Below are positions 1 to 64,000 of a DNA stretch of 64,000 nt, in pieces. Positions within the stretch are counted from its first letter, which is position 1. Each line of letters opens with the position of its first letter. Origin of the DNA: Candidatus Bathyarchaeota archaeon (lineage in GTDB: Archaea; Thermoproteota; Bathyarchaeia; Bathyarchaeales; Bathycorpusculaceae); NCBI GenBank assembly GCA_963717465.1, contig OY970340.1, positions 2,624,001 to 2,688,000 on the forward strand, in the 5' to 3' direction. Made by a program: the position numbers and the translations under genes. The notes under the pieces were generated by a model. It worked only from the letters and a program-made list of their open reading frames with translations, was not told where the DNA came from and did not search any database.

Positions 1-27
1 TTGAAGGGAAAATTTTGAACCAGCATC

Positions 28-112
28 CAATTTAATTCTAAATTACTGAACAAAAGAATAGGCAAATTTTTGCCCAGAATTTTTGTTCAATTTAATTCTA
101 AATTACTGAACA
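28..112. repeat. 25-bp direct repeat (CAATTTAATTCTAAATTACTGAACA) with 60-bp period
   Basis: Identical copies at 28-52 and 88-112. Confidence 0.85.
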
Positions 113-149
113 TTAGAACATGAATTTTCCTTAAGAAACTATGAAAAGT

Positions 150-259
150 TTCTTTCCTATTTTGTGGTTTTTGGCTTTTGCTTCGTTAGTAGGTTTCTAA
201 AATAAAAGTTATTAAGAAAAAAGCTAACCAAAAACATTCTGACAATTTTAGGAACAGCC
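150..259. mobile_element. IS/MITE-like end, dispersed ~110-bp repeat
   Basis: Reverse complement matches 50877-50986; ends TTTAGGAACAGCC like the inverted repeats of the 35063-35524 element. Confidence 0.6.
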
Positions 260-330
260 GTGCACGCTTTTCAGAATAGTCTTTAGCGAGAAAATAATTC
301 GAGACCTGGCGAGTTCAGATAGATACCGTC

Positions 331-525
331 TTATCCTCTATTTGGAGCAAGTTTGAATTGGCGTCTTTGTTTTTTGCCACGGGACCTCCTTGATCCTGCT
401 TCTTGCTCATCAAATTTCTCAGGTACTTTTTTGTTCTCACCAGTGTGCTTCTTCTCTACCTTTTTTTCGTAAGTTCGCGGCTTTGTTTCCTGTTCAGTCT
501 TTTTCACATTTTCTTTCTCACTCAT
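331..525 (-). CDS. small basic hypothetical protein
   Basis: ATG preceded by GAGGTGA RBS; K/E-rich ORF. Confidence 0.55.
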   Translation of the reverse strand: MSEKENVKKTEQETKPRTYEKKVEKKHTGENKKVPEKFDEQEAGSRRSRGKKQRRQFKLAPNRG

Positions 526-606
526 TTTCTTTCACCTCAGTTGCGAGGATTGTTTTCTTTTGGAAAAATATTAACTGAGTAATCGCTATTTTAGAGCCTT
601 GCCCGT

Positions 607-915
607 TTAGGGCTTTTGTTCTCTATCTTCACTGTAATCTCTATCCTCATGGGTTTCTTCTTCAGCTTCATCTTCGATTTCTTCTTCAGTCTCGCTTGCC
701 GCTTCACCCTCAGCCATTGATTTGTCTTCAGCTTCACCTTTTGGCGGATAAGCCTTGTCCAACCAGACTTCAAATTGTATCTTGCTGTCAGAGCTAGATA
801 AAGCCCAGTTACACAATTCATTAATAACCTTGCTAACGTCAATTTCGTGGTCGTCAGCTAAACGTGTCAAAAGTTCCTCCCAATTTATTTGTAAAGACAC
901 TGAAAAACTACCCAT
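607..915 (-). CDS. small protein with acidic tail
   Basis: ORF with RBS; a degraded paralog of its C-terminus is at 49743-49872. Confidence 0.7.
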   Translation of the reverse strand: MGSFSVSLQINWEELLTRLADDHEIDVSKVINELCNWALSSSDSKIQFEVWLDKAYPPKGEAEDKSMAEGEAASETEEEIEDEAEEETHEDRDYSEDREQKP

Positions 916-1195
916 CTAAAACGATCTCCGCAGTGTTTGTTAGTGCAAAGCAATATTTAAACTTCAAATATACTTGAGAATTTACTTTTCAGTTTTTTGA
1001 TTCTTTGCTACTGAACCCTTTTCCAAATCGCTCTATGGGCAATTAATACTTGAATAGTCAACTATGGACTAAGTTACCTTTAGCTCTTTTATCAGTTTCA
1101 GTTGTTTTGAGACCACAGTATGAGCAGTTTTGTATTAGGACAAGGGAAGCGGTTAACTATGCAATGTTTGGATTTATTTAAAAAAAGAAAGTAAT

Positions 1196-2839
1196 TTATT
1201 CTTCAGGCATACCACGCGGCATTCCTCCGCCTGGGCCACCTTTGGGGCCTTTGGCAGTTATGATGTCGTCTACTCGCAATATCATGGTCACTGATTCGGC
1301 TGCTGATTTAATAGCTTGCTCTTTAACAACGATTGGTTCGATGACTCCGTTTTCAATGCTGTCTTGCAGTTTACCTGTAAATAAGTTAATGCCAATATAC
1401 TTGCCATCCTCTTTATCATGCATTTGACGTAGTTCCATTAGTGTGTCTATTTGGTCCAAACCGCCGTTCTCTGCAAGCGTACGTGGAATTACTTCAACTG
1501 CATCTGCGAAAGCTTCTACTGCAAGTTGCTGCCTTCCTCCGACTTTGGTTGAGTAGTTGTGTAATCCTTTAGCGATTTCAATTTCGATTGCCCCGCCGCC
1601 AGCTACGATTTTGTTGTTTTCTGTAACATCTGAAATTACTGACAAGGCATCGATTAGTACTCTTTCAGCTTCATCCACCATTCTTTCAAGCCCTGCACGT
1701 ATCAGTATGGCTACTGAGTGTGGATCCTTGCATTTTTCAACGAAAATCATTTTGTCCTCGCCGATTTTGCGTTCTTCTACTAAGCCGGCAAAACCCAAGT
1801 CTGCTGTCATTAAATCATTCAAATTGGATGTCACTTTTCCGCCTGTGGCTCTAGCGAGTTTTTCCATATCTGACTCTTTGACGCGTTGTGCGGCCATTAT
1901 GCCCTCTTTAGAAAGATGATGTTGTACCATGTCGTCGATTCCTTTTTGGCAGAACACAACGTTTGCACCTGAAGCTTTGATCTTGGTTGTCATCATCTTA
2001 AGTGTGCTGTCCTCTTGATCGAGGAAAGCTTTCATCTGATTTGGCTCATGTATGCGTATTTCTGCGCTCATTTCGGTTTTTTCAATTTCTAGCGCCATAT
2101 CTAAAAGTACGATTTTCGCGTTCTCTATCTTTCTGGGCATCCCCGAATTGACGACTTCTTTGTCTATGATTATGCCTCTAATGAGTTGCGTCTCGATGAG
2201 GCTCCTGCCCGCCTTTTTTACCAGTTGTATGTTATCTATGTCGGCTATAATCCGTTCTCCTTGCTTCTGGGCTACCTGCTTTACAGCTTTTAGAGCTATT
2301 TCTGCAAAGTGCTCTTTAGCACTACCCACAGATTTGCTTCCCATTGACGTTAAAGCAACTTTCATCATCATTTTGTGATCCTCAACGTCAATATCCACTC
2401 CGTTTTTAGCTATGATTTCGATTGCTTTTTGGGCTGCTTTTCGGTATCCGCTTACTAGTACTGTTGGGTGAACGTTTTGGTCTAGTAGTTCTTCAGCTTT
2501 TTTGAGAAGTTCGCTTGATAATATTACTGCTGTAGTTGTTCCGTCGCCAACCATGTCATCTTGTGTTTTGGCGATTTCGATCATCATTCTTGCTGCTGGA
2601 TGCTCCGCGTCCATTTCCTTGAGAATTGTGGCGCCGTCGTTCGTTATAGTGATGTCACCTAAGCTATCAATTAGCATTTTGTCCATGCCTCGTGGGCCTA
2701 GAGTTGTTTTGAGTATTTCACCGATCACTTGGGCTGCCATAATGTTGTCTCGTTGGGCTTCTCTCCCTCTGCTTCGGGTTGTTCCTTCCTTTAAGATGAT
2801 TACTGGTTGACCACTTTGGGTTTGCGTTAAATATGCCAT
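1196..2839 (-). CDS. thermosome (group II chaperonin) subunit
   Basis: [26 protein letters not shown] motifs; GGGM tail. Confidence 0.97.
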
Positions 2840-3714
2840 TTTATTTATACCTCAATATTATTCAAATAGTCTTTCTTTAGCTTAGTCAGCGTTTTTTAGA
2901 AAATCGTGGTGCTCGTTCATACCTCTGAGTTATATCGATTTTAGTTTGACCCAGAAGAGACTGGAGACTTGACACTTTGACTGCTGCAAAACTGCTGACT
3001 TTGCAACTTATACATTGTTACACAGGGATTTAAACTCGTTACAACTCATTTTATAATTCAAAACAAGTTAGTCATGGGTAAGCAATAGAGTAACTAAGTA
3101 TGATCACTTGGCAGACTTATTCCAGGGCAAGTACAGATATTGAAGTTAGTGGTGTTGGCCTTCTAGCAAATTGGCAGGAACGCGAGTCTATCATTTTTAA
3201 TACTAATACTCATTTTCGTTAACAGGGTAATTTTTTCGTTCAAAAATAACATCGCCGAGTTGCAGACCTGAACAGGTTCAAATGTTTTTTATCGAAGCAA
3301 TATTTTTTCAAAAATCAGCATTTCTCCCTTATCAGTGGTCCGCTGGGCTTTGCTACTCTAGAAGAGCATTTATTCTGTTTTTTCCCTTCTTTTTACCTTT
3401 TTTGTTAATAGTTGAAGTGCACTCAACTTTTCAGCTGCGCTCATCCGCATCTATTCGCTCGACTGAGAAGCGATTGGCTAGAAAATTTATAAACTTGAAT
3501 TTAAGGCAAAGAGTAACAGAAAAATTGAATAAACAATTAAGTTATGAAAAATAAGAAACTTAATTATATTCTTCTTACTAGAGATAGTTGTTAGCCAATT
3601 CGATTGTGCTGAATATATAAATTTATGAATTGCACCTGAAATATTTTTTAGAAAAGGGTCATCAAGTTAATATCGTAGAATTTAAATGTAAATTGAAAAA
3701 AAAAGGTTTGAATC

Positions 3715-6700
3715 TTGGGTTCTTCTGAGGATAAAAGCACGTTCGAGTTTCCGATTGTAGGAATTGGTGCTTCTGCAGGCGGCTTAGATCCAATCAGAAA
3801 ACTGCTTGAGGACTTGCCCGTTGACACAGGCATGGCGTTTGTAGTTATTCAGCATTTAGCTGCCGGACAGGAAAGTATGCTTCCTGAAATCCTCTCACGG
3901 TCCACCGAAATGAGAGTTCTTCAAGTCAAAGACGGCATGAAGGTTGAAAAAAATCAAGTTTATGTAATAACTCCCGGAACCACGATGACGTTGCAAAAGG
4001 AATATCTTAGAGTTATTCCAAAAGGAATAGCGCTCAAACCGATCAACGATTTTATGGTTTCCTTAGCCTTGGAGCGAAAAGCCCAAGCAATCGGAATTGT
4101 GTTATCAGGAACAGGTAATGATGGAACTGAAGGGTTGAAAGCAATTAAATCTGAAGGTGGCATAACATTTGTACAGGACCCAGAAACTGCCCAATACGCT
4201 GATATGCCTCGCAATGCAATAGAAGCCCAAATTGCATATTTTATTCTTTCACCAGAAAACATCGTGAAAGATCTAGTGAGAATCGCCAAGAACCCTCAAA
4301 TTCGTTTTGAAACAGAAGCTCCTGAGCTAAATAAAACTGAAAGTTCACTGAAGAAAATTCTCACAATGCTTAATGTCTCATTCGGCATTGATTTTACTCA
4401 CTATAAGGCAACTACCATAAACAGACGTTTGGCACGGCGTATGGTGATTAACAAGATTGAAACAGACAAGGAATATATTGCGTTTCTGCGATCGCATCCC
4501 AAAGAACTAGACGAGTTGTTTGATGACTTGCTTATAGGTGTTACAAGTTTCTTTAGAGAATCCCAAACATTTGAAGTTTTAAAGAAAAAAGTGTTTCCCG
4601 AGCTAGTCAAAAACAGATCAGTTAATGACTCAATACGTATCTGGGTTCCTGGATGTTCCACAGGTGAAGAAGTATATTCTCTTGCGATAGCAATACTGGA
4701 ATTTCTTGAAGAAAAATCCATTACAAGTCTGCGGGTTCAGATTTTTGGCACTGATGCAAATGAAAAAAATATTGACAAAGCGCGACATGGGCTGTATCCA
4801 AAGACAATAGATGAACAGGTTGCTCAAGACAGGCTTAAAAGGTTCTTTGAAGTACAAAATGGAAATTACCAAATATCTAAACTCATCAGGGATATGTGTA
4901 TATTCGCAAAGCAGGATATAACCAATGATCCACCTTTCTCTAACTTAGACCTCATAATGTGCCGGAACGTTCTCATCTATTTTGATTCACTTCTCCATGA
5001 AAAGATGTTCCCAATCTTTCATTATGGGCTAAAAAACAACGGTTTTCTTGTTATCGGCGAATCCGAAAGCATTGGAAAATACAATTATTTGTTTGAACAA
5101 ATTACGTCTAAAGGCTTAATTTTCAAGAAGAAACATGCTCAACCCCAAGTCTTTTTACGTCCAGATACATTTGTTCCATACTCTCCCGCTAAGAAGGCTA
5201 AACAGCTTGAAAAACCCAATGCTATGGTTTTGCTGAAAGAGGAAACCGACCGTATATTAATGGCTGAGTATGTTCCCGCATCTTTGCTAATAAATAATAA
5301 TTTGGAGATTTTATTTTTTCGTGGTCAGGTTAACCCATTTCTTGCTCACGAACCAGGAGCAGCAAGTTTGAATGCGGCAAAGCTTGTCCGAAAAGAGTTG
5401 AGAACAGATGTTCAAACCATGATTTACCGCGCGAGAAAAGAGAATAAGGCTCTTAAAGAAAAAGTACAGTTGAAACTTGAAGAACAACAAAAAAACATTA
5501 CTATTCAAGTTAAACCTTTAAAATTAGCGGATTATGAAGAGCCGTTCTTTTTGATAACCTTTGAAGAACAGCCGTTACCTCGCATGCTTTCAGGTAAAGA
5601 AGCCAAATATCCTACACCTGCTAAAAATGAAACTGCCAAAGATAAACAGATTCAAGAGCTTAGAGAGGATTTGGAGTCAACTAAGCAGTCTTTGCAAACT
5701 ATTATTGAAGCGCAAGAGGCAACCAACGAAGAGTTGCGGTCAACAATGGAAGAATCGCAATCTAGCAATGAAGAATTGCAGAGCACTAACGAGGAGTTGG
5801 AAACGGCAAAGGAGGAGCTGCAGTCAAGTAATGAGGAATTGCAGACGCTTAATGAAGAGCTCAATAACCGAAATTTAACTCTTGGCCGCTTGAATGATGA
5901 TTTAACTAATCTGCAAACAAATATCGATCTTCCAGTGGTTATTGTCGATAGAGACTTGAGAATTAGGCGCTTTACAAGCTCGGCTCAAGAGCTTTTCAAG
6001 ATTTCGCCATCTGATGTTGGGCGTTCAATTATCACCATTAATTCAGTAGTTTATAATGCAAATTTAGAAAAGATAATAGCGGATGTGATTTCCAAACTTT
6101 CGCCGGTCAACCTGAGAAGTTACCTGTGCTGGCGACCGTTTATTTGAAATGAGGGTTCGACCGTACTTATCCAACGAAAAAAAAATTGATGGCGCAGTCT
6201 TAACCTTCTCAGACATTACCGAACGCAAGAAAGCTGAATTGATGCTTGAAGAGTACAAGATTAGCTTAGAGAAGCTTGTTGAAGAGCGAACAAAGAAACT
6301 TGAAATCATCGCGTTATATGCTCGAAATTTAATTGAAGCAAGTCTTGACCCTTTGGTAACTATTAGCGTTGAAGGTAAAATTACTGACGTTAACAAATCC
6401 ACAGAGATGGTCACTGGCTGCCAAAGAAAAGAATTAATTGGCAGCGACTTCTCGAATTACTTTACTGACCAAGAAAAAGCAACGAGCGGATACAAGCAAG
6501 TCTTAACCAAAGGCTTTGTGAAAGATTACCCCTTGGTAATTAAACATAAATCTGGAAAAACTACTGAAGTATTGTACAATGCCACCGTTTACACGAATAA
6601 TGCGGGCGAAATACAAGGCGTTTTTGCGGCGGCAAGAGACATTACTGAGCTTAGAAAGGCAGAAAAAGAGGCTCAGGAAGCAGCAAAGAAACTAAAAGAT

Positions 6701-7366
6701 TCTGAGCGTTTAGCAACTATAGGTATTACAGCTGGTATGGTAGGTCATGATATTCGTAACCCATTGCAGGCTATAAGTGGCGATGTATATTTGGCGAAAA
6801 CCGAGTTGGCTTCAACGCCTGAGAGCGAAGCTAAAAAGACCGCATTGGAAAGTTTGGATGAGATTGAAAAGAGCATTTCTTATATTAATAAGATCATAGT
6901 TGATCTGCAAGATTTCGCTAAGCCGTTAGCTCCAAAACTTGAGGAAATTGATCTTGAACAAACAGTTCACTTGGTCTTAGCTACACTGGATATGCCTGAA
7001 AAAATAGACTTTTCGCTGGCTATCAGCGAGGGTTTTCCAAAACTTAAAACTGATCCAACATACATCCGAAGAATACTGACAAATTTATCCAACAATGCCA
7101 TTCAAGCAATGCCAAAAGGAGGCAAACTTGCAATAACTGCGGCTATCATAAGTGGCAAAGCCGTTATTACTGTTGAAGATACAGGTGAGGGCATAGCTGA
7201 AAGCGTCAGAAGCAAAATATTCACACCACTAGAGACGACAAAAGCCAAAGGTCAAGGCTTTGGCTTAGCCGTGGTTAAAAGGTTTACAGAAGCATTGGGT
7301 GGAACAGTCAGGTTTGAAAGTGAGGTTGGAAAAGGAACTAAATTTATTGTCGAATTTACTGTCTAA
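3715..7366 (+). CDS. CheB-CheR-PAS histidine kinase fusion, split by a +1 frameshift near 6116
   Basis: GIGASAGG (CheB), WVPGCSTGEE and CRNVLIYF (CheR), STNEEL coiled coil, PAS, H-box GHDIRNPL, GFGL G2 box; removing one base gives N-L-E-V-T-C-A-G-D-R-L-F-E-M-R across the break. Confidence 0.88.
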
Positions 7367-7574
7367 TTTTATGGATACAACGATTAAATTTTTTGCGTGC
7401 AGTTTAGCCAGCGTTAACTTGGGATTGGATTCCGAGACTCATCCTTTCATCAATGTCTTCAGTTTGTTTATCTCATTAAAGCGCGTCGCGCTAATAAAAA
7501 ATTCAAGTGCCACGCCACAAAATTCGTTAAATAATCTTTTTTAACAAAAAAGAAGGGGAGTGGTGTTTTTAGGT

Positions 7575-8378
7575 TTACCTGAAGAGTCTCCAGACGATTG
7601 CAGCTATGATTCCGCCGATAATCGGTGCGACTATGAAAATCCACAGTTGACTGAGAGCTGTGCCGCCGACGAAAACTGCTGGTCCCAGGCTTCTTGCGGG
7701 GTTCACTGAGGTTCCATCGATTGGTATTCCGACAAGATGCACCATCGTTAAAGTTAATCCGATTGCTAATCCTGCAAATCCTTTAGGTGCCCGTTCATGT
7801 GTAGCGCCGTGAACAACAAGCACGAAAATAAAAGTTAGCACAACTTCTGCAAGAAAGACAGCTGCCAAAGAGGAGTTAGTTAACGAAGCGCTTCCATAGC
7901 CATTTTGACCTAGACCGACTTGAGCTAAAGAGTAAAATTGACTTCCTGTGCCTATCACGTAGAGTATGCCTGCTCCGATTATTGCGCCTATGCATTGAAA
8001 GATAATGTAAAATACTGTATCTTTGACGCTTATTTTTCCTGCAATCAGCATTGAAATTGAAATTGCTGGGTTAATGTGGCATCCTGAAATTCCGCCTATC
8101 GCGTAAACCATGGTTAAAACTGCTAGACCAAAAGCAAAAGCTACTCCAAAATAAACATAAAAAAGACCGCCAGTAACTCCGAAAATACTAATAGAGTACG
8201 TTTTTGCGACAACCGCACTGCCGCAGCCTATAAGCACTAGCACCATAGTTCCTATCAGTTCAGCTGTATACTTTTTTATCGGCGCAATCGCGGGTACAGG
8301 TGACGGTGGCTCAGATACCTTTGATATCTTCTCTTTTACTTCTTCGCCTGCTGATAATTTATTTTCCATTTCCTTCAC
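7575..8378 (-). CDS. aqpZ: aquaporin (MIP family)
   Basis: SGCHINPA and SVNPARS NPA boxes; hydrophobic helices. Confidence 0.92.
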   Translation of the reverse strand: MKEMENKLSAGEEVKEKISKVSEPPSPVPAIAPIKKYTAELIGTMVLVLIGCGSAVVAKTYSISIFGVTGGLFYVYFGVAFAFGLAVLTMVYAIGGISGCHINPAISISMLIAGKISVKDTVFYIIFQCIGAIIGAGILYVIGTGSQFYSLAQVGLGQNGYGSASLTNSSLAAVFLAEVVLTFIFVLVVHGATHERAPKGFAGLAIGLTLTMVHLVGIPIDGTSVNPARSLGPAVFVGGTALSQLWIFIVAPIIGGIIAAIVWRLFR

Positions 8379-8598
8379 CTTTTTTAGTCTTTAGTTAGCG
8401 CTTATAATAGTATCTATCTGGGGTTCTGTTAAGCTCCTAAGGGATGGGCGTTTCCCCGCGCGCTCCGTCGGCGGCGTCAGAAACAAAACTTTTGCGAACT
8501 TCGCCATTAACCGCCACCGGACTGGGTTTCACAAGAGCACCAAGAGTCATAGACGCACGCTTGCTCTACTTGCACGCTAAGTGCATTCTGCCGTCACT

Positions 8599-8632
8599 TG
8601 TTGTAGTTGCTTGACAGTCACATATGCTTAAT
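8599..8632 (+). promoter_or_regulatory. TGT/ACA dyad box plus TATA-like box
   Basis: tgttgt agttgc ttgaca gtcaca tatg cttaat; same architecture at 12 other sites. Confidence 0.7.
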
Positions 8633-8665
8633 TGCTATACAACCAAGCTATAAGTTGTGAGTTAA

Positions 8666-8902
8666 ATGGCTTTTAGTAATAGATTAGGAATTATGTCTCA
8701 TATTATCCGTCTCTGCGGAACAGCGAAAGACAAGGGTAGGATTATGAACAGGTTAGGTTTGAATGATGTTCAAGCAGAATCCTATTTGACAATTCTCATG
8801 CAGCAAAGCATGATTATGCAAAACAACGGCAGATATGTCATAACAACAAAAGGACAAGGTTACATCTCATCCTACAATAGACTTAGAAAAATGGTGCTCT
8901 AA
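8666..8902 (+). CDS. small winged-helix DNA-binding protein
   Basis: YLxIL...GRYVITTKG wHTH pattern; same-length paralog at 32093-32329. Confidence 0.8.
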   Translation: MAFSNRLGIMSHIIRLCGTAKDKGRIMNRLGLNDVQAESYLTILMQQSMIMQNNGRYVITTKGQGYISSYNRLRKMVL

Positions 8903-8947
8903 GTGTTAGCTAGCGCTTTTGAATCATGATTTAGAGGCAAATTATAT

Positions 8948-9934
8948 ATGAGAACAATTGGACTTGAAGAAACTTATGCTACTCCTAAATTAATAAAAGC
9001 TCAAGCTGAAGCAGCAAAAAAAAATTTTGGTGGGGAAGTACCACGGATGGATTCGCAGATTGATGTTATGATGAAGCAGTTGATTGACATTGGTGAAGGC
9101 AGGATTAAAATTTTGGATCAAGCAGGTATAGACGTCCAGGTGTTATCGTTGTTTGCTGCAACAGTGCAACTGGACGCATCTTCGATGATGGATTTATCAA
9201 TAGATGCGAACGATTATCTTGCTAATGCTATACAAAAATATCCAACTCGTTTTGCAGGATTCGCAGCTTTACCAATGGCTTTTCCAGAAAAAGCAGCTGA
9301 TGAGTTAGAACGAAGGGTTAAAGAAAATGGTTTCAAAGGTGCAATAATCAATGGACATGTTAATGGCCGCTATTTGGATGATGAATTCTTCTGGCCTATT
9401 CTTGAGCGTGCCGAAGAACTAAGAGTTCCAATTTACCTTCACCCTACAATTCCACCGCAACCTGTGATCCAAGCCTCATATACTGGAAACTTTTCACCTG
9501 AAGTATCTTCTATTTTGCAACGTTATGCTTGGGGCTGGCACATTGAAACCGGAACACATATCCTTAGAATTATTCTAAGCGGAGCATTTGATAAATACCC
9601 TAATTTACAATTTATAATCGGTCACATGGGTGAAGCGCTCCCATTCATGCTACCAAGAATCGATGATTCATTAACCAAGGAAACGACTAAGCTAAAACAT
9701 TCAATGAGTACATACCTTCGTGAAAATATTTTTTACACATTCAGTGGCATGAACTACAATCAAACATTCCTTAACTTATTGCTCGAAGTGGGAGCAGATC
9801 GTATCATGTTCTCAACCGATTACCCCTTTGTCGAATGGGATAAAGCACGCGCTTTCTTAGATCAACTTCCAGTGAGCACTGCTGATAAAGAAAAAATTGC
9901 ACATGGCAATGCAGAGCGCCTACTACGAATGTGA
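8948..9934 (+). CDS. amidohydrolase_2 family protein (aromatic-acid decarboxylase-like)
   Basis: YLHP, GHMGE, FSTDYPF, GNAERLL motifs. Confidence 0.9.
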   Translation: MRTIGLEETYATPKLIKAQAEAAKKNFGGEVPRMDSQIDVMMKQLIDIGEGRIKILDQAGIDVQVLSLFAATVQLDASSMMDLSIDANDYLANAIQKYPTRFAGFAALPMAFPEKAADELERRVKENGFKGAIINGHVNGRYLDDEFFWPILERAEELRVPIYLHPTIPPQPVIQASYTGNFSPEVSSILQRYAWGWHIETGTHILRIILSGAFDKYPNLQFIIGHMGEALPFMLPRIDDSLTKETTKLKHSMSTYLRENIFYTFSGMNYNQTFLNLLLEVGADRIMFSTDYPFVEWDKARAFLDQLPVSTADKEKIAHGNAERLLRM

Positions 9935-10218
9935 TTAAGCACTCGAACTTAAAGACAGGGGTATAATACCTCCATTTAACACAAGTAAAGCAGATATGCA
10001 GTCGCTAAATCCTTCTAGCCTGTCTATGTTTCTAGCGCCCGCTACAAGCATGCTTTTTACTAACGTAAGATTTAGATTGGAAAAAGCACTCATTGCATCA
10101 CTAAAATTTTTTCCTAACATTATGTATACTTTAACTTGTCTCTCTGCTTATTGGTAGGGTCGTTTTATGAATCGTCTTTTTTATATTTTTAACTATTCAG
10201 AAATTGTCGTGAGCCAAA

Positions 10219-10431
10219 ATGGATGAAAAATGTAAGGTTATAACTGAGGATGATTTGCTTGTAGATTTGACTTTTCAGGGTTTTTCTGCAAGTTTACTTA
10301 AAGATTTTGCTTCAATAGTTAATCCTTATTTCAATAATAACTTGAATGCTGCAATCGTAAGTCTAATGGAGAAAGCCATCAAAGAAGAAACTATTGCTTT
10401 ACGAGCGCTATGTGTTGAGGATGATGGTTGA
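10219..10431 (+). CDS. hypothetical protein
   Basis: 70-aa ORF; stop overlaps the next ATG. Confidence 0.6.
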   Translation: MDEKCKVITEDDLLVDLTFQGFSASLLKDFASIVNPYFNNNLNAAIVSLMEKAIKEETIALRALCVEDDG

Positions 10432-10595
10432 CCTTCTAGCTTGTCCTTGCGATGCATGCGGTAAACCTATTGGCGGTGGCTTTAGTTACTGCCTAAATGC
10501 AACATTTACTTTTGTTTTCTATGTCATTATCGGCTTATGATTTATCAGAACAATTTCCCCACTAAATGTCCAATATGTGTGGGAGATTCGAGTAA
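10424..10595 (+). CDS. four-CxxC RING-like micro-protein (frameshifted)
   Basis: Manual translation CDAC..C(LK)C..CFLC..CPIC, requiring 1-2 indels. Confidence 0.5.
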
Positions 10596-10725
10596 CAAGT
10601 TAGCGCTCGCTGATCAGATCAAAAAAAATCCTCAAAATAACTGATTTTGAAATTTTGCGAAATCTTTTTCGCAAACAGGTAAACGCTATCTCTCCAGACT
10701 ATTTATACGATTAACGAGTAAGTGA

Positions 10726-11316
10726 TTGTTTAGCAGAAGAAAGGGAAAAAGTTTAATGCTGAAAGAAAAAATCAAGAATTCACGTATTTATATTCTTATT
10801 CGTCAATTCAGCGAGTTCATCGTAAAAAATCTAGTTATGAGACCTTTAAACAAGCGTTTTATTATACTTATTTTAGGTATATTTTGTGTTTTAAGCTTAT
10901 TATCCGGGGTTATTGCTTCAAGCAATATTTCAGGTTTACTGAGCACTACTTCCTTCGCAAGCAAAGGATTAGTAAATACTCTAGCCACAACAGGAGACAT
11001 TAACGTTTATTGGAATAGTAATCTGACCAACAAGGTTTCAACTATAAATTGGGGAACAATATCTCCAGGCGCGTTTAGCAACATTACTATTTACGTCCAG
11101 AACATTGCAAGCACACCCGTGACCTTGAATCTATCTGCAACCGATTGGAACCCGACCAGTTGCTCCTCATACATGACCTTAACTTGGAATTATCTCCAAG
11201 GACAAGAATTACTAGCAGGTCAAAGCATCTTGATCGTCATTACCTTGCAAGTTTTAAGCAATATTACAGACATTACCAACTTTAGCTTCAACACCATGAT
11301 CAACGCAAATGCTTAG
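10726..11316 (+). CDS. secreted/membrane-anchored hypothetical protein (true start probably ~10837)
   Basis: Hydrophobic N-terminal helix, N/S/T-rich body. Confidence 0.7.
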   Translation: MFSRRKGKSLMLKEKIKNSRIYILIRQFSEFIVKNLVMRPLNKRFIILILGIFCVLSLLSGVIASSNISGLLSTTSFASKGLVNTLATTGDINVYWNSNLTNKVSTINWGTISPGAFSNITIYVQNIASTPVTLNLSATDWNPTSCSSYMTLTWNYLQGQELLAGQSILIVITLQVLSNITDITNFSFNTMINANA

Positions 11317-11930
11317 GCTTAAGGCAATTAGCGCGCTAGAATAATGGATATACCCAAAAAGGTACTTTTGATTCTGGAAGAGCATGTGAAGTTAAGAGAT
11401 TTCATCGTAAAAAATTTTTAATTAGTGATGCGGCTTTTGGAACTTAAAGAATTAGTGTGTGCTGGAAAACCTAGTTAAGCAAATTAACTTCGTGTTTGAG
11501 CCAAGTTTTTGAGTTTTGATAAGTCGTTTATAGCAGGTTGAGTCTAAGCCTTTAGGCGTTTACCAGCTCGTATATTATAGCGTGCTTTCGCATTGCTTGC
11601 CAGCTCTTAGCTGTTTAAATTGACAAGCCCTATGATTTACGAACGTCTTGAGCTTTCTTCTCAACCTGCAATTTATAAATATGTTAAATAAATCAATAAA
11701 TTTTTGTGACTGTTTAGCTACAGTCAATTAGCGCGCAGGGTTCTTCCCAATCGTTATAACGTAGTTTTTGGTCAAATTTCTTTTAAGATCTTGTTTAACA
11801 TAGAAAACTGTTTTTAGGGAGTGAAAGCAAAAAAAAGAAATTAAAACCAAGATTGAATTTAGGGACAAGCCGCGTGTTAAGTCAGTTTACCTCTTCTTGT
11901 TTGAGAAGAAAAAAAAGAAGGTTATTTTTT

Positions 11931-12434
11931 CTAAGGGGACTTGTAAAACTTCCATTTAGGCGCGCCGCATATGGGACAGTTATCAGGAGGTGAACCTTCT
12001 ACCGTGTTTCCGCAGACACCGCAAATATAATAGTCCATATCTTCAGTTGGTTTCTTTTTATTCATTGCGTCTAATGCCTTCTGGAAAAGATTAGCATGCA
12101 CTTTTTCAACCTCATTTGCCATTTCAAAGCTCCAAACAGCAGGTTTTTTACCTTCCTTCTTAGCTGTGTCTATGAATTCTGGGTACATGCTCTTGAACTC
12201 AGCCGTTTCGCCAGATACTGCCGCACTGAGATTTTCAAGAGTTGATTTCACCTGTCCAGTTATTCTCACTTGAATCAGCGCATGTACAGCTTCTGCCTCT
12301 GCTGCCGCTTTGAAAAGTTTGGCAATCTGAGTGAAGCCTTCTTCTTCAGCCTTTAGTGCAAACGCCAAGTATCGCCTGTTCGCTTGTGACTCACCAGCAA
12401 ATGCAGTTTTCAGATTCTCATCAGTTTTTGTCAT
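11931..12434 (-). CDS. rbr: rubrerythrin
   Basis: AFAGESQANRRY, ExxH motifs, C-terminal CGVC...CPIC; start placed at MTKTDENL. Confidence 0.93.
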   Translation of the reverse strand: MTKTDENLKTAFAGESQANRRYLAFALKAEEEGFTQIAKLFKAAAEAEAVHALIQVRITGQVKSTLENLSAAVSGETAEFKSMYPEFIDTAKKEGKKPAVWSFEMANEVEKVHANLFQKALDAMNKKKPTEDMDYYICGVCGNTVEGSPPDNCPICGAPKWKFYKSP

Positions 12435-12506
12435 ATCAATTAACCTTGCAAAGGTAATTGCAAAGTCACACATAATAAGCTACAATAACCGTTTCTAACG
12501 CGCGTT

Positions 12507-12643
12507 AGTCGTGGAAAGCCTGACCCAGAAGCTATGGTTGGAAGAGATGGAAAAACCTTCAAGCTTGGCTACAAGCTGCACATGGTTACGGACGCGAAGC
12601 CAGAGCTGCCTTTGCTATGATTGCTACGCCTGCGAACGATAAC
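12507..12643 (+). pseudogene. internal fragment of a DDE transposase (IS5/IS1182-like)
   Basis: Translates SRGKPDPEAMVGRDGKTFKLGYKLHMVTDAKPELP/AMIATPANDN; GYKLH...PAN motif. Confidence 0.75.
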
Positions 12644-12809
12644 ACGCGCGACAGAACTACCACCAAAGGCGGCGCACTAATAAATGAAACGAACCCCAAG
12701 ATTCATACCGAAGAACATGACAGATGAGAATAATTCCCAAAACAAAATCTGTAGTTTTAAAAATGGTCTTTGAAGCAACTAAAGTCATCAACCCGATTTT
12801 TCACAAAGG

Positions 12810-13055
12810 CTACTCTACTTGGAAGACGTTTCCGCATTTTGTGCATCTGACGCTTTGCTTCTCAGTTCCTTTGGAAATTATCAAAAGGTAACCGCAAGAA
12901 GGGCACTTGATTGACTCTACCTTATAGTTCACTGATTCCGTTCTCGCAACTGTTTCTGTCCTGGGCGCTGGTTCGGTTCGGGGTTCCAGCTCTGTTCTAG
13001 GGGCTGGTTCGGTTCTAGCCTCGGGTTCCGATTTGTTTTCTTGAACGTTTGTCAA
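12810..13055 (-). CDS. Zn-ribbon protein with EPxPRT repeats
   Basis: CPSC...CTKC; 18-bp repeats; GGGGGATG RBS. Confidence 0.7.
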   Translation of the reverse strand: MTNVQENKSEPEARTEPAPRTELEPRTEPAPRTETVARTESVNYKVESIKCPSCGYLLIISKGTEKQSVRCTKCGNVFQVE

Positions 13056-14014
13056 CTAATTCATCCCCCTAATAATGCCTTACTCATTTCAATTCCTGTG
13101 CTCTTATTGTTGCTGTCTAGTTATAAACCTTCCCTGTAAATAGCACGCGCTCTTCTGCTCGATATTAAGAACAAGACTATCTATGCACCATAGCTAACAC
13201 GATATATGCTATAGCTTAAGCTAAGTTTATAGCGCGTGCGAAAAAAATTGATATAATATAATGTAACGGTTAAAAAATTGTTAGAACAATTTGGTGCACG
13301 CGCAAGACTTATGGTTAAAAAAATTGAGGTAGCTCGTTGAGTGCTAAACCATAACGTGTGCGCATTTTTTTCTGTGAGCTACAGCTTTCCTTGCAATCGC
13401 TGATCGATCAGCCTTGGCTTTCATTGCTGTATCCATAATTCGTTGTGAACCAGTACGGAAACGATTTACACCAAACATTTTTTTCTTTGAAAGAATACTT
13501 TTCTTTTTCGAACTCAATTCATTTCAACTCTGAAGTTATGCTGTGTGAATAAATAAAGATAGCATTTATGAAACAAGAATTCATATTCTAACTTAACAGT
13601 CTCTGCAAGCGCGCACTCTGTTTTTGTGTTAGCATGAGGCTTGAAGGTTAGTCTATGTGTCTTAATAATGAGTGATTGAAACTGACTTAACTAGAAGTGA
13701 AGAGAGACTTCTTAAAGTGAAAGAAGTTTTGCAACAGTCTGTTTTGTAATGCTTATAATTTAACAAAAGTATTGTTAGTTGAATTAACCCTGTTTTAATC
13801 CAAGAGAAAATAAAAATGAGTGGTAGAGGGGGACTGGTGATTTTTTCATCATTTTTTTAGCAATCTATAGTGTATGCTCGATTCTGACATATCACGCTGT
13901 ATACTGGATTTAGCTATGTTATACTTAGTATGTTATGTTTAGAGTACCTTACCAATTGATTAGTATCTAAACCTAGTATGCACTAGGTAATTTTCTATGA
14001 TTTTTAATTGGTGT

Positions 14015-14033
14015 GGGATTAAAATTTAATCCC
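14015..14033. repeat. palindrome GGGATTAAAATTTAATCCC followed by a poly-C tract
   Basis: Related copies at 15784, 19945, 35985. Confidence 0.75.
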
Positions 14034-14367
14034 CCCCCCCCCCCGATTAGTTTACGGTAACCTGCCTTGCCTGAATAAGCATGAGAAGGCAGGTGTATTG
14101 TTAGTCTGCCCCCTAAAACTATGCTTTATGCCCCCCACAGAGGGGGGGAAGTAAAGTGCGTAACAAAAGAGTTGAGTAAGGCAGGGGACTTTTGTTACCT
14201 TACCTTATACCTATATAATATATGATATAAGGTACTTTTTTTACCGAGGTACAAAAGTAAGACTTTTTAGGGCTACAATCAAGTAAAATTAACGTATATC
14301 ACTAAGGGAAAAAGGATATACTCGCAAAAACAACAAAAAACATTATTATTGCTAAGTCTGTTCTTTT

Positions 14368-14715
14368 TTAATTGGGACAGTTGGAGCGGCGCTCTGCTAA
14401 ATTTGTTCCGCAATAAGGGCACCTTATCCAACTTTCTTCAAGACCTTTTCCACATTGTGGACAGCGTAAGCCTTGATATATTTGTGGCTGTTGGGGAATT
14501 TGGAGTATCTGTTGTTTGTGTTCTTTTAGAACTAACCCAAGGACTAACATGATGAAGGCTACAAACCATAAACCCAATCCGCCTAAGACAATTATAACCA
14601 TTGCTATTGCTGTAGACAGGTTTTCGTTTGGTGATGTCCCTGCGCTTGATGCCCAGACTAAAAGTAATCCGAACAAGAAAAGCACTAAACTTGCTATTAG
14701 CAACCTTTTGTGCAT
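14368..14715 (-). CDS. two-TM protein with C-terminal zinc ribbon
   Basis: Two hydrophobic helices; CPQC...CPYC. Confidence 0.8.
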   Translation of the reverse strand: MHKRLLIASLVLFLFGLLLVWASSAGTSPNENLSTAIAMVIIVLGGLGLWFVAFIMLVLGLVLKEHKQQILQIPQQPQIYQGLRCPQCGKGLEESWIRCPYCGTNLAERRSNCPN

Positions 14716-14866
14716 TACATCAGAGCCTTAACCTATCTATTTATCTAGAAACTTCAGTTTTGATCGTCTTATATAAAAATTTAGGATTATTATTCTATTA
14801 GCTAAATTATAACAAGTTTATGTGGAAAATAATTCATAAGACCCGATTTACTTTTATTATTAAATA

Positions 14867-15673
14867 TCATCTTTCAACGCTTAGAATTGTAATGTTAGGA
14901 TAATAGTATTCGTCTAAACCAGAATTCCAAGTTTCTACAAACTGTTGATACCCAACAGGCATGCTCAGGGTAAAAGTTTGGGTATCCCCATTTCCACCAT
15001 ATACTTCAACCGTTACGTTGCAGCTTGAAGAGCCAAAGTTATAGAGGTCAATTGTACCAGTGTACCAAACCGTCATCCCCTGCAATCCTTCAGTATATGT
15101 GTAGTTTGTTACCGCAACTTCGTTTGAATACGCCAAGAATGTGCCGTTATTTATTCCAAGGATACCTGTAAGTTCATCTTGTAACTCAGCATATTGATTA
15201 TTAAGCGTGTTATAGGTAGAGTTTAATTCATCATATTGCAAGTTTAAAGTGTTAAGTTGTGAGGTTAAGTTATTTACTTGTTCTTCAAGTTGGTTATTTT
15301 GAGAAGTTAGACTACTATTTAGTGAATTTAAAAGGGCAAGCTGAGAGGTAAGATTGCTGATTTGATTTTGAAGTGCTAAGTTTTGAGTACTCAATGAACT
15401 ATTTGTAGCCTGGAGAAATGATATCTGGTCATTTAGGTTTGTGATTTCAGAATTTAAGTCATCCATTGTTGAATTGTCAAGCAAAATTGTGTTGTTCAAG
15501 TTAGAGTTTTGAGAATTCAAAGAGTTTACTTGGCTGTTAAGATTTGAAATTGTTGAATCTTTGCTGGTTAAAACTGATAATGCGAATGCACCACTAACTG
15601 CTGCTATAATACATATAGTAATACTTATCACGATTATTTTTCTAGTTGCGCCTATTTTTTGATTCATTTGCAT
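14867..15673 (-). CDS. membrane-anchored coiled-coil surface protein
   Basis: N-terminal TM; N/S/Q/L heptads. Confidence 0.8.
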   Translation of the reverse strand: MQMNQKIGATRKIIVISITICIIAAVSGAFALSVLTSKDSTISNLNSQVNSLNSQNSNLNNTILLDNSTMDDLNSEITNLNDQISFLQATNSSLSTQNLALQNQISNLTSQLALLNSLNSSLTSQNNQLEEQVNNLTSQLNTLNLQYDELNSTYNTLNNQYAELQDELTGILGINNGTFLAYSNEVAVTNYTYTEGLQGMTVWYTGTIDLYNFGSSSCNVTVEVYGGNGDTQTFTLSMPVGYQQFVETWNSGLDEYYYPNITILSVER

Positions 15674-15726
15674 TCACTGCTTGCCTGCTTGTATTTGTTT
15701 TCTGAATTTAAAGCTTGCTGTTTGAC

Positions 15727-15800
15727 TTACATAACAACGATAAGAAGATGCGTGGGCGAGCACCCCAGTAACAACTCTTTTTTGGATTAAATTTAATCCA
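15727..15800 (+). repeat. 74-bp dispersed repeat, copy 1
   Basis: Near-identical to 35927-36000; partial inverted copy at 19945-19971. Confidence 0.9.
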
Positions 15801-15928
15801 ACCCAACCACTAGTTCAAAAAATTAACATATGGATAACTAACGTTTTGGTCTATTGGTAGAAAGCTTATCTTTTAGAAAAGACAAAAATCCTTTATCATA
15901 CTTCAATACGAACAGTTAAGGAATACAG

Positions 15929-16685
15929 TTTGTCTACAAACTACGATAAAGGGCAAGAAGCAGAGAAAATCGCCAAAATCTGGTTACAACAGAAATTCCC
16001 TTACAAATTCGAACAAAGAGCACTGCAAGTTGGAATTACTTCCGATGGGAAACCAGCTATGCATAATTTTGACCTTGTCTCCCCGATAGTCGAATTATTG
16101 CAGAAGTAAAAGCTCATACGATGACCAAAAGTGGAAATGTGCCTTCAGCGAAAATTGCTGATGCTTATTACGCTTGTTTAATGCTTGAGGAAAGTCTCTG
16201 CTGAAAAGAAATATCTTCTGTTAACGGACATTGACTTCTACAGGATATTCAGAAAGTATTCTGATGGAAAGATTGATAATAAAATAATAATTCAGCTTGT
16301 TCCTAATGCGATAATAGATGAGACAAATGATAAAACGAGAAAATCACGAGTTTTGTGTGGAGCACCCATAATACCAACAGAGATGAGCTTTGATGCTTTT
16401 TGGGCTGACCTCAAATCTTTTCTGTCAAGTAGGCGATTGATTAGAAATTGGACCGCTCAAAAAGGCTACATAGGAGAAGATTTTGAAGCAATATACGATT
16501 TTGGATATGTAGTCATCTATCCAGCGTCAGCAACCACGCAGAAAGTTCGGAGACAGGACTTTAAGCTTGTTTTTGATAATTGGCAAGGATACATAAATGG
16601 TGTGGTTTCTCGGGAAGCGCTCTGCGAATCCAGCCGATTTACGAAATATACCATAAGCATTACACATGAGTATCTAGTTAAATGA
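15929..16685 (+). CDS. PD-(D/E)xK nuclease-domain protein (two frameshifts, ~16083 and ~16188)
   Basis: Manual translation MSTNYDKGQEAE...HNFDLVS...IIAEVK joins ORF 16185-16685. Confidence 0.6.
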
Positions 16686-16725
16686 ACAAAATAGCGAAAT
16701 AGTAGTTACCATCTAATAGCTATCC

Positions 16726-17553
16726 ATGAAACTGCTCTTTAAGGAAGCCATTCAAACCTGTTTCGACCCACCAGAAGAACGGTCAAAAAAGTTGATAACA
16801 TGGGTTGAAAACTCAAACTCTGCAAGAAACACTGAAGACCTAAACAAAAAACTTAACCAGTATGATAAAGCGGAAGAACTCATAACATTTTACACCTTTG
16901 CACCCTTAGTGTTAAGCTTAAACAGGGTGGGATTAGTTAACAGAATCCTTTCCTTAGCGAAAGTAAGCGCACACGAAGAAAACGTTGCAAATGTAAAACT
17001 GGAAAAGCTATTCCCAAGTCCAAAAGGTTACCTCAAATGGATAAAAGAAGAAGTGAAAAAGCATCCTGTAAAATACATCAGAGACCAAGCTGACGCACAT
17101 AAGCCAAATCAACGATTAGAGTCAGATACACATGTTGATGCTTTCATAGAAACCGACAAGTTACTAATCCTTTTTGAAATCAAATTCACTTCAGACATAG
17201 CCTACGAAACGACCTTCAATCCCACAAGAAACCAGTTGGCAAGACTTGTTGATGTCGGATTAGAAGTCAATGAACATAATGGCAAAGAAGTACTTGTTAT
17301 TCTTTCAACACCACACAGATTCTTCTATAGCAAGAGCAGACTCTATTACTACAAAATCAAGGAGTACACTGACCCAGTAAAGATAGCGGAAGACATCGAG
17401 TGGAGAAACGTTTCAACCATAAGAGACAATGTCTTAGCTGTAACATGGATTGCATTGGAAGACCTCATTGATGTACTCTACAAAGACTTTGAGCATAAAG
17501 ATAAGGAAGAAGCATTAGAATTCTTCAAAGAGAGGAACTTGATTCGCTCATAA
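16726..17553 (+). CDS. PD-(D/E)xK restriction-endonuclease-like protein
   Basis: THVDAFIE...LFEIKFTSD...RNQLAR pattern. Confidence 0.7.
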   Translation: MKLLFKEAIQTCFDPPEERSKKLITWVENSNSARNTEDLNKKLNQYDKAEELITFYTFAPLVLSLNRVGLVNRILSLAKVSAHEENVANVKLEKLFPSPKGYLKWIKEEVKKHPVKYIRDQADAHKPNQRLESDTHVDAFIETDKLLILFEIKFTSDIAYETTFNPTRNQLARLVDVGLEVNEHNGKEVLVILSTPHRFFYSKSRLYYYKIKEYTDPVKIAEDIEWRNVSTIRDNVLAVTWIALEDLIDVLYKDFEHKDKEEALEFFKERNLIRS

Positions 17554-17591
17554 ACCCTAAAATGTTATTATAATAAAAGCAACAATATGAT

Positions 17592-18510
17592 TTGAGGAAA
17601 TTATTGATTGATTACCTTGTTGGGACAGGTGGATGGAGTTACTTTAATGTTCCAAATAAGCCTCAACTGAAATCTTATAGTGAAATATTCAACTTTGTAG
17701 AAGTAAACTACACATTTTATGAGTATCCAACTGTTCAAACTGTAGAGCAATGGAGAAGAACTGTTCCAAAGGACTTCACTTTCTCAGTTCGATGCCACCA
17801 AGACCTAACTCACAAAATAGGCTTAAAACCAGTAGATGAAGCCTACGAAGTATTCTATAAAGCCAAAACCTATGCTGACATCCTTCAAACTCCTTATGTG
17901 GTGTTAGAGACACCTACTAGTTACACAATAAATAGCGATGCAAGAGGTTTTCTTTCTACATTAAACTTGAAAGGTATTCAGCTTGTTTGGGAATACAGAG
18001 CACCCATCACACCAGAAGTAACTAATCTCATGCAAGACTTCAACATAATACAATGTGTTGACTTATCAGAGCAAAAACCAAGCTACAACTTAGATGTAAC
18101 CTATTCAAGACTGTTTGGGAAAGGACAACATAACATCTATCAATTCACCGATGGCGAACTATCAGAAATACAGCATCAAGCCGAAGAAACCTAATTCAAA
18201 GCAAGTAATACTAGCATATCATGGAGCACGGATGAATAGTGACGCTTTGAGGTTTCAACAGCATTTGAAAACTGGGAATTATTTACCTGTAACTTCTGCT
18301 ACTGGTGCAGATTCAGCGAAAGAAGTCTTAGCTGAAGACGCAACATTCCCCTCTTCTAAGGCAGAACTAATTAAGAAGCAAGGTTGGAAAGTCATAGATG
18401 TCAAACAAAACCAGACAGCTCACTTATCCGAATTTCTAAGTAGCATTCCAGACAAAAAATACAACAGTGTCAACGAAGTGGTAAAGGAGTTAGAAGCAGT
18501 CATTGGGTAA
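17592..18510 (+). CDS. DUF72 family protein with small C-terminal domain (frameshift ~18192)
   Basis: GTGGWSY, VEVNYTFY; continues into ORF 18115-18510. Confidence 0.8.
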
Positions 18511-19331
18511 AGATAACATTATCTTAGGAACTTGCGGATGGAGTTACAAAGAGTGGGAAGGGAACTTCTATCGGATTAAAAGTGGTCAGAGCAAACTTCG
18601 AGCTTACTCAAGAGTTTTCAAAACTGCTGAAATAGACTCTACGTTCTATCGCAATCCATCTAAAGGTACAGTTATGGGGTGGCTGAAGTATTCACCAAGC
18701 GACTTTTTATTCAGTGCTAAACTGCCTAAGACAATAACGCATGATAACATGCTTGGTTTAAGGAAAGACGTTAAGGCTAATTTGGAAGTGTTCTTGGATT
18801 TAATGAGACCTCTACAGTTAGGTGGAAAACTCGCATGTTTGCTCATACAGTTACCACCAAAGTACACGTATAATCCGAGAATCTTGAAGAATTCTTCAAA
18901 ATGCTTGACCCAACTTTTAGGTATGCAGTAGAATTTAGAAATATTACATGGTTGCTTCCTGAAACTGTGACTTTTAAGCTCTTAGAGCAATATGGGGTAG
19001 CTTATACTATTGTTGATGAACCGCTGTCTGCCACCAGAAGTGCATGTAACTACTGATTTTGCTTATTTCAGGTGGCATGGCAAAGGAGAAGATATCTGGT
19101 TTGACTACAGGTACAGCACGGAAGAGTTAGATGCTTGGATTCCAAAAGTGCAAGAAACCTCTAACAAAGTCAAAAAAATCTATCGGGTACTTTAACAATC
19201 ACTATCATGGTTATGCACCAGAGAATTGTCTACAGCTAATTGAGAAGTTAGGGTTAACAACTGAAGAACAAAAAAAAGCAAAGTCGAAAAACACTGTTAA
19301 ACAATCACAGTTAGGCTCATTCTTTAAGTGA
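18503..19331 (+). CDS. DUF72 family protein (three frameshifts)
   Basis: GTCGWSY, AEIDSTFY, LIQLPP, YFRWHG, YFNNH across frames. Confidence 0.82.
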
Positions 19332-19410
19332 ACCTTCCACTACACATAGGCATTCAACTGGTTAATCCTTCTAAGTCCTTGCTTTTTCTTTATGGTGAAA
19401 GATGGAGTCT

Positions 19411-19837
19411 TTAATCTCGTCTTGCCAATCTTTTCTTCATGCATTCTTCACAAAAATTGTTCTTGAACCTTCTTAAACGCTTGGGCTGAAATAACTTTCC
19501 GCAACCACTGCACTTTATTTGATTAACCTGTTTGGACTCAAGCAGTCTTAGTCTTCGCTCTATCTCAAATTTAACCTCAGAAATCATCAACTGTTTTCAA
19601 AGCATCAGTTAACAAAAGCTTTGCCTGTTCAACACTATTTTCACCAAAAACTCTTCCAAAACCATTCTCACTCTTGCCTTTTCGAACTTCCATTGGCAAC
19701 ATGCAAACAAAATTTGAAGGATAACTCTTAGACTTGCGCACATCAATTACGGCAAAGCGAATGCGATTCCTTTGAGAATAATCCAAAATGTCTTCTCGCT
19801 TAATGATATGCAACTTAAAGTCCATGTCAATCAACAC
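19411..19837 (-). CDS. uncharacterised YPxNFVCxLP-family protein with C-terminal Zn ribbon (frameshift ~19578)
   Basis: Paralog of 50492-50869 and 55130-55561; shifted frame gives EIERRL...CSGC...CEEC. Confidence 0.75.
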
Positions 19838-20009
19838 TTAGAACTGAGAGATTAAGAATGCAAACTAATAATTGTAACCTATGGATTTTTCAAAAATATG
19901 TTGTCTGGTTTGAAACTTGTCACTCGAATTTTCCACACCACATTGGGATTAAAATTTAATCCAAAAAGAGTGCTGAGAAAAAGCAAGTTACTTATCAAGG
20001 TTAATCTTT

Positions 20010-20459
20010 CTATTGCACAACTAAGACAGGGCATTTAGCTAAATTAACAATTCTTTCACTTGTGGTTCCCATGAAAGCCTCATGCACTCTACTCACCCCT
20101 TTATGACCAACCACGATTAAATCAAAATCTCGTGATGCGTCAACGATTTCGCGGACCGGATTACCTTCTTTTACTAAAGGCAAAAGAGTCATGTTTGGCT
20201 TGAGTTCTTTAACCTTATTAATGACATTAGCTATTGACTGTTCACTCTTCTTTTTTAATTCGTCGTAGAATAATGGATCGAAGTAGACTGGTACGTCTCC
20301 ACTGAAAAAACCTATGGAACCAGCCATAGAGGGCGGCGTTTGAATGACATTTAAAATAGTGATGGAGGCATTCAGTTTTTCAGCTAAGTCTACAGCTGCA
20401 TCCAAAGCTCTTTTTGAGTTTTCAGAAAAATCAACTGCTACCAATATTTTACTTATCAT
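20010..20459 (-). CDS. uspA: universal stress protein
   Basis: KILVAVDFS, DLIVVG, CPVLVV. Confidence 0.92.
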   Translation of the reverse strand: MISKILVAVDFSENSKRALDAAVDLAEKLNASITILNVIQTPPSMAGSIGFFSGDVPVYFDPLFYDELKKKSEQSIANVINKVKELKPNMTLLPLVKEGNPVREIVDASRDFDLIVVGHKGVSRVHEAFMGTTSERIVNLAKCPVLVVQ

Positions 20460-20687
20460 AAAAAGAGTTAGGCGTTAATCGCTTAATAAATTTTTTTACC
20501 CTGAGCATTTTTAATCCGAGTGAAAACAAAATAACTGTACTCAAGATGTCAGAGAGGGAATTAGCGTTTTTTTTAATTAAAATTTAAGCCCCAAGTGTGA
20601 TATCTACACATTATCACATATGCTTATAGATGATGCAGGGTTTATGTATAGTGCTGAAAAAATGTAAAAGTTTTTGGAGGTGATTGT

Positions 20688-21212
20688 ATGGTTATGTCAG
20701 GTCAGCGGACTGTTATGTATGGTCCGATGCAATTATTTGTGATAGGCTTTCCAGGAAACAAGTTTAGCGGCGAAATACTTCCAGCGATAAATGATGCCAG
20801 AGATACAGATTTGATTAGGATGATTGATTACTTATTTATATTTAAGGATAAGAACGGTAGAGTCAGTTCTGTTAAGGGTACCGATTTAGGCAAAAAAGAG
20901 GTTAAGCAGCTTGATTCGGTTCTTGGTGCTTTGATAGGTTTAGGCGCGGGCGGCATAAAAGGTGCAAAAGCTGGGGCCGAAGAGGGTGCTCGTTTTGGTG
21001 AACGCGACATGGGATTATCAAAGAAAGATATCAGAGAAATCGCCGAGAACTTTCCTATCAATAGTTCTGCATTGCTCATGATTGTTGAGCATTTGTGGGC
21101 TAAGGGTATCAAGCAGGCGTTGGTTAATTCTGGCGGAATAATGCTGGCACAGGGAATGGTAACACCCGAAGTTGTGGCTGAAATTGGTATGGCATTGAGA
21201 GCGCAAGCTTAA
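20688..21212 (+). CDS. DUF1269/DUF6325-like protein
   Basis: GPMQLFVIGFPG...SSALLMIVEHLWA; strong RBS. Confidence 0.7.
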   Translation: MVMSGQRTVMYGPMQLFVIGFPGNKFSGEILPAINDARDTDLIRMIDYLFIFKDKNGRVSSVKGTDLGKKEVKQLDSVLGALIGLGAGGIKGAKAGAEEGARFGERDMGLSKKDIREIAENFPINSSALLMIVEHLWAKGIKQALVNSGGIMLAQGMVTPEVVAEIGMALRAQA

Positions 21213-21343
21213 CTTTTAAAAGGCTAATACTACCTTTAACCACAGAACCCGTTTGTTTCACGATAAATGTTTACCGCAAACTCAATGTTAACTTTTTAAG
21301 ATTGTTGAAAGCTATTTCTCATTAGCAGACTTGGGATTAATTC

Positions 21344-22355
21344 TTGAAAAATAAGGCACATGTTTATCGGGAAACAATAAGGGAAGGTCTTAGACTATAC
21401 CGTGGATTGTTTTTAAACTCTCTTGGAATAAAGGCTCCCTTGTTTGGTGGCCATAAGTTAACCTATAATTGTAACCTTAAGTGTAAAATGTGTCCTTTTT
21501 GGAAGAGACCAAGCAAAAATTTAAGCACCCAACAAGAAAAAGAAATTCTAAATCAAATTTATAACGCAGGACTTTTTGCGGTTGGATTTGAAGGCGGAGA
21601 ACCGCTCTTACGAAAAGACTTGCCTGAAATTTTGGCTTATTCTCGTTCTCTGCCTCTACATACAAATCTTGTCACCAATGGTACTCTTCTCAAATCCAGG
21701 ATAGATGAAATAGCACCGTATCTCAATGGTATCCTCTTTGTTTCTTTAGATGGTTTGGCGAAAACTCATGACCAGATAAGGGGTGTTAATGGGTGTTTCA
21801 AACAAGCAGTACAGGGCATAACTGAAGCAAGAAGTAAGGCTTCCGTAACAATCAATACAACTATACAGTCTGATAACATCCATGAAATAGATGACATGGT
21901 ACAATTGGCAAAGGATTTAGGCGTAAGAATAACCTTTTCTCTTGCCCACGAGTACTATAACATAGAGGCTATCGACGCCTCAAGAAGATGAAGTCAAAAA
22001 GGTAGCAAAACGACTCCTGGAGTTTAAGAAAAAAGGCTATCCTATTTTTAATTCAACCAATTATTTCAAAGCAATGGCTAAAGAAAAAAACTGGAAATGC
22101 AAGCCCTGGGCGGTAATCAATATTGGCGTAGATGGCCAGTTGGTTCTGCCTTGTTATGTTCATAACCAGTACAAGACTAGCACGTCTGTTTTTGAGAATA
22201 GCATCAAAGAGGTCATTTCAAGTTATAATTGGAAAGCAACGCAAAACTGTGTAAAATGTAATCTTCAATGTTATGTAGAACCTTCTCTGGTGCTTTCATG
22301 GGATTTGCGCAGTATTAAGGATTGGGCTTTGCCAGCTAGGCCTAATTTGGCATAG
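21344..22355 (+). CDS. radical SAM protein with SPASM/Twitch-like C-terminus (frameshift ~21971)
   Basis: CNLKCKMC, GGEPLL; Cys-rich C-terminal ORF 22074-22355. Confidence 0.85.
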
Positions 22356-22515
22356 TAATTTTCCTTTAGAGCCCACAAGACATATCTGTTGAAGTGAGAT
22401 CTTATCCCCTGCAAAATTTCATTTTTAAATTAGCGCCCTAAAAATATTTGATCGATGCCTATCGATAGTCTCAGCGCGTCAAAAACAAACAGATTTGCGG
22501 CGCAATCTATTTTCA

Positions 22516-23920
22516 TCAAAAATTGGTAGCGTTCAGGAGGATGAACGATGTGAATTTTCTTAACTCATTAATTTTATGTATCTCTATCGAGTTGCTGGCG
22601 TGTTCCATTGTGGTTCTCATACCCTCCGTGAATAAGACAGTGTCTTCATCATTAATCATACACATCTTGTAAAGTTGGTTTGTAACTGCGGATATTCTGT
22701 CTTTTTCTTGATGATAGTCTATTAAAACTGGGTATACTCCGAATATGAGTTCCATTTGTTTTTTTGACTTTGATTTCATGAGTGACTGCAATTATCGGTT
22801 GCGCTATCTTGAAACGTGCTATCATTCGGGCAGTGTAGCCTGATCGTGTCAAAGGGATAACTTTGTGAACTGGCATAGTTTGACATATTCTCTGAATCGC
22901 TCTGCTCACCGTATCAGAGATGTTGATGAATGTGGTATCTTCAACGTTGCTCTTGACGGCAGTCTCCGTTTGGTTTGCTATTCGAGTCATCATCTCAACG
23001 GCTTCCACAGGATAGTTACCAACCGCGGTCTCTCCAGAAAGCATAACGGCGTCAGATCCGTCTAGTATGGCGTTTGCCACGTCGCTGACTTCAGCCCTGG
23101 TTGGATTGGGTTGGTGAATCATCGATTCAAGCATCTCAGTAGCAGTAATAACAAGCTTACCCTTCTGATTACATAATTTGATGAGAGATTTCTGAACCAG
23201 CGGCACTCTTTCAGGCTCGATTTCAACCCCTAAATCCCCGCGGGCAACCATTAATCCGCTAGATGCTTCCAAAATTTCTTTGACATTTTGAACGCCTTCA
23301 AAGTTTTCAATTTTAGCGATTATTCCGCCTTTAAAACCATTAGTTTGAGACAGGTTTTTCACGTCTTCTACATTTCGTGTAAATGAAAGTGCGACATATT
23401 CAGCGTCAAATTTTTTTGCAAACGCTATTATCTCTAAGTCTTTCTCAGGGAAAGTTGGAACTGAAAGATGCTTATTTGGAATGTTAACACCTTTTCCATC
23501 TTCGAGGACGCCACTGTCTAAGGTCAGAAGAAAAAGTTTTCGATTTTTCTTTTCAACTACGCACGTTCTAATTTTTCCATTATCAAAATATACTTTGTCG
23601 TTAACCCCTATTTCGTCATAAAAATCGTGGTTAAAACTGACCTCTTCTCCATTAAAGCCTACTTCTAAAATGTCTCCTTTGCTGAATACCTTTTGTTGAG
23701 TTGCCCTGAGTCTGATTTCTGGGCCTTTGATGTCAAGTATTATGGGGATATCTGCAACTTCTCTTACTGTTTCTATTACTGATTGGTATTGTGCTAAGTT
23801 TCCGTAAGCTGTGTTTATTCTTGCGCCGTTCATGCCTGCTTGGAACATTTTTTCAAGTACCTGCTTTGAAGAGTTAGCTGGACCCACGGTGCAAATGATC
23901 TTTGTTTTCTTCAACAACAA
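22516..23920 (-). CDS. pyk: pyruvate kinase (frameshift in a homopolymer ~22762)
   Basis: TKIICTVGP, AKIE, VARGDLGVE, PTRAEVSD, MLSGETA. Confidence 0.93.
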
Positions 23921-24023
23921 AACATTTTCCTTCTACAGCCTTAAATAGTGTGCATTCCAAGTTAAGGTTAACCCTACGCAAACATGCGTAAGCTAATGCT
24001 ATACAGGTTGTTAGGAGAAAACG

Positions 24024-24714
24024 ATGATTTGTAAACTGTTTGTGTTCAGACATGCCGAGACAACTGATAACAGTCGTGGAATATTCTCCGGCTGGCGCGA
24101 CCCAGACTTAACTTCAAAAGGACTTTTGCAGGCCAAAGAGGTTGCTCAACAGCTGAAACAAGAAAAAATTGATTACGCATTCACATCACACCTTTTGAGA
24201 GCCCAAAGAACTCTTGAAATTGTTCTTAAACCACACCTCAACATCCCTGTTTTCGTGGATGACCGATTGATAGAGCGTTGTTATGGTACATTGCAGGGCA
24301 AAAGCAAGATTACGACTGCAACCGAGAAACCGGAATGGTTTGCCAAAGGTTCATCGAAGCTACGATTTTCCGCCTCCTGACGGGGAAAGCCTAAAGATGG
24401 TTGAAAACCGCACCTTGCCCTTTATTGTGCAGCTTGAAAGGTGGCTTCGACAGCATCAAGGAAATGTAGCTATCTCGTGCCATGGCAACTCGATGCGTCC
24501 TATTAGGCGAGTCTTTGAACACTTAAGTCTTAAGCAAATGCTTCAGCTTGAGAACCCGCAAGACCAAGCAATGAAATATGCTCTTCACATACACCAAGTC
24601 AAAGTTGACGAAGTTGAGGAACACAAACCGGAAACGACTTGGCAAAGCGTTACAATCCCTTCGTCGGTAAAGTTGGCATCGGACCCACGAAACCAATTAA
24701 AGCAATACTATTAA
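24024..24714 (+). CDS. histidine phosphatase / cofactor-dependent phosphoglycerate mutase (frameshift ~24347)
   Basis: RHAET, ERCYG, PPPDGESL, HGNSMR. Confidence 0.85.
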
Positions 24715-25234
24715 GTCGCTTCAAGCTTTTCTAACGTGCATCTATTTTTTGGAAACCAGTCAGCCTAAATTGTTCTGCTCCGATGTTTAGTACTTGTGAT
24801 AGTTTTAAACTATCCGCGAATATTAACAAATTGTGTTAATGGACATAACTATTGCCTCTGCAAGGTTTCTTTTGTGTTTCAGGCTCCTCGGAATCTGTTT
24901 GAACCATATTTTTGCCTAAATTCATCTGAGTTTTTGTATGATTGAAGCTATAGCGGTTAATTGTTTAACTTGAGTCTTTTTAATTTTTTTATCTTGTCTG
25001 ATTTGGGCAGATATCCATTTTTAATTAAGGCTTTTCAAGTTCACTTATTCTTTTTTGAAAAAACGGTAATTTAGCTCTTTTGTTCTTGCGCTGTGCAGCG
25101 ATATTGCACGCTTTCCAATTGTTTTAAGCGTTTATTATATTTTCCAGATAAATTATTTTGAGGTAAAGGTTAGCCTTTTTTCAGTTGTTCTAATGGACCT
25201 CTATGCGCAGTCTGTTCAGCGTTTTTGTGGTTTT

Positions 25235-25657
25235 TTAGATGTGGGGGAAGAAGGTTCCTGGAACTACTATACCGAAAAGGGCTCCGAATATTATGCTTAT
25301 TACGACGAAGATTATCCAGGCCAGTATGGCTACTGCGATGGCGCCTAGCCAGCCTGTTCTGAAGCTTGCTTTGTAGACCCATATCCAGGCTAAGAGAGCT
25401 AAGATTAATGCGATTATGTATGCCGTTGAGCCGATTAGGGTTCCCACAAAGTAACCCACAATAATCAATGTAACAGCGTAAACTATTGGACCAAACAGCG
25501 TAGCAATCATGGCTTCGCCAAAGGTGGCTTTTCCGCCGGTTACTGTTTTACCAGCTAACCACACGGGTATTGAGACTATTATCCATAGAATAATCAAGCC
25601 AATTATGGTTAAAAGTACACTTGTTAAACTCATATTTCCAATAATCAGATTGCTCAA
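25235..25657 (-). CDS. small multi-pass membrane protein
   Basis: Four hydrophobic helices; dyad promoter at 25698-25731. Confidence 0.8.
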   Translation of the reverse strand: MSNLIIGNMSLTSVLLTIIGLIILWIIVSIPVWLAGKTVTGGKATFGEAMIATLFGPIVYAVTLIIVGYFVGTLIGSTAYIIALILALLAWIWVYKASFRTGWLGAIAVAILAWIIFVVISIIFGALFGIVVPGTFFPHI

Positions 25658-25910
25658 AAGCTACACCTGTTAAGTTACATAGGCGTACAAGATAATTATT
25701 AAACTTGTGTAGCTGTAGCCTTCCAGCAACAGAGCGGTTGCTATATTTTCGGAACAGGAGCCGGGCCAAGTAGCCTTCAAATATGCTATCGTAAAACTTA
25801 GGTTCTGACTCATAACCCAAATGGTCATTATTTGATTGAAAAAATCCGATTTTTAGATTAAACTGACATGTTTAAATATAAACCTGCGCAATCAGTTTGC
25901 TGATGCCAAA

Positions 25911-26510
25911 ATGTCCATTTCGAATGAATGGTGTGTAGCAGTTTTCAAATGCAGACCTAACTATGTGAAAAAGGTTCTTGTTGAAGTTTATAAGTTTGCT
26001 GATGTCCTGAAGGGTGTGCGAAGTCTACATTTCATGGCAAGAGATAGAATTGAAGATGAAGTTGTTTTCAGTTTCAGAGTAATGGTTGAACCAAAATTCA
26101 AAGAAATAGTCAAAAATAATCTGTCTTGCAAACTGGGTACATTACTATCCGAAGACAAGTATGTCATTGACCCAGCTGAAGGAAATTGTCTTGAGAAGTA
26201 TGTTGCTTGGCTACCTGAAAAGCGTATTGCAGATTTTGGACAAATCAAGTTTAGCCGATTCATTGATCTTCTCAAAAATGTGAGCACCATTGTTGTTAAT
26301 TTAATTGAGAATGACTACTTCGCTTCAAATGAGAGAGTTGAACTAGCACACGTCATTTCTTGGATGCTTGGATGCACAGAATATGGGTTGCTTAGTACCT
26401 TAGGAATGGAAGTTGGGTATTATGATCGTTTGGAAGATAAGTATTGTTCGTATTTAAGAGAAGACTTCCTAAAATCAAGTGACCAAAAGAAAACAGAAGG
26501 TATGCCCTGA
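25911..26510 (+). CDS. hypothetical protein
   Basis: 199-aa ORF with upstream TATA-like box. Confidence 0.75.
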   Translation: MSISNEWCVAVFKCRPNYVKKVLVEVYKFADVLKGVRSLHFMARDRIEDEVVFSFRVMVEPKFKEIVKNNLSCKLGTLLSEDKYVIDPAEGNCLEKYVAWLPEKRIADFGQIKFSRFIDLLKNVSTIVVNLIENDYFASNERVELAHVISWMLGCTEYGLLSTLGMEVGYYDRLEDKYCSYLREDFLKSSDQKKTEGMP

Positions 26511-26809
26511 GACAAGTTTATTCTTTTCTTAAAGCGTAGAAAACAGTTATTAATTTTCTAATTTTCTAATTTCTAAGCACAGTAAAGCAAACAAGCCACT
26601 ATAGCAAAAGCGAAATTCAAGAAATCAAGCCTTTCAGCCTAAACGCTCTTCCCGCCCATTGGCTTTTGAACATAAACAAATGATTAAAGATTATCTGAAA
26701 CTGGTAAAGAAAAAAGCAACCAGCAAAAATTCATGAGAACCAGCCGGTCCTGACTAGCCGATTATATGAACAATTCTAAGAGTTTTGAGAAGCGGGGATT
26801 TTGTTCTTT

Positions 26810-26956
26810 TTATACTTCTTTCTTGAGGCCTTTCTTTATTCCTTTCCCAAAGTCACTTAAAGCTTTAGCACCTTTCTTGACGCTGTTGCCGATTGCTTCT
26901 CCAGTTTTTTCGAAATCATTTTCAACTTTTTTCTTCTCTTCCGACATTTCTTTCAT
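26810..26956 (-). CDS. small hydrophilic stress-protein-like peptide
   Basis: K/E/G-rich amphipathic ORF just downstream of dyad promoter 26984-27017. Confidence 0.65.
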   Translation of the reverse strand: MKEMSEEKKKVENDFEKTGEAIGNSVKKGAKALSDFGKGIKKGLKKEV

Positions 26957-27227
26957 CTCTATCGCTAAGTCGTCATTTACAAACTTAAACGTGTGTGACT
27001 GTGAAGTCACAGCAACCGCTGTGTATTAACGAAGGTTTTGCTTTGAATGTTCATTTATAAGGGAACTTGAAGTCTACATAACTATACAGTTCAACCAGTT
27101 CTCGTTGCGATTGAAGCTTTTAAACTCATATTATCGATTATGTAAAATTTCGGTCAGAGAATTTATTAAATATTCTCGGTCCCGTATGCTTAGCTTGCAA
27201 GGTAGCTCGCTAACGCACACTGATCCA

Positions 27228-28160
27228 TTAAACTGCATATGGATCACCGCCATTTCTCATTTTCGTAGCTGACTTTGAAGAATAGATTTTAAGCACAACG
27301 AAGGCAATTACAAATATTAACAAGGTTCCTGCCGCCAGATAGAGAAGATTGTTAGCAAATTGGATATCTAAACTCGGGTTGAGGTAGATTCCAAGCCCAA
27401 CCCCAAAGGCAATTAAGGATAGCGAGAGAGAGAAGGATATCTTATACAGCATCGGCGGTTTCCGAGAAGCTCTTTTCGCTTCTATATGCCTCTTTATTTC
27501 ACCTAAGCCCAAAACTAGAGAAATACCTAAAGCACCGATAGAAAAAGGACCAATAAAGTTGAAGCTAAGTGGGGGTTGATAAAAATCGATAAATGTTCTA
27601 ACCCCAAACACAGACAGAAGAGACAAAAACAGGATAAGTACAGTTGAACCGACAAAAATTCCCATGTCCAGGATACCGCCAGAATTGAATGGACCATATA
27701 TCCTTCTCCAAGGCCTTAGAGTATAATCTTTCATATCCTCAGCGGTTTTTCTGGTGAGTTCAACTGGGTCGTTTTGATACATATATACATTGGTTTTAAC
27801 ATCTGGTGTAATTTTTTTGCCCTCGTGATCATACTTAGCTTTCTTCACTAGCCTTGAGAAAGGATAAAGCCACTCCACCCCACGATCTTTCGCTGTGTTG
27901 ATGCTATCAAGAAGAGTATGACAGAAAGCACCTAATGCAAGGTAAGGATTAAACAGATAAAGGATCCCGATGAAAAAGAAATTGTGGTATAACGCCCGAT
28001 GGAACTGGTGGTCGCGGAAGTAGTTTTTGCTGAAGAAACCATATTCCCTGTCCAAATCAGGGAGGACTGAACCGATGGCAACTAGCAAAACGATGTCCCA
28101 CCTTCCAAAGAAAAGAGCTCCGATTAATGCACCAAACACTATATGTGTAGTAAGATTCAT
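27228..28160 (-). CDS. membrane metal-dependent hydrolase (YdjM-like)
   Basis: TH, LPDLD, HRALYH, HTLLD motifs. Confidence 0.85.
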   Translation of the reverse strand: MNLTTHIVFGALIGALFFGRWDIVLLVAIGSVLPDLDREYGFFSKNYFRDHQFHRALYHNFFFIGILYLFNPYLALGAFCHTLLDSINTAKDRGVEWLYPFSRLVKKAKYDHEGKKITPDVKTNVYMYQNDPVELTRKTAEDMKDYTLRPWRRIYGPFNSGGILDMGIFVGSTVLILFLSLLSVFGVRTFIDFYQPPLSFNFIGPFSIGALGISLVLGLGEIKRHIEAKRASRKPPMLYKISFSLSLSLIAFGVGLGIYLNPSLDIQFANNLLYLAAGTLLIFVIAFVVLKIYSSKSATKMRNGGDPYAV

Positions 28161-28258
28161 GTTAGTTTGCCTACTCTCTTTTCGTTAAGGAACTTGATTT
28201 GAAAAACTTTCCACAGACGTTTTAATATACCAAATTTTATTTTATCTCCTCTCCCAAG

Positions 28259-28888
28259 CTACTCCGAAGAGCAGTTTCCCGCAGCATTCTTTTCAGGATA
28301 GTGACACATGACTTGCCTCAGCTTCTTCTCGCCTAATCGCGCTATATAGCAAATTGGAAGTTCCCGAATTGAGGCGCCACATCGTTTTACATGATGGTTC
28401 AGTTCGACTTCAACGTCAAAGCCTTTGGATTTCACAATCCAACCGCGCAGAGCGTCAGTGCGGATTATCCGTAATCCTATTAAGGGGTCCTGAAGGGTTA
28501 TGCCGTTGAGCATTTTATGTGCAAAAGCCAATAGTCTATTTCCAATATTGAACACGCTATGCAATGCTTCCCCGTCAATGTGCCCGTTTAATCTGTTACC
28601 GCAAACCATTCCAACAAGCGGGTTTTCCTCCATTATTTTGATCATGTCGGGAACGTATTAGCGGGGTGAGTGTAATCGACATTAGTGAGAATGATGTATT
28701 CTGCGTTTAAATCTGCCTGCATGATCAAGCGCTTTAGCTAAAGGGCACCTTCACCGTTGCCGGCTTGGCAAACAACTTTTGCGCCCAAGTCCTTAGCTAT
28801 CTCAACAGTTCTATCTGTGCTTTTGCCGTTAACCACAAGAACCGAGACATCCCCCAAAGTATCTTTCATATCAGCTATTGTAAGCCCG
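28259..28888 (-). pseudogene. degraded GT2 (DPM1-like) glycosyltransferase
   Basis: STDRTVEIA, GNRL, GFDVEVE motifs with internal stops and shifts; 5' end missing. Confidence 0.75.
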
Positions 28889-28891
28889 TGA

Positions 28892-29299
28892 TTATTTAGT
28901 AGCACTCACAGCATTAGGTGTGTTGAGGACACTAGCATATCCGGTTGAAAGCGGTGTTTGGAATTTGCTAATGTTCTCTCTGATAATTCCATAGGCTTTT
29001 TCCGCTTCAGCGTTAGGCAAGTCGCCCAAGGCTAGCGGTTCTCCACCGAGTCTGAGCGTGCATTTTATGGTTGATCGCAGTATTCCCTTGTCTAACACCA
29101 CGTTAGCTATGTCCCTGTAATTGTAATCGGTGTAGTCTTTCTTCAGACCAAGCGCGTGAGGATGCCGCAGAATCATACGTTCATTCGTAAAGACTGCGGA
29201 GTCAATATTAATTTGAGGATGGTAGATTTTTTGTTTAATGTATAACTCGATCTTCTCGTTTGGACCAAGTATGTTCGTTATATCGTCAGGAGTAGCCAT
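28892..29299 (-). CDS. bacterial-type PH domain protein
   Basis: FTNERMI...DYNYRDI...DKG pattern. Confidence 0.8.
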   Translation of the reverse strand: MATPDDITNILGPNEKIELYIKQKIYHPQINIDSAVFTNERMILRHPHALGLKKDYTDYNYRDIANVVLDKGILRSTIKCTLRLGGEPLALGDLPNAEAEKAYGIIRENISKFQTPLSTGYASVLNTPNAVSATK

Positions 29300-29477
29300 T
29301 ATTATCAACCAATTTATATGTTGCCTGCTTGGCTAAATAGCTGTGTGACTGCGAGGCTACATCTACAAGGATTGTGATTATTTCATTGACTCTTCAAAAC
29401 GCGTCCAATATTCTGCGAGATTCACATGCTGTCCACCTGAACTTAATAAAATGTGGGGATTCTTTAGCCCGTTCAGG

Positions 29478-29789
29478 CTATGCTTTTTTGAGTAGCACTG
29501 TAATGAGTCCAAGTATTCCACCAAGTGCAACAAGCAATCCGCCAAGTCCACCGCCAATAATTCCAACTATTATGAGTACGATGGCCCAAACTAGAGTACT
29601 TGAGCTTTTTGCACCGATGATTGCTATCACACCGCAAATGATCGTAACGATACCGCCATAAGCATATCCCCAATAGAGGAAGGGCCCAAAAGAAGATCCG
29701 ATGAGTCCTATTACCCCAAAGATCACCATTAGTATTCCGCCTATAAGTACTAAGATATAAGCTATACGCGAAACAGGAATTTCAGACAT
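29478..29789 (-). CDS. small Gly-rich membrane protein
   Basis: Hydrophobic ORF; GGGGGTGA RBS before MSEIP. Confidence 0.75.
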   Translation of the reverse strand: MSEIPVSRIAYILVLIGGILMVIFGVIGLIGSSFGPFLYWGYAYGGIVTIICGVIAIIGAKSSSTLVWAIVLIIVGIIGGGLGGLLVALGGILGLITVLLKKA

Positions 29790-30211
29790 ATTCTGATTCA
29801 CCCCCCTATTCTTTGGTTGTAAGGTATGATCTAACCCCAAAATCATTGTTTTTATTCCCTGCATAGAATCTTCATTTGCAGATTTAGGTGTATGTAGCTG
29901 GGATGCTACAGCTACATTCTGGCGTCTGCCTGCTTACTCTTATTTCTCAACGTATTCTAAATTGTGTTGATTCGAATTTACTTGTTACTTATTAGTCAGA
30001 AAGGGTCAACCTTTGATAGAGAACTATCCTTGTAGTCGAGTTTGCAATCATTCATCAGTACATGAGTCTATTCTGCCATTAATAATACAGGGGAATTTGC
30101 GTCAACTGAGATAATGAATAAATGGTTAGACCGTTTTTGCCTTTAAAGAGGTCTTTAATTGAACCAAAATCTGAGTTGGTTGGACTAAAATTAAATAAAA
30201 AGGGCGCGTAG

Positions 30212-30370
30212 TTATTTCCACAGCTTTTTGCCGGTGAACAGCCAAACAACAACAAGGACTACCGCGATTACAAGCAGTATATTTATCAAAAAGCCTACAC
30301 CAGGCAAAGCAAATAACCCAACCAACCAAAGTAACACAATAATAAGGGCAATCGTCAATAACGTATTCAT
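30212..30370 (-). CDS. two-TM micro-protein (lmo0937/DUF5670-like)
   Basis: IALIIVLLWLVG...INILLVIAVV. Confidence 0.65.
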   Translation of the reverse strand: MNTLLTIALIIVLLWLVGLFALPGVGFLINILLVIAVVLVVVWLFTGKKLWK

Positions 30371-30383
30371 AGTAAACGCCCTA

Positions 30384-30683
30384 CTAAGCCTCAACTGCTA
30401 AAACTACTGGTCTTAGGTACATGTGAAGTTGATCTTTTGATACTTTTAAGTGTAGTCCCTTGTCTGTCCAACGTGCTACTCCTTTCTCTAGGGCTGAAAT
30501 GGCCAACATGTTTCGTACTCCACCTTTTTTTGCGCCAAGTACATATTCAGCTATATTTTTTTCCAATTCGATTTCAAGGTGATTTATTTTCCATTCGTCC
30601 GGATCCATTTCTATCTCTTTGATTTTGCCGATTTTCTCGTCTAATGCAAACACATCTTTATCAATAAACTCTTTACTTTTCAT
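30384..30683 (-). CDS. PRC-barrel domain protein
   Basis: KDVF...KIGKIKEIEMD..WKI; GGAGG RBS; paralog 32981-33292. Confidence 0.8.
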   Translation of the reverse strand: MKSKEFIDKDVFALDEKIGKIKEIEMDPDEWKINHLEIELEKNIAEYVLGAKKGGVRNMLAISALEKGVARWTDKGLHLKVSKDQLHMYLRPVVLAVEA

Positions 30684-30704
30684 ATAATATCCCTCCTTTC
30701 TGCA

Positions 30705-31002
30705 TTCATAATTTGAGCTACCTTATAAGTGGTCATTAGCAGAGTTAAGCACATGTGAATGTAAGCCCACACCGACATTCTAATCCTTGTACCTGCACTA
30801 ATCAATTCAATTGCTAAAGAATTTGAAACTCGAAACAAGAAAAATGAAAGTTAATCTTCAGCTTTTTTCCAGTCAGATTCAAAACCTGTCCTTAATACAC
30901 CTATAAGGTTACGGTTGTTTGTCCACAAAGAAGGACTTTCGCCAAGTCCGCTTTCTTTAGAAGTGGTAATCAACGCTTCTTTATCATCAGACATTATAAA
31001 GT
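30705..31002. repeat. 298-bp exact direct repeat, copy 1
   Basis: Appears identical to 33317-33614. Confidence 0.9.
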
Positions 31003-31642
31003 GATTTAAAGCTTCACGATGAAACCTGATTTGAACCGAAGCGACACCAACGAGTTTTTTCACTTTTTCTTTGACCGAATCATCAGGAATGTCCCCTTCG
31101 AAAAGGAGTCGAACTTGAGTACCTTTCTTTATTGCAGTTTTGTATTCATCCGAAAACTGAGCCAAAACGGGTATAATTCTTATCTTGTCTGCAATCATCG
31201 CGAATTCTTTTGTTGAGTTTTTGATCAATTCTGAAGTCTTTGCCAAAATTGCTTTCTTTTCCGCTATCAATATGTAAATGCTTTCTTCTCCAAGAGGCGG
31301 TTGCTTCCAATCTTTGAGGGATAGCTTCTGAACCATGCTCTGCATACTCATCAACCGTTCTTCGGATCTATTTTTTTCTTCTGCCACTAGTGAAGTTAAG
31401 GAATCTGAAATAATAGTGGCACGGATCTCTGTTGGTTTGCCCAGCAATCTTTCAACCAATCCCATTTTTTCGAGTGCTGGCAGAAGTCTATAGACGTCTT
31501 CCCTGCGCACTTTTGAAAACTTCGCTACCTGACCCACAGTAGTTTTTTCCAGTTTAAGTATCGCCACATAAACCTTTGCCTGATTAAGAGTCAAACCCAA
31601 ACCAAGCAGGAGATCCGTGTTCTCGTCGTTAGACATTATCAA
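30851..31642 (-). CDS. TrmB family transcriptional regulator
   Basis: LGLTLNQAKVY...VY..L..LEKMGLV wHTH plus effector domain. Confidence 0.9.
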   Translation of the reverse strand: MIMSNDENTDLLLGLGLTLNQAKVYVAILKLEKTTVGQVAKFSKVRREDVYRLLPALEKMGLVERLLGKPTEIRATIISDSLTSLVAEEKNRSEERLMSMQSMVQKLSLKDWKQPPLGEESIYILIAEKKAILAKTSELIKNSTKEFAMIADKIRIIPVLAQFSDEYKTAIKKGTQVRLLFEGDIPDDSVKEKVKKLVGVASVQIRFHREALNHFIMSDDKEALITTSKESGLGESPSLWTNNRNLIGVLRTGFESDWKKAED

Positions 31643-31804
31643 CTCCCTATTTATTTTTTGTACAATTTATTTTTAAAGGTTTAGGTTTTTTTTCGGAAAA
31701 TATGTATAACTATTTTGCTTTTAGATAGCTGTTTGTTCTGCTTTCAAAGGTTTTCCGCTCGTGCTCCAAAGTGCAAAAATTCCCTGATGAAGCAAGCGTA
31801 CGCA

Positions 31805-32026
31805 GGGCTAGCTTTTCCTTTTGAACCTTAAAAATTGGCAACTATGAGCTGTCGTATTTGAACGATTTGGGTGTGGGACCTAGCGGTCCAAAAAAAGGAA
31901 CATGTGTTTGATACATATATCCAAGTTTTATTATCGAATGCAATTTTCTTACCTCGTGATCATACTTAGCTTTTGTCAATAGCCTTGAGAAAGGATAAAG
32001 TCACTCCACCCCGAGATCTTTTGCTG
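31805..32026 (-). pseudogene. fragment of a paralog of the 27228-28160 hydrolase
   Basis: 31951-32026 closely matches 27820-27897; left limit approximate. Confidence 0.65.
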
Positions 32027-32092
32027 TTACAGTTGCTCAACAGTCACACATGCTTAATTGCTGCCCAACCGATCAATACCTTGTGGACTAGG

Positions 32093-32329
32093 ATGGCGTT
32101 TAGTGGTAGATTAGGAGTTGTGTCTCAGATTATCCGTTTCTGCGAGACATCAAAAGATAAAGGCAGAATTGGGAACAGGTTAGGTTTGAATGATGCACAA
32201 GCAGAAGCCTACTTGACAATTCTCACGCAACAAAGCATGATTATGCAAAACAACGGCAAATATGTCAGCACAACGAAAGGACAAGGTTACCTCTCATCCT
32301 ACGACAGACTTAGAAAAATCGTGTTCTAA
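32093..32329 (+). CDS. small winged-helix DNA-binding protein
   Basis: Close paralog of 8666-8902, including its promoter. Confidence 0.8.
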   Translation: MAFSGRLGVVSQIIRFCETSKDKGRIGNRLGLNDAQAEAYLTILTQQSMIMQNNGKYVSTTKGQGYLSSYDRLRKIVF

Positions 32330-32374
32330 ATGTTGGATGGATTAAAATCAGTTTAAACTTTCAAGGGGTGAATA

Positions 32375-32707
32375 TTGAAAATGATTTTTGCATTGGACAT
32401 ATTCAGCGATTTATTTGGCGCGATCATAGCAGGCTTACCAGCAATCGCCATAATGGCAATCCCATTCATCATAGGATTAATTGGGGGCTTCCTCATCAAG
32501 AAATCCCTGAAATGGGGCATCGTCATAGGCATAATCGTGGTAATCGCCGCTTTCTTTGGCTTCTTTGGCTTGAGCCTTGGCTCATTAGCAGGTTTGGCAG
32601 CAACATATAGTCCCATAATCTATACGTACGGCATTCTACTATTAGGCGTATTACCATTGGGATTAGGCTTCATAGTCGGCTTGATTCTTGGCTTCATATT
32701 CGGGTAA
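32375..32707 (+). CDS. small multi-pass membrane protein
   Basis: Hydrophobic ORF; GGGGTGA RBS. Confidence 0.75.
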   Translation: MKMIFALDIFSDLFGAIIAGLPAIAIMAIPFIIGLIGGFLIKKSLKWGIVIGIIVVIAAFFGFFGLSLGSLAGLAATYSPIIYTYGILLLGVLPLGLGFIVGLILGFIFG

Positions 32708-32980
32708 TGGTGCAAGCGAAAATAAGCGTAAATCACCAATTAATTATTTTAGAAAAAATTCTCTAACCATAGTATAAGCAATAAAAAAACTTTGCACTTG
32801 TCGAGCGAATGATTTTCTATTTCACAGCAAGAAAGTAGGTTTTCAGGTTAATCCTCAGCTTCTTAAAGAACTTGGCCCTCACAAATTTAGGTGGAAACGA
32901 GTTAGTCGAATTATTTGGTCTTTAAAAATGAAAAAAAATAAAATGCGGATTAGGTGAGAATGTTGGAAAGGAAAACCTAA

Positions 32981-33292
32981 CTAACTCTCAACTACTGGTT
33001 TCAGGTACATGTGAAGCTGATCTTTTCTAATTTGCAAGAGCAACCCTTTGTCTGTTCTGCGTACAGCTCCTTTCTCAAGGGCTGAAATCTCCAACATGTT
33101 CCGTACTCCGTGTTTCTTTGCGCCCAGCACAGATTCAGCTATATCCTTTTCCAATTCGATTTCAAGATGAGTTACTTTCCAATCATCCAGATCTATTTCA
33201 ATGTCTTTAACTTTGCCAATTTTCTCATCTACCGCAAACACGTCTTTATCCATTAACTCTTTACTTTTTGCGGTCGTTTTCAAACTAATCAT
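32981..33292 (-). CDS. PRC-barrel domain protein
   Basis: Paralog of 30384-30683. Confidence 0.8.
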   Translation of the reverse strand: MISLKTTAKSKELMDKDVFAVDEKIGKVKDIEIDLDDWKVTHLEIELEKDIAESVLGAKKHGVRNMLEISALEKGAVRRTDKGLLLQIRKDQLHMYLKPVVES

Positions 33293-33316
33293 ACTTATCT
33301 ATCCCTCCTTTCTACG

Positions 33317-33614
33317 TTCATAATTTGAGCTACCTTATAAGTGGTCATTAGCAGAGTTAAGCACATGTGAATGTAAGCCCACACCGACATTCTAATCCTT
33401 GTACCTGCACTAATCAATTCAATTGCTAAAGAATTTGAAACTCGAAACAAGAAAAATGAAAGTTAATCTTCAGCTTTTTTCCAGTCAGATTCAAAACCTG
33501 TCCTTAATACACCTATAAGGTTACGGTTGTTTGTCCACAAAGAAGGACTTTCGCCAAGTCCGCTTTCTTTAGAAGTGGTAATCAACGCTTCTTTATCATC
33601 AGACATTATAAAGT
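33317..33614. repeat. 298-bp exact direct repeat, copy 2 (promoter plus orphan trmB 3' end)
   Basis: Appears identical to 30705-31002. Confidence 0.9.
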
Positions 33615-34532
33615 AGTGCGAGCGAAAAGGGTGAACATTTTCAGGAGGCTCGAAACGCCGTCAAAGTATCCTATTTTGGAAACGCCGTGATTTCGGTAGG
33701 AATATGGAATTGGAACCTCAATAAATCTTTGATCGCTGCCATTTAAACCCAAACAAGTTAATTCTATCTCAACAGCAAAACCGTTTTCTTTTAACACAAC
33801 ACGATCAAGAACTGCCCGTCTAAATGCCTTCTGCCCCGTCATAATATCTGTAATCTGTGCCTTATACATGAGCCTTGCAGCTAAGGATAATAAAAGATTT
33901 CCGACAAAATGGGAAAAGCTCATCCCTTCAGGCCTATTCTTAAACCTATAACCATAAACAACATCCATTTTTCCATTAGATATTGGCTTCACCAAAGATG
34001 GAAGACAATCCGGCAAATACTCTAAATCAGCATCCTGAATCACAAGAACCCTTCCGTGGGAATTTTCGATACCAGTACGCACAGCTGCGCCTTTACCCAA
34101 GTTACGTTCATGACGAATATACTTTACCCAAGGAAACGCTGCTACTTTTTCGCCAGTACGGTCAGTTGAACCGTCATCAACAACTATAACTTCCACCTTA
34201 CCCAAAGACTTACTTACTTTGAATACTCTTTGTAAGACTTCACTTATGGTTTCTTCTTCATGGTATGCAGGTATAATGACGCTGACATCAGGGATTGTCG
34301 ATTGCTTATGCAAAGAGTCTAAGTCTAGACTAGTGGGAACAAAAGAATCATTTTTTTGCTCACAAAAATCATTAACTGCTTTGTTGCTAATTGTTTTTTC
34401 GCCTATTACTAATCCCTGCTGATTGCCGAAATTGGCGTTATACTCAGCACTGGTAAGAATATCTTCTTCCTCTTTAAACGCTGCTTTGATAACTTGCGCC
34501 GAAGAAATATCGTGTTTTTCGTCATTTTCCAT
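33606..34532 (-). CDS. GT2 glycosyltransferase (DPM1-like)
   Basis: VIIPAYHEE, VDDGSTD, GKGAA, QDADLEY. Confidence 0.9.
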   Translation of the reverse strand: MENDEKHDISSAQVIKAAFKEEEDILTSAEYNANFGNQQGLVIGEKTISNKAVNDFCEQKNDSFVPTSLDLDSLHKQSTIPDVSVIIPAYHEEETISEVLQRVFKVSKSLGKVEVIVVDDGSTDRTGEKVAAFPWVKYIRHERNLGKGAAVRTGIENSHGRVLVIQDADLEYLPDCLPSLVKPISNGKMDVVYGYRFKNRPEGMSFSHFVGNLLLSLAARLMYKAQITDIMTGQKAFRRAVLDRVVLKENGFAVEIELTCLGLNGSDQRFIEVPIPYSYRNHGVSKIGYFDGVSSLLKMFTLFARTTL

Positions 34533-35062
34533 TTTTGATCAATTCCTTTAACATTTAAATCGGCTATTTCAACTCTTATTAAAAGCGGTACGGGAAAAAT
34601 TGGCTCCACTCCAACCCGCTTAGCCTTAACCCTATAGTCCAATTCAAGCCATTAATAGGTATGTGAATGTGAGTTAACATCTACAGCCCAAGCCCAACTT
34701 ATCACTTTCAGAAACAAACGCCGATCTTTGAGGTTACGCCGGTTCCATAGAAAAGCTCGGAACAAATCCAGTGACTAAAAGATGCCTGTATTGAGAAAAG
34801 ACCCGCGTCATTATAAACTGAATTTTCCCTTGCAGGGTAACTACCAAGTATCGGTAAGCACCCTGAATTAAAAAGATTGAATCGAGCTAGAGTTTTCACC
34901 ATAAATCGTCTTTTTTAATCGCTGGTTCAGTGTACACATATCACATAAGGTTAAGGGTATACTATGGTGTGTATACTGAACCGAGTAAGCACTTACCATT
35001 TTTAGAACCAGCAACCTGTTTCAAAAAACCTAATTTTTTCTTATTTTATGGTTGGCGCGCAT

Positions 35063-35524
35063 GCTTGTTCCTAAAAATGGCTAAAAATGGTTTTAAGTCA
35101 GTTTATTCATCAGTTAAACTATGGATGTATTTGATGAACGTATCTTGTCCGTTTTGAAGGATGAAAAACCAAGACTCTTCATTCAGCTCCTAAAAGAAGC
35201 TGGGTTTTCCCATAACACATTAAAACTGCATCTTAAGAAACTGCTAAGCGGAGGGCTTGTGATGCGAGAGAAAACTGCCTCTGAAGGTCTTGGAAGACCA
35301 AGTTACGTTTATACGGTCTCGCCTAAAGCAAAGAAGCCGGTTTCCGCTGCCCTGGCAGACCCCTCGATTGAACTCGTACACTTACCATTCAGCCGGCTTA
35401 AGCTGCAGGTTCGAGAAGGGTGGATTCTGCAAAGAGACCAGAACTAGTCGCAGCCCGCGAACTTGCCCACAAATACCCAAAGTCGGCTAATAAAAACCAT
35501 TTTTGACCAAATTTCGGAACAACC
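35063..35524 (+). mobile_element. ~460-bp element bounded by 32-bp imperfect inverted repeats, carrying one wHTH gene
   Basis: Left GCTTGTTCCTAAAAATGGCTAAAAATGGTTTT; right AAAACCATTTTTGACCAAATTTCGGAACAACC; second copy at 60617-60898. Confidence 0.7.
35121..35490 (+). CDS. wHTH protein with Cys-containing tail (frameshift ~35402)
   Basis: FSHNTLKLHL...GRPSYVY; CRFEKGGFCKE...CPQI in the shifted frame. Confidence 0.7.
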
Positions 35525-35614
35525 ACGCACGCTAGAATTACGTTTTTTCGGGCATCCTGCCAATACTTGTTTCAGGTAAATCTTTTCCGCTTGTATGTGT
35601 GCGCAGAAAGGTTT

Positions 35615-35902
35615 CTATAACACTAAGGTATCGGTTTTATTAGTCGAGATAGCTACAATTTCAACCAGTTCTTTAAACTTCTTCACAAATTCAGTTCCTC
35701 TTGGAGTTGTAAAATATCTAGTCTCGGAGTGGTGAACTTCTAGCAGTTTTGCGTCTTGCAAGAAGTTTAGGTGTCTAACGAGTGATAAGTAATTTGAGTT
35801 GGTTTTGTGCATTAAGGCAGTCTTGTTCTGCGGGGTTTTGCAGAAATCAAGAATTTCAGTTATAATCTGCAGACTATTCCACTTATTTTTAAGGTTGAGC
35901 AA
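35615..35902 (-). CDS. winged-helix regulator
   Basis: EILDFC...KTALM...YFTTPRG. Confidence 0.78.
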   Translation of the reverse strand: MLNLKNKWNSLQIITEILDFCKTPQNKTALMHKTNSNYLSLVRHLNFLQDAKLLEVHHSETRYFTTPRGTEFVKKFKELVEIVAISTNKTDTLVL

Positions 35903-35926
35903 AATCTTTCACATTTATATATATAA

Positions 35927-36000
35927 TTACATAACAACGATAAGAAGATGCGTGGGTGAGCACTCCCAGTAACAACTCTTTTTTGACTAAATTTTAATCT
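35927..36000 (+). repeat. 74-bp dispersed repeat, copy 2
   Basis: Matches 15727-15800. Confidence 0.9.
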
Positions 36001-36184
36001 TTCTCTCTCGAACTCACGTACGCTTACGACTACTACCCACTCTCACGTACTCCCACGCACACGCGTGCCTAATGTCAGTCTGTCAGTCTGTCACTCTCTG
36101 TCAGCGCACGCTTGTAGTCGTGGTTCAACAGTCACAAATCGTTAAGTAGCCAATGAGTCAGTTACACAAGAGGTGATTGGACAA

Positions 36185-36304
36185 ATGAGGTTTTTGCATA
36201 ATAACAAAGGTAGTTTAGCTGGGTGGCTCTGGTCTGCTATTGTGGTAGTAGTATTAATAATAGTTCTTATCGTTGTTGTGAGATTTCTTTTTCACGTGAT
36301 ATAA
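36185..36304 (+). CDS. 39-aa hydrophobic micro-protein
   Basis: MRFLHNNKGSLAGWLWSAIVVVVLIIVLIVVVRFLFHVI; GAGGTGA RBS; dyad promoter 36113-36146. Confidence 0.7.
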   Translation: MRFLHNNKGSLAGWLWSAIVVVVLIIVLIVVVRFLFHVI

Positions 36305-36677
36305 GACAAGCTGAAAGTAAAAAAGTGGAAGATAGAGCTAGGGCTTCTTTGTGAAGCGCCCAGTCCTCAAATTCCTAAATCTGGTTTGAGTAATGCCTCG
36401 AACAGTAATCGTTTCTTTTCTCCATGTTAGTTTTATTCTGTCACTGAAGTATGCATATCGCCTTTCTCGTCTTGCGCCCCTATAGGAATTGGTAGGATAG
36501 AAACCCAAGTTTTCTGCTGCCCTATCTAGCGCTTCCCACTGTTTTGCTGCGGCAAGTGTGTTGAACTAAATAATGGTTAGCGCTAGTTGCTGTGACTTCA
36601 CAGTCACACACGTTTAAGTTTGTAAATGGCGACTTAGCGATAGAGACAGCTCGTCAAATTTAGGAGAAATAGTTTTT

Positions 36678-37082
36678 ATGACTTCTAAAATAGTAAAAAT
36701 TGCGGCAGCAATCGTGATCGTTATTGTCGCAGTCACAGGCATTTTAATAGCCCTAACATACCCAAGAGAAGTTTTTAGTTATCAAGCATCCTTCAACATT
36801 GGCTATGCTAGCACACAACAACAGTTCCAAATACCCATCCTGGATAATCAAGCTCAAGTTCAAGTCACTATCACTAGCGGTTCAACATTGTGGAGCACAA
36901 CAATAACCGCCTCTAATGGAACGCAAGTTTTTAGTCATGTGGCATCTCAAGCAAGCCAAACCAGCTATACTAGTGACTGGATAATTTTGTCATCAGGAAA
37001 CTATAATGTTACATTTCAAACATTGGGTGTTGGGGATGTTCAGGCAATTGTTAAGGTCAATGCGAAAGGCGGATTCTGGTAA
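36678..37082 (+). CDS. membrane-anchored beta-rich protein
   Basis: N-terminal TM; dyad promoter 36585-36618. Confidence 0.8.
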   Translation: MTSKIVKIAAAIVIVIVAVTGILIALTYPREVFSYQASFNIGYASTQQQFQIPILDNQAQVQVTITSGSTLWSTTITASNGTQVFSHVASQASQTSYTSDWIILSSGNYNVTFQTLGVGDVQAIVKVNAKGGFW

Positions 37083-37301
37083 ACTTTCAAGTTTCTTTTT
37101 TTAAAAAACAAAATATTTTGTTCTTTTAGCAGGGGACATAGGCACTATTAGGTCAAGAAAAACTGTGCACGCTTCCAAGCACTTAAAACGATTAGCGCAG
37201 ACACAGCAATCAAAGCGTTGGTGTGAGGTCACAGCCACACACGTTTAACTCAGTTAATGACTATTTATTGAGTATATCAAAGAGATAAAGGTGAAAAAGA
37301 T

Positions 37302-37529
37302 ATGGGTTTTGGAAGTTACATTGGTGGTTTAGTTCTTTGTGTATTAGCAGTCATGTTAGGAATTTTTGGAATTGCAGTTACGTTAGGATTCTTTAATTTC
37401 GTTGCGGGAAGCTTGGTTGACCCACTAGGAATAGGTATGTCAGTAGTAGCACTCGTCTTGTTCATATTTGGATTATATTCATACAGATCGGCAAAGCCAC
37501 AAGGAACAATAAACGTCCACAATCAATAA
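37302..37529 (+). CDS. two-TM small protein
   Basis: AGGTGA RBS; dyad promoter 37216-37249. Confidence 0.75.
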   Translation: MGFGSYIGGLVLCVLAVMLGIFGIAVTLGFFNFVAGSLVDPLGIGMSVVALVLFIFGLYSYRSAKPQGTINVHNQ

Positions 37530-37929
37530 AGAATTTAATAGAATTGGTGACAACTTAAAGTAAGGAATAACACAGTAGAAAGACCTTACTCGCAGTATCC
37601 AGAAGTTTGCATGGGCGATACGAATCTCAGTTTATAGCGCGCTAAAAGTAAACTAAATCTCAACCATTTTTCATTTTTTCAAAAACTTTTTCTTAGGAAG
37701 TTTTGGTCTTTTCATTCTTTCAACTTTGGCAATCAAATTTTTAATCCTGTAAGAAATTAGTCGATAATGCTAAAAAACTTGAGAAGCAGAAAACAAAGCT
37801 TGATTCAGAACAGATTAAGACCCATTTGCGCTCCTTGTTCTGCTCGTGTATAAGTACACTAAGCGTATAAGCAAGAAAATTTACTTACTTACAAACAAGT
37901 TTATTCTTGCTTTAAGGAGTACAGTTAAT

Positions 37930-39702
37930 TTGATTGTTAAAGATCCTGTTTGTGGAATGCCCTTAGACCCAGAAAAAACTGAGTACAAAGTCGAATTTTT
38001 GAAGAAACAGTATTATTTTGACAGCGAGTATTGTATGCGCAGTTTTATCAAAGGTCCCAAGATCGCCTATTTCTCCATGGAAATCGGCGTAAGGAGTGAT
38101 ATACCAACCTACAGCGGCGGCTTAGGCGTTTTGGCTGGTGACGTAATCAGATCAAGTGCAGATTTAAGAATTCCGTTAGTTGCAGTTACTTTAATCAGCA
38201 AAAAAGGTTATCTTAAACAGAAATTAACGCCTGATGGATGGCAAATGGAATACCCTGAAGAATGGGATCCCTCGAAGTTCATGAAACTACTGCCGCAAAC
38301 AGTAACCATCAAGATTTCTGGACGCGATGTCAAAATTGGTGTCTGGGTCTATGAACAGGAGAGCCTAACGGGCGGAACCATCCCGGTACTATTCCTTACC
38401 ACTGATGTTGAAGGAAACGTCCAAGAGGATAGAGAAATAACTGATAACCTTTATGGTGGCGACCAAACATATCGACTAAAACAAGAGATTGTTTTGGGTG
38501 TTGGCGGCATAAAAATCCTTGAAGCCTTAAACATCAACGTTAAGAGGTATCACATGAATGAAGGTCATTCCAGTCTTCTTACTCTCGAGCTTTTGAGAAG
38601 AAATGAGATGGATGCTGATGAAGTAAAGAACCTGTGCGTTTTCACCACTCACACACCTGTTGAAGCTGCGTTCGATAAATTTTCTTATGACCTTGTTTTG
38701 AAAGTGCTTGGAACTGAAATGCCCATAGAAGCGTTGAAAACGTATGGTGGATCGGACCAATTAAACATGACGCTTCTGGCTTTGAACTTAAGCAAATATA
38801 CTAACGGTGTGACTGAGGCGCATATGGAGTACTCAAGAAAGCTTTTTCCAGGATATCACATACAAGAAATAACTAACGGTGTTCACTCCTACACGTGGAC
38901 CTGCCAGTACTTTAGACAACTTTTTGATTCGCATATTCGAGGATGGGCAAACGAGCCTGAACTTCTGGTAAGAGTTGATACTATTCCCGAGGGAGAAATA
39001 TGGGAAGCTCACATGAAAGCAAAGCAAGATCTAATTAGTTTTGTTCACGAAAAAACAGCAACCCAAATGGACACAAACACACTCACTATAGCCTTCGCAA
39101 GAAGAGCAACAGAGTATAAACGAGCCGCGATGATTTTTTCCGACCTTGAAAAACTTCGGGAAATCCAAAAGCACGGTCGAATCCAAATGATTTTTGCTGG
39201 AAAAGCGCATCCAAAAGATGAAATGGGCAAAACACTAATAAAAGACATATACTCGTACAAAAATCAGCTAAAAAACGAAATCGACATAGCGTATCTTGAA
39301 AACTATACAATGGAGATGGCTGGAAAATTAGTATCCGGCGCTGATATTTGGCTTAATACGCCTTTGCCTCCTTATGAAGCATCTGGAACCAGCGGCATGA
39401 AAGCAGCACATAATGGTGTCATTAATTTCAGTGTTTTAGATGGTTGGTGGATAGAAGGTTGTGTCGAAGGTCTAACAGGTTGGGCTATTGGTCCCTTTCC
39501 TGATCAAGTGTCTGATGAACAAGAAAGAAGGAAAAGAGAGATTAATGATCTTTATAATAAACTTGAATATGTTATAGTTCCAAAATATTATCAGCAACGT
39601 GACGAATGGATAAGTCTGATGAAAAACTCCATAGGAAAGGTTGCATATTACTTCAATTCTCACCGGATGATGCGAAGATACACAACAGACGCCTATCTCT
39701 AA
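37930..39702 (+). CDS. glgP: alpha-glucan phosphorylase with N-terminal YHS/TRASH domain
   Basis: KDPVCGM; YSGGLGVLAGD, NEGH, EASGTSGMK. Confidence 0.92.
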   Translation: MIVKDPVCGMPLDPEKTEYKVEFLKKQYYFDSEYCMRSFIKGPKIAYFSMEIGVRSDIPTYSGGLGVLAGDVIRSSADLRIPLVAVTLISKKGYLKQKLTPDGWQMEYPEEWDPSKFMKLLPQTVTIKISGRDVKIGVWVYEQESLTGGTIPVLFLTTDVEGNVQEDREITDNLYGGDQTYRLKQEIVLGVGGIKILEALNINVKRYHMNEGHSSLLTLELLRRNEMDADEVKNLCVFTTHTPVEAAFDKFSYDLVLKVLGTEMPIEALKTYGGSDQLNMTLLALNLSKYTNGVTEAHMEYSRKLFPGYHIQEITNGVHSYTWTCQYFRQLFDSHIRGWANEPELLVRVDTIPEGEIWEAHMKAKQDLISFVHEKTATQMDTNTLTIAFARRATEYKRAAMIFSDLEKLREIQKHGRIQMIFAGKAHPKDEMGKTLIKDIYSYKNQLKNEIDIAYLENYTMEMAGKLVSGADIWLNTPLPPYEASGTSGMKAAHNGVINFSVLDGWWIEGCVEGLTGWAIGPFPDQVSDEQERRKREINDLYNKLEYVIVPKYYQQRDEWISLMKNSIGKVAYYFNSHRMMRRYTTDAYL

Positions 39703-40024
39703 TTAACCTTTAAAAAAATTGTTCACACGCGTAAAAGTGGCTTTTTCTAAGCTTTCGCTTAACTCAGCTTTCTTTATAATGCTACAGCGGCTACGGCCTA
39801 GTTTTTCAGCTATCCTCAAAAACACTAAAAAATATAACCATTTGTGTAGTATAGTAGGAAACGAGTTTAACGGCGGTATTCTGAGTATTGATCTTTGCAA
39901 TTTAAATTTTCATTTCGTGTTTTAAATTAACGCGTAAAATAATCTTTTGCCTTTTGAATAAATTATTTAGGATACAAATACTTAAAGGCGAATTCAAAGC
40001 TCATATGCTTGAGGGCTGGTCATC

Positions 40025-40477
40025 GTGAACACAATTGAGAAAACAAATCTGAAAGCAATCGATCCTGAAACGTTGAAAATAACAAAACTATCGACAAAAG
40101 AAGATACCTTTTTTGTTGAATTGCCTTTAGATAGAACTCCGCAAGAGGATTGGCAAGAGTTATTTGAAGAAGAATTGAAAAAAGACGCCCAACAATTGGC
40201 TATAGTAAAAAAACCAAAGGATTCTTTCCAGATAATTGAACCTAGCTATCCAAACAGCTTACAAGGGAACGCAATTTTAATTATTACTAATCCAAGAAAA
40301 CTTCAAGAAGACATTAAATTAGTTATGCAGTTGGTAAAGAAGGTCAATAATAGAGTTGACCAACATAACAAAGAAGCAAACGAACAAGACGAAAAGGAAA
40401 ATTTAAAAACCAAAAATGACAAAGAAACTATAAGCGAGATGCGTGAATCTCTTAAGAAAAATCCACCCAGTCTCTAA
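40025..40477 (+). CDS. hypothetical protein
   Basis: 150-aa ORF with coiled-coil C-terminus. Confidence 0.65.
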   Translation: MNTIEKTNLKAIDPETLKITKLSTKEDTFFVELPLDRTPQEDWQELFEEELKKDAQQLAIVKKPKDSFQIIEPSYPNSLQGNAILIITNPRKLQEDIKLVMQLVKKVNNRVDQHNKEANEQDEKENLKTKNDKETISEMRESLKKNPPSL

Positions 40478-40527
40478 CTTTTTAAAATCAACAGTTGTTT
40501 AGGCGGTAGATCATTGCTTTTAGAGAT

Positions 40528-40574
40528 TAAACACATAAACACATAAACACATAAACACATAAACAAACATGTTT
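40528..40574. repeat. TAAACACA x4-5 tandem array with inverted TGTTTA copies
   Basis: Seen directly; further TGTTTATGT near 40596. Confidence 0.85.
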
Positions 40575-40748
40575 ATAAGCACGTAACGACATATATGTTT
40601 ATGTGGATAAACCAATAAGCGAATTGAAGTGAACAAAAAATGATGACAAATACAAGAATAAAATTAGGCGTTTGGCAGTTCACTAATTGGAAAGATGTTT
40701 GACACGTCACAATCGTGCATAAAACTCTAATAAAAAAGTTGATTAAAT

Positions 40749-40892
40749 ATGGGTCGAATATACGTGGATATCCCTGATGAACTGGAAAAGCAGTTCAGAT
40801 TGAAAACGGTAGAAAAATTCGGCGGGAAAAAAGGCGACCTATCCCGCGCTGCCAAAGACGCAGTAAAAACATGGGTTGCCAAAAAAGAGTAA
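40749..40892 (+). CDS. ribbon-helix-helix (CopG-like) protein
   Basis: MGRIYVDIPDELEKQFR...GDLSRAAKDAVKTW. Confidence 0.78.
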   Translation: MGRIYVDIPDELEKQFRLKTVEKFGGKKGDLSRAAKDAVKTWVAKKE

Positions 40893-41134
40893 ATCTACAA
40901 TCCTCCGTTACCTCCTGATAACTTCATTTTGAGTATTCTTTCGAGGAAAAGCATTAGGGGAAAGCCAGCTAGCCCTCGACACTTGAAGGCTGAGATCGCG
41001 TGAGGGGCTAATAGCTGTGGTCCCCCCGTTTAAGGATGTGGCATTAAAAAAGTTTCAAAAGCCCATCAAGATAACTGAAAGCAACATATTGCAAGAGTTC
41101 AAGTCAAATAATTAGATTTGATGGGGGTGAAACA

Positions 41135-41293
41135 TTGGTTGCGAGAAATAGAAATTTGGAGCTTGCATTCATCGACAAAGAGGGTAGGTCTTACTCGTTA
41201 GCCGAGGTTGACAGCGTAGAGTTAGCAAAGGGATTTGAAAAAATCTCCAAAGAAATTGCAACAAGGCTGCAGTTGCAGAAAGAACAGAGATAG
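41135..41293 (+). CDS. 52-aa ORF, possibly truncated
   Basis: GGGGGTGA RBS; stop codon is the TAG of TAGCGCAT. Confidence 0.55.
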   Translation: MVARNRNLELAFIDKEGRSYSLAEVDSVELAKGFEKISKEIATRLQLQKEQR

Positions 41294-41326
41294 CGCATGT
41301 TAGAATTCTAATAATAATTAATCGAG

Positions 41327-41878
41327 GTGAAAAAAATGAGTAAAGAAAAAGAAAAAAAGACGCCGATCAAGGCGATCGCAAAAGCTGAAATCGCAGTAAA
41401 ACCAATAAAAAAAGTTCTTACCAAACAAGTTCCCGCAGTTCATGTTCTGACGACTTTTGAGGATTTGATGGAAAATTTTCGAAAAAATTTCATTGAAAGT
41501 ATAGCTTTTCCATTTGAATGGATAAGTCTTGAACCTGCAGTTCCAGTACGTGAGGCAACTGTAGATTTGGTTGATGAGGGAAACAAGTTTGTGGTGCATG
41601 CTGAGATGCCTGGCGTAGCTAAAGACAAGATCGACATAGCCCTGACGAAGGATGGTATCGAAATCTCGGCTGAAACTGATGTTGAAAAAGAAGATAAGGA
41701 GAAGAACTTCGTTGTCAGAGAACGCGTTTACTCGCACATTTACAAACAGTTGTCGTTCCCTGAAGAAGTAATCCCTGAGAAAGCTGAATCCACATTTAGG
41801 GACGGATTACTTGAAGTGCACATCCCAAAGAAGACGATTACACCAGCACCTAAAAAACACAAAGTGACAGTGAAATAG
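41327..41878 (+). CDS. small heat-shock protein (Hsp20)
   Basis: AEMPGV, RER, FRDGLLEVHIPK. Confidence 0.93.
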   Translation: MKKMSKEKEKKTPIKAIAKAEIAVKPIKKVLTKQVPAVHVLTTFEDLMENFRKNFIESIAFPFEWISLEPAVPVREATVDLVDEGNKFVVHAEMPGVAKDKIDIALTKDGIEISAETDVEKEDKEKNFVVRERVYSHIYKQLSFPEEVIPEKAESTFRDGLLEVHIPKKTITPAPKKHKVTVK

Positions 41879-42047
41879 TTAATATGGCAGCTTTGTTTAT
41901 GCCCCGCTCACTATTTCTATGCAATATTTCTTGAGAAACAAGCATGCCGTGTTCATAAACTTTTATTGGAATGAAAGCCAGTCTTGTCGAATTGAGTCAA
42001 AACCTTTTTTTAGAGAAATTCTTTTAACGTACACGATGACGAAACAG

Positions 42048-42272
42048 TTATTGATAGGTTTTATGCCTGTCCATTGTTTCTTTGCTTACTTTGGTTTTTC
42101 CTAAACCACCGTTGTGTGCGCTCAACACAAATTTCAGCGTGTTTTCCTTGAAAAATTCTCTAAATTGATTTCCACATTTAGTGCATTTATACATCTTAAC
42201 TCGGAATCGTCCAAAGTTCCATTCTTTATCAGGTTCTTTCATGTGGGCTGTACAATTTGGACATTTCGGCAT
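42048..42272 (-). CDS. small Zn-finger protein
   Basis: CPNC...PDKEW...CTKCG..FR. Confidence 0.7.
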   Translation of the reverse strand: MPKCPNCTAHMKEPDKEWNFGRFRVKMYKCTKCGNQFREFFKENTLKFVLSAHNGGLGKTKVSKETMDRHKTYQ

Positions 42273-42439
42273 GATTAATCACTTCTTAGAGTTATGAGTA
42301 AGATCGCTATATTGATTTCTATGAAGTTTTTCCAGCTACTCTTAAGCTTTTTTTGTGAACGTGCACACTATTTTCACAGCATCAGCCGATGACAAGTTTT
42401 AAGAAAAGATTAACAATACTTGCGATTGGAGGTGGAAAC

Positions 42440-42752
42440 GTTGCCTACTTTCGCAGTTAATATGAAGCATGCTGCTGAGTCTTGTCCTTTGTTTAATCCT
42501 GAGGTGAAGAAGAGGCTAAAAGAAATGCTTGGTAAGAGAGAAGACGTTTGGGATCGAGCAAAGAAGCATGGTGTACATGTGTTGAGTGCTTGGACTTCAG
42601 TTATGGACCATCTTATTTTCTACGTTGTTGAAGCCTCTTCTCAAGATGCTGTTGAGGACTACTTTAAGGACATAGGCTTTGCTTTCTGGAACAGCATTGA
42701 AATTCGACAAGTGATACCTGCAGAAGACATAATTAAAGCTGTGCGGGGTTGA
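42440..42752 (+). CDS. small ferredoxin-like-fold hypothetical protein
   Basis: GGAGGTG RBS; HxxESCP...H.IFYVVEA; start approximate. Confidence 0.7.
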
Positions 42753-43196
42753 AAAATCCTGATGCGCTGAAAACGTGAGCCTTTGATGGATTCTTTCTTT
42801 GTTCACGCGTTGCCTCAGGTCTACCTATTTCTAGAATATTTCAGATGATTTATTATTTTCTCGGATTTCACTTTTGCCATGGTGGCTTGTTTGCTTTTCG
42901 TTATAACCTAAACGTAAATTCTGTTCTGGTTGTTTTGTGTTGAATTTTTTTTTTTGCTTGCAAGCCAAGGAAACGCAATGGTCTCCGTACCCTTGAAGGA
43001 TAGTCTTTGTAAGCGAAAAACGGTTGATAACGGTTGATTTAAAACTCTATGAAATGGCAGCAACACTCTTCAGCTATGCGAGACCCCTGTCATAGGCTCA
43101 GGATCCCCAAAAGAAGCCCTAAAAAAAGATTCTGGCAAGCTACTTATACCTTGTCGGATTATAATATAAAGACTCAAAACTAGTTTTGATTAGAGG

Positions 43197-45677
43197 GTGG
43201 AAGTTTTACAATCTGAGCGAAAAGAGAAGCGAATATTGTGGTTTGAAGAACTCGGTAAAGAAGACATCCCCTTGGTTGGGGGAAAAAATGCCAACCTAGG
43301 CGAAATGCTAAAGGCAAAGATTAGCGTGCCACCTGGCTACGCCATCACTGCCCATGCGTATCATGAATTCATTACAAAAACAGGTATAGCTGAGAAAATC
43401 TACAAAACCATTGAACAAACGGTCACTGATGTTAACGATCCCAAACAATACGAAGAAGCTTCTGAGAAAATTCGAAAGTTAATTGAATCCACGTCTATGC
43501 CCTCCGAAATTATGGAGGAAATCAAGGCTGCTTACTCTGAACTTGGTGAAAGAATAGGTCTGAAAGATGTTTTTGTGGCAGTTCGCTCGAGCGCCACAGC
43601 TGAGGATTTGCCAGACGCTTCTTTTGCAGGTCAACAGGAGACATTCTTGAACGTTAAAGGCGCAGACGACCTCATTGAAAAGACCATAAAATGTTGGTCA
43701 AGCTTGTTCACGTCACGAGCCATATACTATCGAAATCAGAAATACTTTAGCCAAGAACAGGTCCTGATAAGTGTAGGCGTTCAGAAAATGGTCAACGCCA
43801 AGGCTGCGGGCGTAATCTTCACGCTGAATCCTGTCAATGGCGAATCCAATCAGATTGTGATTGAAGCCAATTGGGGACTAGGCGAGTCTGTTGTGTCCGG
43901 TTCAGTTACCCCTGACCTTTACATATTGAATAAACAAACCCTCAAAATAACTGATAAAAAAATTGCAAAAAAGACAGTTGAATACATACGGAACTTAAAG
44001 ACGGGGAAAACCATTGAGGGTGCAGTGCCCGCAGCAAAGCAGGAACAACCGTGCTTAAATGAGGAAGAAGTTATTCGGCTAACAGAAATTGCACTCAGCA
44101 TTGAGCAACACTATGGAAGAGCTCAAGATATAGAATTCTCCATAGACCAAGACTTGCCCTTCCCCGAGAATATTTTTATTGTTCAGGCGAGGCCCGAAAC
44201 AGTGTGGAGTTCTCTAAAGAGTGAAGCAATGGTTGAAGAAGTCAAATTGACTGTTCCGCTCGTTGTGCCTCCTGAATGGAAAGTTGTAGTGAAAGGCCTA
44301 GCTGCTGGCAGACGGGCTATAGGCATAGGGATAGCCAAAGTTGCGTTGACCGCTCATGAAGCCGCAAAGATAGTTCAGAAGGGCGATATCCTTGTTACCA
44401 CTATGACTAATCCTGATTATGTGCCCTTCATGAAAATTGCAGGGGCTATAGTAACTGATAAAGGAGGAGTTACCGCCCATGCTTCCATAGTTAGCCGAGA
44501 ACTAGGCATACCCTGCATAGTTGGAACGGAGACAGCTACAAAAGTCATGATTTCAGGGCGCGAATACACGGTTGATGCTAAAAACGGCGTGGTTTACGAG
44601 GGAAGAATTGGGGCTCCCGAAGCAGCAGTTGCGCAAGCAGACTCGATTTCAGCATCACTAACGTCTATTTCTGCTGAACCAGTGCCGGTTACAGCTACAA
44701 AAATTTACATGAACCTCGGAGTGCCTGACAAAATCGAGGAGTACAAACATCTGCCTTTTGACGGCATCGGTCTTATGCGGCTTGAGTTCATACTCGCAAG
44801 TTATATTGGTCAACATCCGATGTACCTACTTGAAACTGGTCAAGCTGATTGGTTCGTAAACAAACTAGCTGAAGGCATCGCAACGGTAGCGCGAGCTATA
44901 CAGCCGCGCCTTGTCGTTGTTCGTCTGAGCGATTTTAAGACAAATGAGTATAGAGAATTGGTGGGCGGAGATAAATACGAAATAAAGGAAGAAAATCCGA
45001 TGCTTGGTTGGCGGGGTGCCAGCCGCTACATCAGTCAATGGTATGAAAAAGCCTTCCGTTTAGAATGCAAAGCCATGCGGAAATGCCGTGATGAATGGGG
45101 GCTCAAAAACGTGTGGGTAATGCTTCCAATGATTCGGACGCTTTGGGAGGCCAAGAGATGCCTTGAAATCATGAAAGAAGAGGGATTGGAGCGCACCAAA
45201 GACTTTAAGATTTGGTTTATGGCCGAAACCCCAGCTATCGCAATTATGGCTGACGAGTTTTCCAAACTGTGCGATGGATTCAGCATAGGATCAAACGACA
45301 TGACACAAGGCATACTCATGATTGACCGAGACTCTGAAAGGCTAGGATTAATGGGTTACTTTGACGAACGAGACTCAGCAGTGAAACGCATAATCGCCCA
45401 CTTAATCAAAGTGGCTCATCAAAACGGAGTCACAGTTTCAATTTGTGGCGAAGGCCCATCTAACTTGCCTGATTTCGCAGAGTTTCTTGTGCAGTGCGGC
45501 ATAGACAGCATCTCAGTTAACAATGATGCCGTTGTACGTACTCGCCAGTTAGTTGCCAGTTTTGAACAGAAGTTAATACTAAAAAGACTGAGCGAAATCC
45601 AAGAAAAAATCTCAAGACAAAAATCAGCCAAAGCGGAACGAGTGGAGCAAGATAGGACGCTTGAGTGGGAAGACTGA
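43197..45677 (+). CDS. ppsA: phosphoenolpyruvate synthase
   Basis: VGGKNANLGE, RSSATAED, GGVTAH phospho-His, SIGSND. Confidence 0.95.
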   Translation: MEVLQSERKEKRILWFEELGKEDIPLVGGKNANLGEMLKAKISVPPGYAITAHAYHEFITKTGIAEKIYKTIEQTVTDVNDPKQYEEASEKIRKLIESTSMPSEIMEEIKAAYSELGERIGLKDVFVAVRSSATAEDLPDASFAGQQETFLNVKGADDLIEKTIKCWSSLFTSRAIYYRNQKYFSQEQVLISVGVQKMVNAKAAGVIFTLNPVNGESNQIVIEANWGLGESVVSGSVTPDLYILNKQTLKITDKKIAKKTVEYIRNLKTGKTIEGAVPAAKQEQPCLNEEEVIRLTEIALSIEQHYGRAQDIEFSIDQDLPFPENIFIVQARPETVWSSLKSEAMVEEVKLTVPLVVPPEWKVVVKGLAAGRRAIGIGIAKVALTAHEAAKIVQKGDILVTTMTNPDYVPFMKIAGAIVTDKGGVTAHASIVSRELGIPCIVGTETATKVMISGREYTVDAKNGVVYEGRIGAPEAAVAQADSISASLTSISAEPVPVTATKIYMNLGVPDKIEEYKHLPFDGIGLMRLEFILASYIGQHPMYLLETGQADWFVNKLAEGIATVARAIQPRLVVVRLSDFKTNEYRELVGGDKYEIKEENPMLGWRGASRYISQWYEKAFRLECKAMRKCRDEWGLKNVWVMLPMIRTLWEAKRCLEIMKEEGLERTKDFKIWFMAETPAIAIMADEFSKLCDGFSIGSNDMTQGILMIDRDSERLGLMGYFDERDSAVKRIIAHLIKVAHQNGVTVSICGEGPSNLPDFAEFLVQCGIDSISVNNDAVVRTRQLVASFEQKLILKRLSEIQEKISRQKSAKAERVEQDRTLEWED

Positions 45678-45759
45678 TTCCGAAAATAATCGATCACTCG
45701 CGGAAGTGCAGGTCAATAGAGTAACCACACGTTGGAAAGAACAATTTTGACGCCTTTGA

Positions 45760-47440
45760 TTATTTCCAAGCCCTTTCTATATATTCTCGTAACATTCTGT
45801 TTGTATTGTAATAAGAAGCCATAGAAATAGAATATTTTTGCATTTCGATCCATTTTTCTTGGTTATTGTAAAAGGTGGGCATTACCTTTTGTTCTAATAC
45901 GTTATACAGGCCTTGGGCATCCTGAACATCAGTTTCATTTTGATAGCCGAAAGCCCATCCTATTGCGCCTTCTTTTGTTTTAAATTCTTCGTCTATCCAT
46001 CCATCCCAAGAACTAACATTTATGACGCCATTTGAAAGCGCTTTCATTCCGCTAGTTCCGGAGGCTTCATTGGGTGGTCTTGGCGTATTCAAAAGGACAT
46101 CAACACCCGCAATCAAGGTAGGGCTGATTTCCATTCCATAGTTTTCTATAAAAACGGTTGGGACCTTGTCACAGATTATTTTGCTTTCTTCATGGATCTT
46201 CTTTATCGCCTCTTTGCCAGAATCATCTCTCGGATGGGCTTTTCCAGCCATAATAATTTGCATTTTTCCTGATCCAATAAGTTTAAGCCTTTCCATATCA
46301 CTGAAAATTAATGTTGGTCTTTTGTATTCAGCCATCCTTCTAAACCAGCCTAAAGTTAGTCTGTTTCTATCCATGTCTATTGCGTATTCATCTTCTATGA
46401 AATCTAATAAAATACTCTTGTTCTCCAGGTGAGCCTTCCAAACCTCTTCATTAGGTAATATCATGGCGTCTTTTAGTTTTTCAGGGTTCTCTTCCCAACC
46501 AGGGAAGTGTCTATCAAATAATCCTTTAAAACTGCCGCTCGTCCATGTCCCAAGATGTACCGCATTCGTTATATAATCTATGTTTTTATTAGGAAACATT
46601 TCTCTGGCAGCATAAGCATTTTTCTTAGAAACGCCATTCTGATAATCGCTTAAACGCATTGCCAGTTTTGTCATGTTCAAGCAGTTTTCTTGACCACCGT
46701 ATTCTTTCACTTTGTCCAATGGGAAAGAGTTATCTAAAATACTCTCAACCATACTCATAGGAAATACTTCATGACCTGCAGGAACCAAAGTATGAGTTGT
46801 GAAGCTGAATCTTTTCTTTGTCTTGTTCTCGTCCCAATTGTTTTTATTTGCTATCTCTAATGTCGCGAGTGCCGTATGACCTTCGTTCATATGATACTTT
46901 TTTATATCGTACCCAAGCTTTTCCAAAAATTTAACTCCGCCGATTCCAAGGACTATCTCTTGTTTGAATCTGTGTTTTTCGTGTTCTTCGTATGAAGTAG
47001 ATTTGCCCATCCAATAGCATGTCTCGCTGATTATCCTATCCTCTACTTCATTCTCGTCTAGTCTCAGTGTCAAGAAAATATATTGGTACTTTAGTGCTAT
47101 TGCCATTTTTAATAATGTACTCTTCTGCTCCAACTACTACATCTCTGCCTTCAATCCTAACCTTGACCTTTTCATCCCTTTTTCTCAGGACACCAAATGG
47201 ATTGGATCTTTTTAGAATTTCTTTTTGCTGGCAATTTTCAATTTCTTGTTTAAAATACCCTTTGTGATGTCTTAATGATACACCAACTAAAGGAATATTC
47301 ATTTCAGCTGAACATTTTATTGTATCGCCCGCTAGCACTCCAAGTCCTCCACAACACGTTGGAAGTTGGGCATCTACACCAATTTCCATCGAGAGGTAAG
47401 CAATTTTTTGTCTCATTAAGTAGGCTTCTGTCTCAACCAC
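45760..47440 (-). CDS. glgP: second alpha-glucan phosphorylase (frameshift ~47065)
   Basis: GGLGVLAGD in ORF 47048-47440; NEGH and EASGTSGMK in ORF 45760-47133. Confidence 0.85.
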
Positions 47441-47611
47441 TTTTTCAGATTCCTATAACGTTTGTATTTCAGCTAACAATAAAGCTGCTAGCTGATAAAG
47501 ACTCTCTTTCATGCATGATTTTACTAGTAACATGCTCATTGATCGGCGGTTTTGCAAGCAATCTCGGGATTTTTGATCGCCTCTTTTTCTCTGTTCGGAG
47601 TGTGTTCATCG

Positions 47612-49645
47612 TTATGGGTCTTCTACAGTCGCGCATAGGACAAAAGCGGAGCGAGCGGGCAGATAGAGGCTAAGCACATTTTGAGTATTTATTTCAGTAT
47701 TGTTCACGATTGTGAAGTGTGTCTGCTGAGGTAACAATCGGCCTTGTCCCCCGTACTTTGGTGCATCACAGTCCATGATCATGCGGTATTTTCCAGGGGG
47801 AGCTTCAAACTGATAATCAGTAAAGGATTGATTGGGATTAAAATTGAAGGCAAAAATCAGATCAGCCCTTTTGAAGATGATTACTTGTTTCATGGAATCT
47901 TCATGCAGAAGCTGCGGAATGGATGTTTCAAGAAGGCGGTGCGTCTTGGCCATTGCAATCATGTCGCGGTCGAACATGGCTAGCAAATGATGCTTTAGGT
48001 GGACGCCGTCTGCGAGATGCCATTGTCGACGAGCATGCTTGAATGACCAGTTGTTTCCCTCGCGTGGAAAATCTATCCAGTCAGGGTGACCGAATTCATT
48101 GCCCATAAAGTTCAGATAACCGTGGCTAGCCGTGCCCAAGGTTATCAAACGGATCATCTTATGTAATGCAATTCCACGGGCGACATTTGAGTTGTCATCA
48201 ACGATCCTCATATAGTGGTACATGTCTTCACCGATCAGTCGGAAAATAAGTGTCTGGTCTCCCACTAACGCTTGGTCATGAGATTCGGCGTAACTAATGG
48301 TTTTCTCATCTGCCCTGCGGTTGGTGAGTTCAAACCAAAGATGACCGATGGGCCAGTCTTCATCTTTGAAATCTTTTATTAAACGGATCCAGTAATCAGG
48401 CACCCCCATTGCAAAGCGATAGTCAAAACCGAACCCGCCCTCTGATTGGGAAACGGCTAAACCTGGCATGCCGCTGACATCTTCTGCTATGGTGATGGCG
48501 TCGGGTCGGATGTCATGAATCACTCGGTTAGCAAGAGCCAAATAGGTCAAGGCATCTTCATCCACACTGCCATCGAAGTAATCATTATATGAAGTGAACT
48601 CTCGCCTAAGACCATGTTCCAGATAAAGCATACTTGTGACGCCGTCGAAGCGAAAGCCATCAAAGTGGAATTCGTCTAGCCAGTATCGGCAATTGGAAAG
48701 CAAAAAATGTAGAACCTGAGGTTTGTCATAATCGAAGCAGCGTGAATCCCATGCTTTGTGTTTTCCGCGTAGGCCACTGTGAAAATACTGAAATAGTGTC
48801 CCGTCGAAGCGACTTAATCCCTCGACCTCGTTGGACACGGAGTGGGAATGAATCAGATCCATGAAGACGGTGAGCCCTTTGGCGTGGGCCGTGTCGATCA
48901 GGAGTTTCAAATCCTCAGGCGTTCCGTACCGCGATGAAGAGGCGAAATAGCTTGATACCTGATATCCAAATGATCCGTAGTAGGGATGTTCTTGAATGGC
49001 CATCAACTGTAACGTGTTGTAACCCGCATCCACGATTCGCGGAAGCACTCCGAGAGTAAATTCACGGAAGGATCCGATTTTTTCTTCTTCCTGTGCCATA
49101 CCGATATGCGCTTCATAGACAATAGGGGGCTCTTCAGATCGTTTGAAATCGGGTTTTTTCCAACGATACGTCTCTGGTGGTGCCCATACTTGGGCGTTGA
49201 AAATCAGAGTTTTTGGATCTTGCACAACCCGTCGAGCATAGGCTGGAATGCGATCGCCTTCGCCGCCTGCCCAATGAATATGGAGCCGATACAGGTCACC
49301 ATGCTCCAGTTTGTCGCCAGGTAGGCGAATTTCCCAGACACCATAGTCGTTGATCTTTTCCATTTCAAATTCTCTGCTCACTTGCCATTTACTCATATCT
49401 CCTATCAGGTAGATCGCCGTTGCGTTTGGCGCCCATTCACGGAAAACCCATTCTCCTCGTTGGAAATGCAGACCGAAGTATTCGTGGCCGGACGCAAACT
49501 CTGCTAGGCTCTTTTTACCTTGTGTAAGGCGTTGCTCTGTTTCTTCGATGTGTTCCAATCGGCGTCGAATCTGATCCGAAAACGGCGTGAGGTACGGGTC
49601 GCTTTTTAGCAGACGAATTAATCGGCTTTCAACACCAATCATCAA
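47612..49645 (-). CDS. glgB: 1,4-alpha-glucan branching enzyme (GH13)
   Basis: REWAPNA, FDGFRFDGVTSM, AEDVSG, YAESHDQ, FMGNEFGHP. Confidence 0.93.
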   Translation of the reverse strand: MMIGVESRLIRLLKSDPYLTPFSDQIRRRLEHIEETEQRLTQGKKSLAEFASGHEYFGLHFQRGEWVFREWAPNATAIYLIGDMSKWQVSREFEMEKINDYGVWEIRLPGDKLEHGDLYRLHIHWAGGEGDRIPAYARRVVQDPKTLIFNAQVWAPPETYRWKKPDFKRSEEPPIVYEAHIGMAQEEEKIGSFREFTLGVLPRIVDAGYNTLQLMAIQEHPYYGSFGYQVSSYFASSSRYGTPEDLKLLIDTAHAKGLTVFMDLIHSHSVSNEVEGLSRFDGTLFQYFHSGLRGKHKAWDSRCFDYDKPQVLHFLLSNCRYWLDEFHFDGFRFDGVTSMLYLEHGLRREFTSYNDYFDGSVDEDALTYLALANRVIHDIRPDAITIAEDVSGMPGLAVSQSEGGFGFDYRFAMGVPDYWIRLIKDFKDEDWPIGHLWFELTNRRADEKTISYAESHDQALVGDQTLIFRLIGEDMYHYMRIVDDNSNVARGIALHKMIRLITLGTASHGYLNFMGNEFGHPDWIDFPREGNNWSFKHARRQWHLADGVHLKHHLLAMFDRDMIAMAKTHRLLETSIPQLLHEDSMKQVIIFKRADLIFAFNFNPNQSFTDYQFEAPPGKYRMIMDCDAPKYGGQGRLLPQQTHFTIVNNTEINTQNVLSLYLPARSAFVLCATVEDP

Positions 49646-49742
49646 ATATCTTATTCTGTTTTAACACACAAGTAGTTTAATTCTTTTTCCAGAAGCGCCA
49701 TTTTTTTCTTCTAGGCAATGGCAAGCCCACAATGGGAACCTG

Positions 49743-49872
49743 TTAAGGTTTTAGTTCTCTGTCTTCACTGTAACCCTCGTGGGCTTCTTCTTCGGATTCA
49801 TCTTGCTGGTCTTCTTCGCTCTCGGAGATTTCTTCGTTTGCACTTCTTTGTCTTCAGCTTCACCTTTTGGGG
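49743..49872 (-). pseudogene. 3' fragment of a paralog of 607-915
   Basis: PKGEAEDK...EEEAHEGYSEDRELKP versus PKGEAEDK...EEETHEDRDYSEDREQKP. Confidence 0.75.
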
Positions 49873-49889
49873 TTTTGCGGAGCGTGTAT

Positions 49890-50138
49890 TTATTTGATTA
49901 CTTGTGCGTTTGCTGCTTTGCTGGTAATTCTGGTTATCTTTACTTTTACGCGGTCGCCCGGTTTTGCTTCTTCAACATAAATTACGAAGCCTTGATTTCT
50001 TGCTATGCCTTCCCCTTTTGAGCTTAATTCTGTAATTTCTACTTCTAATTCTTCGCCCAGCTCGACTGGGCAACGCTTAAAACCCTTGCCATGGCCACGT
50101 TTTCCCTCGTGACTGCCACCTTGCCTTGATTTACTCAT
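49890..50138 (-). CDS. stand-alone TRAM domain RNA-binding protein
   Basis: PVELGEE.EVEI...GEGIAR..GFVIYV. Confidence 0.9.
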   Translation of the reverse strand: MSKSRQGGSHEGKRGHGKGFKRCPVELGEELEVEITELSSKGEGIARNQGFVIYVEEAKPGDRVKVKITRITSKAANAQVIK

Positions 50139-50491
50139 ATTATTCCCAATTTTATTTCGTTTTATTAAGGAAAGTAAAAGCGTTGAAACTTAAAAGTTGT
50201 TTGTTTTGCGTGTTGAGTAACAATGGCTGACATGCGTTATTCACAGGGGTGCGTGTGAGTGAGAGTTAACGTAAGAGAGAAAGCCTAAGTTTTAGGCCAA
50301 GGACAGTACACCAGATTTTCTAATTTATGTTTTCTAAATTAAAGTCTTAGAATATTATTATATTTTAATATCCTTTTAGCGGGCGCTAACTGCAAGTTGG
50401 AAGAAATGGAGCGATAAAGGTGGAGTGGGAATCGTCCATTTAGAAGGTTGGTTTGCGTGACAAAGATATTAATAGTTAGATTTGCACTGTT

Positions 50492-50869
50492 TTGTTGTGT
50501 TGTTTTAAAATGAAGCTTGAACTGAAGATTTTTGAAATAGATACTCATGCAGGAAGGCGTTTTCGTTTTGCGATTTTTGACTCAGACAAGCCTGGCGGTT
50601 ATCCGAGAAATTTTGTCTGTTTATTGCCTTCAAGAGTGTCTGAAGCGGGGGAACCAAATAATATTTTCCAAAGTATTTTTGGAAACAAAGGTGTGGAGCA
50701 GGCTAAGCGATTGTTGACTGAAGCTTTGAAGAAAGCTACGAACGTTGAAATTAAGAGTGAAGTAGAAAGAAGACTGGAGCTTCTCAACCCGAAAACAGGA
50801 ATACAAATAAAATGTGGGTCTCGTGGAGACGTTGTTGCTGTTAAACGAACAAGGAGTTATTCTAGGTAG
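50492..50869 (+). CDS. YPxNFVCxLP-family paralog, C-terminally truncated
   Basis: Lacks the last CxxC of its paralogs; stop lies in TAGCGCAC. Confidence 0.7.
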   Translation: MLCCFKMKLELKIFEIDTHAGRRFRFAIFDSDKPGGYPRNFVCLLPSRVSEAGEPNNIFQSIFGNKGVEQAKRLLTEALKKATNVEIKSEVERRLELLNPKTGIQIKCGSRGDVVAVKRTRSYSR

Positions 50870-51350
50870 CGCACATGGCTCCTAAAATAGTCGGAAGAAT
50901 GTTTTTGGTTAACTTTTTCCGTAATAACTTTTATTTTAGAAACCTGTTGATGATGCAAAAGCCAAAAACCACAAAATAGGAAAGAATTACGTGCCTCAAA
51001 AAAGAATTCAGAGGACACGAATGCACGCTAACAGTAAAATAAGCTGGGCGAATAACAAAAATTTAAAACAACAAACGTAATGTTTTAAAGCTAATTTCGC
51101 CATTTTTAGTTAGCGGTTCTTTTGATGAACGCATATGTCACTAAACAAACTCACGAGCCTAAAATAGGTAAATGTGGTGAATGCATAAAACTGGGCGATA
51201 CATCAGACAAAGAAGTAATCTTTTGCGAATCAAGCTGCAAATGGTTCTGCGCGAAACACTTAAGTGCACGCGCTGATCTGGATTTTTAGAAGCTAATTTT
51301 GATTGCCCATTTCGATTTTTGAATGAATAATAAATGAATAAAATTTTTTA

Positions 51351-51599
51351 TTAGTATTTGGTTACCTGCTTTTTTTCTGTTTCATTTTTGTCATATTTCA
51401 ACGAACCATCTTTACTTATTTCGTAAATTGCTATTGTCCCGTGAATGTTTCTCAGTCTAGCATATTCTTTTTTATTCTTTGTAAAATATTCGATATCGTT
51501 ACTTGGCAGGTCCGCATTTACCCCGAATTGTCTGCGATAGGCTGCGAATACTCTATGATCATATTCGTACATACTTTCACCTCGACATTGAAATATCAT
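51351..51599 (-). CDS. hypothetical protein (likely start ~51572)
   Basis: GAGGTGA RBS before MYEYD. Confidence 0.6.
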   Translation of the reverse strand: MIFQCRGESMYEYDHRVFAAYRRQFGVNADLPSNDIEYFTKNKKEYARLRNIHGTIAIYEISKDGSLKYDKNETEKKQVTKY

Positions 51600-52252
51600 T
51601 CAACTTGGAGCTGATTCGGGTTATGTTCAACTTGGAGCGATCCCTTTCTGCCGAGTTGCAGTTGTTTTTCTCCTCTATATGCTCTTATTCTAGCATTAGT
51701 GATTTGAACAGTGTCTCCGACAGATACAGATGCTATCTGCTCCCCCCAAAGGCTAAGCTTCACTGTTCCACTATTGTCTCCTATTAATGCATGGGCGACA
51801 ACCATGTTATTGCCGAAACGCGTATACACTGATTTTGGCTTTTGCAATTCTAAAACTTTAGCGCTAAGGCTAATCCTGTTCATTCCAACATTTAAATCGC
51901 TAACGACACAAGACTTGAAACTGTAAGCAGACCTCTTAGCCATGTACCTACGGATTCGATCACAATCCATAAACTTCCTAATCGGGTTAGCAGTCTCTAG
52001 AAGAAAGCCTTCACTGACTGCTATTTGCGCTACCACTCTTGAATTATTCATAAATAGGAATATCTTTCCATTTTTGCTCCTTCCGCGGCACTCAATTGAG
52101 AGACATTCACACATGACCTTCTCCTGTTCTTTAGTTGATGTTAAAATCTGGAACAATTTGTCAGGGTTAATACTATATTTTGTTGAGAGAACGGCGAGAT
52201 ACTCACCCTCTGGCACTCTTTTTTGCCTCAAATTCCGCTTTCCTTCTATCAT
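51596..52252 (-). CDS. OB-fold ssDNA-binding (RPA/SSB-like) protein
   Basis: IGDNSGTVKLSLW...GDTVQI.N...YRG. Confidence 0.85.
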   Translation of the reverse strand: MIEGKRNLRQKRVPEGEYLAVLSTKYSINPDKLFQILTSTKEQEKVMCECLSIECRGRSKNGKIFLFMNNSRVVAQIAVSEGFLLETANPIRKFMDCDRIRRYMAKRSAYSFKSCVVSDLNVGMNRISLSAKVLELQKPKSVYTRFGNNMVVAHALIGDNSGTVKLSLWGEQIASVSVGDTVQITNARIRAYRGEKQLQLGRKGSLQVEHNPNQLQVE

Positions 52253-52405
52253 TGCAAGAGCAATTTGGAAAACACTGACTATTAGCAGCGTTTATTTGCT
52301 TGGCTTCATTGAAGAATTCCAAGTAGTCCTAAATAAAAGGAGCCTGCTATATTAAACTAACAGGATTCCTTACCTTATTACCCATTCAATTTGGGATTTG
52401 AACAG

Positions 52406-52546
52406 TTATTTAACGCCCTTATGTCTGCCCATCTTATACTTGCCCATGCCGCAATCAAGGCATTTAACGATGTTTTCATCGGTTTCAATGTGAATGCCCC
52501 CACAATAGAAACATTTTTGCTGTAAATCACTATTTTCCTTTTTCAT
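52406..52546 (-). CDS. 46-aa Zn-ribbon micro-protein
   Basis: CFYCGG...CLDCG. Confidence 0.55.
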   Translation of the reverse strand: MKKENSDLQQKCFYCGGIHIETDENIVKCLDCGMGKYKMGRHKGVK

Positions 52547-52755
52547 AAGTTTAATGACTTCAATCAACTATTTAATGTAATTACCTAACAATGAATCTAT
52601 TTACAGAAAGCCTTTTTGATTCATGTTGCACTTAACATTAATATTTAAACTATTTCTGTTTGTTAATGACATTTTTTAGCAATCTTTTTATTGATTTTTT
52701 GCTTCTTTAAATTGCGCAAGTTTAAATTCATGCATGCTTACAAGTGAGTACTTAG

Positions 52756-53037
52756 ATGGTGGATATTTTGTCTCAAAAAACTTTTGGCAGAATAACTAAT
52801 TATAGGATTGGAATTAGGGCACAACAATCAAGAGAATGCTTAATTAAATTTGACAACATAGAATCTGCTTCTTTGGCTGGAAAGCTCGTTGGACAAAAGG
52901 TAATTTGGGTATGTGGCAAAAACAGATTTATCGGAAAAATCGTTAAACAACATGGAAGAAAAGGCACCGTTAGAGCAAAGTTTACGCATCCAGTTCCAGG
53001 TCAAGCAATAGGTACAGTTGTTGAATTAATAGGCTAA
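52756..53037 (+). CDS. rpl35ae: 50S ribosomal protein L35Ae
   Basis: NYRIG...GKI...HG.KG.VRAKF..P.PGQA.G. Confidence 0.88.
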   Translation: MVDILSQKTFGRITNYRIGIRAQQSRECLIKFDNIESASLAGKLVGQKVIWVCGKNRFIGKIVKQHGRKGTVRAKFTHPVPGQAIGTVVELIG

Positions 53038-53057
53038 TGTTCATAACTTGTTTCCAA

Positions 53058-53283
53058 TTATATCTTCGCCAAATACCATGCTTGCTTTTCACCATTTAGG
53101 TGGGTCGTGGCATCTGTTTTAATTCGCAGATCCATTTTTTTGGGGTTTCTGTTTTTTTTGGTTCTATGTTTATCTAAACATTCTTTACAATAAAACTGGT
53201 TTGCCCGCTGTGAGCTTAAAGGGGGACAATGGCAATTTTGCCACAATCATGCATTTTATTTCGGTTGAATTTTGTTGAGACAT
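53058..53283 (-). pseudogene. CxxC-x17-CxxC protein, frameshifted
   Basis: C..CGKIAIVPFK..AGKPV.CKEC across frames. Confidence 0.6.
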
Positions 53284-53413
53284 TTAATTTTTTATTCTTG
53301 TTAATTTTTGGCTATGAAAGAAATAGCTTATTATTAGCTTAGAGTATATAGCTTTCAATTAACTTGGACTTTTGCATAATTAAATGAAAGCAAAGCCCTG
53401 CAATTTTAAATAA

Positions 53414-53959
53414 TTATGGTTTGTTTAGAGCTAAAGCCAAAATGAGATCATTTTTTAATAAGCCAACTAATCCCTGTTCGAAATGATTTTTCGCGTCTGA
53501 GGCAGCTGTCATTGTTTTGCAAAAGCCCTTCTTATTCTTTTCAGAACAATCAGGCGCATCCGGAGAAGTCTTTCCGCACTTTTTTTGGCATTGACTGTTT
53601 GCACAATCAATTATAGCTGAGTATAATTTTCCAATTTCAAACGGGGGCATATAAATGTCGGAAACATGCAGAATATTTTGTTTAACCATTTCGTTAATAG
53701 CGCCATCAGTAAACTTTTTGCTTATCAAAAACCCAAAATCATAACTATCCCGCTTAATCAATTCTTCCATATCCTTGACATCATTGGCGACAACGTATTC
53801 ACTATCTAAAGAATCCATTACTCGTAAAAGCACTTTTTTATTCAAACAATCTATTACAGAAATATCAGTGGAATATGCACTTTTTTCCTTTTTCGTAATT
53901 TTGTATCCATTTATTGCAATAATTAAATTTGTTTTGTTTTCTAAACCCAAAGTTTTCAC
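53414..53959 (-). CDS. restriction-endonuclease-fold-like protein with Cys-rich tail
   Basis: GFLISKKFT..A resembles an Mrr-like fold; GAGGTGA RBS. Confidence 0.55.
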   Translation of the reverse strand: MKTLGLENKTNLIIAINGYKITKKEKSAYSTDISVIDCLNKKVLLRVMDSLDSEYVVANDVKDMEELIKRDSYDFGFLISKKFTDGAINEMVKQNILHVSDIYMPPFEIGKLYSAIIDCANSQCQKKCGKTSPDAPDCSEKNKKGFCKTMTAASDAKNHFEQGLVGLLKNDLILALALNKP

Positions 53960-53974
53960 CTCTTTATTTAATTA

Positions 53975-54145
53975 TTATAATTCGCCAAGGTCATTTTCTT
54001 CAAAGACATAATCGTTTAAACGCAACTTTCCATGTTCCACTATTGCTTTGTATTGTGCTTCACAAACCGGGCAGGTTACCACTTGGTCATGTATCACGCC
54101 ATCTTTTACGAAGGTATTTCCACACTGGCCACATTTCAGAATAAT
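53975..54145 (-). CDS. LysW-like Zn-ribbon micro-protein
   Basis: CGQC...VTCPVC...EENDLGEL; GAGGAGG RBS, non-canonical start. Confidence 0.6.
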   Translation of the reverse strand: MILKCGQCGNTFVKDGVIHDQVVTCPVCEAQYKAIVEHGKLRLNDYVFEENDLGEL

Positions 54146-54159
54146 CTTCTTGGCCTCCT

Positions 54160-54465
54160 CTACATTATAAGGTAATTATGGCTTCTAAGCCAATCTGACT
54201 GGTTCTTTCTGTAACGCCAGAAAATGTCTCCTCTAGTTTCAGCCTGGAAATCCCACGGAGAAACTAAAACAATATCGCCCTCTCTAATCCAAACGCGCCT
54301 CTTTAATTTGCCTCTAACTCTGCATAATCTTTCTTTGCCATCCTGACACTTCACTAAAATCCTATCGGCGCCAAGCATTTTAGTTGCTATTCCTAGTATA
54401 TCATGTTGGGAAGGAAGAATCATATCATCCAAGTTGCCCTCATTTGTTACTTTTCTTTTACCCAT
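54160..54465 (-). CDS. eif1a: translation initiation factor aIF-1A
   Basis: MLG...C.DG.ERLCR.RGKLKRRVWIREGD.V.V.PW. Confidence 0.95.
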   Translation of the reverse strand: MGKRKVTNEGNLDDMILPSQHDILGIATKMLGADRILVKCQDGKERLCRVRGKLKRRVWIREGDIVLVSPWDFQAETRGDIFWRYRKNQSDWLRSHNYLIM

Positions 54466-54824
54466 TCTTTAAAACCACGTGCTATAGCTGATGCTATCAG
54501 AATAATCTAAAGAAAAAGCGAACGAATATCGCGTTGACTCTTCCTCTAAAGAACCCTAATGTCATTAAATAATGTTCTGCGAACTATATTAGTGTATATG
54601 CCAAAAAAGAACCGTTTTTGGCTTAAAATCTCGAAAATGAGTAATTATGCTTCTTTTTTGTAACTAAAGAAAGAATTCATCTTTATTTGGCAAAATAGCT
54701 TTTAAATACTTATTAGATAGGTTAACACCATTTAATATGAAGAGTTTCTCTTATCCTCTTGGATTTAGCTAATTGAATAATTGATTCTTTTCTTAAAACT
54801 AAGAATTTAGAGGAGGTAAAAGAT

Positions 54825-54965
54825 ATGTGTAAACTAAGAGCAGGTTTAGTTAAAAATTGCCGTAAATGTAAGTCATCGGTTCGACTTAATTGCACTTACA
54901 GAAAGAAAAGCGGTAAGAAGAGCTATGTTGATACTAGTAGAAAGAAAGAGTCTAAGTCACCATAG
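54825..54965 (+). CDS. 46-aa basic Cys-containing micro-protein
   Basis: GAGGAGGT RBS; four Cys; T-tract downstream. Confidence 0.6.
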   Translation: MCKLRAGLVKNCRKCKSSVRLNCTYRKKSGKKSYVDTSRKKESKSP

Positions 54966-55129
54966 CATTAACTTTTTTTAATTGTTGTGCCATTTTGAGC
55001 AGACCTAGCCAAAAACGTTTTGAAAGGATAGAATGCAAAAGTTGTATGTACAAAGAGACCCCTTACTGCTGGAACCAATGCCCTTTTAATCTATGGAAAG
55101 CGCAATAGAATTTTTCCTCAGTCTATTTT

Positions 55130-55561
55130 TCAAGCTAATTTATTATTCAATACGTGTCCAAATTTTTTTGCATAACATTCGCTGCAAAAATATCTTTTGT
55201 GCTTCCTCATTTTGGCTGGTCGGAAGATTTTTTTACATTCATAACACTCAACGCTTCCTGCTTGTTTAGGGTCAAGAATCTTGAGCCTTCGCTCAATTTC
55301 GGTTTTAACTTCAGCATCCCTTTCGATTTTAAGTGCTTTATTCAACAATTCTATTGCACAGCCTAAGCTTTTGTCTCCAAAAATCTTCCCAAACGAATTT
55401 GCGCTTTTTCCCTTAACCAAATCAACTTTGGCAGGCAGTATGCAAACGAAATTCGAGGGGTAACTTGTAGACTTGTTATTATCTAAAACGGCAAAGCGAT
55501 AAATCGTAGGCTGGTGACGTTCTGTCGCTTCTCGCTTGAAGACTTTCACTGAATACTCCAT
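55130..55561 (-). CDS. YPxNFVCxLP-family protein with Zn ribbon (intact copy)
   Basis: Paralog of 19411-19837 and 50492-50869. Confidence 0.8.
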   Translation of the reverse strand: MEYSVKVFKREATERHQPTIYRFAVLDNNKSTSYPSNFVCILPAKVDLVKGKSANSFGKIFGDKSLGCAIELLNKALKIERDAEVKTEIERRLKILDPKQAGSVECYECKKIFRPAKMRKHKRYFCSECYAKKFGHVLNNKLA

Positions 55562-55964
55562 TTTATTACCACATAAAGAGGTTTAGAAATATAGAATCAA
55601 CCTAATATCTATATGCTAGAACTTTCTTTTTAAAGCAACTCTTTTGACTTAAAATTAGATAGCTCGCAGGTTAGCAATAGAGTGTATCGTTGCCTTTTAG
55701 AAGTCAGACTGATTCATGCCTAACCGCTAAGGTTGAATTGAAAAATTAAAACTTAGTTTAACTATTTACTAATATTTAACATTTCAGATTCAATTAAAAA
55801 CATGATCTCTTATTTTCAAAATTATATTTTAAAAAACTAAATTTATATTTTTTACTGGATTCAATTTTTTTGCTTTGCTTTTTATAGTTGATTCACATTA
55901 ATATCTCATAGTATTAGGCAAATAGTATTAGGCAAATTTTATCTTTATGAGGGGGTGAAGAAAT

Positions 55965-56069
55965 TTGGCAAATACAAGATGCGAACATTGTGGTGACTCA
56001 TATAACACTGAGGAAGAATTAAAAGATCACATTTTCAGGAAGCATAGTCTAAATGTAGCAAAAGCTTAA
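55965..56069 (+). CDS. 34-aa C2H2 zinc-finger micro-protein
   Basis: CEHCG..Y....EL..HI..KH; GAGGGGGTGA RBS. Confidence 0.7.
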   Translation: MANTRCEHCGDSYNTEEELKDHIFRKHSLNVAKA

Positions 56070-56503
56070 TTCCACGGAAATAAATGTACTATTATTGTTG
56101 GTTGTTAATCAAGCAATTTAACATTAAGAACTCATGCAGAATCTTCTTTTCTCTGCGTATCAAACGCCTTAATTTTAATCAAACATTATGCAATCAGATT
56201 AGATAAGGGCAAAATAAAATGCTATTCCTTCCAATTATTCAATTGCGCCATCAGCTTTTTTTGCAGATTAATGGTCTTAGTAACAATACTCTTGAAATAG
56301 AACTTGATTATTCAATTGGCAAATTGAAAATAATGATATATTTAAAAACAAGCGGCGCATACGCCATTGCGCTTACCCGTTATGAGCTTTTATAGTAATT
56401 TATTAGGATTTTGTTCTTTTATCCCTTCCACGCTTTCTGTTTTAATCAAATAAAAAAAGAAAAAAAGAATACATTAAACTTGTAAAAGTGTTAACTTATT
56501 AGT

Positions 56504-56647
56504 TTAATATCTTCTTGGCGGTCTTCGTTTTGAATAACATTCTCTGCAATAAACTGGCCTTGTGCCATCTGGCTTGAAAGGAACTTCGCATTCTTTTCCA
56601 CAGTCAGCACAGGTTGCCTTATGCATTTCTTTGTTTCCATATGACAT
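56504..56647 (-). CDS. CxxC-x17-CxxC protein
   Basis: CADCGKECEVPFKPDGTRPVYCREC. Confidence 0.9.
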   Translation of the reverse strand: MSYGNKEMHKATCADCGKECEVPFKPDGTRPVYCRECYSKRRPPRRY

Positions 56648-56988
56648 TTCTTTTTTCACTTCCTATTTAACTAATTTAGCACGTCGCTAATTTGCAAATC
56701 ATTTGCGTGCATATTCGTTGCAAAAGCTATTATAAAATCTACCTATTGAAAACTAAAATTTGATCGTAAACAAGCCAAAAAACTCGTAAAGTACCATGTA
56801 TAAACACGTACAAAGGATAGGTCATATGAAAATTGAAGTTAAGGATACGAACCTTGTTTACGATTAAATTATGAGATCCCAAACCCAAACAGATCAGTGG
56901 ACTCCCTATATAGGGCTGATCGCTTTTGTTAAGTCGGTAAATATAAGCTTATTAGCAAATTTTTGCTCATTATCTTGCTGGTGAGCAA

Positions 56989-57774
56989 ATGGGTGTTGAA
57001 CAGGCTTTTGGGTCTGACGAGAAAGACTTCGCCATAACTGAAAAGAGCAACTTAGCGGTGCTATTCGATGCTGATAACACTTCAAAGGATTATGTTAAGG
57101 CAATACTTGACGCTTGCGCCCGTTATGGACGTGTGATAATCAAGCGATCATATGGTGATTGGACGTCACCGACCTTGCAAGGTTGGGCTTCAGTTTTCAG
57201 GGAATTCGCCATAAAACCGATTCAGCAGTTTAGGTTTACTGTAGGTAAGAATATCACTGATTCAGCCATGATAATCGACGCAATGGACATTCTTCATTCG
57301 AAGGATGCAGATTTATTTGTGCTCGTAAGTTCTGACAGTGATTTTACTGGTCTCGCAACTCGTATTCGTGAAGAAGGCTTGCGGGTCATAGGCGTTGGTC
57401 GCAGAATCACTCCTCCAGCGTTCGTCAATGCGTGTGATAAATTCTTGTTAATTGAAAATCTAATAGAGTCGACTACAACTGAAAAAGAGACGCCTCGGGA
57501 GAATCCCGAAGAAACTGCAAAGGAAACAAACATACAACCAACTAAGGAACAGGGAAGAGAACTCTTAATAAGAGCAATAAAAACCTCGCAAGATGAAAAT
57601 GGATTCGTGAAGGGGGCAGCATTAAATACTGCTCTAAGACGCCTGGACCCGGCATTCGACCCAAAATCTTATGGGACCTTCAAATTATCTCAATTCGTTA
57701 AATTGTATCCCGATGTTCTGGAGTTACAAGGAAAACGAGCGGCCACTGACCCCACCTACAAATCAAAAATATAA
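56989..57774 (+). CDS. NYN domain protein with OST-HTH/LOTUS domain
   Basis: FDADN, GKN.TD..M.IDAM, SSDSDF, FDPKSYG. Confidence 0.9.
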   Translation: MGVEQAFGSDEKDFAITEKSNLAVLFDADNTSKDYVKAILDACARYGRVIIKRSYGDWTSPTLQGWASVFREFAIKPIQQFRFTVGKNITDSAMIIDAMDILHSKDADLFVLVSSDSDFTGLATRIREEGLRVIGVGRRITPPAFVNACDKFLLIENLIESTTTEKETPRENPEETAKETNIQPTKEQGRELLIRAIKTSQDENGFVKGAALNTALRRLDPAFDPKSYGTFKLSQFVKLYPDVLELQGKRAATDPTYKSKI

Positions 57775-58780
57775 GGTATCCTTTGTAAAATCACTCGACC
57801 AATGCTCTTAGCAGCAAAAAAGTTTCTTTGAATTGTTAAACCTAAAACAAGGTATATCTATTTCGAGAAATAAGGTTGGATTAAATTTTGATGCTGCTGC
57901 GAATAAGGATCGACAAAGCATGTTTTAGTCTATAGCCAAGGTCTGGGAAAAGTAATTTCTCATGAGAACCTTTCTTCCAAATATTAAATATTTGTGATTT
58001 AATCAATTAAAAACTAAAAATAACCATTTTAAATTGAAATTAGAGGCAAACTCCTATATGTTAGGTGCCGTGCTTTGATTAGCAGCGATTGAATATGAAC
58101 CGTGAACAGTATAAAACTAAAAGGAAAGGGCAACCAAAACGAAATAGCGCGCTATCCAAAAGCCGTATGGCTTCAAAGGATAAAGATTCGACAGCCTATA
58201 CTACGCCAAAACTGCGTGAAATCTACTTCAGGCAAATTGAATGGGCAACCAAGATAATTCCCAAAATAAAAGAGAAGTAGAAGCGCCCAAACAAATTTTT
58301 TCATCATAATTATTTCCACTGCTAATTATAGGTTATTCACGATAATTTTCAAAGGATGCCTGCTTTTTTTAGTTACATCATCAATTAGATTTGATGTTTT
58401 AGTAAGAGTTAAACTCCAAGGCTTTTCATTTAAATTACTAACTTTGCCACTGAATGCAATAAAATCTTTCAGCAGCATATCAAGACTTTCATCTTTCAAA
58501 AAAGAGTAATTTCTTACACGCTTTGTTTTGAATCCTTCAAGGGAGGCTTGAAAGGAAAAAAGCATTTTTATTAATTCCCCAGTCAGTATTTCTACAAGGT
58601 TTCCATCGAACTTTGAAATCTTTAGACACGACGGCAGTTCGATACAAAAAACGTAAGAATTAGAAAATCGAAAACTACTAGTGTTGTATCTATTTAACTT
58701 TGATAAAAGCAATATTATTCACTATTAGCTAAATTTCACCAATATTATTTTTAATTGACCATTATTACATTATTACACAG

Positions 58781-58900
58781 TAGCTAGTTATTACAATTAG
58801 TGCTAAAGCTTAGCTTTTTAATTACTCTTTATCACTATAAATAGCTAGTTATTACATTAGGCTAGGCTTAGCTTTTTAATTACTCTTTATCACTATAAAT
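58781..58900. repeat. ~60-bp AT-rich tandem duplication
   Basis: TAGCTAGTTATTACA...GCTTAGCTTTTTAATTACTCTTTATCACTATAAAT twice. Confidence 0.8.
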
Positions 58901-58977
58901 TACTGATACTATACTGTTAATATAGTAGTTTTATTAATATAGTATGTTAATGCATATAGTATTATAGTGTGAAATAA

Positions 58978-59280
58978 ATGTCCAAGTCAAAAAAACCTAT
59001 TAGTAAAAAAATAGTGGCAAAAGTGACTCCGGTAAAAGAAGTACCTGAAGGAAAAAAATTAATCAAAATTCCCGAATATGATGCAGTTTTCAATCAGGTT
59101 ATCGAAAGTCCCGAAAAGATGTTTAAGGTCGAAGTTGAGGGCAAGACCGTGAGATCAATGTACGCCCCGTTCTCATTCAGAGCTAAGTCATATAACAAGA
59201 AACCGGATAGAAAATTCGATTTAGCCCTAAGAATACGCAACAAAGAAGTATACATAATCAAAATAAATAAGAAGGAATAG
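58978..59280 (+). CDS. basic hypothetical protein
   Basis: 100-aa ORF. Confidence 0.65.
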   Translation: MSKSKKPISKKIVAKVTPVKEVPEGKKLIKIPEYDAVFNQVIESPEKMFKVEVEGKTVRSMYAPFSFRAKSYNKKPDRKFDLALRIRNKEVYIIKINKKE

Positions 59281-59394
59281 AATAAGCTATTTCACTTCAA
59301 TCGCACGTTAACAAGCCTCATAAAAGCACGTGCCATTTGTTCAAAGAATCATTGATTTATCGAAGATTAATCGAGGTGAAGAAGAATAAGAAAT

Positions 59395-59571
59395 ATGTTT
59401 GAAACTAAGTGTTCTAGTTGTGGCAAACTTGCTACTGTGCCTTTTAAACCTGCACAGGACAAGCCAGTTTATTGCAAGGCATGTTTTGATAAACAATCAA
59501 CTGCTAAATCAACAAGACCCTTAAACAGTTATAAATTAGAGCCAAAACAAGTATGGGCAAGACGAAGATAA
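59395..59571 (+). CDS. CxxC-x17-CxxC protein
   Basis: CSSCGKLATVPFKPAQDKPVYCKAC; GAGGTGA upstream. Confidence 0.85.
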   Translation: MFETKCSSCGKLATVPFKPAQDKPVYCKACFDKQSTAKSTRPLNSYKLEPKQVWARRR

Positions 59572-59621
59572 CCTAAGCTAAATTATTGATTTTCTATTAA
59601 TTTCTAAATTGAAGGTTTTGC

Positions 59622-59864
59622 ATGAAATTAGTGATAGGCTGGAGAACGGTAAGTAATCGTCGAGGATTTGTTAATGAAGTTACAGGTGAAACCCTAAAAG
59701 TTGTGAAAGCTGAATTTGGCGACCATTACCACCTGCTATTATTTACATCAGCTGGCGGGCAAACTGCTGAGGGAACGAAAGTCTCACCCGAGTTTGTCAC
59801 TGAATCTAAAGCTACCGACTACGCTATGGTTTGGATGGCAAAACACCCTAAGGGTACTATATAA
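59622..59864 (+). CDS. hypothetical protein
   Basis: 80-aa ORF. Confidence 0.65.
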   Translation: MKLVIGWRTVSNRRGFVNEVTGETLKVVKAEFGDHYHLLLFTSAGGQTAEGTKVSPEFVTESKATDYAMVWMAKHPKGTI

Positions 59865-60616
59865 TTACTGGCTTTTCCAAATGTTAAGCGAGCATTGATT
59901 ATAACAGCAATATGTTTGTTTATACTTGTGACTTTTATAACTTAACGCGTACGCATAAGTATACTAGGTTAAAAACGCATATTATTTCATTTCAAGTCAA
60001 GAAGAGTGAAATAATATATTCATATTATAAGGGTAAAAGTGTAGTCAGAAGCGTTCACCCCTGCATATATATAGTGCTGTAACTTATTCTATCGTCTGTT
60101 GTTTGGATTTTTAAAAGAAAAACATTATGGGAATTATGGAAAATGACGCATAAAAAGAAAATGAAGCAAAGAGGGAAAAAACTTTACCGAAATACCCACG
60201 GAACCATTTATAGAGTAAGAACCAAGAAGCCAAAACGCACCAATCGGCCACTGAAAAAACAAGTTTCCAAGATAGCAAGTGTCGCCTGAATCTAATCAAG
60301 ACCACTATATGGTTTAAGTAACTGCGAAGAAAAGACAAGTAATTGGTTACACTAGAACCTTGTCAGATAAATCGGTTCGTCCGATGTAGAAGATAAAAGT
60401 TCTCGATAAACTTTCATGGCTTGTTCCCGCTTTTCGCCGACTAAGTTAAGAAGTTCCTTTTCAAGGATTCTAATTTCAATTGCTTTTGTTTCTTCGAGTT
60501 TCATTTTAATAACCTCATGGCTAATCGAGTAGGATGCCAAAAGACAAACCGTTCAGCCTTTTATCAGGCTCTACCTAATAAGTACGATATCTGCGTCCCC
60601 TATAAAGGTGCGCGCA

Positions 60617-60898
60617 TGGAGACCTGCTTCTTAGCATTAGGTGAGATAGAGTAACTATAACTTGGTCTCCCAAGGCTCTTAGAAGCAGTTTTTTGCCGAA
60701 CCAAAACGCCCTCACCTAACAGTCTCTTTAGATGCAGCTTCAAAGTATTGTGGGAAAACTCGACTCATCCAAGAGCTGAATGAATAGTCTCGGTTTTCTG
60801 TCCTTCAGAACAAAGAGAATTCGCTCATCAAAAATACCCATATACTAACTATGATAGTAACTTACTCAAACCATTTTTAGCCAAATTTAGGAACAAAC
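60617..60898 (-). mobile_element. truncated second copy of the wHTH mini-element
   Basis: IR at 60868-60898; MGIFDERIL..LKD.KPRLFIQLL...SHNTLKLHL...GRPSY from 60841. Confidence 0.75.
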
Positions 60899-60965
60899 AT
60901 GCACGCTCGAAGTAAATGCGCATGTTAATAGTAATTACAGTTTTATCCGCTTGGCAGTAGCGCTC

Positions 60966-61130
60966 GATTATGTCTCAAAAGGTTTGATGTCTGATCTAAA
61001 TAACTATTTTGCGATGTCAGTTAAAATTCCCAGGATGAAGGCAGGTAAGATGCAGACTTTTGAACCTTGATTAGCGAGAGGGTTCGCTAAATATCTGTGG
61101 AATGAACGGAAATACTGGAATCCAGTTTAG
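60966..61130 (+). pseudogene. putative C-terminal fragment of a solo Cas1-like gene
   Basis: LMSDLNNYFAMSVKIPRMKAGKMQTFE...FAKYLWNERKYWNP resembles, from memory, archaeal solo-Cas1 C-termini. Confidence 0.55.
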
Positions 61131-61187
61131 CATGCGCAATCTTTAATACTTCTTCAACCCAAAAGGGCTTGTTGAGGGGTTATTCGA

Positions 61188-62669
61188 GTGAACAGGTTAC
61201 GTGTTTTAGCAGCCTTGGTTTGCATTATTTTTGTTTTCAGTTTTGTTTTGATTCCGTTTGCAAACGCGGACTGGACAATGTATATGTCGGATCCATCTCA
61301 CAGCGGTACAGGAACAAGCAATGCCGTGCTGGCAGGCACACTACTCTGGAATTACACAACCAATGGCGCTGTCATATCGTCTCCCGCTGTTGCTTATGGA
61401 ATAGTCTATTTAGGCTCCTACGATGGTAATGTTTATGCATTGAACGCTGCCAACGGCGACAAACTCTGGAATTACACAACCGGCGGTGCGGTTACTTCGT
61501 CTCCTGCTGTTGTTAACGGCATAGTCTACACAGGTTCGTACGACAATAAGGTTTATGCTTTGAACGCTACAAGTGGCATCCAACTCTGGAATTACACAAC
61601 CGGCGGTGCGGTTACTTCGTCTCCTGCTGTTGTTAACGGCATAGTCTACACAGGTTCGTACGACAATAAGGTTTATGCTTTGAACGCTACAAGTGGCATC
61701 CAACTCTGGAATTACACAACCGGCGGCATAGTTCAGTCGTCTCCTGCAGTTGTCAACGGTGTAGTCTACTTCGGCTCAGAGGACAGCGACGTTTATGCTC
61801 TAAATGCTTCCAGCGGTGAAAAAATCTGGAGCTACCCCACTGGATTGGAGGTTGAGTCCTCTCCTGCCGTTGCAAACGGTGTAGTCTACATAGGCTCGCT
61901 TATGAGTAACGTTTATGCTTTGAACGCTGCCAACGGCGACAAACTCTGGAATTACACAGTTGGAAGTTCAACAGTTACCGATTCAATTGAATCATCTCCT
62001 ACAGCGGCCAACAGCGTAGTTTGCACCTCCTCACAGCAAGGCAACGTTTATGATTTGGAGGCTGCTATCAACTACAAACTCTTGGCGCTAGGATTTTCCA
62101 GTAATCCTTCGTCTCCCGCTATTGTCAGCGGCGTAGTCTACGTAACTGCTATGAGCGGTGGTGTTTATGCTTTAAACGCTACCAATGGTGTCACACTCTG
62201 GAATTCCAACGCCGGCTGGGAAGAGTCGTCCCCTGCAGTAGTTAGCGGTGCACTCTACCTAAACTCGGGACCGCCCGATACTTCTGAAAATGGCTACGTT
62301 TATGCTTTGAATACTACAAACGGCTCCCAACTCTGGAATTACAAAATTGGTTACTATGATGGTAGTTACTTGCCTAGTATTTCGTCTCCTGCTGTTGTCA
62401 ATGGTATACTCTATGTGGGCTGTGGTGATGGCAGCGTTTATGCTTTGATTAGTTCATCTGCGTCATCTACGTCTTCTCCCTCACCTAAGCCATCCCCAAC
62501 ACCAACACCCACTTCAACTTTGTCGCCTGCAGTGAATGCAGCGGGATTCGTTTTCAGTCCAGTCGACTGGATCATAGTAGTGGTCATAATCATCATAGCG
62601 TTATTCTTAATACTCCTTCTATGGCACAGGCTCAGCAAGAAAAAGCCTCAAGAAACCCAAACAACATAA
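61188..62669 (+). CDS. PQQ-like beta-propeller surface protein
   Basis: SSPAV..G.VY.GS.D..VYALNA..G..LWNY repeats; signal peptide, P/T linker, C-terminal TM. Confidence 0.92.
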   Translation: MNRLRVLAALVCIIFVFSFVLIPFANADWTMYMSDPSHSGTGTSNAVLAGTLLWNYTTNGAVISSPAVAYGIVYLGSYDGNVYALNAANGDKLWNYTTGGAVTSSPAVVNGIVYTGSYDNKVYALNATSGIQLWNYTTGGAVTSSPAVVNGIVYTGSYDNKVYALNATSGIQLWNYTTGGIVQSSPAVVNGVVYFGSEDSDVYALNASSGEKIWSYPTGLEVESSPAVANGVVYIGSLMSNVYALNAANGDKLWNYTVGSSTVTDSIESSPTAANSVVCTSSQQGNVYDLEAAINYKLLALGFSSNPSSPAIVSGVVYVTAMSGGVYALNATNGVTLWNSNAGWEESSPAVVSGALYLNSGPPDTSENGYVYALNTTNGSQLWNYKIGYYDGSYLPSISSPAVVNGILYVGCGDGSVYALISSSASSTSSPSPKPSPTPTPTSTLSPAVNAAGFVFSPVDWIIVVVIIIIALFLILLLWHRLSKKKPQETQTT

Positions 62670-62840
62670 AAAGTGCATCTATTAATTCATTTTTTTCTTT
62701 TGTCTTGGTGGTTAAATGGACAGATAGAGAGTCGCTAACAGACACAGACAGGTTGTCTCCCCAGCCGAGATGGGGTTTGTAAAATTAAGCGTGTTTAGGT
62801 TTGGAGTACTCCTTAGGTCATCTTTTGAGCACACGCTAAG

Positions 62841-64000
62841 TTATTGTGGGGCTCTTTTAATGTTTTTTGTTTGTCTACGTTTCACTGCAACTAAGGCTAT
62901 GATTATAATTATCGCTGCTATGATTATGGCTATTATGTAGTATATCCAGTCGGGTGATGGTGTTGATGTTGAAGCTTTTGCTTGGATAGCCATTGTTTTG
63001 TTTGAATCAGCCGATATACTACCTGACAGTGTTGAATTTGAAGCGTACCCTGCTGGCAGAGTTATTGTGTACGTGTAGTTGCCGCTGGCTACGCTAAATG
63101 TTATGGTTGTTTGGTTGGAAGTTTTGGTTTCACCGTTTAGTGTTACGGTCCAGTTAGTGTTTGACGGTAAACCTATTTGAGTGAACGTTACATTGTAGTA
63201 TGTAGTAGTCTGAGTTGTTGTGCTGGGTACCCAGATTATTGAGTAAACGTTGTAGGTTACGTTTAGGTTTTGAGTGTCAGTTGTGAAGGTTGTTAGTGGG
63301 TTTTGGGTTGCGCTGTAGATGGCTTGGTAGCTGCCTACTCCCGTAACAGTAACGTTAAGAGCGGAACTGCCAGTTGCACCATAATAGCTGGAGCCGTTAA
63401 TGTTAACTGTTTGGATTGTGCCATCAGTGCTTATCGCAATACTTGTTCCTGTAGAATTATAATTTCTTAATGTGGTTGTCCATATTGGGCTATTGTTTGG
63501 GCAACTCTGCAATGCCGCTAAGAATTGGTCGGTTATGATGTCTTGAAGGCTTGGGTCACTGTTAGATTGCATTGCCAACAATGCTTGATAGAGGTCGTAG
63601 GACCCGTATCCTGCGTTTACCAGGGCGGAAATACCGTAACCTGAGCCCTCGTTACTGAGCACAATGCTGTTTTGAACTGTGTTGTTGCTTGAGGGGTTCC
63701 AGAGTATTGCAAGAACGTTGTAGGTTGTTGTAATACCACTGTTGGTGCTGTTCCATGAGGTTAAAGGCGTATTGTTAAGTGGGCTGTGGACAGCTAGTAG
63801 CCTTCCTACGCCTGAAACAACTGCGCTAAGAGTGGGATTTCCCCCATAATAGTAGGGGTAGCCGTAAATGCTCACTGTTTGGACGGTGCCATCGGTGCTT
63901 ATCGCCACTGCGGTTCCAGCAGTGTTAATGCTACTCAGAGATTCTGTGAATATTTGGCTTGAAGCAGGACAACTCGCTAATGCTGCTAAGAATTGGTCTG
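62841..64000 (-). CDS. membrane-anchored surface protein (5' end outside window)
   Basis: Repeated AISTDGT.QTV module; VTFTQIGLP...WTVTLNG thermopsin-like domain; C-terminal TM. Confidence 0.8.
   Translation of the reverse strand, partial: DQFLAALASCPASSQIFTESLSSINTAGTAVAISTDGTVQTVSIYGYPYYYGGNPTLSAVVSGVGRLLAVHSPLNNTPLTSWNSTNSGITTTYNVLAILWNPSSNNTVQNSIVLSNEGSGYGISALVNAGYGSYDLYQALLAMQSNSDPSLQDIITDQFLAALQSCPNNSPIWTTTLRNYNSTGTSIAISTDGTIQTVNINGSSYYGATGSSALNVTVTGVGSYQAIYSATQNPLTTFTTDTQNLNVTYNVYSIIWVPSTTTQTTTYYNVTFTQIGLPSNTNWTVTLNGETKTSNQTTITFSVASGNYTYTITLPAGYASNSTLSGSISADSNKTMAIQAKASTSTPSPDWIYYIIAIIIAAIIIIIALVAVKRRQTKNIKRAPQ

What the first reader, a model, noticed from the sequence alone, without database searches (positions are those of the whole stretch)
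260..62838. Pervasive GC-rich purine-pyrimidine 'seam' words at module boundaries and gene breakpoints: candidate DNA-shuffling system
Seen: AT-rich spacers repeatedly contain 7-12-nt words such as TAGCGCGCTA, GCACGCTA, TAACGCGCG and GTGCACGC. By eye there are roughly 45, e.g. near 260, 7480, 8555, 8572, 10600, 11328, 11577, 11728, 12496, 12642, 13141, 13230, 13294, 13607, 22430, 24732, 25105, 31795, 35054, 35525, 36103, 36577, 37166, 37635, 39723, 41291, 42357, 49880, 50867, 51022, 51264, 59943, 60608, 60899, 60958, 61128 and 62828. They coincide with breakpoints: both sides of the transposase fragment and of the Cas1-like fragment, and the cut ends of the wHTH copy (60608), the 607-915 paralog (49880), ORF 50492-50869 and ORF 41135-41293. 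Several abut intact promoters (11729, 36103, 36577). Inference: the island is built by joining fragments at a degenerate core. Candidate mechanisms are (i) target footprints of the G(G/C/T)yTGTTCC-ended IS family, whose ends here are all followed by such a word, (ii) relaxed recombinase core sites, or (iii) untemplated end-joining scars.
Basis: partly seen in the sequence, partly recalled or inferred. Interest (0 to 1): 0.88.

Follow-up and report, generated by a model that had tools for sequence, protein, structure and literature searches.

The report
GC-rich words mark transposon ends
The short GC-rich alternating words scattered through the spacers of this archaeal genome are real and over-represented, but the ones at "breakpoints" are mostly the outermost bases of insertion-sequence ends, so they do not show a new DNA-shuffling system.

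Summary
The words are there. Window spacers hold 64 such hexamers against 23.3±6.0 in shuffles, while window coding DNA is depleted (25 against 59.5). Genome-wide, GCGCGC, AGCGCGC and TAGCGCGC are the most over-represented intergenic k-mers.

The "seam" reading holds only in part. Just 9 of 37 sites lie within 10 nt of a detectable repeat endpoint, and about 94-95% of intergenic repeat endpoints have no word. Where a word does sit at a boundary, it is often the tip of a terminal inverted repeat. These belong to IS5/IS1182-like insertion sequences and their small derivatives. The tips are conserved in six genomes of the genus.

The intergenic excess is patchy across the genus. It follows this transposase group imperfectly: 5 of 7 genomes with it show the excess, 0 of 5 without it. 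About 94% of the words are solitary. I infer that they are relics or preferred targets of these elements (confidence about 0.5); a separate function is not excluded. No Cas1 fragment was found in the window. Verdict: an ordinary kind of system with an unusual signature.

The parts
35054..35540 (.). 487-bp MITE-like element. Its roughly 40-bp terminal inverted repeats begin with GCGCGC (left) and GCGTGC (right, read inward). It carries ORF 35121-35447 (108 aa, HTH_20) and no transposase.
   Evidence: Sequence and ends printed. The inverted-repeat pair scored 27/34. Pfam HTH_20.
60608..60906 (.). Internally deleted copy of the 35054-35540 element. The right repeat ends in ATGCACGC (60899-60906). 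On the left, a tip of about 10 nt (GTGCGCGCAT) is fused directly to internal sequence.
   Evidence: 75% DNA match to 35055-35345. tblastn of the HTH ORF. Boundary comparison with the full copy (rows 2684618 and 2684906).
150..268 (.). Solo end of the same repeat family (...TTAGGAACAGCCGTGCACGC); the word at 260-267 is the tip.
   Evidence: Repeat hits. Family pair 1545888/2624262. Both copies carry the word at the boundary.
50867..51031 (.). Small MITE-like repeat of about 165 bp. Its left end GCGCACATGGCTCCTAAAAT supplies the stop region of ORF 50492-50869. Its right end is ...ATGCACGC (51022-51028).
   Evidence: Repeat hits 50880-51031. Boundary rows 2674880, 2675024 and 2675031.
11847..11872 (.). 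Solo terminal repeat of the 'b' IS family (AATTTAGGGACAAGCC + GCGTGT). The word at 11728 (TTAGCGCGCAGGGTTCTTCCC) looks like a second, degenerate end, by eye only.
   Evidence: Member 2635871_L of the 6-member family. One search did not pair 11728 with it, so the two-ended reading is unproven.
12493..12656 (.). Relic of an IS5-like transposase gene (about 135 nt, frameshifted). It is bounded by TAACGCGCG and ACACGCGCG, which form 13-nt inverted arms and share a 7-nt direct repeat, ACGCGCG.
   Evidence: Sequence. Inverted arms 12493-12505 and 12644-12656, 85% complementary. The likeness to the DDE region of the b-type transposase printed is by eye; one reading frame of the fragment (12505-12639) was scanned and gave no Pfam hit.
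13270..13303 (.). Family-a-like end (TTAGAACAATTTGGTGCACGCGC). It abuts the 325-bp repeat 13305-13629, whose other copy lacks both the end and the word.
   Evidence: Repeat. Boundary row 2637305 (partner has no word). The family assignment is by eye.
11328..11339 (.). Solitary palindromic word TTAGCGCGCTAG, 12 nt after the stop of ORF 10726-11316.
   Evidence: no repeat endpoint within 743 nt.
37635..37644 (.). Solitary palindromic word TAGCGCGCTA.
   Evidence: no repeat endpoint within 991 nt.
7480..7493 (.). Double word AGCGCGTCGCGCT, between convergent genes, inside a 120-bp two-copy repeat.
   Evidence: pair 2450933/2631481.

Best explanation
The words are the sequence signature of a group of divergent IS5/IS1182-like insertion sequences (DDE_Tnp_1 + DUF772 transposases) and their small non-autonomous derivatives. 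This group is present in only some species of the genus.

SHOWN: at least three IS/MITE families in this genome, and related elements in five other genomes of the genus, have terminal inverted repeats whose outermost 6-9 nt are GCGCGC or a transition variant of it (GCGTGC, GCACGC). An inner conserved block follows, such as TTGTTCCTAAA, TTGTCCCTAAAT or ATAAnTGGTCATTAATT. The intergenic excess of the words is patchy in the genus and follows the presence of this transposase group, though imperfectly.

INFERRED: most of the solitary words (about 94% of intergenic clusters) are residue of this mobile DNA. They would be tips that outlived progressive internal deletion of the elements; the window shows a size series of 487, about 300, about 165 and about 150 bp. 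Alternatively they are the short GC-alternating targets into which these elements insert and which they duplicate. Because GCGCGC is its own reverse complement, the two tips of one element are also direct repeats, so deletion between them would leave one word. The variants are the CpG-to-TpG/CpA products of GCGCGC, as expected for decaying copies.

Not settled: whether the word belongs to the element or is a fixed target duplication, and why words crowd the first 40 nt after stop codons.
For: (1) IS ends.
- The window element 35054-35540 has roughly 40-bp repeats starting GCGCGC/GCGTGC.
- A word-anchored search for inverted pairs found 6 pairs, against 2 in a shifted control. One is the IS at G000 1160868-1162087, which holds a 336-aa transposase.
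- Pfam assigns DDE_Tnp_1 + DUF772 to both transposases tested.
- Flank clustering puts 32 of 533 intergenic word clusters into in-register families; random positions give 0.
- The same IS in G000, G059 and G031 (74-82% DNA identity) ends in CGCGCATAA...TTATGCGCGC in three different flanks.
- Related ISs end in AGCGCGC in G016 and in G072 and G041 (1.1-kb elements).

(2) Patchy distribution. The table gives observed/expected intergenic alternating words under a first-order model.

| Group | Genome: O/E |
|---|---|
| Transposase hits | G000 1.71, G003 1.27, G016 1.87, G041 1.42, G052 2.09, G059 0.81, G072 0.54 |
| No hits | G014 0.43, G064 0.41, G051 0.88, G042 0.65, G068 0 (0 seen, 2.5 expected) |

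Exact Mann-Whitney gives one-sided p = 0.009.
- Relatedness does not explain this. G052, with only 50% median aa identity to G000, shows the excess. G072 (67%), G059 (65%) and G014 (65%) do not.

(3) Placement fits mobile DNA.
- Spacers touching repeats carry 1.2-1.3 words per kb, against 0.87 in unique spacers.
- Solitary-word density correlates weakly with repeat content (Spearman 0.17, p = 0.04).
- Words are about equally frequent in divergent, tandem and convergent spacers, and there is no flanking consensus.
- In 88 spacers syntenic with six relatives, G000 has a word in 5 (one looks like 16S rRNA by eye), and none outside that one is shared.
- Word pairs within 40 nt number 34, against 17 expected.
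- Passages of PMC13548323 report that ISs in general prefer intergenic, inter-operonic, non-syntenic and AT-rich places, and that terminator-like sequences are over-represented next to them.

(4) Decay pattern. Transition variants of GCGCGC have O/E 1.45 and transversion variants 1.01.
Against: - Only 32 of 533 intergenic clusters (6%) have a recognisable repeat-like continuation. Only 18 of 533 carry the inner TIR core motif, against 2-7 in controls. So the link from solitary words to ISs is inference.
- Unique spacers are also enriched: 0.87 per kb, against about 0.62 per kb, which is my own scaling from the shuffles.
- Solitary words are not flanked by direct repeats of 2-4 nt (for 3 nt: 13 seen, 12.1 expected). 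A classical footprint with a target duplication is therefore not supported.
- No target duplication of 2 nt or more was visible at five intact IS copies.
- G059 and G072 carry these ISs, with GCGCGC tips and with an intact 82%-identical copy in G072. Yet neither shows an excess in the DNA sampled: 69 kb and 21 kb of spacers.
- The genome samples are partial: 60-400 kb per relative, and the two smallest yield only 5-7 kb of spacers. Kin are not independent.
- Words are densest 0-20 nt after stop codons (1.41 per kb) and rarest 0-20 nt before starts (0.49 per kb). A 3'-end function would explain this at least as well.
- My gene mask is a crude ORF mask. This genome uses in-frame TGA in some genes, according to earlier notes.
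Confidence: 0.5

Rival explanations
1. The words are a separate, lineage-variable functional signal. This would be a short palindrome (core AGCGCGCT) bound by a DNA-binding protein, or a Z-DNA-prone punctuation mark, placed mainly just after genes. The IS ends would merely resemble or target it.
For: These are the most over-represented intergenic k-mers. They are strongly depleted in coding DNA, with O/E 0.32-0.57. The core is palindromic, and the 3 nt on each side are complementary slightly more often than expected (22 against 13.8±3.5). Density peaks 0-40 nt after stop codons and is lowest before start codons. It is highest in convergent spacers (0.83 against 0.62-0.64 per kb). [quoted passage not shown]
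Against: There is no conserved flank or fixed distance to any gene feature. The excess is missing from 6 of the 11 relatives sampled, and in 5 of those 6 the words are depleted (O/E below 0.9). No word is shared at the same place in the few syntenic spacers, apart from a probable rRNA. The words vary by transitions like decaying sequence. Words of 6-10 nt are short for Z-DNA; PMC4060949 counts GC6 among 'Z-DNA-related patterns', and its alternating purine-pyrimidine patterns start at 12 nt.
Confidence: 0.2
2. A mutational or compositional by-product with no link to ISs. Examples are slippage-grown (GC)n microsatellites followed by CpG transitions, or short GC-alternating filler added by an end-joining polymerase.
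For: The words are solitary, lack context and are palindromic by composition. The variants are CpG transition products. Unique spacers are enriched too. Runs such as CGCGCGCG occur only in spacers (3 of 3).
Against: Other alternating hexamers are barely enriched (O/E 1.02-1.29), so general dinucleotide slippage does not fit. Most relatives with similar base composition show depletion instead. The same words are fixed at IS termini in six genomes, which a random process does not predict. No gene for such a polymerase was looked for.
Confidence: 0.15
3. One reading: a DNA-shuffling system, such as a relaxed site-specific recombinase, that joins unrelated fragments at a degenerate GC-alternating core.
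For: Some junctions look like seams. At G000 2111631-2111638 two different repeated modules meet at AGCGCGCA, which neither partner copy has. In all, 26 repeat endpoints carry a word that the partner copy lacks, against 13.9 expected for random intergenic positions. The transposase relic at 12493-12656 is flanked by a 7-nt direct repeat, ACGCGCG.
Against: About 94-95% of intergenic repeat endpoints have no word. Endpoints inside coding DNA show none above background (0.9% against 1.0-1.1%). If the expectation is raised to the local word density near repeats (offset controls), it rises to about 20 by my own scaling, and the residual excess is marginal. The core has no flanking binding arms. No Cas1 was found in the window.
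Confidence: 0.07

Closest known systems
IS5 / IS1182-type DDE insertion sequences
   Same: One ORF with DUF772 + DDE_Tnp_1 domains. Size 1.1-1.2 kb. Terminal inverted repeats of 22-28 nt. Several copies and fragments per genome, in different flanks in different species.
   Different: Both transposases score far below every curated NCBIfam cut-off (best: IS1182 112.8 bits against 270; IS5_4 60.9 against 140). The ends are GC-alternating palindromic words, and no separate target duplication of 2 nt or more is visible. I recall that IS5-family members usually make 2-9-bp duplications, often of a fixed short palindrome such as YTAR or TNA. That is recalled, not tested here.
MITEs and other internally deleted non-autonomous derivatives of cut-and-paste transposons
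   Same: Short elements that keep both terminal repeats and have lost the transposase: 35054-35540, 50867-51031, and the relic at 12493-12656. One copy keeps only about 10 nt of tip (60608).
   Different: Very low copy number: 2-6 recognisable ends per family. The 487-bp element carries an HTH ORF. No target duplications were seen.
REP/BIME elements and the IS elements that insert into them (IS1397 and similar; recalled)
   Same: GC-rich palindromic motifs in spacers, with a bias to gene 3' ends. They are lineage-specific, sometimes paired, and lie next to IS ends.
   Different: REPs are imperfect palindromes of about 20-40 nt with a conserved family consensus. Here nothing is conserved beyond about 8 nt, and extended flank complementarity is absent at 4 nt. 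RAYT genes were not looked for.
Over-represented short palindromes such as cyanobacterial HIP1, GCGATCGC (recalled)
   Same: A short GC-rich palindrome that is the top over-represented word in some lineages and absent in relatives.
   Different: As I recall, HIP1 occurs in thousands of copies in both genes and spacers. Here there are only tens to hundreds of copies, they are confined to spacers, and coding DNA is depleted.

Membership tests
IS5/IS1182-type insertion sequence | DDE transposase of the DDE_Tnp_1 type | tested here: met
   PF01609 at E 8.7e-17 and 2.5e-08, plus PF05598 (DUF772), for the two G000 transposases.
IS5/IS1182-type insertion sequence | Score above a curated family model cut-off (NCBIfam IS5, IS1182, IS4 and others) | tested here: not met
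   Best scores are 112.8 bits against a cut-off of 270 (IS1182) and 60.9 against 140 (IS5_4). This is a divergent group and cannot be assigned to a curated family.
IS5/IS1182-type insertion sequence | Terminal inverted repeats bounding the transposase gene | tested here: met
   22-28-nt repeats at 83-91% complementarity where the tool scored them, in G000, G059, G031, G016, G072 and G041.
IS5/IS1182-type insertion sequence | Direct target-site duplication flanking each copy | tested here: inconclusive
   No flanking duplication of 2 nt or more at five intact copies. In the three family-c copies the base before the left end equals the base after the right end (a/a, t/t, g/g). Part of the GCGCGC word may itself be the duplication.
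IS5/IS1182-type insertion sequence | Mobility: the same element in unrelated flanks | tested here: met
   The same IS at 74-82% DNA identity in three genomes, with similarity ending exactly at the repeats. There are multiple copies and fragments per genome.
MITE (for window 35054-35540 and its relatives) | Short, no transposase, terminal repeats matching an autonomous element, many copies, target duplication | tested here: inconclusive
   Short, with roughly 40-bp repeats and no transposase. Only 2-4 copies. No autonomous partner with the same inner repeat was identified. No duplication was seen.
Transposon excision footprint (for the solitary words) | A few terminal nucleotides of both ends, flanked by two copies of the target duplication | tested here: not met
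   Around 467 solitary clusters, flanking direct repeats of 2, 3 and 4 nt number 45, 13 and 5, against 42.4, 12.1 and 3.9 expected. The test has no power if the elements make no duplication.
REP/BIME-type extragenic palindrome | Family consensus of about 20-40 nt forming an imperfect hairpin | tested here: not met
   No flank conservation beyond A-GCGCGC-T. Flank complementarity at 4 nt is 4 against 4.1 expected.
   No conserved arms. No recombinase domain among the 60 window ORFs scanned. Only ORFs of 80 aa or more were scanned.
Z-DNA-promoting tract | An alternating GC run (GC6 or more) or an alternating R/Y run of 12 nt or more, as defined in PMC4060949 | tested here: inconclusive
   GCGCGC meets the paper's 'GC6' pattern, but most words are 6-10 nt. 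Whether they adopt Z-DNA cannot be tested with these tools.

The most novel reading that the evidence does not exclude
These transposases recognise a shape, not a sequence: a short GC-alternating, Z-DNA-prone tract where transitions are tolerated and transversions are not. The tract would serve both as their own terminus and as their insertion target. Each insertion or loss would then leave or lengthen such a tract and so create new targets. That would be a self-reinforcing process, and it would explain why some lineages accumulate hundreds of these otherwise disfavoured words in spacers. The words could then be co-opted as punctuation just after genes.
Probability: 0.12. Interest if true: 0.7.

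Novelty: new member of a known kind. Interest (0 to 1): 0.33.

Why it matters
- It replaces a proposed new DNA-shuffling system with a checkable account. An uncurated group of IS5/IS1182-like elements has unusual GC-alternating palindromic tips, and it appears to have left its mark on the spacers of some species of an uncultured mcrA-bearing archaeal genus.
- It gives annotators of these genomes a simple marker for IS/MITE ends and relics.
- It documents a lineage-specific excess of a word class that is generally suppressed in prokaryotes (PMC4060949, passages seen).
- If the solitary words prove to be targets or footprints, the system would be a compact case of mobile DNA reshaping the oligonucleotide content of non-coding DNA.

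Tried and rejected
- **Promoter element:** rejected. Density is the same in divergent, tandem and convergent spacers, and it is lowest just upstream of start codons.
- **Longer hidden motif or dispersed repeat:** none. Nothing is conserved beyond A-GCGCGC-T, and only 6% of clusters share flanks.
- **Intact low-copy elements bounded by two words:** only 6 pairs, against 2 in the control.
- **Footprints with target duplications:** no flanking direct repeats.
- **Synteny breaks against relatives:** could not be tested. The species of this genus share only 50-70% median aa identity. Just 88 syntenic spacers were found in about 2.3 Mb fetched from six of the relatives.
- **Near-identical strains:**
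  - The sequencing-run search found two peat-metagenome runs holding 6-7% of the sampled words.
  - Their contigs were mostly under 90% alike and showed nothing usable at the words.
  - The JGI metagenome scan with ORF 10726-11316 gave 20 loci at 48% identity or less.
- **Known RNAs:** no Rfam family at gathering score and no tRNA in the window.
- **Cas1-like fragment:** the only genome hit is weak (18.7 bits) and lies outside the window.
- **Paralogy of ORF 607-915 with ORF 49890-50138:** none.
- **Literature:**
  - Three full-text searches were run.
  - Among the 3, 10 and 10 papers listed, none by its title or abstract start described these IS ends, or an intergenic excess of GC-alternating words in archaea.
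  - I read passages of only two papers.
  - I did not search ISfinder, which is not available here.
- **Earlier notes of this scan:** nothing near the window or on these words.

Full report
**What the window is.** The window lies at 2,624,001-2,688,000 of a single 3.05-Mb contig with 40% G+C. Thermosome, eIF-1A, L35Ae and TrmB genes mark it as archaeal, and the genome has one mcrA. Earlier notes of this scan call it a Bathyarchaeon; I did not test that label. The window is gene-poor. 34% of it lies outside ORFs of 70 aa or more, against 18% genome-wide, and it holds many short repeats shared with other parts of the genome.

- My definition is an alternating purine/pyrimidine hexamer with at least 5 G/C (14 words). 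25 of 37 sites pass it and 35 of 37 are intergenic.
- Window spacers hold 64 such hexamers against 23.3±6.0 in 200 dinucleotide shuffles (largest 43). Window coding DNA holds 25 against 59.5±8.5.
- The tool's whole-window shuffles agree: GCRCGC 39 against 23.6±6.6, and TAGCGC 35 against 18.4±4.5.
- Against a third-order Markov model of the 549 kb of intergenic DNA, the top words at every length belong to this class:

| Word | Seen | Expected | How counted |
|---|---|---|---|
| GCGCGC | 96 sites | 45 | sites |
| AGCGCGC | 96 | 31 | both strands summed |
| TAGCGCGC | 40 | 7.9 | both strands summed |
| AGCGCGCT | 24 sites | 5.4 | sites |

- The class as a whole gives 878 against 561±32. Non-alternating GC-rich hexamers are depleted, 13601 against 15139.
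- The excess is specific to GC-rich alternating words: O/E 1.6-2.5 in spacers and 0.32-0.57 in genes. Other alternating words give 1.02-1.29.
- It survives removal of GC-rich or long spacers (O/E 1.58-1.61).
- Passages of PMC4060949 state that such patterns are generally suppressed in prokaryotes. The excess therefore runs against the usual trend.

**Do the words sit at breakpoints?** Only partly.
- I took all intragenomic BLAST alignments (1,417) as a proxy for module boundaries.
- Of 660 endpoints in spacers, 5.0% have a word within 5 nt. Offset positions give 2.1% and random spacer positions 1.5%. Endpoints in genes show nothing.
- So 95% of module boundaries have no word.
- I compared the two copies at each of the 39 endpoints that have a word within 8 nt. 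In 13 both copies carry the word, so it is part of the repeated element. In 26 only one copy does.
- Random expectation is 13.9. It is about 20 if the higher word density around repeats is allowed for; that is my own scaling from the offset controls. A few true-looking seams remain, for example G000 2111631-2111638, but the residue is marginal.

**What the boundary words are.**
- *Element 35054-35540.* It is a 487-bp unit with roughly 40-bp terminal inverted repeats: GCGCGCATGCTTGTTCCTAAAAATGG... and GCGTGCGTGGTTGTTCCGAAATTTGG... It carries a 108-aa HTH ORF.
- *Its relatives in the window.*
  - 60608-60906 is a deleted copy in which a tip of about 10 nt is fused to internal sequence.
  - 150-268 and 50867-51031 are further ends or derivatives. 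The latter supplies the end of ORF 50492-50869.
- *Family 'b'.* It begins AGCGCRCTGGCTTGTCCCTAAAT and has six ends in the genome. One is at window 11847-11872.
- *Family 'c'.* This is a 1.2-kb IS at 1160868-1162087.
- *The transposases.* Those of b and c carry DDE_Tnp_1 + DUF772 but fall far below every curated NCBIfam cut-off.
- *The relic at 12493-12656.* It is bounded by ACGCGCG words that form 13-nt inverted arms.
- *Other species.*
  - Family c in G059 and G031 ends in CGCGCATAA...TTATGCGCGC in unrelated flanks.
  - A related IS in G016 ends in AGCGCGC.
  - 1.1-kb b-type ISs in G072 and G041 end in (A)GCGCGC.
- *Tip or target?* The tip varies among copies only by transitions, while the inner block is constant. 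No separate target duplication of 2 nt or more is visible. I therefore cannot say whether the word is the true tip or a fixed duplicated target.

**The solitary majority.**
- Only 32 of 533 intergenic clusters share flanks with another. Only 18 carry the inner repeat core, against 2-7 in controls.
- The rest have no consensus beyond A-GCGCGC-T and no flanking direct repeats.
- They show no preference for promoter-bearing spacers.
- They pair at 40 nt or less twice as often as expected (34 against 17).
- They are denser in spacers that touch repeats (1.2-1.3 against 0.87 per kb).
- They are densest just after stop codons (1.41 per kb at 0-20 nt) and rarest before start codons (0.49 per kb).
- Transition variants of GCGCGC are enriched (O/E 1.45) and transversion variants are not (1.01).

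**Comparison across the genus.** I defined the groups by the transposase search before counting any words. The ratio is observed/expected intergenic alternating words under a first-order model.

| Genome | Transposase hits | O/E | Median aa identity to G000 |
|---|---|---|---|
| G000 | yes | 1.71 | - |
| G003 | yes | 1.27 | 70% |
| G016 | yes | 1.87 | 64% |
| G041 | yes | 1.42 | 58% |
| G052 | yes | 2.09 | 50% |
| G059 | yes | 0.81 | 65% |
| G072 | yes | 0.54 | 67% |
| G014 | no | 0.43 | 65% |
| G064 | no | 0.41 | 61% |
| G051 | no | 0.88 | 59% |
| G042 | no | 0.65 | 56% |
| G068 | no | 0 (0 seen, 2.5 expected) | 63% |

- Exact Mann-Whitney gives one-sided p = 0.009.
- The excess does not follow relatedness: the most distant genome has it and several closer ones lack it (identities).
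- There are two exceptions. G059 has family c only. G072 has an intact b-type IS 82% identical to that of G000.
- The samples are partial, and the genomes are kin, so the test overstates.

**Reading.** I think it most likely (about 0.5) that the words are the signature of this IS group. The tips at IS/MITE ends are shown. The solitary words as relics or targets are inferred.
- The window's series of ever-shorter derivatives that always keep the tip supports this.
- So do the palindromic tip (the two tips of one element are direct repeats), the decay-like variants and the patchy distribution.
- The general 'IS niche' reported in PMC13548323 also fits: intergenic, non-syntenic, AT-rich, close to terminator-like sequences (passages).

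**What could not be done.**
- No near-identical strain or population data exist in the collections searched.
- Synteny with the species-level relatives is too low for a breakpoint analysis (88 syntenic spacers).
- The gene mask is a crude ORF mask.
- Supplements of the two papers were not consulted.

Noticed in passing
window 14030-14150: A run of about 15 C (around 14036-14050) and, about 80 nt on, GCCCCCCACAGAGGGGGGGA, a C6/G7 inverted pair. Both lie in a 1.3-kb stretch with no ORF (13055-14368).
   Followed up: no
window 3715-6147: One 810-aa ORF fuses CheB methylesterase, the CheR methyltransferase domains (N-terminal and SAM-binding) and a PAS domain. A PAS histidine kinase (6149-7366) follows directly.
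   Followed up: no
window 17592-18194 and 18503-18931: Two neighbouring ORFs both match the N-terminal part of DUF72 (profile positions 5-186 and 8-106). This could be a duplicated or broken gene pair.
   Followed up: no
window 21344-22355: A radical-SAM ORF (21344-21991) and a DUF3463 ORF (22074-22355) lie head to tail, as if they were one gene split by a stop or frameshift. Earlier notes say this genome reads some TGA codons as selenocysteine.
   Followed up: no
genome-wide (G000): Word density falls from 1.41 per kb in the first 20 nt after stop codons to 0.40 per kb beyond 240 nt. It is only 0.49 per kb in the 20 nt before start codons. In 7 cases the word directly follows the stop codon.
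   Followed up: partly
window spacers: The non-palindromic word GCACGC lies mostly on the + strand in window spacers: about 12 against 4, counted by eye. Genome-wide the two orientations are equal (337 against 341).
   Followed up: no
window 30402-31002 and 32990-33614; 8599-8907 and 32025-32334: Segmental duplications inside the window at 88% and 84% identity. They cover PRC-barrel, TrmB and wHTH genes.
   Followed up: no
window 37846-49645: A glycogen and central-carbon cluster: two glycogen-phosphorylase-like genes (one with a YHS domain), PEP synthase/PPDK and a GlgB-like branching enzyme.
   Followed up: no
window 61188-62669: A PQQ/beta-propeller ORF with strong internal DNA repeats and several paralogues elsewhere in the genome (around 1129000, 1156000 and 2115000).
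   Followed up: no
L053/L054/L055 (G000, G059, G031): At the three family-c IS copies, the base just before the left end equals the base just after the right end (a/a, t/t, g/g). This could be a 1-nt duplication or an asymmetric tip.
   Followed up: partly
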